A stretch of DNA of 64,000 nt from Torpedo marmorata (taxonomy: Eukaryota): assembly GCA_977017645.1 (NCBI GenBank), contig OZ360227.1, forward strand, positions 126,790,001 through 126,854,000, in the 5' to 3' direction. Every line of letters begins with the position of its first letter. Position 1 is the stretch's first letter. Position numbers and translations under genes: made by a program. A model generated the notes under the pieces. The model made no database searches. It was not told the DNA's origin and saw only the letters and a program-made list of their open reading frames with translations. Positions 1 through 64,000 of the stretch are shown one piece after another.

Positions 1-1245
1 CAAATTTGTAGATGGCGTTTGAATTGTGCCTAGACACACAGTCAAGGGTGTAGAGCGAGTAGAGCAGTGGGCTAAGCACACATCCTTGAGGTGTGCCCAA
101 GTAGATTGCCAGTGAGGAGGAGAAGTTTCCGATTCATGGTGACTGTGGTCTTCCGATGAGGAAGTCAAGGATCCAATTGCAGAGGGGGGTGCAGATGCTC
201 AGGTTTTGGAGTTTGTTGACCAGTACTGAGGGTATTCAAGATGCATGATTTCTTTATTGTTATGTCATAAAACAGGGGTAATATGACATGAAATTGACGT
301 TAGTCTGCTGTAAGACAGAAATCATACGACGTCCCTTACAGACAGAGAAAGAGAAGCAAATGAGAGTCCCCGCAGAGTCACTGAGTATCCGTGGATTCGC
401 CGCCAACGCTCCCGCGCAGACTTTAATCCAAACCATCAGCAAACCGAGCTCCAGATCCAAAGCTCCAACATGATCAGGAAGCCCTCAGCACCCTTGGAAC
501 CCTCTTGCATCTCGGTTCCGATACCTGGTACCCTTTCAGCCAGTTCCAGCCAGTCTCCAGCAGTCTGCAGCCTGGTGTGAGTCCTTTGACTACAGACGCC
601 AGAAGCCCACAGACTATGTTTGTTCCTCACCTTGATTCACCAACATTCCATGTGTTGTTCAGCCGCAGAGCCCATCACTGGTCCGCCGCCATGGGCATCA
701 TCCTGTAGGGTCATCTCCTCTGCTTCTCCTTCTCAAATGGGGGGTGGTCTCCCCATTTTCTGGTGCCCTGTGCCAGTCCTCTGCTTCTCCATTGTCTGCA
801 ACCCCGCGAGGCTGCTGCTGAACACATGCGCCACCATCTTGGGCCCAGACTCCGCGGTCGCAAGATTTTAAAATAAACCACCATCAGCTCCTTTAATAGA
901 TTGTTTAAAGCCTGTACAAAGCTGTCAGTAGTTGGACTGGACAGTAGAACCCTGCAGAGGAGTGCTGTGTCTCCTTTCCCCATTCTCCATGGGGCCACAG
1001 AAGCGGCAGGCCTGCCGTTGCAGTTGCTCTGGCAGCACCACCATTTTTTTGTATGATGGTATTGAAATCTGAGCTGTAGCCGATGAAGAGTAGCCTTATG
1101 TACATGTTGCTGTTGTCGAGATGATCCAGAGATGAGTGAAGAGCTAGTGAGATTGCATCTGCTGTGGAGCAAATGTGGTGGTAGGTGAATTGCAGTGTAT
1201 CCAGATCTTTACTTAGGTACGAGTTAATTCTGGCCATGACCAAAC
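1..1245 (-). mobile_element. Degenerate Rex/Babar-type LINE RT fragment, split into 1-234 and 1051-1245 by an insertion
   Basis: Minus-strand translation SKDLDTLQFTY...LLFIGYSSDFNTII resumes at 234 as PSVLVNKL...[12 protein letters not shown]. It matches the ORF at 58972-61026. Confidence 0.85.
235..1050 (-). mobile_element. Non-autonomous ~815 bp retroposon with a LINE-like 3' tail
   Basis: Interrupts the Rex/Babar RT between NTII and PSVLV. It ends in aataaa followed by a short tcttgaa-type tail and has no RT-like ORF. A related 3' fragment lies at 32265-32505. Confidence 0.65.
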
Positions 1246-1848
1246 TCAGATACTGTAGTGACTTTTACACGCCTGAATGTACAGGGAATAGAGGGGAATG
1301 TATCATATTAAGGCAGCAGTGTTTGACTTGGGCACCATGTTTGGTGGAGAAGGATCTGTTCCTGTGCAGTACTGTTCTATGTAATATTTGTGAATCATGT
1401 GCCATCATTTTTTTTCATGGAATATAATTGCAAGGATGTAGCCAGTCATATTCAATGGTGTCCAGTGCTAGGTGACAGTGTGGACAATTCACGGGACGTA
1501 GGCCCTGTATTGGGCCAAGTTAAATAGCGTCTGCCTGAGTCGGTCCCAGACATAAATTCTTGTTCCTGGAAGCAACTTCAGATAGGTCCACTTACAATTA
1601 AACAGCGTAACATTCTTTCAGAAAACTAACCCCTCCACCCCCATCCCAACCTGATGGCTTCATTCAAAATAAGGCCTCTTCTTCATTGCCCTGTCAGCGT
1701 AGAATGCAAGCCTATATCGTGGGTTATAGCTTGAACCCACAACCTGACTGATATTTGGAAGATAAGAAGAGAATCAAACATCAGAATTAATTACTTGACA
1801 CAGAGCATGATGAATATTTGGAATGGATTTACAAGATAAACAATTGAG

Positions 1849-2112
1849 AGGGCAGCACGGTTAGCGTAGCAGTTAGCACAACGCTGTTACAGCGCCAGCG
1901 ATTGGGACTGGGGTTCAAATCCCGTGCTGTCTGTAAGGAGTTTGTACGTTCTCCCTGTGTCTGCGTGGGTTTCCTTCGGGTGCTCCGGTTTTCTCCAACC
2001 TTTCAAAACGTACTGGGGTTGTAGGTCATTTGGGTGTAATTGGGCAGCACAGGCTCATGGGCTGAAAGGGCCTGTCTAAATTTTTTAAAATTTAAATTTA
2101 AATTATAAATTT
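1849..2112 (+). mobile_element. tRNA-derived V-domain SINE
   Basis: A-box-like ggttagcgtagcagttagc, B-box ggttcaaatccc, V-domain tgtaaggagtttgtacgttctccctgtgtctgcgtgggttt, and a taaatt-repeat tail. Confidence 0.85.
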
Positions 2113-2837
2113 AAAGAATGAGAGCAGTAGTCATTTGAAGAGGAGTTGGATAGATGGCCATGGGGTAAATGATTTATAGGAACATTATTTTGCTAAGTAA
2201 GGAACTGGGCATTCTGTATTTAAACTCGAGTGACTGCCAGATAGATTGAAATTATCTTCCCCAGGCAGGTTTGTTCCTGTGTTCCTCTGCCGACTTGTCA
2301 GAATAAGGAATTGTTTGAGGATGCACTTTCAACCAAGATTTCCAGAATAATTGGAGTAAACTTCTTTTTGAATGGTTTGCTTGTAAGTGCTGCAAATGGA
2401 TCTTCCCTGCAAGATAAACTGTCCTTGTGTACTGATCCTACCAAACAGCTAGATGAGAGCCCTGATCATAAGCCTATCCCGGCCTTATTGAAATTAACAC
2501 CACATGAGAAATATCAACAAGAAGTGGGCATTATTTTAAGGACAGTTCTTGGATAGGTTTGACAAACAGGGGAAATAACTGGGCAAGGGCCATCTGAGGA
2601 GCAATGTCAATCATTGGGATTGCTGTGGAGTCTGGAGGAGAAATTCAGCATTTCCTAATTCCATGCTCTGGCAAGTACTTTTAGCAAAGCAAACATTTGG
2701 GTGGCAGACTTTAATGATTCTTTTGAAGAAGGCTCATTAGGATAAATGTATACCTGCTTTCCCGAACTCTAGGTTCAGTACTGATTGGTAGAGGACAGTC
2801 TATTTGTTGGACAGAGAGCTAAACAAGTAGTTAAGCA

Positions 2838-3015
2838 GGAAAGTCTGCAGAAGCTGTGATTGTAGTGCAATATACAAAAGTGCTGGAGAAACTCAGCAGG
2901 TTGCGCAGCATCTACAGGAAGCAAAGGGAAATCAATGTTTGTGGGGTTACCCTTTGATTCCTATAGATGTTGCTTGACCTGCTGAGTTTCTCCAGCACAT
3001 TTGTGTATTGCACAA
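2838..3015. mobile_element. Palindromic Penelope-terminal-repeat-derived MITE-like element
   Basis: gtgcaatatacaaaagtgctggagaaactcagcaggt (~2865) pairs with acctgctgagtttctccagcacatttgtgtattgcac (~3013). The same motif family occurs at 4146, 29300 and 49200. Confidence 0.75.
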
Positions 3016-3035
3016 CCAAAACAGACACTTGCCTG

Positions 3036-3753
3036 TATTACAAGCTCACATTTCATTTAGTAACCACACTTTAAGGGTTAACACAGGCTGCAAACCTTAC
3101 ACAGCAAAACCTTTTACAGCCCTAAAACTCAGAGGCACTGTTAAATATTGACTATAAACAGAGTAATTCTCTGGAAGAAGACAAGAGAACAATGGTGTTT
3201 ATTCAGGAGAAACAGATGGTGAGTGAGACATGTGATTGAAAGTCATGTGATTGGGACACTTGAAGAAGCAGGATTGATTATTGAGCAAGACACAAAGGTG
3301 GGGTGACTTTGTGTGAAATGGACAATTCTGATGATTCTCTTTGTCAGGGGAATTATTGTTGAACCACCGTGACCATTGTAATGGTCATTTTGATTAACCC
3401 ATATCTGGGTAAAGGAAGCAGGAGGATTCCTGCATTTGGATCGTGACCATTCTGATGGTCATTTCATTTTACCCGTGCCTGGGTTTTGGAAGCATCGTGG
3501 CAGTCACACGTTCTGTTTCCCCTACGCAAAGAAGAGGAGAGTTGTGACAATCATTCGTATGAAATGACATTTCTCTAGAAGCAACTCGACAAGGATTCGT
3601 GAGTTTTTATCATCTCATCACACAGTCTCTCACCTTCTTTGTGATTACTTCTGTACATCAGTTTAAAAGTCTGAGTTTCAACACAAGATTTATAAGATTG
3701 AACTTTTAATTGACTTTCCAGAATTGTGCCTAAGCTGTAATGGTTTGGGGTAT

Positions 3754-3789
<36 letters not shown>

Positions 3790-3923
3790 TAGGTATATTC
3801 ACGCATAGTTGGGGTTAAGTTTAGTTAAGTTGTTATATTATTAATAGTTATTAATAAATATATTTGTTTTAAAAATAACACTGTCTTGGTAAATTACTAT
3901 TGCTGCTGGTCTGTGACGTAACA
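3036..3923 (+). mobile_element. Solo LTR of a Gypsy-type element
   Basis: Homologous to the LTR at 39631-40643, with the same ...gctggtctgtgacgtaaca end. Flanks cctg/cttg form an imperfect 4-bp TSD. Contains an (AC)n tract and AATAAA. Confidence 0.8.
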
Positions 3924-4145
3924 CTTGCTATTGGCAAATGAAACGCTTAATATCCTTTTCAAACACATATTATAGCACATTTCTTGTAGCCAATCTCAAT
4001 ATGGCAAGCAGTGAATTTTTGGCATAGAATCCACACCTGTACACCACTGTTATTTTTGGGCGCTCATTTTATATGTAACAGATAAGCAAAACCAATGAAT
4101 ATTTACAATTATACAGCACCTTGGTGAAACCATACCTGGAGATGT

Positions 4146-4672
4146 GAGTGAAACACGAAAGTCTGCAGACGCTGTGATTGTAGTAAAAACACACAGTAAA
4201 TGCTGGAGGTGGTCTTGCAGCGTTCACAGGAGGTAAAGATATATTGCCGACATTTCGGGCCTGAGCCCTTCTTCAAGGTATAAGCAAAAAGCAGGCAGTT
4301 GTCTGAATAAAGACTGAGAGAGAAAGGAGGAATAATGGGAGAGGGAGGAGTCCAGACCAATAAACAAAAGGTGTTAATTGGATATGATAAGAGGAAAGGT
4401 GAGAATTGATTTTGGATCTGTGAAAGGAGACAGAGGGAAAGGGGAAGGGAGAGAGAGACTGACAGAACTAGAGGAAAGGAGACAGGGAGAAGAAGAGGGG
4501 GGGTGGTTTAACGGAGACTGGAGAAGTCGATGTTAATGCCATCTGGCTGGAGGGTGCCCAGACGGAAGATGAGGTGTTGTTCGTCCAAATTGCGGGTGGT
4601 CTCAGTCTGGCAGTGCATGACACCATGGACAAACTTGGGAATGGGAGGGGAATTTAAATGGGTGGCCACTGG
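4146..4672 (-). mobile_element. Penelope-like element 3' fragment (GIY-YIG C-terminus plus terminal repeat)
   Basis: PVATHLNS...RNLDEQHLIFRLGTLQPDGINIDFS at 4508-4670, with a hammerhead-like core at 4252-4277. Confidence 0.85.
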
Positions 4673-4829
4673 GAGAAGACATGTCAGCAAGGGAATGGGA
4701 TGGAGAGATGTGAGCACTGTTTTGGTCTCCTTATCCAAGACACACTTGCCAATGAGGGAATGCAACAAACATTTGCCAGACCAATTCCTGGAATGGATCA
4801 ACTAATCTTGTATTCATTTGTGTTAGAAA

Positions 4830-5180
4830 GGAGGGGATCACATTGAAATTTACAAAATTCTTCCAGGATTTGACAGACTAGGGGTATTAAGGATCAGGGA
4901 TCAAAATAACAGGTTATGGAGTAAGACAATTAGGACTGAGATGAGAGAAACTCAGAGGAGAGTGAACTGTGGAATTCTCTTTCACAGAAGAATCTACAAA
5001 TCAAGCCATTAATTTTATTTAAGAAGAAATGGATTTCTAGACACAAAAGAGGATCATGGTGTGTAGGGAGAGAATGGAACTCTGGTTTTGAAATGGAGGA
5101 TCATCTATGATTCTATATAATGGCAGGACAGGTTTAGTGACCAAATAGCCTATTTGTGCTCTACTTTTTTTATGCTTCTA
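4830..5180 (+). mobile_element. Old CR1 LINE 3' fragment
   Basis: Degenerate CR1 end (aggactgagatgagagaaactcagagg...ctgtggaattctct...gcctatttgtgctcctact). Confidence 0.6.
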
Positions 5181-5303
5181 TGAATTTATATGATCTATCC
5201 TGTTACCTTTACTTTATGCAATTTTGAGAAATTTGCTTAGATTCTGTTCCTGCAGCATTCCACAAGCGGTCACATGGAGAATGACATCATCCTCCGCAGA
5301 AAA

Positions 5304-5356
5304 TCACAGCAGGCGAACAAGGGTGGCTCCTACCCAATGGTGCCTGTTCAGATTTC
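5304..5356 (-). CDS. Candidate terminal coding exon of an unidentified host gene: (G)NLNRHHWVGATLVRLL*
   Basis: Minus-strand acceptor tctctgatctactttgcattactcag|GA, phase 1, with a ctgat branch-like motif and TGA at 5306-5304. It lies in locally GC/CpG-richer non-repeat sequence. Gene not recognised. Confidence 0.4.
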
Positions 5357-5619
5357 CTGAGTAATGCAAAGTAGATCAGAGATGGTCGTTATCACATTTC
5401 ACTCCAGGAAAAAAAATCATTGCACAAGACAGTATTATGCGATTGAATTTCTAAGCATATGCTGCGTTTGAGTGCAAAGAACCTAATTTTCTAAAATTAC
5501 AGTGTAAGAAATCAGTAAATGAATAATCAAGATAATTTTTTTGAAATTTTGTAATTTCTCATCCATGATTCCAGTAGAGGAATTAACACAGTAGTTAAAT
5601 GTTAGAGAAAGAATTTAAG

Positions 5620-5880
5620 ACGGCACAGTTAGCGTAGCGTAGCGGTTAGCGCAACGTTGTTACAGCGCCAGTGATCGGACCGAGGTTCGAATCTCACACT
5701 GTCTGTAAGGAGTTTGTACGTTATCCTCATTTCTTGGTGAGTTTTTCCGGGGACTCCAGTTTCCTCCCACCGTTCAAAACATACCGGGGGTTGTACGTCA
5801 ATTGGGTGAATTGGGTGGCACGGGCTCGTGCGCCGAAAGGGCCTGTTACCGTGCTATATGTCTAAATTTAAAATTTAAAT
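5620..5880 (+). mobile_element. tRNA-derived V-domain SINE
   Basis: Same A/B boxes, V-domain and taaatt tail as 1849-2112. Confidence 0.85.
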
Positions 5881-7169
5881 CCATGTCTTGTCTTTTTACA
5901 ATAATTTCTGGCCTACTGATCTGTACTGTAAATGTATATTATATTCAAAATAAACTTTATATTTAGCTTACTGATCAATAAAATGTACACCAACCATTAT
6001 AAATGTCTACATTTTTGCTTTGTTGTATAATCCAGAGTATGCTTCAGGGATTTAATCTCTGTCTTTTTAGACATACAGCACGGTACAGCCTTTCCAGTCC
6101 AAGAGCCCGTGCCGCCCAAATATACCAATTAACCTATAAACCCCATGAGAATTATTTTAGATCCTTAGGTAGAACCCTTGTCTAAATGCATGATCACAGA
6201 CAGACGTTCTTATGTAGTATCAGGAAGAAAGCATGAGCCAGCACATGGCTCACACAGCCATTACATTGGAGAATTGGAGACCCTTCCAAGTTCAACATCA
6301 AATGAGTAGTTGTAGTATGTGGGCTGATAGATTACCTAGTCAGAAAATGCAAGAAGCTTTTGATTAATGCCAGGGATTTGTGGGAATATTGCTTTGTGTA
6401 AAAATATTGTACTGTCTTCATGCACAATGATATGATTTCTTCCTGACCTAAAAGAAAACTCATCAATTCTATCGACAGAGGCAGAGTCCAAGGTTATAGA
6501 TAAAAATGACAACTTCATAGGCATTTGTTTATTTGTTTATGGTTGGTGAAAATTTCTTGACTTTTCAGTGGGCAGCTCAATTCTGGTGTGATTCAGGAGA
6601 GACCTGGAGAATTATTTTTCATGGTTACAGGTTGAGTCAACTGGTGATTCTGTTTATCTTTTAAGATCTGGGATATGCCAAGCCTATGGTTCCCTTGTGA
6701 TGCAAGGTGAGGCAGAATGCCAAAGCAAAGGATACCTCATGATCAGAAGGAAATGGCACCTCTGGGAAATCCCAATGGAAATGTGGTAGAATTAACATGG
6801 ATGGGATTCTCTGTTATTGGAAGTGAATGCTCAAAATTGCAGTGGGGCGTTACCCAGAAATTGTGATTACTCATGATCGAGGGTAACGATGAGACAGGAA
6901 ATTCTTACCTGATTAGATGGGAATACTGGAGATCGGAATTCCTTTATATGCAGATAAGGATCTCAAATCTAGGGTTTCCCTTGTGATTAGATGGGTGAGA
7001 ATCAATGATTCCTTGCAGGTTATTGGAGGAGAGGGAACCATCCTACTCTTTCAAGCACACAAACTGTTCAAAGAGATATATAGTTTTAAAACACCTGTAA
7101 AGAGTGGGAATTTTATGTCCTTTTTGGTGGCTTCTGAACTTGGCTGGCATTATGGGTCAATTCTGAGAG

Positions 7170-7410
7170 CAGTTAAGATCAACCACAATGTTGCAGTCAT
7201 GAAATTTTCCTGAGAAAGGACAGTAGATATCTATCACTGAACAACAATCTGGTAACTTCCTGACACCATACTGACACAAGCCTTTTATTGTTATTCCTGA
7301 TTTTATTTAATTAGTTGAATTTAAATTCCCCATCTGTCATGGTGGGATTTGAACTTGTGTCTCCAGATCAATAGTTCAAGTCTCTTGATACTGGTCCAGT
7401 AACTTAATAG
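7170..7410 (-). mobile_element. Old Deu/SacSINE-like SINE remnant
   Basis: ttgaatttaaattccc...ggtgggatttgaacttgtgtctccaga is the reverse complement of the head of the 23460-23870 element. Confidence 0.55.
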
Positions 7411-8311
7411 TGTCATAGATGCGAGAAAGCAGTAAAAGTATATGTTTATTTCACTGAACATAATGCAAACCTGTTTTAGATATTTCATGAAAGGGAAAAG
7501 TGTTTCACTAGTACCATTTCAAACCTATAGTTTGAAAGTAATATTCACAACATGTTCCATATGCAGTCACAGGAGACTGCAGAGACTGGAATCTGGAGCA
7601 ACAAACAATTTGCTAGAGGAACTCAATGGGTCGAGCAGCATCAGTGGGAAAAAAAATAACTTGATGTTTTGTGGCGGAACCTGGTAGTAATTGTCTTTTT
7701 CCCCTGCCACAAAAGAGGTAAATTGTATTTACCCTACAAATCTATTGAGTGGAAATGCCCATAATGTCATATGAATAATTGCTAACTTTGCAAATTCACT
7801 CAAGTAAAACATACAAGGAAATAGTAATAAATATTTCTATTAGTGTGTTATCCTAAAGTTCAGATGAAGGCAGATTGTTAGACTAAAATTAAGTGAATTT
7901 TATTTTCCATTAATAATATGATTAAAATGAACACCTCTTCGACTGATGAACATTAAGCCATTGTGGTACTGCAATACTTCAGTGAGAACTCTGATTCCTA
8001 GAATTTCTGCCTGGTTAGGTACAGCAGATAATCAATAAGTCAATTAAAAGAGAGCAGACTCTGTGCCTGAAACAGCCACGATGGTTCCCTTGTGATGCTG
8101 AACTGCCTGCCCAAAGAATACTCTGCCACATGTGCTGCCATCGCTCCAGGACTGTCCTGGGGTCTTTGAGGGATTGATGATTAGCACCCAGGGAGCAGTT
8201 GTGAACAACTCATAGATTTCTTAAAAAGCTTTTCTTTCGTTTTCTTTGAATGATCATAAAAATATTCAAGACAGAAAAAAAGGTTGTTTTATTGGTTTTT
8301 GAATCTGTATG

Positions 8312-8313
<2 letters not shown>

Positions 8314-8379
<66 letters not shown>

Positions 8380-8389
8380 GAGAGAGAGA
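8314..8389. repeat. (TG)n microsatellite followed by a short (AG)n
   Basis: Direct inspection. Confidence 0.97.
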
Positions 8390-8624
8390 GTATTTAAATG
8401 TGTTTAATCATGGAAAGGTAGCATCCAAATTCTCAATTCCTGCAATTAATCCAATAATCCAAACATAGTTTCTACAAAAGACAAGCTTGCCGCATCATCC
8501 ATAATTTAAAACACAATCAGCATGGATAAACAATTGCCTTAATTTCCATAACCTTCACTATAATAGTTCTCAGACTTTGGTGAAACTTTTCTAATTGTTG
8601 CATAGTAATTTTCCCACTATTATT

Positions 8625-9981
8625 TTATGTCGTCGTAGGTGTAAAGTGAGTAGAGCAGGAGGCTAAGAACACATCCCTGTGGTGCTCCGGTACTGATGGA
8701 AATTGTGGAGGAGATGTTCTTACCAATCTTCACTGATTGTGGTCTGGAGGTGAGGAAATCCATGATCCAATTACGCAGTGGGGTGTTGAGTCCCAGGTCT
8801 TGGAGTTTGCTGATCACTTTTGAGGGGATGATGGTGTTAAATGCCAAACTGTAGTCGATAAAGAGCATCCTGATGTATGCATCTTTGCTGTCCAGGTGTT
8901 CCAGGGCTTTATGTAGAGCCAGTGAGATGGTATCCACCGTAGACCTGTTCCTATGATAGGCGAACTGGAATGTATCCATGTCACCGCTCAGACAGGAGCT
9001 GATATGTTTCATCACCAGCCTTTCAAAACACTTCATCACTGTTGATGTAAGTGCTGCTGGGTTTTATGAAGGAAGGGAATGAGTCAACCTACAGGATGGA
9101 GATTGAAAACTTGGCTGAATGGTGCACCAACATCAACCTTGCACTCAATGTCACCAAAACTAAGGAGCTGATTGTTGACTTCAGGAAAGGAAAGCCAGAG
9201 GTATACAATCCAGTGATCATTGGGGGATCAGAGGTGGAGAGGGTGAGCAAATTTAGGTTCTTGGGAGTCACTATCTCGGAGGATCTTTCCTGGACCCAAC
9301 ACACCAATGGCATCATAAAGAAAGCACGTCAGTGCCTCTACTTCCTCAGGAGTTTGCAGAGGTTTGGTATGACACCAGAAACTCTGGAAAATTTCTACAG
9401 AGGTGTGGTGGAAAGTGTGCTGACCAGGTGCATCACAGTCTGGTATGGGGACACCAATACCCCTGAGTGTAAAGCCTTCCAAAAGGTAATGGACACAGCC
9501 CAGGACATTACTGGCAAAACCCTCCCCACTATTGTGTACATCTACAGGGAACGCTGCCGCCGGAGAGCAGCAGCAATCATCAAAGACCCACACCACCCAG
9601 CACACACTCTGTTCTCACTGCTGCCATCAGGAAAGAGGCATAGGTGCCACAAGACTCACACCATCAGGTTCAGGAACAGTTGCTACCCCTCCACCATCAG
9701 ACTCCTCAACGACAAACTCAATCAGAGACTCATTTAAGGACTCTTACTTGTGCACTTTATTGATTTTCTTTTTCATTCTCTCTGTATTGCACAGTCAGTT
9801 TGTTTACATTCATTATCTGTTTACAGTTCTTTGTTTGTTTACATGTTTACGCTGTGTACAGTTTTTTTTTGCACTACCAATTAGTCGTAATTCTTGTGCA
9901 CCCGCAGGAAAAAGAATCTCAGGGTTGTATGTCATGTCATGTATGTACTCTTTGACAATAAATCTGAAATCTGAAATCTGA
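8625..9981 (+). mobile_element. 5'-truncated Rex/Babar-type LINE with an inverted 5' segment (8625-9058 minus, 9059-9981 plus)
   Basis: Minus [11 protein letters not shown]...GAPQGCVLS...YTYD abuts plus [12 protein letters not shown]...LNVTKTKEL...LLPSGKR. The 3' tail is aataaa(tctgaaa)n. Confidence 0.9.
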
Positions 9982-10345
9982 AGCCACCACAAACATGTGC
10001 AAGAACAACCTGAGATGAACGGCCTACCTATTAAATACTCTACATGATAACTGCCTTAATGCATTGCCGCTTTGCCCTGTTTTGCGAATGTCTGTATTCC
10101 TAAATTCAGACAGCTGATAAAAATCTGTAAATTGTTTGCAGATTAAAACAAGTATGATGTAAATCTCCACCTTTCCTATATGGTAATCACTATGCAATGC
10201 TGAATGATATATCTGAGCACTGCTTGAGATTGTTATAATGCTGGTAAATCCTCAATTTAAGGATTGTCATATACTATTGTATGACAAGCATTACATATAT
10301 AAATTTAAAATTTAACCTGCATTTTCTCCACTCTCTCTCCCTCTA

Positions 10346-10685
10346 CAGTGCTCCTCAACTTACGATGGGGTTGCGTTCCGGCAAACCCATCGTGTCGAAA
10401 AAAATCGTAAATCGAAAAAGAATACCGCACCTACCAATTTTTATAATTAAATTTTGAATACGTGATCGCTACAGAGACTGCGAGCGTGGCTGAGTCAGCA
10501 TTGCGAGAGAGTATGCTGTACGATACTCTCGCGCGATGCGGCCATCACCCAGCATCGCGAGAGAGTAGCGTACCGCTAATCGCAAGCGCGGTAACAGATC
10601 GGAATTCGAAATTGAAAGTACGGATTCGAACCATCGTAACTTTGAAAAATCGTAAGTCGGACCATTGTAAATAGGGGAGCACCTG
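10346..10685. mobile_element. Tigger/pogo-type non-autonomous DNA transposon (MITE)
   Basis: TA|cagtgctcctcaacttacgatgg ... ccattgtaaataggggagcacctg|TA gives TIRs with a TA TSD. Confidence 0.85.
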
Positions 10686-10844
10686 TATTTCTTAATTACT
10701 TATTCATTCAGTTGTGCTACCTCTTCAAGTATTACCTTCAGAAAATAACTTGTGGAGACACAAAATCAGTTCTGATAGAAAAATTTTAAGATTACTTCTT
10801 CACTCTTTTTCACACAATACTTACTTAAATATTTATTTTTGAAT

Positions 10845-11630
10845 CAAAATTGGCTTAACCATAGAAGACAGAGGGTAGTGGTGGAGAGGTGTTTCTCTGA
10901 CTGGAGGTCTGTGATCAGTGGTTTTCCATAGGGATCACTGCTGGCACCTTCCTTGGAGGAAAATATAGACAGGCTGATTCGTAACTTGGCAGAAAAATTG
11001 GTGTAGTTGTGGATAGTGACAAATGCTGTCAAATAATACAGCAGGTTATAGATCAGTTGGAGATACAAAGGAGAAAGGGCAGATGGAGTTTAATCCAGAC
11101 AAGTTTGAGATGTTGCACATTGGGAGGTCAAATGTAAGGAAACATATACAGTAAATGGCATTGATGTATACAGGGATCTTGGGGTATAGGTCCATAACGT
11201 GCTGAAAGTGGCACACAATGTAGCAGATAATAAAGGAGGCATATTGCACGCTTGCCATCAAAGGTCGAAGCAATGAGTATAAAAATTGGGAAGTTACATT
11301 GCAGCTGTATAAAACTTTGGTTATGCTACATTTGGAGTACTGTGTGCAGATTTGGTGCCACATTTTAGGAAGAATGTGGAGGATTTAGGGAGGGTGCAGG
11401 AGAGGTTCACCAGGATGTTGTCTGGAGTCGAGAGTATTAGTTGGACAAACTTGGATTGTTTTCCCTGGGGCCTCAGAAGCTGAGGGGAGAACTGATTGGT
11501 TCATAAAATTATGAGAAGTACAAATTGGGGAAATAAATAGTCAAGTTACTTTCTCAACATGAAAATGTCAAACACCAGAGAGCATAACATTAAGGTGAAA
11601 AGGGAAGAGTATAAAGGAAATGTGTGAGGC
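10845..11630 (+). mobile_element. Degenerate CR1 LINE ORF2 3' part
   Basis: CR1-type motifs (cagagggtagtggtggag, LYKTLV..HLEYCVQ, ERVQERFTRML) with many stops. It breaks off where L1-A begins. Confidence 0.8.
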
Positions 11631-12548
11631 TGCGGAAGAAGAAACCTCCAGGTCGCCGATATCAACGGGTGATTCTCCTCGCGGGAGCGGCGGTTTGGGA
11701 ACATCTGTTATGACGCTGGCGCTGGAAGAGGCGAGTGGGGCCCCAGAGCCCACATCGCGGGATATCCTGCACGCTGTGCAGGCTCTTGCCGGCAAGATTA
11801 CCGGGCTCGAAGCCAATTTTACTGGGCTAGACGCCAAGATCGCTGGGCTCGACGCCAAATTTGGGGAGCTTACAGCTGGGATCAGAGAGCTCAAGAGCTC
11901 GTCTGGTGCTTTAACCTCCCGCATGGGGGAGGTTGAAGATAAAATGGAGGACATCCAGGAGAGGCTGGAAAAGCAGGAGGACAACATGGATGCTTGGAAA
12001 GTGGAGAGAGACAATATCCTGAAGAAAATTGATAGGTTGGAGAACTTCAGCAGGAGAAATAATATCAGGATAATTGGGCTGAAGGAGGGGCGGGAGGGGA
12101 AAGATCCGGTGGGTTTTTTTGAAGGGTGGATCCCAAAGATCCTAGGCCAGGAAAACTTTAATAAAACTTTCTTCATAGAAAGGGCCCACTGGACCCTCGG
12201 ACCCCGGCCAGACCTAGGTCAACGACCAAGACCAGTCCTGGTGCACTTGCTCAATCACCAGGACCGGGAGAGGATCCTGCGCGCGGCACAGCAAGAGCGA
12301 GAGAAAATGGCGGGCCCATTGATCCAGAGGGGGGGAAGGCACTTTTCTTCCCAGACCTGAGTGTAGCCTTGGTGAAGCGTCGGAGGGCGTTCGACGCAGT
12401 GAAGTGGCAGCTGAGAGCAAAGGGGATTCCATATGCGCTACTCCACCCCGCGACGCTGAGGCTCGACACACCAGAAGGAGGCGGAAAGTTCTTTAAGTCG
12501 CCCCAGGAAGCTGCGGACTTTGTTCAAGGCCTCCCAGGGAGATCCTAA
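11620..12548 (+). pseudogene. L1-A ORF1p (coiled coil + RRM + CTD), frameshifted in a G-run near 12330
   Basis: Heptad repeats (GLEANFT GLDAKIA GLDAKFG) and SRRNNIRIIG. FFPDLS...YALLHPATLR continues in another frame. Confidence 0.85.
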
Positions 12549-13368
12549 GGTTTGGAGAAAAGAACGAGGAGGAAAGAAGGACTTTGATTGAAATTAAAGT
12601 GGGACGCTGGTTAAGAGGGATGGTTTGGTTTTCTGTAATAGTATTGTTATACTGAGTTGTGTTATATCGTGTAAATAATGGTTTTTAAGGTAAATAACAT
12701 AAAGAGGCAAAGAGCCCGGGGGGAGTTGGGCGGTACAAAGTTAGCTAGTTAGCTAGTTAATTAAGTATGCCAAAGAAGGCACTAAGTGCACCCCGTCTTG
12801 AGGGGGTTGATGGCACCAAAGGAGTGGGTGTTGTTGTTGGTGCTGGAGCAAGGGGAAGGGACATTTTTTTTAATCCGCGGTTTTTTTCGCGGTCTTTTGG
12901 GTTTTTTTTGCGTCATCGCCAGTGCTGAAGAGATATATATATTATTGTAAAAAGGGACAGCCACACCATAGAAAAAATATACAAAGGGGCTATAAAAATG
13001 GGATAGAACTGTGTATATATTCAAATGAGTAAGAATATAAGGTTTCTTAGTTTTAATGTTAATGGATTGAATGGACCCATAAAGAGGAAAAGAGTCTTGG
13101 CACACCTTAAAAAGCTACAGGCAGATATAGTTTTCTTACAGGAAACGCATCTTACAAAGCAGGAACATAGCAAATTAAAAAGAGGTTGGGTAGGGCAGGT
13201 AGCTGCATCTTCTTTTAACTCCAAAGCTAGGGGGGTAGCTATCTTAATAAACAAAAATGTTCTGGAGGTGGTTGGGGACACGGTTGTTGACTCGGCAGGA
13301 AGATATGTGATGGTACATTGTCAGATTTACTCAGAATCCTGGATACTCTGGAATCTTTACACACCAAA

Positions 13369-15456
13369 TTTTTTTTTATTTTTTTTTTATTTTATTTAAA
13401 CTTTTAAATCACAAAATACATAAGATTAAATATAAAATTATCAAAATACATGTGATACATTTTCACCCCCCCCCACCCTCCCTCCCCTTCCCAACCCCCC
13501 CATCCCCACTAATCTAGTAATATAAAATAAAAGTAAAAATAGACAAAAGAAAGAAAGTAAAAGATAGAATAAGGGGAATATCATCTATAAACTAATTCTA
13601 TTACGGAGGTCAAATATGCCAGTAGATCCGATATCTAGAGATCTTCAGATCCTTAAACCCACAGCTCTCATATATGGGCTCCAAATTTTCAAGAAGAAAT
13701 GATATTTATTACATAAATTATAAGTAATTTTTTCCAGTGGTTTACACGAACGGAGCTCTGCATGCCATCTTTCTAATCCTAAATCTAAATCAGATTTCCA
13801 AGTAATAGCAATGCATTTTTTCGAAACAGCTAAAGCAATTCATAAAAATTCTACTTGAAACATATTTAATTTCTTTTTAATACTAAATTTTTGTTATATC
13901 TCCAAATAAAAATAACATAGGATCCATTGGAAATGTAATATTAAATATTTTATCTAAAAAAAATTTAACTTTCAACCAAAAATCTTGAATCTTTGGACAA
14001 AACCATGTAGAATGAACAAAAGAACCTTCCTCATTATTGCATCTAAAACATAGTCCTGATAATGTCGGATTAAATTTCTTTAATTTTTTAGGTGTTAAAT
14101 ATAATTGATGAAAGAAATTATATTGTACTAATCTATATCTAACATTAATAATTTTTGTCATACTTAACTTACATAAATCTTTCCAGTGATTTTCATCTAT
14201 ATTTACATTTAATTCTAATTCCCATTTTAATCTTGATTTATGCAATCCTATTTTAGACATTTTCCTCTGAAACAATTTATACATTTGAGAAATAAATTTA
14301 TTAACATCTCCATTAGTAACTAATAATTCTAATTCATTTTGTCTTGGTAAAATCAAAGCATAACCTAATTTCTCAGTCAAAAAAGCTTTAACTTGATAAT
14401 AAGCTAAAAATGTATTATCTGGTATATTAAATTTATCTTTCATTCTTTGAAACGTAATAAATTTACCAGCTTCAAAACAATCATTAATCTTCTTAATACC
14501 TTTTTGAAACCAAATTTTAAGTAACTGATTATTAACAGTAAATGATATAAGTCCATTTTGATATAATGGCATATTTGAAGAAATTAATCCTCTTCCACCT
14601 ATCTCTTTATCTGTCTTACCCATATTTCTAACAAATGTTTAATAATCAGTGAATTTTTCTTTTTTAATAATATTAATTTAGAATCTCATTTATAAATAAT
14701 TTCTTCTTTAAGATTTTCTCCTATATTATTTAATTCTATTTTAATCCAAGCAGAAGATTTAGTTGAATCAAAAAATTCATTAACGAATTTTAATTGAGCT
14801 GCTTTATAATAATTTTGAAAATTAGGAAGTTGCAATCCACCCATCTCATAATTCCAGGTTAACTTTTCCATGCTTACTCTTGCTAACTTTCCTTTCCATA
14901 AAAATTTCCTAATAATAAAATTTAAATCTTTAAAAATTTTTTGAGGAATTCCAAAAGGAATTGATTGAAAAAGATACTGAACTCTTAGAAAAATATTCAT
15001 TTTAATACAATTTACCCTTCCCATTAAAGTTATGGGTAAGTCTTTCCAATTCTCTAAATCTTTCTTTATTTTCACAAATAATGGTAGATAATTGAATTTA
15101 TATAAATTTTCCAATTTTGTATCAACTTTAACCCCCAAATATTTAATTCCTTCTTTAGCCCATTTAAATTGTGTAATTTCTTTACATCTAGTGTAATCAC
15201 CTTGAGATAAAGCCATTGTTTCACTTTTATCCGAATTAATTTTATATCCAGATATTTCACCATATTCTCTTAATATAATAGATAGTTGTTGAAGTGATAT
15301 AATAGATTTTGTCATATATATATATACATCATCTGCGAACAAACTAATCTTATGTTCTTCCATACCAACTTTAATACCCACTATTTTAGGATCTTTTCTA
15401 ACTAATTCAGGCAAGAGTTCTATCGCCAAAACAAATAAAGCTGGTGACAGGGGACA
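13369..15456 (-). mobile_element. AT-rich L1 copy, 5'-truncated at CPLSP, replacing ~2 kb of L1-A ORF2
   Basis: Poly-T start, C-rich (G-tract) 3'UTR, FADD and KYLG. No TSD; the host jumps from NLYTPN to DNILQNLY. Confidence 0.92.
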
Positions 15457-16017
15457 GGGGATAATATTTTGCAAAATTTGTATGGACATAACTACATTCC
15501 TATGGTTGGAAAGATTGAAGATGATTTACTTAGGTGGAGGAACCTGCCCATTACTCTAGTGGGCAGAGTGAACTGCATTAAAATGAAGGTGATGTCGAGA
15601 CTGCAATACCTCTTTCAGTCCTTGCCAATCCCATTGCCACGGGTCTTTTTTAAAACACTTAACGGATACGTAAGGCAATTTACCTGGAGTGGTAAGGTCT
15701 CCAGAGTTTCCATGGAGAAGCTGATATGGGATTACAATTTGGGGGGGTTTGCGATTAGCAGATTTTAAGAAATATTATTTAGCAGCCCAGTCGAGGTTTC
15801 TTTCATCCTTTTTCGAGGGGGACGATCACCCCTCGTGGGTTCAAATTTGACAACACACCATAGGAGAGAAAATAGCGAAGGATTTTATCTACAAATGGAA
15901 CACCAAATTAATATCTGGGCGAACGGACAACCCCATTCTAAAACATATGATTAAGATTTGGCAGGAAATCAATGAATGTACTGGAGGAAAGGTGGAAATA
16001 TCACCAAAGGCACTTTT

Positions 16018-19000
16018 TTTTTATATAATTTTATTTAAATTTTAAAATCACAAAATACATAAATCAAAAATAATATATCATTCCAAGTACATGTGATATA
16101 TTTCCTCCCCCCACCCACCCTCCCCTCCCCAACCCCCCAGCACTATTCTAAAAAAAAAAAAAGAATATTAGTTATAAAGAAAAAAAAGAAAAGAATTGAA
16201 TAATAAAGAATTAAAGAATTAAAGTGAGGAGAAAACAAATTACAAGCTAATTCTATTTATATATTGGAGGTTAGTTTTTCCAGCGGAGCCGACTTCTAGA
16301 GAATTAATTCATACCCATAATTCTCATATATGGGCTCCAAATTTTCAAAAAGAAATGATATTTATTACGTAAATTATATGTAATTTTTTCCAATGGTATA
16401 CAAGAACGTAATTCTGCATGTAATCTATCTAAATTCAAATCTAAATCTGATTTCCAAGTAATAGCAATACATTTTTTTGAAACCGCTAAAACAATTCGCA
16501 AAAATTCTATTTGATACATATTCAATCTATTTCTAATAATAATTTTTTTAATATCTCCAAATAAAAATAACATAGGGTCCATTGGAACCGTAATATTAAA
16601 AATTCTATCCAAAAAATCTTTAACTTTAGACCAAAAGTCCTTAATTTTAGAACATAACCATGTTGAATGAACAAACGAACCAATTTCATCCTTACATCTA
16701 AAACACATATCTGATAATGCCGGATTAAATTTCTTTAATTTTTTAGGTGTTAAATATAATTGATGAAAAAAATTATATTGTACTAATCTATACCTAACAT
16801 TAATAATTTTAGTCATACTCAATTTACATAAATCTTTCCAATGTTTTTCATCTATATTAATATTTAAGTCTGATTCCCAACTTAATCTTGATTTATGAAA
16901 TCCTACCTTAGGCATTTTTCTCTGAAGTAATTTATACATTTGTGATATAAATTTGTTAACATTTCCATTAGTAATTAATAATTCTAATCCATCCTGTCTT
17001 GGAGCTATTAATTGATTCCCCAATTTCTCAACTAAAAATCCTCTAACCTGATAATAAGCTAAAATTGTATTATCCAATATTCCAAATGTTTCTTTCAGCC
17101 TGGAAAATGTAACAAATCTTCCAGCCTCAAAACAATCTTTAATCTTCTTAATTCCTTTTTGAAACCATAATTTTAAAAATTGATTATCAATAGAAAAAGG
17201 TAATAATAAATTCTGATACAATGGCGTATTTGGAGATAATAACCCTTTTCGTCCTATCTCATTGTCTAACTGTGTCCAAATTTCCAACAAATGTTTAATA
17301 ATCGGTGAATTTTTCTTTTTAACTAATAATAATTTAGAATTCCATTTATAAATAATATCTTCTTTATATCTCTCCCCTATATTATTCAATTCTATATTAA
17401 TCCAAGCAGTAGATTTAGTTAAATCAAAAAATTCATTAATAAACTTTAATTGAGCTGCCTTATAATAATATAAAAAATTGGGGAGTTGTAATCCACCCAT
17501 CTCGTAATTCCAAGTTAATTTATCCATACTTACTCTCGCTAATTTTCCCTTCCATAAAAATTTCCTAATAATAATTTTTAAATCTTTAAAAAATTTTTGA
17601 GGAATTCCAAAAGGAATAGATTGAAAAAGGTATTGAACTCTTGGAAAAATATTCATTTTAATACAATTCACTCTTCCCATTAAAGTTATAGGTAAATCTT
17701 TCCAGTTCTCCAAATCTTTCTTTATTTTCTGAAATAAAGGTATATAATGTAATTTATATAAATTTTCCAATTTTGTATCTACTTTAACTCCCAAATATTT
17801 AATTCCTTCTTTAGCCCATTTAAATCCTGTAACTTCTTTGCATTTAGTATAATCTCCTTGAGATAAAGCCATTATTTCACTCTTATCCGAATTTATTTTA
17901 TAACCAGATATCTCACCATACTCCCTCAATATCTTAGCTAATTGTTGAAGCGATACAATAGATTTCGTCATATATATTAATACATCATCTGCAAATAGAC
18001 TAATTTTATGCTCTTCTGTACCTATTTTAATCCCATTTATATTAATATCTTTCCTAATCATTTCAGCCAACGGTTCTATTGCCAATACAAATAAAGCAGG
18101 TTATAAAGGGCATCCTTGTCTTGTTGACCTCATCAAGGGGAATTTAGATGATATCTGACCATTTGTAATTACTCTAGCTGTAGGTTCTTTATATATAGTT
18201 TTAATCCAATTTATAAAAGTATTCCCAAATCCATATTTCTCTAAGACCTTAAATAAAAAATTCCATTCTAATCTATCAAATGCTTTTTCTGTGTCTAATG
18301 TTATCACCAACGGCAAATCTTGTTTCCTTTTTTGCAAATTAATTAAACTTATTAATCTTGCTATATTATCTTTCGAATATCTATTTTTAATAAATCCTGC
18401 TTGATCTGAATGTATTAAAATCGGTAAATACTTAGCTAATCTATTTGTCAAAATTTTTGCCGTTATTTTGTAATCTACATTCAACAATGATATAGGTCTG
18501 TATGACTCAGTTTTTAATACATCTCTATCTTTCTTTGGTATAACTGTAATAATAGCATTCAAAAAAGTTTTCGGTAATAAATAAGTTTCGTTAATTTGAG
18601 TCAATACTTCCATATATATAGGTATCAATAAATCTTTAAACTCCTTATAAAACTCTATCGGAAATCCATCATCACCAGGAGATTTACCACTTTTCAATGT
18701 CGATAAAGCTTCAACTACTTCTCTCATTGTAATAGGTAAATCTAACATATCTCTATTAAAATTATTTAATCTAGGTAATGTAATTTTGGATAAAAATCTA
18801 TTAATTTTTGTATCATCATGATCAATCTGAGAGGTATATAAATTATGATAATATTCTCTAAAAGATTCATTTATTTCCTGAGGTTTATAAGTTATTTCAC
18901 CAGTACTTTTTTTATAGCATTTATAGTTTTAGAAACTTGTTCTTTTTTTAATTGCCATGCTAAAACTTTATGTGCTCTTTCTCCTAATTCATAATATCTT

Positions 19001-20237
19001 TGTTTCGTTCTACCAATTAATTTTTCTATTTTTCGAGTTTGTAATATATTATAATGCAATTTCTTCCTAATTAAACGTTGTCTCCTAAAAATTGTTTTAT
19101 TTCTTTGAAAATCTTTCTCCATAAATTCAATCTCCCTTTCCAATTTTCCTTCTTCTTTCAAATAATCTTTTCTAATTTTTGCCGAAAAACTTATTATCAA
19201 ACCTCTTAAATAAGCTTTTAAAGATTCACAAATTATAAATTTATCATTAACCGAATTTTTATTTATTCTTAAAAATTCCTGAATTTCTTTTCTTATATAT
19301 TCACAAAAATCTTTCCTATTTAATAAAGAAGAATCAAATCTCCAATTATATACAGTTTTTTCTTTCTCTGGAATTATACACGTCATCAATAAAGGTGAAT
19401 GATCTGAAATTATTCTTGCTTTGTAAGATATTTGAGTTACTCTATCCTGAATTTGTGAAGATATCAAAAATAAATCAATCCTAGAAAATGAATTATGTCT
19501 AAAAGAATAAAATGAATAATCTTTTTCTCTAGGGTTTAATTTCCTCCAAATATCTACCAGATTCAAATCTTCCATTAAATTAATAATTCTTTTAACTATT
19601 TTAGGTCTAGCAAGTGTTCTAGTAGTTCTATCCATGTTCGCATTTAAACAACAATTAAAATCTCCACCAATTAAAATATTTTCCTTAGCCTCAGATAAAT
19701 GTAAAAAAGCATCTTGAATAAACTGTTCGTCATCCGGATTTATAACATATAAATTTAAAAATAAATTTGACAATGTATTAAAACATATCTACCAGCTACA
19801 TCAGTCACTACTGATTGTATTTTAAATGGTAATTTTTTATTAACTAAAATCGCTACACCTCTCGCTTTAGAATTAAAAGATGAAGCTACTACATGTCCCA
19901 CCCAATCTCTTTTTAACTTTTGATGTTCCTTATCAATCAAATGTGTTTCTTGTAAAAAAGCTATATCTACTTTCAATTTCTTAATATATGCCAAAGTTTT
20001 TTTTCTCTTAATTGGATTATTAAGCCCATTAACATTAATACTTACAAAATTTATACTTCTAGAATACACCATAAATAAACTTTAGTCGTTCTCTATCTGT
20101 CTGATCTGCTAGCGTTTCCCTCCTAATCTGTTGACCACATATTTTCTCCTCAAATAGAATAGAAAACCAAAAAAGTAAGAAAAAATACCCCATAAACAAC
20201 ACCGGATTGTCTATCCCAGTGTCAACCCCCTCCGTCG
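16018..20237 (-). mobile_element. AT-rich L1 copy with the whole ORF2 region (disrupted), truncated in the inter-ORF spacer
   Basis: 15-bp TSD accaaaggcactttt (16003-16017, 20238-20252). ORF2 pieces: 19755-20072, 18892-19773, 18101-18748, 16304-18085. Confidence 0.95.
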
Positions 20238-23200
20238 ACCAAAGGCACTTTTGATCCAAAATTAAACTATACCCATGGCTTTGGGTAACAAATTTTTAAA
20301 CATTTGGCACCAGAAGGGACTCCGATATATTGAAAGCTGTTATGAGAAAGGACAACTTATGTCTTTTGAGCAATTGAAGAGTAAATATGATTTGTCTAAT
20401 GGAACCTTCTACTGTTTACTTCAACTAATGTCCTTCTTGAGGGATAGATGGGGTCCTACAATGACCACACCTAGATGTAATGAAATGGAAAAGTTGCTTC
20501 CATTGGGAAATGCACCTAAATTCATATCTAGAATGTATTTCGTACTCCAAAGCGAAAGCCCTAAGCCGGGCCTACAAAGATCGAGAGAGAGGTGGGAGTC
20601 GGACTTGGGAACAACAATTCACGAACGATGCTGGTCAGACTGGTGTTTAGATAGCATGACAGCAATCATAAAAGCCAGATATAGGCTGGTTCAATATAAT
20701 TTCCTACACCAATTGTATCTCACACCACAAAAACTACACAAGTCAAAACCAGAGATGTTAGAAATGTGTTTCAGGTGTGGGATAGAAATTGGATCATTTT
20801 TACACTCCACCTGGTCATGTGCAAAGGTAAGGCCCTTTTGGCATGATTTAGCTAAGGTACTAACTAGGATTACGGGAGTAGCCTTCCCACTAGACCCGGA
20901 GTTGTATCTTTTTAGGAAACCTCATGGACATAAGCAACAGATTATCCAAATTCCAAATTCAATTTGTAAAAGTTGCTCTGTCCGTAGCAAAAAAATGCAT
21001 CGCAGTTACGTGGAAGTCCAACTCTCCTCTTCTCATCACTCGATGGTCTACGGAAATGTACAGCTGTATCCCAATGGAAAAAATTACATATAGTCTTAGA
21101 AATAATTATGATAACTTTGTTAAAGTGTGGCAACCATACTTGGAGCACATTGGTGCTCAGTTGTAATCAAACCCCTGAGATATGGTATACTGTAAGGTAT
21201 AATTATTTTAAGGGTGTGTCATCCCCAAATACTTGGACAAAAGTTGTAAGCGCTGATGGTACGTTTAGTTTTCTTTTCTTTTTCTTTTTCTTTCTCTTTT
21301 GTCTTGGTTTTATTCTTTTTGGGTGGGGAATGGAGGGTTAAGGGGCGTAATGTATTCTGTACTTGATACATTTGAAATTTATGTATATTTATGATTGTTT
21401 ATTAATGTTTTGTGAAAATTTTTGAAAATTAAAAATAAAATATATATTTTTTTTAAACTGAAGTGTTCCAAAGACTGCAAAAAGAAAGGTGTGAATGAGC
21501 AATTAGATGCTTTTTTTCTGCAGATACTAAATGGGTGTTCAATAGCTATCATGTTCTGAGGAACTAATTGCTGTCCTGCTAATTAAATTCAGTATAAACA
21601 TATAGAAATACTTTTAGTTTAAAACATTTTTTTAACATACAATTAGTATTTGAGTGACATATGCACAATAAAACAAAACAAAAAGTTGTCTATTTTGTTT
21701 AAAGTGCTAATCACAAATGGCCATGGCAGAATGGCTGCTATTTTACTAATGAGACCCAGAATGTTTCATATGCTGTTATGGTGATCAAAGTGAAAGTGCT
21801 AAACATGTTATGACTACATTTTATAATTTATTATTTGTTTTGGAGACTCATTAAAATCTGCTTTTAACAGTAAGGAAATGCCACTGGTTAGCTCTTCTAC
21901 TAGGCATTGCTAGTTAGGTTGGAAATATTAGCAAGAAAGTGAGAAAAAAACTACATTACTGCCAACACTCTAAAAATGTTATATATTTTAAGATTCTTTT
22001 GATTTTTAGGTGTAAATTTATTTCTGTTATTTTTTTTCTCAATGCCAGTACCACTGACAATTGTAAAAGTGCTGGCAGTCTTATTATCCATTTCTGTTTC
22101 AGCTTAAATTGGTTAATAAATATATATATATATATATTATAATATAAATAAGTAAACAGAAAAGCACACTACTCACATGTGCCCGACAAGCTTGTTTCGT
22201 GGATCTTTCCACTCTTCAGGGGTAGTTGCTGTAAGGGATACCTCGGTTATATAGTAAGGGGTCTGGTATGTGAGTCAAATTAGGTGTTAATGGTAGACAG
22301 TGAAGATCAACCTTACCTAAACTCTATATTATAATATATATATATTTTTTTTTTTTTTTAACAGACATGATAATGTGAAGAGCAAACAGTTTTGATTACA
22401 CTTCAAGATAAAGGAAATTATTTCCCTCTGTGAATTACGTTGGTTAAAAAACAATCTTTCACTCTGTATCCACTTACATATTCCTCAGCAGCAGCAGAAG
22501 ATACAATTTCTTCCCCAAGGTAAACAACATTATTCTGCACATGTAGACATTCATACATCTACTGATAACTCCAAGGCAGATCTAAATAGTTAAGACTATT
22601 ATGCCATCAATGTGCAAATCATATGCAACTCTTGCCAGAAAATAATTCAGGTCAATGCACACTTCCCAAGAGGAAACATGATGTTTTCATTCTGAAGTGC
22701 TCAGATGTCACTGAGCTTTTTGAAGGAGAGAGAAGGATGGAAAGCTGATTCCTCTGAAACCAGTCTACATGAGGCAGCCATTGCTGATGACACGTCGGTA
22801 CAATGTTGTGACCTAGCATAGAGCTGATAACGTGTGGCATATAGATTAAATAAGATGTTAACTGGTCAAATAATTTAGATTACAATAACACCATTTCTCA
22901 TGCTTGCAACAGCCAGTGTCTGACTCACTGATCAAAATCATCTGAAATCAATTTATTAATGAAACATTCTGCCAAAGCAGCCTGGCATGTAATGCCCAAG
23001 GATCCCATTGTCTAATTCTTATGATCTTGACTTGTGAGGACCACTCTTGGAAAAGTGAATTACCCATCGCAATTTATTTTACAAGAAGAGATTCAATTAC
23101 ACAGGAAATTTATTTCTAAAGGAAAGTCGGATTTATTGCAAATACATAAAACTTTCCTTCATGGTCCTCCATGCATTTGACTTGCGAACCACAGAAGAGC

Positions 23201-23459
23201 CTGGACATGTGCATAGGCATCTAATTGCCTGGATGCCACTTTGGGACTCTGATTCATGCACACAGACATGCAGCGCAGCCTTTAGCTGTACTCATGAGAC
23301 TTGTTTGATAGACTCTACTTTCTGGGACTTTCACCTTTCACTTCATAAGGCATATTCGAGTTACACCCAGAAACAGTGGTAGGTTCTCTATCAAATGTCC
23401 ATTGGCCTGCTGCACATCACTTCATATACAGTAAGTGCCCTAAACATGTGTCATTCACC

Positions 23460-23870
23460 AGGATATGGTGGTGGAGTGGAAATTGAATTACCAGTGCAGT
23501 AATCCAGAAGCACGGAAGACCATCCAGTGATATGAGTTTAAATCCACCATGTTGCTGGACAATTTAAACTCCGTTTATTAAATAATCTGGAATTTTATTA
23601 AAAACTAGCCTCATACTGGTAACAATGAAACTGTTGGATCTGGTTCACTAATATTCTTCAGGAGAGGAAATCTGTTGTCCTTACCCAAACTGACCTATTC
23701 ATGGCTCCAGACCACTGAACTTTGGTTGACTCTCAACCGTCCTCTGAAAGTGCTGAGCAAGCTCTTCAGTAAAAAACTTAATTACTGCAATAGCTCATCA
23801 CCAGCTTCTCCACCATAACTAGCGATGGGCAATGCATTTGTTTTTGCCCGTGATACTGGTATTGAGAAAA
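23460..23870 (+). mobile_element. Deu-domain (SacSINE/AmnSINE-like) SINE remnant
   Basis: tctggttcactaat...ggagaggaaatctgttgtccttaccc...gactctcaaccgtcctctgaa...atgggcaat. Confidence 0.65.
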
Positions 23871-24638
23871 AATTAACAGAAATAAATTTACACCTAAAAA
23901 TCTACCATGTGAATTTATTGAGACTTGCTCTTGTAATGAAATTTCCTATTTGCCTGTCTCAAATCTCTGCTGTAATGGTATGCATAACGTTGTGGTTTTG
24001 GTTTCAAAGAAGCTTTTTGAGCTTTACTTCACTTGAAAAACTTCAAAATGTGGATTGGATTGACAAAGAATTTGAGTTTCTTTGCAGAAACTGTCATTTC
24101 CTCTTTTCTGAAGGCCGACATACCTATAATTATTGGTGTTTAGTGTGGCAGCCTTGTAAAAAAGCTTGCCCACAGAGCTGATTGGATTGTTGAAAATTCA
24201 ATTGACAGTTTAGCATCAAATTTTTAATTTCTCTACCATTCAAACATCGCAGCCACCAAATGAGAGATTACTTTAACACTTCACCATAAGATAAACTAGT
24301 ATTACGGATCAATTACAGTTAATGCACAGTGAACAAAGAGCAAAGTCCAATTTTGAAATGCCTGAATACAAAAAATTGAAAGCACAGCAATTAAGAATTA
24401 TCTGGAATGACAACATCTCAGTTAAATACACAATCTAAGAACATATGTAGGCATGCAGATATACATATCTCTTTCTTCAGTCACATTTAGCTACAGCCTT
24501 GTTAAACAAAAGTATTTTGTTTCAATTTTAGAGCTCCATATATTGCAAGTGAAATTATCCACCTACTCTACTTGGTTGCTCTAGTCAGTGGCTTAAATAT
24601 ACATAAAAATAGAACAATCTCAAATTAAAATGTTAATA

Positions 24639-25893
24639 CAGTAAAATCCACGTTATCCAGAATTCAAGCAACTGGCAACCCCAAGCAACCTGCAAAAAAA
24701 ATTTGAGGAAATAAAAAAATAAAATAAATTAAAATAAATAAGAATAAATAAAAAATAAATAAAAGTTTACAATTGTAAAAGTAAATGTTCTCGAAGCAAC
24801 ACACAAACCCTTGGTGAAAATGGAAGCAAACATTCAGCCAGCGGAGCGACCTGGTGGTGTCCCACCCGCAGCAGCGGTTTGAATAAAGTTTAAATAAAAT
24901 TGTGTTTGAATGAAATGACATCGCCCAGGATGAAGAGCCGACCGATGCCGCTCACCACTGGGGCGAATCTCCCAAAGTGTCTCCCTATCCCTGCCGTAAA
25001 AAGGTAAAGGTAAAGGTTCCATTATTGTCACGTAATACTACATTTAGAATGTAACATACATGAAATTCTTTAATTTTTGTCTACCGAAGAGTCTTTATCT
25101 TTATTAGTATATTATTAAGTATCATATATACTTGTGTAATAGACGATCCCATGTAATAGTCGACTCCCTCTCCTTTTTTGGCCCAAAATTTGCATGTTTT
25201 CCATATGACCGCCCGTGTAAAAGTCGACCCCCCCTTTTTTGGCCCCGATCGCCTGCCAATTCGAGCTCCCAATGCCCCGACCGTTACCCTTACCATGGCC
25301 GCCCGCCCACCAGAGCTCCCTTCGCCCCCGCCACAGACTCTCTCCTAGGCCCCGGCCGCCCAACCATCCAAGCTTCCAATGCCCTGAACGCGGACTTACC
25401 ACCTGGTCCTGGCCAACCAAGCTCCCGATGTCTCGAACGACGCAGGTACTTACCGCGATCAAAAGTAGTATCCGTGTAAAAGTCGACCCCCTTAATTTGA
25501 CCCGAAAAATTGGTCAAAAAAACTCAACTATTACTCGAGTATATACGGTATATTAGTAAGGCTTAATCTGTAAATGGGGTGTGGGGTGGGGGGTTAGCAT
25601 AGCGGTTAGTGCAACGCTGTTAACAGCGCCAGTGATCGGGGTTTGAATTTAAATTTAAATTTTGTAAGTTACGGGAATTACTTGACTAAAGTGAACTTTA
25701 CATTATTAAGGACTAGAATACTGAATTTTTTCAAATTACTTTACATTTTGCACTGTCTTTTGTCTTTTAAACTGTTTATTCATAATGATTACGGTAGTTA
25801 GGCATTGTAAGAGTGAATCTCAAGCAACCGGAAAATTTGCATATCCGGCATCTACCAATCCCCATAGGTGCCGGATACTGGGGGTTTTTACTG
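24639..25893. mobile_element. Tigger/pogo-like element hosting three smaller insertions
   Basis: ta|cagtaaaatccacgttatccag ... ccggatactgggggtttttactg TIRs. Subterminal caagcaac(t/c)gg occurs near both ends. Confidence 0.7.
25122..25548. mobile_element. pogo/mariner-type MITE (CCGTA-type TIR)
   Basis: ta|tcatatatacttgtgtaat ... attactcgagtatatacgg|ta, with repeated cgtgtaaaagtcgacccc. Confidence 0.7.
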
Positions 25894-27453
25894 GACAAGT
25901 CTATCCAGAACTTGTGTTTCTTTTTTATTTAAACAAAATTATGAATATTAGCTCAATTCCATTCAACTCTTAAAATAATTGCACCCACAAAAAGGATATT
26001 TTATTAATAATTAATTGATCATTTTAATTTTTATTGAATTTCTCCTTAGCATCAAATTCAGCATCAAATATACAGCAACTCCTTCTTACAAATGTTACAC
26101 ATAAGGCTTGCATATTCTTAAAGCATAATAGAAGCTTGAAGTATTTTTTAAGACTCAGTGGAATTGAATGAATATCCACAAAAGCTTCTTCAAACTACTG
26201 AAAATCCAAACATTGTTGGATTTCATCATTACTAACATTTACTCTCAATTACAGTTGTGCTATCATTTGTCTCAGGTTACACCTTTTCATATTTACACTG
26301 CAGATTACCACCTTCCCTGCTGATATCCACATGTTCTATTCAGCAAATTAAAAACATTCAACCAAATTACAAAATTTAAAGATTATCTATTTCAAAAGTA
26401 ATATGTTATTCAATCTTTAACTCCATTTTGTGCATTAGGTATAAAATGGTTGTGAATTTTGCTGAGTTTAAGTCCCATCAATCAATACTGGCATGCAGTG
26501 AATGGTCTTTCAGCTCAGTGACTCAGTTGCACCATCCAGCATGAGTTGACACCTATAACCCAGAAGCTACCACGTTCAGCCTCTTGTACACAAGCTGTCT
26601 GTTTTCAGTTACAATTCAAATAAGATTGCAAAATGTGGGCTAGCTTTTCTGCTGAAAATCGGAAATAAAAACAGAAAATGCTGGAAAAACCCAGCAGGAT
26701 AGGTAGCAACTACGGAAAAACAGGCCGACTAAATACAATGTTAACTCTGCTTCTTCCTTCTCAGGTGCTCTTTTACTTGCTGGATATTTCCAGAATTTTC
26801 TGATTTTTATTTCAACAATGGGGTTTGTGCTCAATTATTCCCAAAGAAGAAAGAACCATTTGGAGTTACCCATCATGCTCCTTGGTACCACTTACTTGCT
26901 TGGACTCACAGGTGAAAAATGGACAGAGTTAGAAAGTGAAATTATTGACTTAAATGCTCAACTGGATCAACAAATATCACAGCCACTAGGGCAAGTCAAG
27001 GTATCTTGTGGTGAGTGGCCTAATTTTTGTTGCCAACCCCTTGATATATTCCTTTTTAAATCTAAATTATTTCAGGGAATGTACACATGACTAAGAATAC
27101 CACAAGCGTTCTTCATCCTAGTGACCCCTGAACTGAGGAATAATCAAGGTTTAACTGCATTGATGGTTCTGGGTTCTCATAGAATGGTGAAGCAGCACAA
27201 GTTTCCTTCCTTGAAGAACAACCTTTATTTCCCATCCACAATTACCCTGGAGAAGTTGCAAGTGAGCCACCTTCTTGAACTACTGCAGTAATCAAGTTAT
27301 GACTGAAGAGTCTCACACCAAGTACTTGAAATGCAGAGATGGCGTCTTGAAGCTCAGAATCAATGTAGCTGTGTCAACCATTATCTACTGTCACAAATCA
27401 CCAAGGCATCTCCAACAACTCCAAGAAAGAGAAAGGAACATTGCTACTTCCAC

Positions 27454-28168
27454 ATTCAAGTTCAAGTTCAAATTCAAGGTTATTATTATCATGCAATTGT
27501 ATAAGTACAACTGGACAAAATACTGTTCTTCAGTCTTTGGTGTTAAAACATGTAAACACATATATAGACATGACACACATATTTACAAGCTATTTATATG
27601 CAGTACATATATAAAAATAAATAAAATTTTGTTAAATAAATAGTAGAGACTCGGCGTGATTGTATGAGCAGTTCATCAGTCATTCAGCAGTCTCACTGCC
27701 TGTGGGAAGAAACTGTTTCTCAGCCTGGTGGTCCTGGCTCTGATAGTCCTGTATCCCTTCCTCGATGGGAGTAGCTGGAAGATGCTATGTGCTGGGTGGT
27801 AGGGGTCCTTAATGATTTTGCGAGCCTTCTTCTGACAACGATCCCGGTAGATCACATCGATGGGGGGGGGGGAGGGGGGATGGGAGACCTCAGTGATCCT
27901 CTCTGTCGCTCTTATTGTCCTGTGGTTTGACCTCCGATCCAATGTTCTGCAGCAACCGTACCACACTGTGATGCAGAAGGCCAGGACACTCTCGGTAGAG
28001 CTCCTGTAGAAAGTTGACAGGATGGTGGCCGGTAGTCTTGCCTGCCTCAGACCTCAGGAAGTGTAGTCGCTGTTGTGCCTTCCTGACAAGTGAGGAGATG
28101 TTGTGTGTCCAGGATAAGTCACTACTTAAGTGGATTCCAAGGAACTTGGTGCGCTCTACTCTCTCCAT
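27454..28168 (-). mobile_element. Rex/Babar-type LINE 3' fragment
   Basis: ERVERTKFLGIHLSSDLSW...KAQQRLHFLR; LLPS...RLRNSFFPQAVRLLN; (ttgaac)n tail. Confidence 0.88.
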
Positions 28169-29149
28169 GAGTTATTGTGATTTTTATTGTCATCCGAATC
28201 ACCATTCCTCCCAAGCCCTTGAATTGGATGTCTGCCTCTCTTCCTTCATTGTTATTGGGACATTATGGTAAAAATTCCTCCGGGCTGTTCCATCATCATA
28301 AGCTCAGGACTGTTCATGAATAATTGGAGAATTCCATTTCACCTGCTCACAAAATAAACCATACTAAGACCTAACATTCAAGCACAGGATGATCCAAGCA
28401 AGAAACATTTGCATCACATAAACAATTGAACAGAACCTCAACTGGATCAACAACATAAATACATGGCTTCATATCAGATATTCAGGTGCATGATAAAACA
28501 CCTTTACTTGACTGAATAAATGCAGCTCCATGAACACACAAAAACTCAGAAGAAGGCATCTTACCTGATTGGCACCACCCTAAATAGTCAGTCCACCATT
28601 GCTACATCCTAGTTACTATGCACATCATCCACAAAATGCACAGTAATTACTGAAAAAGAGTATTCCATCAACATCCCCGAAACTTGTAACCCCCACCAAC
28701 AAGGAAGGCAAATGAAGCAGGCTATGAGGGTGCCTCCTCTTTAAGTTATATTACTTCCAGATTTGTTCCCTCACTGTCACTATATGTTTCTCCAGGCACT
28801 CCCTGTACAGCAGCACCACAAAAGTACATTCACCAGGAGGACTGCAGCATTTCAAGGTGGTTGCTCACCATCACCTTCTCAAGGGCAATTAAGGATAGAT
28901 ATTGAAAGCCAATTCAGTTTTGCATTTCACCATTTTTTGTGCTCTCTCTAATTGTACTCCTTATCAACCACACAGGTTTGTAAACAGCACATCACTACAA
29001 AAGATAGCATCCTGTCAGAAATATTCCCTTTCCCTATCTATACAGATTCCATCTTCTCTGTAACTAAAAACAAACTTTTAACACCTCTTCAGTTTTAATG
29101 ATGCATTTTCAGCTTGATATGTCGTCTGCTGTTTCTCTTTCTGTTTCAC

Positions 29150-29380
29150 TCAGGTAAAGATATATAACCAATATTTTGGGCCTGAGCTCCTCTTCAAGGT
29201 ATGAGTAAAAGATTTCAGTCGCCTGCCTGCGTTCCACTCATTCCTTGAAGAAGGGCTTAGGCCCGAAACATCAGTCATATTTCTTTACCTCCTATGGACG
29301 CTGCAAGATCAGCTGAGTTCCTCCAGCATTTCTATGTGTTTTTACTACAATCACAGCATCTGCAGACTTTCATGTTTCAC
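29150..29380. mobile_element. Inverted pair of Penelope terminal repeats with hammerhead-like cores
   Basis: gggcctgagctcctcttcaagg (minus core) faces ccttgaagaagggcttaggcccgaaac (plus core). Followed by gctgagttcctccagcatt. Confidence 0.7.
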
Positions 29381-29591
29381 TCTTTCCAAAGATGCTGACT
29401 GTTCTGCTGAGTGTTTTTAGTATTTTCTATTTTTATTATAAGATGCAGTAACATGGCAGCTAAGATACCAGATGAGTATCTGAAGGTCTGGACCATTGAC
29501 ATTGATAGCCGAGTTTGACTCCCACTGTGACAAATTGGGAAAATATATTCAATGAAATGCCTGGAATTAGAATGCATGTAACAGTAAAGGC

Positions 29592-31735
29592 CAAATATCG
29601 TCAAAATTTTCTTTGACACGATCTACGAGACAGGGATGTCCCCTGTCACCAGCTTTATTTGTTTTGGCAATAGAACCTTTGGCTGAATTAGTTAGAAAAG
29701 ATCCTAAAATAGTGGGTATCAAAGTTGGTATGGAAGAACACAAAATTAGTTTGTTTGCAGATGATGTATTGATATATATGACAAAATCTATTATATCACT
29801 TCAACAATTATCTATTATATTAAGAGAATATGGTGAAATATCTGGATATAAAATTAATTCAGATAAGAGTGAAATAATGGCTTTATCTCAAGGTGATTAT
29901 ACTAGATGTAAAGAAGTAACACAATTTAAATGAGCTAAAGAGGGAATTAAATATTTAGGGGTTAAGGTTGATACAAAATTGGAAAATTTATATAAATTAT
30001 ATTACTTACCATTATTTGTGAAAATAAAGAAAGATTTAGAGAATTGGAAAGATTTACCTATAACTTTAATGGGAAGGGTAAATTGTATTAAAATGAATAT
30101 TTTTCCAAGAGTTCAGTATCTTTTTCAATCAATTCCTTTTGGAATTCCTTAAAAAATTTTTAAAGATTTAAATTTTATTATTAGGAAATTTTTGTGGAAA
30201 GGAAAGTTAGCAAGAGTAAGTATGGAAAAGTTAACTTGGAATTATGAGTTGGGTGGATTGCAACTTCCTAATTTTCAAAATTATTATAAAGCAGCCCAAT
30301 TAAAATTTGTTAATGAATTTTTGGATTCAAACAAAACTTCTGCTTGGATTAAAAGAGAGTTAAATAATATAGGAGAAAATTTTAAAGAAGAGATTATTTA
30401 TAAATGGGATTCTAAATTAATATCAGTAAAAAAGAAAAATTCACCAATTATTAAACATTTGTTAGAAATATGGGGTAAGACGGATAAAGAGATAGGTGGA
30501 AGAGGATTAATTTCTTCAAATATGCTTTTATATCAAAATGGACTTATTCCATTTACTATTAATAATCAGTTATTTAGAATTTGGTTTCAAAAAGGTATTA
30601 AGAAGATTAATGATTGTTTTGAAGCTGGAAGACTTATTACGTTTCGAAGAATGAAAGGTAAATTTAATATATTAGATAATACATTTTTAGCTTATTATCA
30701 AGTTAAAGCTTTTTTAATCGAGAAATTAGGTCATGCTTTGATTTTACCAAGACAAAATGAATTAGAATTATTAGTTACTAATGGAGAAGTTAATAAATTT
30801 ATTTCTCAAATGTATAAATTGTTTCAGAAGAAAATGCCTAAAGTAGGAATTCATAAATCAAGATTAAAGTGGGAATTAGATTTGAATGTAAGAATAGATG
30901 AAAATCATTGGAAAGAATTATGTAAATTAAGTATGACGAAGATTATCAATGTTAGATATAGATTAGTACAATATAACTTTTTTCATCAATTATATTTAAC
31001 ACCTAAAAAATTAAAGAAATTTAATCCGACATTATCAGGTTTATGTTTTAGATGTAATAATGAGGAAGGTTCTTTTGTACATTCTACATGGTTTTGTCCA
31101 AAGATTCAAGATTTTTGGTTGAAAGTAAAAAAAATTTTAGATAAAGTATTTAATATTACATTTCCAATGGATCCTATGTTATTTTTATTTGGAGATATTA
31201 GAAAAATTAGTATTAAAAAGAAATTAAATATGTTTCAAGTAGAATTTTTACAAATTGCTTTAGCAGTTTCGAAAAAATGCATTGCTATTATTTGGAAATC
31301 TGATTTAGATTTAGGATTAGAAAGATGGCATGCAGAACTCCGTTCGTGTATACCACTGGAAAAAATTACTTATAATCTACGTAATAAATATCATTTCTTT
31401 TTGAAAATTTGGAGCCCATATATGAGAGCTGTGGGTTTAAGGATTTGAAAATCTCTAGATATCGGATCTACTGGCAAACTTGACCTCCGTAATAGAATTA
31501 GTTTATAGATGATATTCCCCTTACTCTATCTTTTCCTTTCTTTCTTTTTTTTTCTATTTTTATTTTTACTGTTACTTTATATTATTAGATTAGTGGGGAT
31601 GGGTGGGTTAGGGAGGGGAGGGAGGAGGGGGGGGTGAAAATATATCACATGTATTTTGATAATTTTATATTTTATTCTATGTATTTTGTGATTTAAAAGT
31701 TTAAATACAAAAATTTAAAAAAAATTAAAAAAAAC
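29592..31735 (+). mobile_element. AT-rich L1 copy, 5'-truncated at GQISSKF
   Basis: 12-bp TSD aacagtaaaggc (29580-29591, 31736-31747), [16 protein letters not shown] region, G-rich 3'UTR and A-tail. Confidence 0.95.
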
Positions 31736-32264
31736 AACAGTAAAGGCAATGAAGAATCAGCTGAGTCTCATTAAAATCAAATTAGCACATTATGTTCTTA
31801 AAAAAAAAAAACCTGGTACCCTTACCTGGCCTAGCCTATATTTGACTGCAAATGCCCCAATGTTATTGTCTCTTAATTCCCCTAATGTGTAATTAGAGTT
31901 GGACAAAAAATGGTGTTTTGTCAGGTGAGATCCACATCGTGTGAAACAGAAGTTGAGTTGCACACTGAGTTGCAATTGATGATGCAATCCCACAACTTTT
32001 AACCTTTTCATGAAGGACACTGAGTCAAAGTTTTTAAATTGATGAAAGATGTATCAGGGGGCCATTCTGATTCTTGGCAGTTTCTGCAACTCTGTGCAAA
32101 AGCACAGCATATTCTGCACAAGAGCAAAATTCAATGAGTTTAACACTGATTACACGCAAACATCCAAGGGATATATGTGCAGTGGACATATATCTATTTG
32201 CAACCACATCTAAAACTGAATGAAACTAGTAGACTGAAAGATCAATAACTTTCATAATAATAAA

Positions 32265-32505
32265 TTCAAGATTCAAGATTCCTTTATTGTCATGCAATAG
32301 TACAGAACATGTAATATTTCACAAAATTGCCTTCTGCCTGCCGTAAAGCAGATAAAGAGTCACCATTAGTGTCTCTCGGCACCCCTTAGAGTATGAGAAG
32401 CAAAAGAGAGTCCCTTCAGAGTCACTGACTGTCCATGGATTCATCTCCAGCACTCCTGCAGCCTCTGCAGCCACACAAACTCCTGCTCAACCCATCGGCA
32501 ACCCG
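32265..32505 (-). mobile_element. 3' fragment of the same retroposon family as 235-1050
   Basis: attcaagattcaagattcctttattgtcatg...gagagtcccttcagagtcactga aligns by eye with 235-390. Confidence 0.65.
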
Positions 32506-35500
32506 AGCTAATAATAATAATAATACTCTTGGCCAAAGAAACTTAATTGAACAATATTTTTCTATTTCATTGGCCATATCTAACAGTTCTTTTGAAGGTG
32601 GTGATTGGTTTTTAGCTTTTGAATATACTGAGCTGCACTTCAGCCATCATCTTTCCATACACAGGAAAACAAGAAGAGATTGGTTAATTTTACATCGCAA
32701 GTGGTGCCACAGCACTTAGACTTGTGACATTTCATGACACAGGTTTCAACCTCCCATAAAGAAATGTCACAAGTCAGTATAAAGTTTATCCTGCTTTTTA
32801 TTTCAATAAGGAGCACTCATGAGCTCTCCATTGTGTTTAAAAGGCATACACGGGGCCCTGCAATGAAACTATTGCATAATCTTTTATTCCAGGTAAGCAG
32901 GTACAGAATTTTGGAATGGGATGCTTTTGATGGACGAATGTTACTATCACGTGGAATGTATATACTATTTCAGAAAATTATTTCTAGAGATACAGCAAGT
33001 TACATAATTGTGTATTGTGGCATGTTATTATTTCTGAAGCTAATTTCTGGCAATAATATTTGGCAATAAATCTGACAAAATACTAAATTCAAAACAAACT
33101 GGTTATTTATTAAGTCTGTCATTGTGTTGTATTATATGAAACTATTCTTATGCCTGAGTACTTTCAGGGAATAACTGTATATCAGGAAAGAATGCAGTTA
33201 AAAATTGGAACCAGACTGAAATATGTAAGTGATTAAATAACTAACATTAAATTTATCCTGACAAATATAAAATATTAGCTGAAAATCATGAGTGATATAA
33301 ATGTGAAATCTTCTGTAATTTGGAAAAGACTAAAAACTTCATTTAAATTGGGTAATGAAAAGGGATTAAAGAAATTTCAATTTCTGAAATCAGTGACATA
33401 CATATCGATATACAGAGAATATAAATGCATAATGTGACTTGAAGATCAGGTGGACAAGAGGAAATACATTTGTAAAAAGTAATTTTAAATGTAAGAAAAC
33501 AATTCTAAACCCCAAAATATCTTGCTCAAATCACCAGTGAATACATGCTGGGTGGGACCAGATTACAGGTAGGTGATTTTTGAATGGGCTGAATAATCTT
33601 AGATTTTTTTTCCTCTGTTATTTTTCTATTAACATAATCAAGAAAAATGCATGTAATTGAATGGAAGTTAATGAATTCAATTTTCTACACTATTTGTCAC
33701 TACTATCTTCCATGATATCTGGGAAAACATGAATATAAGTCAGCCATCTTAATTTTTGTTTGCAAATGTCCTTATGAATACCCACGGTCTATTGGCAAAA
33801 CTGGCAACAAGTCATCAATGTACCCTCTCAGCTTGGTAGAACATGTAAGGTGGACCAACAGAGAAGACAATAATAAATAATCAAAAATGTGTGTTAAAAT
33901 AAAAAGCTAAAGATATTATATTCACTAAACACTGATCCAGAGACTGGTAATTTAAAAAAAAGAGGATTATACATTCAAATAGGGGAACATAAGATGCATT
34001 TGGAAGCCTTAGAAAGAAAGAGTTGTTTCACTTATGGCGAGCATTTAAATAAAACACCACTGGCCAGCATTTTTCACAAAAAAAATGACAATCTGCCATT
34101 AAATGAGTGGCAGTGATAAATAATAACTGCACTGCCATAGATTCATCTTATAAAACTTGCAACTCCCATAGCTCTACAGCCCTGCAGCTCAGCAAGATTT
34201 AGGCTGGCCCAGCCTGACAGAAAACAGATCAAAAAAGAAAAAACAAAAAGAAAACACACAATAACCTTGAAAATGTGTGTTTTTCCAGAATTACTTTACT
34301 AAGTCTATAGTGCTACTATCAGTAAATTCTTAACAATTTTTATTTATTGTAGACAATGAGATTTAAATTGATTTTAATGGTAAAGAATGGTAATGACATT
34401 AAACACAGTTGTAAAATTCTGCCAGAAATTTGCTGATGACTTTTTTGTGACCTACTCCAGTTTATACAAAACAGAAGAGGCTAATTAACCTCTGTGGACT
34501 TCAATAGCTTTTTGCACTAGAAATTAAACAATTGTGATTTTTATTCAGGGCACTATGAAATGTTATTGTCACTCTGCGTTTACTGAGTTATACCGAATAA
34601 AAATGAGTACTGGATGCAGTTATCATTTAAATTTAATTCCTTCTTTAAAATGTTCAACATAGGACATTGTTATTATCAAAAAATGTGACAACTTATCTTC
34701 TACCTTATCTCATTTGCTGCAATCTTTAAGCATAATTTCTTTAAATCAAATAACTACCTGAGTTGCAAATAAATAGAAAAAATAACAAACATTGTATTAA
34801 TCTAAGCAACCTATGTATGTATGATTGATAAACTTATTATTTTTCAAAGCCACATTTTGCTTTATGAATGCAGCTAAGTGGGGACTAACCCAATTTTTCA
34901 TTAACTGCTTTATATTGGCAGAGAAGATCTAACATAAATAAAGTGTTTAAAAATCAAGAGAAGTTTGAAATATTTTGCTCAATAAAACATATCTGGGTTT
35001 TTGTTCATGTTTATATGGAGTATAATTTTATTGTATTATAACTGCATTACTAAAAATAATTAAAGTAGAACATGATTACAATCTGCATCAAGGATAATAT
35101 GGACATAAAAATAATTTTCTCTCTGTTCTTCACCAAAATACGCAGTCTTCTGCAAAACGGCAAAGTGAATAAGTGAAAATTGTCAACCTGCCACACACCA
35201 CACCTGATTTTTTTTATTGATGCCAGTGGATGCTGATTCATTATTGGTCATTTTTCAGTTCACTGTTCATTGATTTCACCCACATCACGTCAAGATAAAT
35301 ATAATGGTCAAATATATTTTTCTAATTTTGAACTGAAGATTATTTTCTTCATCCGTTTTGTCTGGGGCATCAGTCACCATTCCCTGGGCAAGAGGACAGA
35401 AATGATCAGCTTCCTAGTCTCTGGATACACAACTCTATAAGCAGTTTGAGAGCAACCTGAAGTGACTTAAATGATTATTTTCTCTCCTTCCCTAAGGAGT

Positions 35501-35920
35501 TTTTACTTGCTGCATTCCCCAGATGATCAAACCAAAGTCAGGAACTATTGGTGGGGTAAATCATCATCCTATCATTTCAATTCGGAGTGAACTGAAACAC
35601 TGCTCACTGCCATCACCCCCAAGCAGCTAGATGATCTTAACATTTTAAATACGAAAGCATAATAGATCATATATTTAGAACACACTCAAATTGTAAAATT
35701 AGAATTCTATTTACTATAATAAAATTACATTTTAATGATTGCATTATTACTTAAGTAGAATTGAGTTTACATTTGAGTTGCATGTAGAAATCTTTGGTTA
35801 AAAATGCTTTTTAAATATTTTAAAACATTCAAACCTTACAGAATTTTTTAAAAATTGCAGGAGAGATTTTACAGGTAAACATTCCTTGCAGTGGAGCTTA
35901 AGAATTTTATTCTGTGTTTA

Positions 35921-35940
35921 AACTGCCCCCTACTGCCCAA
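35921..35940 (-). promoter_or_regulatory. Candidate CTCF site
   Basis: Minus strand ttgggcagtagggggcagtt resembles the CTCF core, set in an otherwise very AT-rich, TE-poor block. Confidence 0.45.
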
Positions 35941-38177
35941 TGGACATAAAGAACCAATGTAAATGGGATTGTAGTGATAATAAAAGGCACAAAATCCAAA
36001 TATACTCATTGCATGTATCAGATTTTAAATGTTCAAAATATCTCCACCATTTATGTGCACTCTAAAATGAAAAAGGCAATTCTCACCATATTTCGCTAAG
36101 GAATTAGTCTTACTGGGCTTCAGATATTTCTGCTCTCTGTGGAATTACCCACTTGCTTGAGTCAGAATGACTTTTTACAGTTCTCAGTCAAATTCTTGGA
36201 AAGACTGCGATTTTTAAAAAAATGTTCCCCTGGTCTGATTTATATAATTTACCTTAACTTTTTTTTTATCTAACCGCCATCCTGAACTCATGAAGTGATG
36301 TTGAAGGATGTTTTCCATATTTCTTGCAAAGGGTAATTAGATATTGCGCAATGCATAGGCACAAATAGGAAATATATGAAGAAGATTTTTTATAAAATAT
36401 TCATTTCTATAATGAGTATATAAAATATAAAATTATTTATTGTTTAACTCTCAGTCTTATCTTGCAGTGAAATATTAATTATATTTTGGAAACTGTGGGG
36501 AAACTCATTTTAGCTCTGCAAAAGAAATTTGAACAGTGTGCAGAGATCAATAAGATTTAATTTTAACATCTCAAGAGCTTATATGTACAAAAAAAGCAAT
36601 GACAAAGTAAGCAATGGTTTATTGTCCATTTAGTTATTACTTGAAAAGTCCAGTATTGTGAATATTTGGTATTATCAATTTTATCTTTTATCATTTATTT
36701 TCCGCATGAATAAATGCTGGAGAACTTTTATTTTTCATTCTCACGTCAGAGGTTTCTCTGAACTCAAATATGTAAAAGGTTCATTGCCTCTTCCTTAGTT
36801 AAATGCTGCTGACCAACAAAGCTATTAGTTAAATAGATAATTACTTTTTTAGCTTTATAATTTAATTGCATCAGTAAAGAGGATTTATAATGCATTTTAA
36901 TTATTTGCACCAGGTGACCCTTGTAAAAAGCTTTACAGTAGAGCCTCTATAATTAGCTTGTCATAGACCAGTTTGACTATTGCCTTGTTGTCCTTTTCAT
37001 GGTTAGTCACTACATGACTAGCATTCTAAAAACCACATATAATAAACTCTGCAACAGTTTAAAAAAAGCACTAAAATATGTGCATAACTGACAAGTATAC
37101 TATGGCCATCCTAATTTGCGATGGTTCTGCTTGGCATGTCGTGGGAGACTCCCCAGGGTTTTGTGAAGTCGTCCCACTCCAGGATTTCAAATGGATCTCA
37201 CCCTAAATGGTTGAAGAGAGAGCTCTTTCCCTAGGGTAGGTAATTAGCTTATGCTACGGCACACCACCTGATCTAATTCCATTTGCTTTATGTTTACTAA
37301 AAAAATACAAAGACCCAGATTAGAAATCTTCTAAAATATCTAAATGAGGTATTAATTCAGTGAGTTTATAAAAATGTTCAAAGTAAATTGGACTTACACA
37401 TTAAAGTACTGTTGACAAACCATTAAGGATGTGAACCATTTTATATTACTAAGTGACAATCTATTAAAAATTGGTTAAGGCAGATAGAGCAAATTATATT
37501 ACCGTTGGTCTTTAATGTCTATATGCTTCATGTGTTTTCACTGTATATTACTTTTATCTCTGTGGTTTTTAATGGAAAGCAATTTGGTAAAGAAGCAATT
37601 TTCATTTACTTATATTATGCAATTATGAAACAAATTAACCTTACTGGTCTTAATTATGTTTAGTTCCATATGGCTGATCAAGCAATTTATATTCTATTAC
37701 ACTTTAGAAATTAACAACCTTGTTATAATTTTCAGAGGAACATGTATTGTCTTTTAATAGGTGCATCCCTGGATGAAAGATAGAGCAGACTACAAAACAT
37801 ATTAGCTGGGGACAGAAATACCCAGTATTTTATTTAGATAAAAATCAATGTAATATTCCTGATTTCTGAATTTCCTAATTATTATTTATTGCCATGAAAT
37901 ATGCTGAAAGATAGTATATGCAGGTTTCATCAGCAACTAACGGCAACAGGCCCTGCCTTGATCAAGTCAGAGAGAAGGATAACTCTAAACAGATGGAATT
38001 CTGGGGCAAAAACCAATGCCTCATTTTTACAGTTTGTTTCCATATTCCAATGGGTACTATTGGGTAGAGTTCTTATGTCCAGATGCATGTGACAAAAATT
38101 CAATCTTTTACAGGCTTCTTTGAGCCTTAATTTCAACTTCTTTGAAAGTTAAATTATTTCCCTCTCTTCACGTCCAA

Positions 38178-38437
38178 TGTAAATTTAAATTTAAATTTAG
38201 ACATACAGCCCAGTAACAGGCCCTTTCGGCCCACGAGCCCATGCAGCCCAATTACACCCAATTGACCTATAATCCCTGTATGTTTTGAACGGTGGGAGGA
38301 AACCGAAGCCCCCGGGGAAAACCCACGCAGACACGAGGAGAACATACAAACTCTTTACAGACAGCACGGAATTCGAACCCCTGTGCTGATCGCTGGCGCT
38401 GTAACAGCGTTGTACTAACTGCTACGCTAACCGTGTC
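38178..38437 (-). mobile_element. tRNA-derived V-domain SINE
   Basis: Reverse complement of the 1849/5620 family (acggttagcgtagc, ggttcgaattcc, V-domain, taaatt tail). Confidence 0.88.
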
Positions 38438-39630
38438 GCTCAATGCATGTGTTTTAAATAATATGTTGTCATATTGGAAAGAAAACTCACATTCTAAGTC
38501 TTAAGATTCATAAAAATAAGTACAGTGAGGCACTGTGATAAAATCGCAATACCTGCTGCATTTATGTAAATCAAGTGCCAAACCTCCATATTATCAGGAA
38601 CAAGGTTTACTTCATACCCTGGCTATCATTGTGTGATAAATCTGTACATTTTTAAATAACTCTCATTCCGTCTACAACACTATCTAAACAGCAAGGCTAC
38701 CGATAATATGAAGTGAGGCTTAATTAGTTTACTGCCCAGAAATAGAGCACTGTTCCCCAAATGTAGGTCTATTATTAAAGATGCTGTTCATCTGCAGTAA
38801 AACATGGATGGTGGCAAACTTAAATCCTATTTTATACATCTTTTCAGTTGAAATCATTGCTACATTTTTCCCTTCCTCTCAGCTACTTTGTATTTCCTTC
38901 TTAGATTGCTGATGTCAGTAGAGTTGTCAGCCAGCTTATTAGTGTCAAGCCACGCCTCGTCATGTGGTTATTTTTGTTGAGATACTGGGAAAACAACGTG
39001 ATTTTATTTTATCTCACGAGTTCCCCAGGACATTTAGAGGAACTAACACATAAGCAAAACCTGTAATGACTTCATCCTCTGCAGGTCTTTTCTGAATCAA
39101 TTGGACCTGACAACAAACCAGCATTCTTTTTCTGGTCAAATTACCAAACGCAATAACCCAGAATTTGATGTCAATTGTTATGCAATGACATTTCCTGTTG
39201 GTTATGGATAAAGTTCCCCATAAAGATCTAGTGATCTCCTGGTCCAGAATTTCCCCTTTTCCGAATCCAGGCACTGTCAGTAGAAACCACAAACTTCTAG
39301 TAGCAGTGATGTCATCAGTCTAATTGGCAAACCAGTCATACTAAAGAATTCTCACACACAACCAAACAGGGCACAAATGTTAATACACATTTTATGAACA
39401 ATGCTAAAAAGTGGAACATATCTTTATAGCCAAATTAGAATCTGAACTATAATCAACAAATTTTCAAAACATTTTCTAATGATGGTATCCCTTGGGAAAG
39501 AAATGCATTCTGTTGCATGCGCTAAATATAATCGTGGTAACACCAATACTTACATTTCTGAAATATGGTTCCATTCCGTTCCATGAAACCAAATTTCAGA
39601 AGCAGAGTTCTAAGGGCAAATATTTCACGT

Positions 39631-40643
39631 TATTACGAGGCATTTCATTTTAGTGTGACTGTCACATTAAGAGTTATCAAATTGAGAGCTAGTATAAGCT
39701 GCGACCATTCCCAACTATGGAGGGAACTGAGTTGGCAACAATCAGGGACAGACTGTGCCCAAGGTTTATCCTCTGGAGGAAGCGAAGGAACATTTGTTGC
39801 TTTTGTCCAGGCACAGGTGTGGAGAGACATGTGAGTGAAACATTTAAAGGAATAACACACTAGGTGATCAGGGGCCATTTTAAAGAAACAGCACTTTGGG
39901 CAGCAGCCATCTGAAGGGACTGTGCTGGAGTGGCTCTGTTTGGTAATGGTCAATTTGTTTGTTTCTCCTTGTCAGGAGAAGTTTTGATCCCCACCGTGAC
40001 CAAAGGAAGGATCATTTTTGAAGGGGAATTAGTGTACCACACCGTGACCAAAAGAAAGGTAATTTTGAAGGGGAATTATTAAATCCCACCGTGACCAAAG
40101 GAAAGGTCACTTTACTGACCTGTATTCGGGTATTGGAAGCAGGAGAAATACTGCATTTGGATTGTGACCATTGTGATGGTCATTTTGGACTGACCCGCAT
40201 CTGGGTTCTGGAAGTATTGTGAAAGTCACTCGTTTCGGTTCCTCTATGAAAGGAAAAGGGGAATTGTGACCACCAGTCGTCTGAAAGGACATTCGCTCTG
40301 GAAGTAACTCGTCAAGGTTTTGTGAGTTTTCTGCAGTCTGTCACTCGGTCTCTCCCACCTCATTCGTAATCACTTCTTTGCATCAGTTTAAGAGTCTTCG
40401 AGTCAACACTGGATTTCTAAGACTGACTTTGGAATAACTTTCCAGAATTGTGCCTAAGCTGTAATGGTTTTAGGTATCACACACACACGTATAAGTATAT
40501 TCACGCATAGTGGGGGTTAAGTTTTGATAAGTTTAGATAAGTTAGATAAGGTGTTATATTATTAGTAATTAATAATAAAAATATTATTTTAAAAATAACA
40601 CTGTCTTTGTGAATTTCTATTGCTGCTGGTCTGTGACGTAACA
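39631..40643 (+). mobile_element. 5' LTR of a Gypsy-type retrotransposon
   Basis: tattacg...cgtaaca imperfect terminal inverted ends, homology to the solo LTR at 3036-3923, and a downstream PBS. Confidence 0.82.
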
Positions 40644-40647
40644 TAAT

Positions 40648-40665
40648 TGGGGGCTCGCCTGGGAT
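40648..40665 (+). promoter_or_regulatory. tRNA-Pro primer binding site
   Basis: tgggggctcgcctgggat versus canonical TGGGGGCTCGTCCGGGAT (2 mismatches), 4 nt after the LTR end. A likely gag ATG follows at ~40797. Confidence 0.85.
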
Positions 40666-40866
40666 AGCACGAAAATTGGAGCTTATTGATCGATTAATTT
40701 TTGATTTGATTGATTAAAGAAATAAAAAGGAATTTAATCAATTTCACTTCTTTTTGAAGGCCAATTAAAAGGCTTGTGTGTGGAAAAACAGCAGCAATGG
40801 ATATTGGAGTTTTTATTTCTTTCTTTTTCAATCTTTTTTATTGATTTTTATAAGAAATACAATACA

Positions 40867-41694
40867 CTTTATTCCATATTTCTAACAAGTGCTTTAAAAT
40901 AGGAGAGTTTTTACCTCCTCTTAATAGTAATTTAGAATTCCATTTATAAATAACTTCTTCTTTCAAATCCTCTCCTATATTATTTAATTCTATTCTAATC
41001 CAAGGAGAAGATTTTCCTAAATCAAACATTTCATTAATAAATTTTAGTTGAGCTGCTTTATAATAATTTTGAAAATTGGGAAGTTGTAAACCTCCCATTT
41101 CGTACTCCCAAGTTAATTTCTCCATACCCACTCTAGCCAACTTTCCTTTCCACAAAAATTTCCTAATAATTAAATTTAAATTTTTAAAGAATTTTTGAGG
41201 AATTTCATAAGGAGATTTTTGCGAATTGCTTTAGCTGTTTCAAAGAAATGCATTGCTATTACATGGAAGTCTGATGTAGATTTAGGGTTAGAGAGATGGC
41301 ATGCAGAACTTCATTCAGCTATACCACTTGAAAAAATTACTTATAATTTACGTAACAAATATCATTTCTTTTTGAAAATATGGAGCCCATATATAAAAAC
41401 TGTCGGTTAAAGGATTTGAAGTTCTCTGGATATCAGATCTGACTGGCGAACCTGTGTTCCACAATAAAATTAGCTTATAGTTGTTCTTTTTAAATTGACA
41501 TTCTCCTTACTTTATCTTTTTCTTTCTTTCTTTCTTTCTTCTTTTTTTTTTATTAGAATAGTAAGGGTGGGAGGGTTAGGGAGGGGAGGGAGGGGGAGTG
41601 AAAATATATCACATCTATTTTGATAATTTTGCATTTTATAATATGTATTATCGAGTGATTTAAAATTTTTAATAAATTTTTTTTAAATAAAAAA
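40867..41694 (+). mobile_element. AT-rich L1 with 5' inversion (twin-priming structure) in the L1-D 3'UTR
   Basis: 15-bp TSD aagaaatacaataca (40852-40866, 41695-41709). 40867-41213 is antisense ORF2; 41214-41694 is the sense C-terminus, 3'UTR and A-tail. Confidence 0.9.
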
Positions 41695-44600
41695 AAGAAA
41701 TACAATACAATGAAAGAAAGGGAACGAAATTGAAAATACAATATCACATATGTATATATATTAAAATAAAACTTCAAACAGTATAAATTTGATCCCCCTC
41801 CACTGCAATAGGTGACAATGAAATAAACCATCAAAAGTATTATATATATAAAAAAACATCTAACCTACTCTAATAAAAAAAACCAACTAACAAAAAAAAT
41901 CTGAGCAGCTTATCCTGAAGGTTATATATATTTTGTAATTTTTGGTTCCTACCGTAAATCAAAAAACAAAGGAAGAGTAAATACATCTAATCACATTAGA
42001 AACACTTACATCATATGAAAAAAAGACATAAAAGGTCACCATGGATCTTCAAATTTCACCGATGAATCAAATTCATGATATCTAATTTTTTCTAAGCTTA
42101 AACAAGACATAATAGAAGAAAACCATTGAAACACTGCTGGAGGTCTAGAGTCTTTCCATTTGAATAGGATGACTCTTCTAGCCAACAATGTAGAGAAGGC
42201 CACAACCCGTTGATCAGGTACAGAAAAACTCGCTATGTCTGGGTCAATAACCCCGAAAAGAGCAGCTATTGGATTGGGTTGTAGCTCCACCTGGAGTATA
42301 GTTCAAAAGATATTAAAAATTTATTTCCAATAGTTTTCTAAGGATGAACAAGACCAAAACATATGTGTCAATGTAGCAATTTGAGACTTGCATCTGTCAC
42401 AAATAGGGTTAATATTAGAAAAAATACTAGCCAATTTATCTTTGGACATGTGAACACGATGCACCACTTTGAATTGGATTAATGAATGTTGGGCACATAT
42501 AGAAGATGTATTTACCAATTTAAAAATCTTGTCCCATAGATCCTCAGATAAGGGTTTTGCAAGTTACAGTTCACAAGCCTTTTTAATCTTATCATGAAGT
42601 ACTGGATGTAATTTTAATAATGTATCATATATAATTCCAATTAATCCTTTCTGAGAAGGATTCAATTGAAAAATATTATCAACTAAATCTGGTGGATATA
42701 TAAATGGAAAATCCCGTAATATGATATTTAAGAAATTTCTAATCTGTAAATATCTAAAAATATTAGTATTTGGTAAGTTATATTTGGCAAGCTGTTCAAA
42801 AGACATTAAACAACCTTCCTTAAATAAATTTGCAAAAGAAACAATACCTTTGATTTTCCATATAGAGAAAAATTGATCAATTATTGATGGTCAAAAAAAA
42901 TAGTTATGAGAGATAGCACTAGATAAGACAAAGTTTTTTAAATTAAAAAATGTTCTAAATTGGAACCAGATTCGTAATGTATGTTTGAGTATTGGATTAT
43001 ATATATTCCTATTGATTTTGGAAAAGCTAAATGGAAGAGAGGCACCCAATAAAGAGGCCACTGAATACTGCTGCATAGATTTCAATTCTAAATCTGTCCA
43101 TAATGGATGATCCAATTTATCAGAATAAAAAAATCCAAAATGTTAGATAGCGAATATTAGCAGCCCAATAACAAAATCTAAAATTAGGTAAGGCCATACT
43201 TCCATCTTTTTTCAATTTTTGAAAATGTAATTTACTAATTCTAGGGTTTTTGTTCTTCCAAATAAAGGAAGAAACTTTTGAGTCAATATTATTAAAAAAA
43301 GATTTTGGAATGAAAACTGGAATTGCTTGAAATAAATATAAAAACTTAGGTAATATTATCATTTTAACTGCATTAATATGACCTATTAAAGATAACGATA
43401 AAGGAAACCATTTAGAAAAAGACAATCTCACATACTCGAATAGAGGAGAAAAATTGAGTTTATATAAATCTTTAAATATTTTAGTAATTTTAACCCCCAA
43501 GTATGTGAAATTATCTCTAGCAATCTTAAATGGAACTTGAGTATAGATAGGAACCTGCATATTAATCGGAAAAAGTTCACTTTTATGAAGGTTTAATTTA
43601 TATCCAGAGAAAGAGCTGAATTGAGAAAACACAGATAACATAACTGGGAAAGATCTTTTGGGATCTGAAATATAAACTAATAAGTCATCTGCATACAAAG
43701 AAACCTTATGAGTTACCCAGTCTCTGACAATCCCTTGAACCTCATGAGAGTCTCTAAGGGCTATTGCCAGAGGTTCTAAAGCTAGATCAAATAGCAAGGG
43801 GCTAAGGGGACATCCCTGTCTAGTTCCCCTAAACAACCTAAATGAGGAGGATTTGTTAATATTAGTAACTACCATAGCTAAGGGGGTACTATAGATCAAT
43901 TTAATCCACGATATAAAACCCATACCAAAATTCAATCTCCTTAATGATTCGAATAAATAGTTCCACTCCACTCTGTCAAAAGCCTTTTCTGCATCTAGAG
44001 AAACTATACATTCTGAAATTGTGTCCAAAGGGGAATAAATAATGTTCATTAATCTACGGATGTTGAAATGTGAATATCGATTTTTAATAAATCCAATCTG
44101 ATCTTTAGATATAACAGAAGGAAGAATATATTCCAACCTGCTGGCTAGAATCTTAGAAAGAACCTTAAATTCTACATTCAACAAAGAAATTGGCCTATAG
44201 GAAGTACATTCAGTCAGATCTTTATCTTTTTTAGGAATCAGTGAAATTGATGCTTCATAAAAAGTTGCCGGTAGGGTCCCAGAGAAAACGGAATTTTAAA
44301 ATACTTTACATAGTTGAGGAATAAGTAAGTTAGTAAATGATTTTAAAAATTCCACCGTAAAGCCATCCAGACCTGGGGTCTTGCCAGATTGAAGAGAAGA
44401 TATAGCTTGGGAAACTTACGACTCTGAAATTGGAGCTTCCAACAAGTTTTGATCTTCAGATGATATTTTAGGAATATTCAACCATTGTAAAAATGTATCC
44501 ATTAAAATAGAATTATCAGGAAATTCAGATTTGTATCGATCTGAAAAAATTCCTGAAACACTTTATTAATTTCAGCATGATCAAAAGTTAAGTTTCCATA

Positions 44601-46223
44601 CTTCTTACGTATCTTTATGATTTGTCTTTTAGCTGCAGCTGCCTTCAGCTGACCAGCCAACAGCTTTCCTGATTTCTCTCCATGTACATAAAATTGAGAT
44701 TTAAGTTTAAGTAGATGATTCTCGATGGGGTAAGTTAATAATAAGTCATGCTGAGTTTGAAATTCTACTTTTTCCTTATAAAGGTCCATACTAGGTGTCA
44801 TAGAATATAATCTGTCAATCTCTTTAATTCTATTAGAAAGTAATATCAGTTCACTTTTGGTACGTTTTCTAAATCCAACAGAATAAGAAATTATTTGTCC
44901 TCATAGAAATGCTTTAAATGCATCCCAAATTACCAGATTAGACATTCCTTCCGTGGAATTTGTCTGAAAAAAGAAAGAAATCTGATCTTTAATAAAGCTA
45001 ATAAATTTCTCACCCTGAAGCAGAGTAGAATTGAACCGCCATTGTTGAACTCTGGAAGTGACACCGGAGATTTCAACAGAAAGCTTTAAAGGTGCATGAT
45101 CATAAACCACGATTGCATCGTAGTCACATTTCCCTATCGAAGGCACCAATCGTGTATCAATAAAAAAATAATCTATTCTAGAGTAATTATGGTATACATG
45201 AGAAAAGAAAGAAAATTCCTTTTCCTTCAGGTGTAAAAATCTTCATATATCGACTAAACCATAGTCCAGCAGGAAAGAGTTAATATAACTAGCTGATTTA
45301 TTTGGAAGTATCTGAATGGCGGAGGACCTGTCAATCAGAGTATTTAAGCAACAGTTAAAATCTCCACCCATAATCAGCCCGTATTCATTCAAATTAGGTA
45401 GGGAATTGAAAACCTTTTGAAAAAATTCAGGACAATTGATATTAGGAGCATATTTATTAACCATTACTACCTTCTTATTTCCCAATGAACCTGTAAATAT
45501 TAAAAATCTTCCTGCTACATCAGATATTGTATTAAAATGTACAAATGGAATCTTGGAATCAATAAAAATCGAGACGCCTCTAACTTTAGCTTGAGAAAGG
45601 GAATGGAATTGTAAACCCTTCCAAAATTTAAAAAAACTATATTTGTCCTTCTTGCGAATGTGCATCTCCTGCGCAAAAACAATATCGGCCTGAAACCTTT
45701 TAATCATATTAAATACCTTTTGCGTTTAATAGGGTGATTGAGGCCATTCAAATTCCAAGAAATAAAATTAAATGTATTTATAGCCATATTAATATTAAGA
45801 TTAATAAAATTAAAAAGGAAAGCTTGTTGCGCATGTACAAGCACATTCCCAAGAGGGCGATAGAGCACAGCATGAACCATAACGAAGATACAAATGATAA
45901 ATTCCAAAACCATTCAAAGCTGCTCAGGGAAAAAAAAAGCTTATACTAACTAACCCCACCCCCACCCCCAAAGCCCGAAAACTACCCAATAAGAGGGCAG
46001 CAAGCTGAAGCTACTCATCCCTTAACCCCGATCTCCAACTGGGAGCGCTCCAAACAAGAATTACAAAGTTATGTTCATTCCCAAACTGAGTTCTGCGTCG
46101 CAAGCCATCAAGCGCCAAGATTAACTGTCCAGAAATTACACGGTTGAAAAAAAATGATCGCCATTTTACAAACCCAGTACAGTATCAACCGTTAATTAAT
46201 TAATAAGAAAGATAACCAAAGGT

Positions 46224-46634
46224 TGGAAAAAATTTGTTGTTCTAATCTTGATAAGAATCTCAACTTTCAGAGGATATGGGGTTCATTTATGAGCCTCTTT
46301 CCGACATTGTAATTATGGGCTTTATAACATTCTCTCTTTCTTTTTTCTTTATCTTAGCCAGTTTCAGATGCGCATGGATTAGGGTTTAGATTTCCTCCCC
46401 TTTTTTGTTAGTTAGTTGTAGTTTAGATTCTTTTTTTTCTTTTCCTTTGCTTTTATGTTTTGGGGGTATGTCAGTTTTATGTGGCCATTCCTTGATTGCT
46501 CTTTCCTTGTATTATTACTTCTGAAAGGGGACTTAATGACATTTGTAATTATAATTTTCTTTACTTTTGCACTGACTGCCTCGGTATTGTTTGAGCTTAT
46601 TTGTTTTAAAAATCAATAAATAAAATTGAAAAGA
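46224..46634 (+). mobile_element. Short L1 3' end inserted in the L1-D inter-ORF spacer
   Basis: 19-bp TSD aagaaagataaccaaaggt (46205-46223, 46635-46653); EKI...FQRIWGSFM*; aataaa tail. Confidence 0.88.
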
Positions 46635-47192
46635 AAGAAAGATAACCAAAGGTAACAACCTGTAAAGTTAAACTATATATATTAAAAAAGGGGAGAAAAC
46701 CCCTATTACTTTTTATTTAAGCAAAAAATATATAAAGAGAGAAAACAGAAAGAAAGGAGTGAATCCAAAATATCTTCAGCCATAACATCTCTTATCCAGG
46801 AAACAGCTCATGTAGATTGCTACAGATCTTCCAGATACTTCCAAGCTTGATCTGGAGTAGTAAACCATTTGGGGGGACCATTCTTGGGGAAAATCTTCAA
46901 ACGAGCAGGAAAACGAAGAAAAGGGCGAAGTTGTTTTTGATAGACCTCAGACATGACTTCTTTAAATTTCATTCTCTCTGCCAGGACTTCAGGGCAGTAA
47001 TCTTCCACAATACGAATAGAGATATCACGAAATTTCAGCATACCTTGCCTACGAGCCTCTCTGATTATAGCTTCCTTTGATTGAAAATAATGAAAGCAGG
47101 GAATAACAGGTCGAGGTTTAACTTCGGGTGGAGGTTTTGACCTCAGAGCACGATGTGCCCGATCCAAAATTGGAGGTTTACTCAGCACTCCT

Positions 47193-47516
47193 TGTAAAGG
47201 TTAAAACTAGTGTTTTGACTCTTAGTTAATTATATGCCTGTCTCTTTAAGGCAACTATTGTTTGTAGTGTTACTATAGTGATTATGATGTAATATGTCGT
47301 AATATCCACCCAGGCTAGAGCCTTTGCATTCATTCGACGAGATGTGAAGAATGTGTGAGCACGAGAAATATTTTCTTTGAGCCATTTTGTAGCATCTCTT
47401 TAAATGTTTTTGTATCTCTTAAATACCGTAAATGCTTTATTATTCAACTATATGGAAGTTTTATTGCAAAACTATGTAAAAATGTTTATACGCTTAATCA
47501 ACAAATTAAAACGACA
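47193..47516 (+). mobile_element. Putative 5' LTR of the BEL/Pao element
   Basis: Starts TGTAAAGG exactly where L1-D ORF1 breaks and ends attaaaacgACA. The partner LTR is not in the window. Confidence 0.6.
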
Positions 47517-47813
47517 AAAGTAGATACCAAGAAAATGATTTATTGGATTAAAGGGATGATAATTCGGAATATTGTAGCTCACGCATTGGAAGATGATACT
47601 TTGAAATTAGTAGACAAGATGAGACAAGTGTCGTCTATATTTTGATTCAAAGAAAATATCAATTGTGATTTTGTTCAGAAAGAAAGTTTGTAAAATCTGT
47701 CTAAATGAATTGCGCAGTTTGAAATTATGCCAAAGACTGGCCAGACAGCCAGTGTCCTTGAAAAAGTTAAGCCAGAGCTTTGGTAGCAGAATTGGCAGGA
47801 AGCCCAGAAGATG

Positions 47814-48414
47814 TTTTTTTTTTATTATTTTATTTAAAATTTTTAAATCACACAATACACAGTTTAAAATGCAAATTTCTCAAATTACATGTGATACATT
47901 TTCACCCCCCCTCCCTCGCTCCCCTCCCTAACCCTCCCGAAAAGAAAGAAAGAAGAAGAAAAGGATAGAGTAAGGAGAATGTCAATCTAAAAAGAACAAC
48001 TATAAACTGATCTTATTGTGGAGGATAGGCTCGCCAGCCAGAACCGATGTCCAGAGATCTTCAAATCCTTAAACCCACAATTTTTATATATGGGCTCCAT
48101 ACTTCCAAAAAGAAATGATACTTATCACGTAAATTATATGTAATTTTTTCGAGTGGTATGCATGAACGCAATTCTGCGTGCCATCTTTCCAACCCTAAGT
48201 CTACATCCGACTTCCATGTAGTGGCAATACATTTCTTAGAAACGGCTAAAGCAATCCGTAAAAATTCTGTCTGGTACATATTTAATTTCCCTTTAACACT
48301 GGTTCCTTCAATATCTCCAAACAAAAATATCATAGGATCCATTGGAAGTGTAGTTCCTAATAATTTATCCAAAAATTTTTTAACTTTCAACCAAAAATCA
48401 TAAACTTTTGGACA
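47814..48414 (-). mobile_element. AT-rich L1 3' fragment in the BEL leader
   Basis: Poly-T, C-rich tract and CPKV..FW...EKITYNLRDKY. Possible short tgttttt TSD. Confidence 0.9.
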
Positions 48415-49199
48415 CTTTTGTTTTTGTAAACAATAGATAAGAAAGCTTGTTTGCAAAACTACAGAAAAGCCAAAACTTAGAAGCAGAAATCAGGAGAAGC
48501 CAGAAGCCAGGTTGCAGTGTGAAGAACCCAAGATGGATAAGAAGAAGCCACTGGATAAGGACCTCGAGCAAACAGATCCTCTCAAAAAACTGTTTGATCG
48601 TGAGCCAAGCCAGCAAGGCGGACCGATAACACTTAATAGGAGGTTGGAGCAAGTACACAAGGAGGAAACGGCTTCAACTAGCAAGTAAGAAGACGATGTC
48701 AAGACACTGCCAACGTTGGTAACAGGCTTAAAGATAAGTGGAACTGGAACTGAAAAATTTATGTTACAAAATCCCATTGGTGCTGCACCAAGCGAAATGC
48801 AGAGGATAGAGACTCAATCAGCGGTATCTGAAAGTTCAGACGTGAATCCTGATGATAGTATTTCCAAGGTTATAAGCGCAGCCAGATCTTCAAAGTCTTC
48901 AAAGACATCTAGAGCCACAAGTTCAGCTTCACGTGCTTCAAGCATATCAGCTATGCATGCTAAGGCGCAAGCAGAATTGGCAACTGTCTGTGAATGACAA
49001 CAGTGGTTGGAGAAAAAATACGATATAGAGGACAGGCAAGCTGAAATCAAGAATCAGCAAGCTGAAATCAAGAATCAGCAACTAAGTCAGCAACTGAAGT
49101 TACAATTGGCTAGTGAAAACAAATGAGATTATTGAAAAGCGAAGAGAAAAGATTAAAGCTAGAGGAACAAAAAGCTATGAACCAGGCTAAAGTGAAAGC

Positions 49200-49375
49200 C
49201 AGTAAAACACGAAAATCTGTAGACGCCGTGGTTGCAGTAAAAAACACAAATGCTGGAGAAACTCAGCAGGTCAAACTGTGTCTTTTATGTAGCAAAGGTA
49301 GAAATACATAACCGACGTTTCAGGCTTGAGCCCTTCATCAAAGAATGAGAAAATGCCGGCAGGCGTCCGAACAAA
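49200..49375. mobile_element. Penelope terminal-repeat insertion in BEL gag
   Basis: 11-bp TSD aaagtgaaagc (49189-49199, 49376-49386), aaatgctggagaaactcagcagg, and a hammerhead-like core on the minus strand at 49314-49343. Confidence 0.85.
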
Positions 49376-49671
49376 AAAGTGAAAGCATTAGCTCAGCCTT
49401 CTGCAAGATGTGTCACTCAAAGTGATATACTCAAAGGGCAAGCACCTTTCATTTCAGCAGAGCCACAAGAAAAAAAAATACTTGGGCAAGGAGCTACAGG
49501 TGTCGCTACAAGTGCTCAAATGATAATGGCCAATCCTATGGAAAGAACTAGCAACATTCAATCTCTCCAGAGCGCACAATATATGGATCTTCCCGAAAGG
49601 AGGGTATTTCAAAAGGATATAACCATGTGAGTTGATCATACTCAACCATGTATGTCTCGTTATGTTGCTTG

Positions 49672-49910
49672 AGAATCAATTGCAACCCAAGGATTCCCAC
49701 CAATGCAATTAATTGCAACCCAAGGATTCCCAACAATGCAATCAATTACAACCCAAGGATTCCCACCAATGCAATCAATTGCAACCCAAGGATTCCCACC
49801 AATGCAATCAATTACAACCCAAGGATTCCCACCAATGCCATCAGTCGCAACCCAAGGATTCCCACCAATGCCATCAGTCGCAACCCAAGGATTCCCATCA
49901 ATTCCATCAC
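49672..49910 (+). repeat. 33-bp coding minisatellite (~7 units, QSIATQGFPPM)
   Basis: Unit caatgcaatcaattgcaacccaaggattcccac, in frame with gag. Confidence 0.95.
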
Positions 49911-52900
49911 TTAGTTACCAAGGTCCTATACCTAAAGAACCAGTTCAAGATCCGTTTTCACCATTCAGCTTAAGACAACCAGTCATAAGCCATGGAGGAC
50001 AAGACAATATAATATCACTTATAGCAAGACAAAATGAAATCTCTGCTATGTTAGCGCAGCAACAAGGTATATATGGTTTACCTAAGAAGGAAATTCCAGT
50101 TTTTAATGGAGATCCATTACAATATATGACGTTCATGATATCTTTTGAACATCACATTGAAAGTAATACTAAAAATGCTAAAGTTTGTCTTTATTACTTG
50201 GAACAGTATACTGGAGGACAGCCGAATGAGTTAGTCAAAAGTTGCCAATATATGAATCCAGAACAAGGGTTTAAAAGGGCAAAAGAATTATTGCAACACC
50301 ATTATGGCAATGAACATAAAATTGCAAGGGCCCACATAGACAAGATTCTATCTTGGTCATCAGGGAGTGCTGCGTGATGTGCTTTACAGAAACGTGGCTA
50401 AACGCGGACATTCCGGACACAGCGCTTGCAGCCCAAGGGCTACACCATCCATCGCGCTGACCGAACACCGGCGTCTGGAAAAACAAGGGGAGGCGGCGTT
50501 TGTGTCATCATCAATTCATCGTGGTGCACAGACGTGGCGGTCATGTCCCAGTCCTGCTCCCACGACCTGGAACATCTGGCGACCAAGTGTCGCCCATTCT
50601 ATCTGCCGAGGGAGTTCACCGCCATCATCCTGGTCGCAGTGTACATTCCGCCCCAGGTTGGCACTGGAGGGACTGAGCACTGTGATAAACAGCCATAAGA
50701 CAGCACATCCTTTTTTTAAAAATATTTTATTTAAAATTTTAAATCACAAAATACATAAGGTAAAACATAAAATTATCAAAATACATGTGATACATTTTCA
50801 CCCTCCCTCCCCTCCCTAACCCTCCCACCCCTTCTAATCTACTAAAATAAAATAAAAAAGAAAGAAAGAAAGAAAAAGGTAGAATAAGGAGAATGTCAAT
50901 CTAAAAAATACATCTATAACTAATTTTATTATGGAGATAGGTTTGCCAGTCAGATCCGATGTTCAGAGATCTTCAAATTCTTAAACCAACAACCTTCATA
51001 TATGGGCTCCATACTTTCAAAAAGAAATGATATTTATTACGTAAATTATAAGTAATTTTTTAAAGTGGTATACATGAACGAAGTTCTGCATGCCATCTTT
51101 CTAACCCTAAATCGAAGTCAGATTTCCAAGTAATAGCAATACATTTCTTAGATATCGCTAAAGCAATTCGCAGAAATTCTATTTGATACATATTTAATTT
51201 CATCTTAGTACTAACTCTTTTAATATCTCCAAACAGAAATATCATAGGGTCCATTGGGAATGTAATTTTTAATACTTTATCTAAAAAATGTTTAACTTTC
51301 AATCAAAAATCATAAACTTTTGGACAGGACCATGTAGAATGTACAAAAGAACCTTCCTCTCTATTACATCTAAAACATAAGCCTGATAATGTCGCGTTAA
51401 ATTTCTTTAACTTTTTAGGTGTTAAATATAATTGATGAAAAATGTTATATTGAACTAATCTATATCTAACATTAATAATCTTCGTCATACTTAGTTTATG
51501 TAATTCTTTCCAATGATTTTCATCTATTGTTACATTCAAATCTAATTCCCACTTTAATCTTGATTTATGAATTCCTACTTTAGGAATTTTTCTCTGAAAC
51601 AATCTATACATTTGAGAAATAAATTTATTTATATCTCCGTTAGTAACTAATAATTCTAATTCACTCTGTCTTGGTAAAGTCAAACTATAACCTAATTTCC
51701 CAACCAAAAATGCTATAATTTGATAATAAGCAAAAAGTGTATTATCCAATATATTAAATTTATCTTTCATTCTTTGAAAAGTAATAAATTTACCAGCTTC
51801 AAAACAATCATTTATTTTCTTAATTCCTTTTTGAAACCAAATTTTAAATAATTGATTATTAACAGTAAATGGAATAAGTTCATTTTGATATAGAGGCATT
51901 TTTGGAGAAATCAACCCTTTTCCTCCTATTTCCTTATCCTTAAAGATAGGAGAATTCTTCCTTCTTGTTAATATTAATTTATAATTCCATTTATAAATAA
52001 CTTCTTCTTTGGAATCTTCTCCTATATTATTTAATTCTATTCTAATCTAAGTGGAAGACTTAGTTAAATCAAAAAGTTCATTAACAAATTTTAGTTGAGC
52101 TGCTTTATAATAATTTTGAAAATTAGGAAGTTGTAAACCACCCATTTCATAATTCCAAGTTAATTTCTCTATACCTACTCTAGCCAACTTTCCTTTCCAC
52201 AAAAACTTCCTAATAATTAAATTTAAATCTTTAAAAAATTTTTGAGGAATTTCATAAGGAATTGATTGAAAAAGATATTGAATTCTTGGAAAAACATTCA
52301 TTTTAATACAAGTTACCCTTCCCATTAAAGTTATAGGTAAATCCTTCCAACTCTCTAAATCTTTTTTAATTTTCATAAATAATGGTAAATAAAAAATTAA
52401 CTAATTTTGTATCAATCTTTATTCCCAAATATTTAATTCCTTCTTTTGACCATTTAAATTGTGTAATTTCTTTACATTTACTATAATCCCCTTGCGTTAA
52501 TGCCATAATTTCACTTTTATCAGAATTAATCTTATAACCAGATATTTCCCCGTATTCTCTCAATAAAGCAGTCAATTGTATTAAAGAAGTAATAGGTTTT
52601 GTCATATATATCAATACATCGTCTGTAAATAAACTAATTTTATGCTCTTCCAAACATCTTGTCTAATTAATACAGCCAAAGGTTCTATCGCTAAAGTAAA
52701 CAATGCTGGTGACAAAGGACATCCTTGTCTAGTTGACCTAGTCAGAGGGAATCTTTTTTTTTTTTTTTTTAATTTTTATTTAGTTTTTAAAATCACAAAA
52801 TACATAGTCAAAAATAATATATTATTCAAAATACATGTGATATATTTACCATCCCCCCTTCCCTCCCTCCCCTCCCCAGCCCTCCCACACTATTCTAATA

Positions 52901-53054
52901 AAGAGAAAAAAGAATATATAGAAATGTTAGTTAAAAGGAAAGAAATAGAATGAGAAATAAAGTTAAGAGAGTTAGTATGAGGAGAAAACTATTTCAGACT
53001 AACTCTATTTGTATATGGAGGTTACTTTTGTCAGCGGTACTAACTTTTAGAGAA

Positions 53055-56000
53055 TTAATTCATACCCATAATTCTCATATATGGGCTCCAAATTTTCAAA
53101 AAGAAATGATATTTGTCTCGTAAATTATACGTAATTTTTTCCAGTGGTATACAAGAACGTAACTCTGCATGTAATCTATCTAAATTCAAATCTAAATCTG
53201 ATTTCCAAGTAATAGCAATACATTTTTTTGAAATAGCTAACACAATTCGTAAAAATTCTATTTGGTACATATTTAATCTATTTCTAATACTAATTTTTTT
53301 TATATCTCCAAATAAAAATATCATAGGATCCATTGGAATCATAATATTAAAAATTCTATCTAAAAAATCTTTGACTTTAGACCAAAAATTTTTAATTTTC
53401 AAACATGACCATGTACAATGTACAAAAGAACCTATTTCATCTTTACATCTAAAACACATATCTGACAATGCTGGATTGAATTTCTTTAATTTTTTAGGTG
53501 TTATATATAATTGATGAAAAAAGTTATACTGTACTAATCTATATCTAACATTAATAATCTTAGTCATACTCAATTTACACAATTCTTTCCAGTGTTGTTC
53601 ATCTATATTAGTATTTAGATCTGATTCCAAATTTAATCTAGATTTATGCAATCCTACTTTAGGTATCTTTTTCTGAAATAATTTATACATTTGCGATATA
53701 AATTTATTGACATTTCCATTAGTAATTAATAACTCTAACCCATCCTGTCTAGGAGATATTAATTGATTCCCTAATTTCTCAACTAAAAATCCTTTAACTT
53801 GATAATAAGCCAAAATTGTATTATCCATTATTCCAAATTTTTCTTTCAATCTAGAAAAAGTAACAAATCTTCCTGCCTCAAAACAATCTTTAATCTTCTT
53901 AATTCCTTTTTGATACCATAATTTTAAAAATTGATTATCCATAGAAAATGGTAATAATAAATTCTGATATAATGGCATATTTAAAGAAATTGATCCTTTT
54001 CGCCCTATTTCATTATCTAATTGATTCCAAATCTCTAATAAATGTCTAATAATCGGTGACTTTTTCTTTTTAATCAATAATAATTTAGAATTCCATTTAT
54101 AAATAATATCTTCCTTATTTCTTTCTCCTATATTACTTAATTCTATATTAATCCAAGCCGTGTTTTTAGTTAAATCAAATAATTCATTTATAAATTTTAA
54201 TTGTGCTGCCTTATAATAATATTGAAAATTAGGAAGTTGTAATCCACCCATTTCATATTCCCAAGTTAATTTATCCATACTTACTCTTGCCAGTTTTCCT
54301 TTCCATAAAAACTTTCTAATAATACTTTTTAAATCTTTAAAAAATTTTTGAGGAATACCAAAAGGTATAGATTGAAAAAGATATTGAACTCTTGGAAAAA
54401 TATTCATTTTAATACAGTTCACTCTTCCTATTAAAGTTATAGGTAAATCTTTCCAATTATCCAAATCCTTCTTTATTTTCTGAAATAAAGGTATGTAATT
54501 TAATTTATATAAATTTTCTAACTTTGTATCCACTTTAACTCCCAAATATTTAATAGCTTCTTTAGCCCATTTAAATTTTGTAACTTCTTTACATTTAGTA
54601 TAGTCTCCTTGAGATAAAACCATTATCTCACTTTTATCCGAATTTATTTTATATCCAGATATTTCACCATAATCCCTCAATATTTTATCTAATTGTTGAA
54701 GTGATTCAATAGACTTTGTCATATATATTAATACATCATCTGCAAACAAACTAATTTTATGCTCTTCTGCACCTACTTTTATCCCTTTTATATTCATATC
54801 TTTCCTAATCATTTCCGCCAACGGTTCTATTGCCAATACAAATAAAGCAGGTGACAATGGACATCCTTGTCTTGTTGACCGTGTCAAAGAAAATTTAGAT
54901 GATATTTGACCATTTGTAATTACTTTAGCTGTAGGTTCCTTATATATAGTTTTAATCCAATTTATAAACGTATTTCCAAATCCATATTTCTCTAAAACCT
55001 TAAATAAAAACTTCCACTCTAACCTATCAAATGCTTTTTCTGCATCTAATGCTATCACTAACGGTAAATCCTGTTTCTTCTTTTGTAAATTAATCAAACT
55101 TATTAATCTTGCTATATTATCCTTTGAATATCTATTTTTAATACATCCTGCTTGATCTGGATGTATTAAAAATGGTAAAAACTTAGCTAGTCTATTTGTC
55201 AAGATTTTCGCCATTAATTTATAATCTACATTTAACAATGATATAGGTCTATACGATTCAGTTTTCAATACATCTCTATCCTTCTTTGGTATAACTGTAA
55301 TAACAGCATTTAAAAAAGTTTTCGGTAATAACTGAGTTTCCTTTATTTGAGTCAATACTTCCATATATATAGGTATCAATAAATCTTTAAACTTCTTATA
55401 AAACTCTACAGGAAATCCATCATCACCAGGAGATTTACCACTATTCAATGATGATAAAGCTTCACCTACTTCTCTCATTGTAATTGGTAGATCTAACAAA
55501 TCTCTATTAGAACTATTTAATTTGGGCAACATAATTTTAGATAAAAAATCGTCAATTTTTACAACATCTTGACTCATTTGTGAAGTATATAAATTTTGAT
55601 AATATTCTTTAAAAGAATTGTTTATTTCTTGAGGTTTATAAGTTATATCTCCATTACTTTTCTTTATAGCATTTATAGTTTTAGAAACTTGTTCTTTCTT
55701 TAATTGCCATGCTAAAACTTTATGTGCTCTTTCTCCCAATTCATAATATCTTTGCTTTGTTCTACCAATTAATTTTTCCATTTTTCGAGTTTGTAATATA
55801 TTATAATGTAATTTTTTCCCCATTAAACGTTGTCTCTTAAGAATTGTTTTGTTTCTTTGAAAATCTTTTTCCATAACTTCAATCTCCCCCTCCAATTTTT
55901 CTTCTTCCTTCAAATAATCTTTTCTAATTTTTGCCGAGAAGCTTATTATCAATCCTTTTAAATATGCTTTTAAAGATTCCCAAATTATAAACTTATCATC

Positions 56001-56840
56001 AACTGAATTATTATTAATTCTTAAAAATTCCTGAATTTCTTTTCTCATATAATCACAAAAATCTTTTCTATTTAATAAAGAAGAATCTAATCTCCAATTA
56101 TATACAGTTTTTTCTTTCTCTGGAATTATACATGTCATTAATAACGGTGAATGGTCTGAAATTATTCTTGCTTTATAAGAAATTTGAGTTATTCTATCCT
56201 GAATTTGTGACGATATTAAAAATAAATCAATCCTCGAGAATGAGTTATGTCGAAAAGAATAAAATGAATAATCTTTTTCTCTAGGGTTTACCTTTCTCCA
56301 AATATCTACTAAATTTAAATCATCCATTAAATTAATAATTCTTTTAACTATTTTAGGTCTAACAGATGTTTTAGATGTTTTATCCATATTCGTATTAAGA
56401 CAACAATTAAAATCTCCCCCAATTAAAATATTTTCCTTAGCTTCAGATAAATGTAAACAGATATCTTGAATAAATTGTTCATCCTCTAGGTTTACAATAT
56501 ATAAATTTTAAAAAGTCCATGTTTCTGAATAAATTTGACAATGCACCATAACAAATCTACCAGCTATATCCGTCATTACTGATTGTATTTTAAATGGTAA
56601 TTTTTTATTGATTAAAATTGCTACTCCTCTCGCTTTAGAATTAAAAGACGAAGCTACTACATGTCCTACCCATTCTCTCTTCAACTTTTGATGTTCTTTA
56701 TCAGTCAAATGTGTTTCCTGTAAAAAAGCTATATCTACTTTCAATTTTTTAATATATGCCAAAGTTTTTTTCCTTTTAATTGGATTATTAAGCCCATTAA
56801 CATTAATACTTACAAAATTAATACTTCTAGGATCAACCAT
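53055..56840 (-). pseudogene. L1 ORF2p (APE endonuclease-RT-CCHC), ~1261 codons with one in-frame TAA at 56510-56508
   Basis: ORFs 56508-56840 and 53055-56387 are in the same frame. Motifs: NVNGL, LQETH, GGDFN, SDH, YRPISLLN, FADD, CFRC..H...C. Confidence 0.93.
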
Positions 56841-57108
56841 AATTAAATTTTAAACATTCTCTATCTGTCAGATCCGCCGACGCATCCCTCCTATTCCGTT
56901 GATTACATATTTTCTCCTCAAATAGAGTGAAATAATAGAAAAGCAAGAAAAAAGAACATCCCATAATTAACACTGGACTGTATATATCCCAGTGCTACCC
57001 CCCTCCGTCGCTCGAGAAGCGGTACAACCGCTAAAGTGGTGGTGGTTTCGGAAAAAGTCCCAATGAGTCCACCTCCCCCAAACAGATAATTAATCATACA
57101 TTTAATAT

Positions 57109-58479
57109 TCAATTAACTCCTCTCAAATTTTCACTTTCTTCTTCAATCTGAACCAAGGCAGCTTCTTCGGTTATCAAACCTGGCATTTCATTCTCTCTTC
57201 TTACTTGACTTTCTTGCGCTTGTTGAATAGTACCCACAGTATAAACTCTTCTCAGATTCGGAAGATTAGTTGCATGTAACAAGGCTTGTCGAGGATCCAT
57301 AAATAATAGAGAACCATCACCATTTTGAATTCTCAGAGTCGCCGGATATTTAAACGAAAATTTGTAGCCTTTCTCCCATAACTTTGCCTTAGCAGGATTA
57401 AACTCTTTACGTTGTTTGACCAGCATAGGACTCAAATCAGGATAGAAGAGAATTCTGTTCTCTTGAATTTGCATCGGAGCACCATGATCTCGTGTATATT
57501 GAATTGCTGATCTTATAATTCTTTCTCTGTCTTGATATCTTAAACACTTTATCAAAATTGGACGTGGTCTCCGATCTATCTGATCTCTCCTTCCAATCCT
57601 ATGAGCACGTTCAAGCTCTATTGGTTGGTCAAATCCAAAAGTCTGCTTCAACCAGTCTTGAAAAAACTTGGTCGTATCTAAAGGTTCAAAATTTTCAGGT
57701 ATTCCCAATATTTTCACATTATTTCTGCGACTTTGATTTTCCATCTGTTCTATTTTCAGCATCATTTCATCTCTTTGCTTTTGCCATCCAGTAAAAGTAT
57801 CTTCCATCTTATCCACTCTATCTCTACAATATTCAACTTCATGCTTATTATTTTCAGTTTCCTCTTCCATTCTTTTAACTCTCTCATCCACTTTACTTAC
57901 AGCACTCTCCAATCTTCCCATATTCTGTTTTACTTCTGTAAATTCATCTTGTATTTTACTTATAGTCATATTAAGCTTAGCATCCATTTTCCTTTCCAAT
58001 TTTGCTATAGCCTGTAAAATATTATCTTGAATTGAACATAACTTTCTCTGCATATCACCTTCATATACATCAAAATCTTCAGTATCTTCTTCTCCCAGCT
58101 GGCTATCTTCTTTCTCCCCTTCAGATTCCGACGATAATGCAGGCTTCCCAGCCTGTAGTATGGTCTGGGAAGCCTCCGCTGACGTCATGCTGGCCTCGTA
58201 TAGTTGCATTTGTAAATCGGCGATTCTGCGCATGCGCGCTTGTTCTTCCAATCTTTTTGTAGTTTTAGATCGGGCGCCGGCGCCATCTTCCGCAGCTCCC
58301 TGCGGAGGTGGCGTCGGCGCTCCCGATTCAGACAAGCGTTTGCCAGGTCGCTTACCAGGCTTCAACTGCAGGACAGTCCCAGGCTCCATCTCCAAGGTAG
58401 GCCTTTTCTCTTCATGTAATAAAGTTGTTTGTACCATGGTTTTTTTAGCTTTTTGTTCTTTCGTTTTTCTGCCAGCCAT
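57109..58479 (-). CDS. L1 ORF1p, intact, 456 aa
   Basis: Coiled coil, ENQSRRNNVKILGIPE, LERAHR, RPILIK, FYPDLS, YPATL. Confidence 0.93.
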   Translation of the reverse strand: MAGRKTKEQKAKKTMVQTTLLHEEKRPTLEMEPGTVLQLKPGKRPGKRLSESGAPTPPPQGAAEDGAGARSKTTKRLEEQARMRRIADLQMQLYEASMTSAEASQTILQAGKPALSSESEGEKEDSQLGEEDTEDFDVYEGDMQRKLCSIQDNILQAIAKLERKMDAKLNMTISKIQDEFTEVKQNMGRLESAVSKVDERVKRMEEETENNKHEVEYCRDRVDKMEDTFTGWQKQRDEMMLKIEQMENQSRRNNVKILGIPENFEPLDTTKFFQDWLKQTFGFDQPIELERAHRIGRRDQIDRRPRPILIKCLRYQDRERIIRSAIQYTRDHGAPMQIQENRILFYPDLSPMLVKQRKEFNPAKAKLWEKGYKFSFKYPATLRIQNGDGSLLFMDPRQALLHATNLPNLRRVYTVGTIQQAQESQVRRENEMPGLITEEAALVQIEEESENLRGVN

Positions 58480-58480
58480 T

Positions 58481-58610
58481 CTTAAAGTAGTTATAGCACT
58501 TTTTGTGATGTTCTTGATTTTTTTGAGTTATTTAAAAAGTCTTCTTAGTTTTATCTGCTGGGAGAGGTGTATCTCTGCGTCTTCTTCCTACGCCATCACG
58601 ACACGCCCCC
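58481..58610 (-). promoter_or_regulatory. L1 5'UTR / putative internal Pol II promoter
   Basis: GGGGGCGTGTCGTGATGGCG start with a YY1-like ATGGCG near +14. CpG-rich sequence continues into ORF1. Confidence 0.55.
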
Positions 58611-58971
58611 AGTCAGAGGGAATCTTGAAGAAATGTGTCCATTTGTAACCACTTTAGCAGATGGTTCTTTATATATAGTTTTAATCCAGTTAATAAATGT
58701 AATTCCAAAACCAAATTTCTCCAATACCTTAAATAAAAAATTCCACTCTAATCTATCAAAAGCCTTTTCAGCATCTAACATTAATACTAATGCTAAATCA
58801 TCCTTCTTTTTATGCACATTAATTAAACTAATTAATCTAGCTATATTATCCTTTGAATATCTATTTTTAATAAAACCAGCTTGATCTACATGGATTAAAT
58901 CTGGTAGATAATTAGCCACTCTATTTGCTAAAATTTTTGAGATAGCACATCCTGATGCCTTCCCGATCATT

Positions 58972-61026
58972 GTGGGAGACTTCAATCAGGTCAATCTGAA
59001 GAAGTCACTGACAAACTACCATCAACACATCACATGTGAGACCAGGGGAACCAACACACTCGCCCACTGCAACACCACCGTGAAGAACGCATACCGAGCC
59101 ATACCACGACCGCACTTCGGCAAGTCTGATCACCTGGCTGTACTTCTACTCCCGGCGTACAAGCAGAGACTGAAGACCACAGCACCAGTGGTGAGGACGG
59201 CGAAAGTATGGTCGAGGGGGGCAGAGGAGCGTCTGCAGGACTGCTTTGAATTGGTGGACTGGAACATATTCAAGCACTCAGCCATAGACCTAAATGAATA
59301 TGCAACAGGTGTCACCGACTTCATCAAGACCTGCGTGGATGAGTGTGTGCCCACGCGCAAATACCGGGTGTTCCCCAACCAGAAGTCCTGGATGAATCAG
59401 AGAATTCGCAACCTGCTGAGGACAAGAACAAGGGCGCTTAAGGCCGGGGACCGGGATCTTTACAAGAAGTGCAGGAACGACCTGCGGAAGGCCATCTCTG
59501 AAGCAAAGTGGCAATTCCAGAGGAAGCTGGAGACAGAGACAGATACACGCCAGCTATGGCAGGGAGTGCAGGCCATTACAGCCTACAAAGCGAGGGCGAA
59601 CACTATAGACGGCTGTGATGCTTCACTACCTGATGAGCTGAACACCTTCTATGCCCGCTTTGAGAAGAAGAACAAAACAGTGCCTACTAGAATCCCTGAA
59701 AAGGCTGAGGACCCTGTGATAACTGTCTCTGAGGGCGACGTCAGAACATCATTCAAGAAGGTGAACCCTCGCAAGGCGTCAGGCCCTGATGGCGTACCTG
59801 GCAGGGTACTGAAAATCTGCGCCAACCAACTAGCCGGAGTGTTCACGGACATTTTCAACCTCTCATTGCGGCAGTCAGACGTTCCCACCTGCTTCAAAAG
59901 GGCATCAATCATCCCAGTACCCAAGAAGAGTAGTGTGAGCTGCCTCAACGACTTCTGCCCAGTAGCACTAACTTCTACTCTGATGAAATGCTTTGAGAGG
60001 CTGGTCATGTCCAGAATTAACACATACCGAAGCAAAGATCTGGACCCACTGCAATTCGCCTATAGTCACAATCGCTCCACAGCAGATGCAATATCGCTGA
60101 CTCTCCACTCAGCTCTGGATCACCTCAAAAACAGCAATTCATACATACAGCTGCTCTTCATCGACTACACCTCGGCCTTCAATACCATTATTCCCTCAGT
60201 GCTGGTCAAGAAGCTACAAACTCTAGGCTTCTGTACCCCCCTCTGCAACTGGATCCTTGACTTTCTCATCGGAAGACCACAGTCAGTACGAATTGGAAAC
60301 AACGTCTCCTCCTCACTGATTATCAACACAGGCGCACCCCAAGGATGCGTGCTTAGTCCACTGCTCTACTCGTTATACACCCATGACTGTGTGGCCAGGC
60401 ACAATTCCAATGCCATCTACAAGTTTACCGATGACACCAAAGTTGTCGGCAGAATCACAAACGGCAATGAGGAAGCGTACAGGAGGGAGATAGATCAGCT
60501 CATTGAATGGTGTAATGGCAACAACCTTGAGCTCAACGTCAGCAAAACCAAGGAGATGATTGTGGACTTTAGGAGGAAGTCAGGGGCACACGACCCAGTC
60601 CTCATCGAGGGCTCCGTAGTGGAGAGGGTCAAGAACTTCAAATTCCTGGGTGTCAACATCTCCGAGGATCTGTCCTGGAGCATCCACGTTGATGCAATCA
60701 CAAAGAAGGCTCATCAGCGGCTATACTTTGTGAGGTGTCTGCGGAGATTCGGTATGTCACCGAAGACTCTCGTAAACTTCTACAGGTGTACCGTGGAGAG
60801 CATTCTGGCTGGTTGCATCACTGCCTGGTATGGAGGTGCCAACTCCCAGGACAAGAGTAAACTCCAGAGGGTTGTTAACTCGGCCTGTGACATCACAGGC
60901 ACCAAACTTCACTCCATCGAGGACATCTACATGAGGCGGTGTCTTAAAAAAGCAGCCTCTATCCTCAAAGACCCCCACCACCCAGGCCATGCCCTCTTCA
61001 CTCCGCTTCCATCGGGAAAAATGTAG
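58972..61026 (+). pseudogene. Rex/Babar EN C-terminal half and RT (684 aa open, premature TAG near the end)
   Basis: [41 protein letters not shown]. Confidence 0.9.
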
Positions 61027-61263
61027 AGGAGCCTAAAGACGAGCACTCAACGGCACAAGGACAGCTTCTTCCCCACTGCCATCAGATTCCTGAATAATCA
61101 ATGAACCAAAGACACTGCCTTACTTTTCGTGCACTATTGTTTATAATTTTTTATAGTAATGTCGTAAGATGGTTAATATGAATGTTAATTGCACTATGAT
61201 GCTGCCGCAAAACACCGAATTTCATGACTTGTTCATGACAATAAATTTTGATTCTGATTCTGA

Positions 61264-64000
61264 ATAAAATCAGAAGACACAAAAGCTTTACAAGCATATG
61301 CACTCTTTCTGAGAGGATGTTGTAACGCAATGGGAAGTAGTATACATTTGCAAGAGTTGAATTTGCTTGCCAATTTTTCTATTATAATAAATAAATTGCC
61401 GTATAAGCTGAAGGATTTATGGAGAACCAAAGCTACAGAGTTTAAGATGTGTGAAGGAAGGGACGCCACTTTTGAAGATGTTGTACAATTTTTGGAATGG
61501 CATGTGCAAGTTAACACAATACCAATATTCGGAAATATTAAGGATACTTCAACAGTTCCTAAAGATGTAAAGAAGTCTAAATCATTGTTTCAACAGAAGC
61601 CAAAGGGAGCATCACTTTGTCACTACTGTGTTAGATTCAAGCACAGGAGAGAACAAAGAAACAAAGGATATGGAAGATCAGTCTGTTCAGAAAAGCTGTT
61701 TGTATTGCAAAGATATGCATGCTTTAGAAAAATGTTCACGATTGGAGAAAAAGTCGCATGACGAGAAATTAACTTTTTTAAAGAAGAATGGAGTATGTTT
61801 TGGCTGCTTGTGTAAAGGACACATCAGCAAAACTTGTAATAAGCGACTCAGTTGTGATATATGCAATTTAAAGCATCCCAAGTTACTGCATACTCAACGA
61901 ATTAAAGTTGAGAAGGAAGTCAAACAATCTGAATCTAAGACTAATGAGACAACTAAAGAGTACGCTTCAGCTTCGGTTCAGACAAAAAGTCTTACTGGGG
62001 CCGGTGACAAAGCCCTCTCAATAGTTCCTGTACAAGTTAAAGCTAAAAAAGGTAACTTCATACTGAAGACCTATGCATTTCTTGATCCAGGAGGTACTGC
62101 ATCATTTTGTACTATTGAGTTAATGAACAAACTTAATCTTAATGGAAAAAGATCATAGATCTTATTGAAGACAATGAATGATGAAAGAAACATTGAAACT
62201 AATATAGTTTCAGGTTTAGAGATTGCTGGATTAAATAGCAATGAATATTGCGATCTTCCAAGTGTATATACTCAGAAGATTATGCCTGTGAATAAGGAGA
62301 ATATTCCATATCAGGATGATATGCTTACCTAAGATTGATGCCAAGATCGAGATGTTAATTGGATTAGATGTACCAAAGGCTCTCGAACCTCTAGAAGTAA
62401 TAAGGAGTCAAAACGACGGACCATATGCTGTGAGAACATTGCTTGGATGGACAATTAACGGCCCATTAGGAGGAAAAATGAATAATGATCAGAAGATGTT
62501 GAACGTAAAAGTCAACAGAATTTCAGCTGTGAAACTTAATGATCTGTGGGAACAACAGTTTAAAATTGATTTTCCTGAATGTCTCACAGATATTCAAAAA
62601 CCTTCAAAGGAAGACAAGCGGTTTCTGGATTTAGTTTCAAATTCTGTTAAACATATTGATGGTCATTACTGTATAGCATTACCTTTGAAGAAAAGAGAAA
62701 TTTGTATGCCATATAATAAAATAATTGCAGAACAGCGTATGCTGAATTTAAAGAGAAAATTCAAGAGGAATTCTTCCTTTCATTTGGAATATGCAGATGT
62801 CATGTTAGACATGATAGCCAAGAGTTATGTAAAAAAGGTATCAGAAGATATCTTGGAAAGTAAAGATGGTAAAAAATGGTATTTACCTCATCATGGAGTT
62901 GTACATCCACAAAAGAAAAAACTACGTATAGTATTTGATTGTGGAGCATCATTTCAAGGAGTTTCATTGAATTCTCAACTTCTACAAGGTCCAGAATTAA
63001 CCAGTACTTTAATAGGTGTTCTGATAAGATTTTGTAAAGAACCTATTGTAATTGCTGCAGATATTGAAGCGATGTTTCATCAAGTAAAAGTACCATCAGA
63101 AGATCATGATTTATTACGATTGTTGTGGTGGCCTAATGGAGATTATAATGAAGACATGATTGAATACAGAATGACAGTTCATCTATTTGGAGCAACATCA
63201 TCACCGAGTTGTGCAAATTTTGCTCTCAGGAAATGTGCTGAAGATAATGAAGAACAATTTAGTTCTCAAGCCATAGGCATCATCAAAAATAATTTCTATG
63301 TTGATGATTGTCTTACTTCAGTGGTTTCAGAAAAAGAAGCAATAGATCTTTATCAAGAGTTAAAGGAGATCTGTAATAAAGGAGGTTTCATCCTTACGGA
63401 ATGGATTAGCAACAGTCGAGATGTGTTGGCTGTCATTCCTGAAACAGAAAGAGCAAAGGAGATAAAACATCTTGATTTGGATTGTGACATTCTACCCGTC
63501 GAAAGAATGTTAGGGGTACAATGGTGTGTTCAATCTGATGTTTTCAAATTCAAAATTGTTTTGAAAGAACGACCTTTAACAAGAAGAGGTATTCTTTCGA
63601 TCGTAATTTCAATATATGATCCTTTAGGAATATTGGCACCAGTAGTATTAATAGCCAAGAAAATTCTGCAAGAATTGTGCAGAAGAAAATTTGGATGGGA
63701 TGAAGCTATACCAGAATCCATCGCACAAGATTGGATAAATTGGATTGAGAGTCTTAAATGTTAGAAAATTTTGAAGTCAACAGATGTTTGAAACCAAAAG
63801 ACTTTGGAATTGCTAGCCATGCTCAGTTACACCACTTTGCTGTTGCAAGCGAAGGTGGTTTTGGTACTGTCAGTTATTTAGTACTACGAAATAACCAAGA
63901 GAGAGTACATTGTGGATTGGTAATGAGAAAAGCCAGAGTGGCTCCATTAAAGCCAGTCACCATACCTCGTATGGAATTGACTGCCGCTACTATGGTGAGC
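61264..64000 (+). pseudogene. BEL gag C-terminus, protease, RT and start of RNase H (several frameshifts/stops)
   Basis: ORFs 61330-61761, 61628-62158 and 62316-63764 carry the BEL motifs. Confidence 0.9.

Follow-up and report, generated by a model that had tools for sequence, protein, structure and literature searches.

A six-level nest of Gypsy, L1, BEL and Rex retroelements in the genome of Torpedo marmorata

Nested transposons in other genomes and in Torpedo

For the transposon clusters of the human genome, Giordano et al. 2007 counted 636,125 interruptions genome-wide and described a five-level chain that mixes element classes, L2 > L1MB3 > Tigger1 > L1PA8 > AluY, within 11 kb (PMC1914374). 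Plant LTR retrotransposons, as at maize adh1, form multi-level "Russian doll" nests for which dedicated tools such as TE-greedy-nester exist (PMC7755421). Levy et al. described young elements lying inside older ones at levels above those in non-TE DNA (PMC2836564), and flamenco-like unistrand piRNA clusters are rich in recently active elements, Gypsy included (PMC10643416).

We analyzed a window of 64,000 nucleotides from T. marmorata (contig OZ360227.1, positions 126,790,001 to 126,854,000, forward strand), in which six retroelements are nested one inside the other in the order Gypsy (Gmr1-like) > L1-D > BEL > Rex > truncated L1 > full-length L1, with six side insertions besides. The nest spans about 32 kb, and its right end lies 7.5 kb past the window; positions above 64000 refer to the same contig continued rightwards (L001, whose coordinates plus 63000 give window coordinates). 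As in the human clusters, older elements are split by newer ones, which gives relative ages, but the Torpedo stack is one level deeper than the human chain, includes two LTR superfamilies and a Rex element, and formed entirely within about 2% divergence. It shares multi-level nesting with the plant nests; however, the plant tools handle LTR-in-LTR insertions, whereas LINEs occupy four of the six levels here, in an animal genome. In comparison with the bias described by Levy et al., no common hotspot was seen, since L1-B copies sit at differing positions of their L1 hosts. The density of recently active elements, Gypsy among them, recalls flamenco-like clusters, from which the stack differs in having no orientation bias and in being dominated by LINEs.

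Among the papers listed in literature searches, none was seen to describe this locus or a nest of six levels in a cartilaginous fish. Nested stacks are already known, and no new mechanism is revealed by this one. The locus is instead a clean and well-dated example for teaching and benchmarking, which orders six retroelement families of the genome without a clock. It could serve to test how annotation tools that allow for nesting cope with stacks in which LTR elements and LINEs are mixed, and it shows the heavy pile-up of young repeats in the Torpedo genome. Its importance would be greater only if small RNAs revealed a capture locus.

Architecture of the stack

The outermost level is the Gypsy element, as the sequence-only reading of the window had proposed from an LTR and a PBS. 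The 5′ LTR occupies 39631..40640 on the plus strand and is followed by a PBS at about 40644, and its partner, the 3′ LTR, is found to the right of the window, at L001:7126-8492 (70126-71492). The two LTRs are sisters (support 95/87 among 26 LTR rows) and a polypurine tract is present, while the TSD is imperfect and does not match the family's 4-bp norm cleanly. The leader and first gag bases (40641..40814, plus strand) are continuous in copies L003 and L005, and their last bases form the left L1-D TSD copy (40800-40814); gag picks up again at L001:6099, and pol lacks about 2.97 kb at L001:6991/6993. Gmr1-like Gypsy elements carry the integrase upstream of RT (PMC8220671). The sister copy L003 has this order (rve at 3305-4120, RVT_1 at 4643-5320, RT_RNaseH after it), and the integrase/RT region is deleted in the window's own copy. 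We considered whether this deletion was inherited by the family and rejected the idea: among the best 40 of 2783 candidates, none of the 39 other matches listed spans it, and from these alignments the deletion looks private to the window's copy. The 3.2 kb of Gypsy is stretched over 31.9 kb, a tenfold expansion compared with 1.4-2-fold in other copies. The 3′ LTR is itself interrupted at L001:7345-7702 by an inverted-repeat element of 358 bp, flanked by an 8-bp TSD, which we take to be hAT-like.

L1-D (40815..47192, minus strand) comprises a poly-A end, ORF2 and the C-terminal part of ORF1; it is 92-98% identical to the uninterrupted copy L007 and gave an RVT_1 match in Pfam (E 6e-40). Its insertion just past the Gypsy gag start was corroborated by a 17-bp TSD that starts immediately after the gag ATG, the left copy being short by 2 bases, and its 5′ end was found past the window at L001:5915-6097 (68915-69097), followed by the right TSD copy. 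Two side insertions interrupt the element: a 5′-inverted L1 fragment at 40868..41709 (40868-41213 minus, 41215-41700 plus) with a 15-bp exact TSD, and a poly-A-ended LINE 3′ end of about 420 bp at 46224..46653 (plus strand) with a 19-bp exact TSD, whose family was met at only one other locus among the loci compared.

The BEL 5′ LTR (47193..47779, plus strand) begins cleanly at 47193 in L1-D ORF1, where the insertion had been placed from the window alone; an apparent 6-bp overlap with L1-D was dismissed as alignment overrun. Behind it come the leader and the first, DUF1759-bearing part of gag (47780..50358, plus strand), in which a 33-bp coding unit is repeated in tandem at 49641-49956. Gag-pol, with RT and Peptidase_A17, continues at 61263..64000 (plus strand) and runs on to L001:1351. 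A 3.1-kb L1 then interrupts BEL at L001:1352-4518 (plus strand; 19-bp TSD with 1 mismatch), and integrase and DUF5641 extend to L001:5918 (integrase 67500-68918). Pfam thus gave the order DUF1759 gag, RT, Peptidase_A17, integrase and DUF5641, with rve under the curated cut-off at E 3e-5. BEL stops at L001:5918, about 65 bp short of the place of the 3′ LTR and with 4-bp microhomology with L1-D, and the window's copy has no right junction, 3′ LTR or TSD. The 3′ LTR is present in the sister copy L024; we read its loss here as a later deletion of about 1 kb, and the window's copy as a broken member of the BEL family. Two side insertions lie in the left part of BEL: an L1 3′ end in the leader (47819..48425, minus strand; about 7-bp TSD) and a short high-copy element at 49200..49375 (about 11-bp TSD; listed without a strand). 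The minus strand of the latter bears a motif resembling the hammerhead type of Penelope-like elements, a reading to which Rfam, searched over 39000-64000 at E 0.1, lent no support (0 matches). The chain itself holds four superfamilies, L1 occurring three times, and the five retroelement classes claimed earlier are reached only if this Penelope-like piece is counted.

Rex consists of a 5′-truncated endonuclease part (50359..50711, plus strand), which gave no Pfam match, and of an RT, a PF09004 stretch, which we presume to be linked to Rex, and a GATTCT-repeat tail (58940..61262, plus strand). It has no TSD and sits in BEL gag between KILSWS and IKSED, with 2 target bases lost. The insertion was verified by the eight of ten BEL copies that could be matched at this site, all of which pass uninterrupted. 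None of 15 further Rex copies whose two ends could both be seen has an exact repeat above 9 bp; 4 of the 19 Rex loci in this survey were without a 5′ end. Rex1/Babar elements are described as having an endonuclease before the RT, no ORF1 and a short-repeat tail (PMC6274825, PMC13343379); in the present copy RT, PF09004 and the tail are seen, and the ORF1 region falls outside view because the copy is 5′-truncated.

The truncated L1 (L1-A) has its 3′ part at 50712..52755 and its 5′ part at 58611..58939, both on the minus strand. Its TSD (50698 / 58940) had been given as 16 bp; a TSD exists, but it measures 14 bp if 1 mismatch is allowed and 10 bp as an exact repeat, and 16 bp needs 2 mismatches. 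Within it lies the innermost element, L1-B (52756..58610, minus strand; 5854 bp), at a site that the other L1-A copies L067, L069 and L071 read through. Its perfect 16-bp TSD (52740 / 58611) stands as first read; the copy called full-length has an open ORF1 and one stop in ORF2. TSDs of 14-17 bp are carried by 16/19 L1-B copies. The hallmarks of the L1 clade are present (ORF1, endonuclease-RT ORF2, poly-A tail and a TSD of about 15 bp), and L1 ORF1 gave no Pfam match at E 0.001.

Every host is colinear on either side of its insertion, L1-D around BEL with a gap of about 395 bp that is missing from its ORF1, and in other genomic copies all hosts run uninterrupted across the respective sites. 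This continuity, the junctions and the sister Gypsy LTRs confirm the six levels. The four side insertions that had been recognized from the window are likewise confirmed at the places given. The idea that the stack is readable from TSDs held for levels 2, 5 and 6, where they are clear, and failed for Rex, which has none, for BEL, whose TSD is lost, and for Gypsy, whose TSD is imperfect. The far parts of the outer levels, predicted to lie rightwards, follow one another as had been foretold: first the BEL integrase, next the 5′ end of L1-D, and then Gypsy gag and the Gypsy 3′ LTR. The BEL 3′ LTR and most of Gypsy pol, also expected there, are deleted.

Relative age and the genome background

Copy-specific non-CpG divergence for levels 1 to 6 was 1.53, 1.55, 1.48, 1.12, 1.06 and 0.19%, measured against reference sets from which self-loci were excluded; two side insertions, with one reference each, are undated. 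The values fall inward in three tiers: about 1.5% (levels 1-3), about 1.1% (levels 4-5) and 0.19% (level 6). No age inversion was significant, and the only significant step was that from level 5 to level 6 (P 1e-4); levels 2-3 against levels 4-5 gave P 0.058, and neither levels 1-3 nor levels 4-5 can be separated among themselves. The proposal that decay roughly follows nesting fits this inward fall. At 0.19%, level 6 may be polymorphic. The relative chronology at one locus was sustained by the order of the outer halves and by divergence falling inward. LTR-LTR divergence, which had been suggested as a check, amounts to 40 differences in 999 sites for the Gypsy pair.

We consider it probable (about 0.85) that ordinary, roughly random insertion into already dispensable DNA made the stack, with no need for locus-specific attraction. 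The six families would have reached high copy numbers in waves of activity that overlapped, and each kilobase-sized insertion would have widened the target at no host cost. Levels 1-3 may have inserted close together, levels 4-5 afterwards and level 6 recently; of two later deletions, one would have removed the BEL 3′ LTR together with a piece of L1-D ORF1 and the other the greater part of Gypsy pol. The depth would then be the selected tail of a genome-wide process.

The background is rich in such events. In ten L1-D and nine BEL copies from other loci there were 19 internal insertions and 14 trailing interruptions in 67.9 kb, which compares with 7 insertions in 11.6 kb at the locus where 3.3-5.6 were expected (P 0.05-0.34). 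This density is borderline high under the lower background count (P 0.047), and P is 0.23-0.66 once the two chain-defining insertions are left out. Across 40 stretches of 10 kb, evenly spaced, repeats at ≥85% identity make up at least 40% of the sequence. In the flank survey of L1 copies, from which 2 L1-A and 2 L1-D loci were dropped because the end was not in view, 14/19 sampled L1-B copies adjoin a recognisable repeat at the 5′ end. For a 6.2-Gb genome, a uniform model expects 1.9-99 stacks of depth ≥6 at a young-repeat fraction of 0.25-0.40 and 0.1 stack at the strictest fraction (0.15), and the measured expansion of other copies leads to 1.5-400; these models are crude, in that they use a uniform rate, ignore deletion and draw on about 1 Mb of repeat library. 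The tenfold Gypsy expansion makes the stack an extreme case and weighs against random insertion, as do the value at the strictest fraction and the borderline density. Neutral models would still mostly predict such stacks somewhere in the genome, and this one is likely an uncommonly deep outcome of random pile-up where repeats abound, with no special trap.

Regional bias, capture and assembly

A region that keeps or attracts extra insertions, through low recombination, heterochromatin or an L1 preference for AT-rich L1 targets, would make the depth partly regional. The tenfold Gypsy expansion and the local insertion count point this way, as do another L1 at 11.6-21 kb of the window, apparently interrupted twice, a second Gypsy at 72.9 kb, and the biased TE-into-TE insertion of the human genome (Levy et al., PMC2836564). 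L1 also stands at the 5′ flank in 8/19 L1-B copies compared with 30/200 random positions (P 0.007), but this excess falls to 6/19 (P 0.10) under the stricter demand of both flanks plus a TSD, and an L1-into-L1 preference was set aside as weak. Outside the stack, young repeats cover 41% of the 83-kb stretch that contains it, against a mean of 31% and a 90th percentile of 66% for random stretches, and we regard a regional contribution as unlikely. The sequence-only reading had also offered an insertion sink or piRNA-cluster-like trap. That we are dealing with a dual-strand piRNA cluster of the germline or a true sink, which took up Gypsy, L1 and BEL nearly together and then each newly active family, seems quite improbable to us; such a capture locus would record the host's silencing history. 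That the stack belongs to a piRNA cluster which captures active elements and makes silencing RNAs from them strikes us as more doubtful still. Six recently active families are sampled here, insertions of active families are enriched in large Drosophila clusters (PMC10197564), and dual-strand clusters need no orientation bias (PMC10643416). However, unistrand flamenco-like clusters hold their elements mostly on one strand, and here element lengths amount to 16.1 kb plus and 14.3 kb minus; the density, ordinary to borderline, is largely accounted for by background interruption rates. The left flank is moreover single-copy DNA: its 581 bp have two weak matches elsewhere (54-63 bp) and none among the compared loci, and a seventh level outside Gypsy was rejected on this ground. 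With neutral models mostly sufficing, the trap is unsupported.

It is extremely improbable that part of the order is an assembly artefact, for which the BEL/L1-D join at 68915-68918 would be the main candidate given that the BEL 3′ LTR is missing here and present in the sister copy. The L1-D TSDs pair across 28 kb, the sister Gypsy LTRs across 31 kb, and the 4-bp microhomology at the join is of a kind frequent at deletions. At the deletion join, no bridging record was found among the matches listed for contigs of 4 runs, which are short and largely from other copies. At the left flank, X3 had no coverage, X5 covered the last bins only, and X1 and X10 were suggestive only; a contig of run X1 joins the unique flank to 29 bases of the 5′ LTR, against a bar of 31 bases.

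Left of the stack, 25 frames of ≥100 aa were compared with Pfam and no host gene was seen, although short exons would escape such a scan; the frames gave only RT, endonuclease and PF09004 matches, together with two weak coiled-coil matches on one frame.

Order and closure of the nest

In the 6.22-Gb assembly (window at C39:126790001-126854000), the Gypsy 5′ LTR at 39631-40640 pairs with a second LTR at 70126-71492, on the same contig beyond the window. Read from left to right, the interval between them holds the L1-D 3′ part, the BEL LTR and gag, Rex, a truncated L1 and a full-length L1, then the remainders of the truncated L1 and Rex, the BEL pol with its integrase, the 5′ end of L1-D and the remaining Gypsy gag. 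The six-level nest proposed by the sequence-only reading is real and closes to the right. Of the other parts predicted there, the BEL 3′ LTR is absent, and the Gypsy gag-pol is represented by its gag remainder but lacks approximately 2.97 kb of pol; the join at this gap is common to no other copy among the matches listed. The left flank is single-copy, and therefore there is no seventh level outside Gypsy. The levels had been called readable from target site duplications (TSDs); their order is secure, but it rests on host continuity more than on TSDs.

The nest is a deep and orderly new instance of a phenomenon already well known. Giordano et al. applied exactly this interruption logic genome-wide and found a mixed nest of five levels in human (PMC1914374), compared with six here; multi-level nesting in plants has dedicated tools (PMC7755421), biased insertion of transposable elements into one another is reported in human (PMC2836564), and the excerpt of PMC11117352 holds nothing on nesting.

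Junctions and family identities

The full-length L1 has the perfect 16-bp TSD claimed for it, whereas the TSD of the truncated L1, also given as 16 bp, is 14 bp with one mismatch. TSDs of 14-17 bp were found in 16 of 19 copies of L1-B, the family of the full-length element. L1-D carries a 17-bp TSD over the gag start, with the left copy short of 2 bases. Rex lacks a TSD and removed 2 target bases; of the other Rex copies, 15 could be read at both ends, and none of these shows an exact repeat longer than 9 bp. The left junction of BEL, at 47193, is clean; on the right BEL ends at 68918, approximately 65 bp before the 3′ LTR position of BEL copy L024, at a join with 4-bp microhomology where approximately 395 bp of L1-D is absent too; we infer one later deletion of approximately 1.05 kb. 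The Gypsy family TSD, read by eye, is 4 bp in all nine solo LTRs with both ends printed, and the window's Gypsy flanks match at 4/5 bases. All four side insertions noted inside the window hold up, with TSDs of 15, 19, ~7 and ~11 bp, and two beyond it have TSDs of 19 bp with one mismatch and 8 bp; the one with the 8-bp TSD is presumably a hAT. The side insertion at 49200-49375, presumably a Penelope, is a short high-copy element present in 18 of the loci retrieved; it had no Rfam match, and its minus strand carries a motif that we take to resemble a hammerhead core with one change.

Pfam matches back the labels of BEL (DUF1759, RVT_1, Peptidase_A17, DUF5641), the L1s (endonuclease, RVT_1) and Rex (RVT_1 and PF09004, which we take to be tied to Rex); the scan gave no match for either L1 ORF1 frame or the Rex endonuclease piece. 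The Gypsy family LTRs start with TA (TATTAC), not TG, in nearly all copies printed (window 39631, L026-L045, L003-L005) and end with CA; a tomato element reportedly has TA-starting LTRs (PMC3701649). The integrase precedes the RT in the sister Gypsy copy L003, which is the Gmr1 arrangement (PMC8220671). Rex1 structure and high Rex1 coverage in rays are described in excerpts of PMC6274825 and PMC13343379. Rex sequence of the same family also lies in the gag region of 2/10 other BEL copies (L018, L020), at other sites, and a 33-bp coding tandem repeat in the BEL gag (49641-49956) appears to vary in copy number among copies.

Ages of the levels

Among 26 LTR rows the two Gypsy LTRs group as sisters (support 95/87); 40 of the 999 sites compared differ between them, and their divergence outside CpG is 1.53% per branch (interval 1.03-2.18). 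Levels 2-6, dated by copy-specific non-CpG substitutions against 7-19 relatives, gave 1.55% for L1-D (52/3365), 1.48% for BEL (59/3982), 1.12% for Rex (26/2317), 1.06% for the truncated L1 (22/2074) and 0.19% for the 5′ 2.7 kb of the full-length L1 (5/2567); by this measure the Gypsy LTRs give 2.2-2.6%, jointly inherited changes included. Between one level and the next, the drop is significant only from 5 to 6 (P 1e-4), and levels 2-3 compared with 4-5 gave P 0.058. Decay follows the nesting order in three tiers, which support a relative chronology. The L1-B family is very young: 12/19 copies keep an open frame of 1264 codons. Its copies elsewhere (L170-L188) are 99.0-99.7% identical to the window's copy, and 6-8/19 lie inside older L1s (P 0.007-0.10 versus random positions).

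Two sequencing runs match the unique left flank, each with one contig below the bridge threshold: that of X1 (2.0-2.8% diverged there) extends 29 bases into the LTR, and that of X10 (5.9-6.7% diverged) stops matching at 39622 and continues with different sequence. These contigs fit, as a weak bracket, a Gypsy insertion between those two splits.

Insertion density and surroundings

The proposal that the locus is an insertion sink or piRNA-cluster-like trap is not supported. A tenfold expansion makes this stack an outlier, which tells against chance pile-up, but the window was chosen for being extreme. Ten other L1-D and nine other BEL copies, with 67.9 kb of host sequence in all, were broken by 19 internal insertions and by a further 14 trailing interruptions, some of the latter perhaps being deletions; the window's own copies of the two elements hold 7 insertions over 11.6 kb, where 3.3-5.6 would be expected (P 0.047-0.34, or 0.23-0.66 minus the two chain-defining insertions). 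Repeats cover at least 58, 40, 30 and 15% of 40 evenly spaced 10-kb stretches at 70, 85, 90 and 95% identity, lower bounds from a library of only ~1 Mb. With uniform insertion and young fractions of 0.15, 0.25-0.30 and 0.40, the expected genome-wide numbers of depth-6 elements are 0.1, 2-13 and 50-99, respectively; 3-52 elements of depth 6 arose in forward simulations that assumed 0.30 or 0.40, and the range is 1.5-400 when based on the 1.4-2-fold expansion measured in other copies. The models are crude, which also weakens the case for chance. Strand use is even (16.1 kb plus, 14.3 kb minus). In the excerpt of PMC10643416, flamenco-like clusters are, unlike this stack, strand-biased; dual-strand clusters require no orientation bias.

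A second related Gypsy lies 1.4 kb right of the stack (from 9903 of L001 to 5727 of L002, the right-hand continuation), with ~74% identity to the L003 pol and LTRs 92.6% alike, and an older LTR at 3346-3923 is a relative of the level-1 family. Another L1, on the plus strand at 11599-21341, has an ORF1-like frame from 11599 and its endonuclease at 13007; it is apparently split by two minus-strand L1s, at 13376-15456 and 16014-20237, the latter with a ~15-bp repeat at its ends. In an old Rex-like copy at 8632-9709, the 5′ part is inverted: 8632-9061 lies on the minus strand and 9075-9709 on the plus strand.
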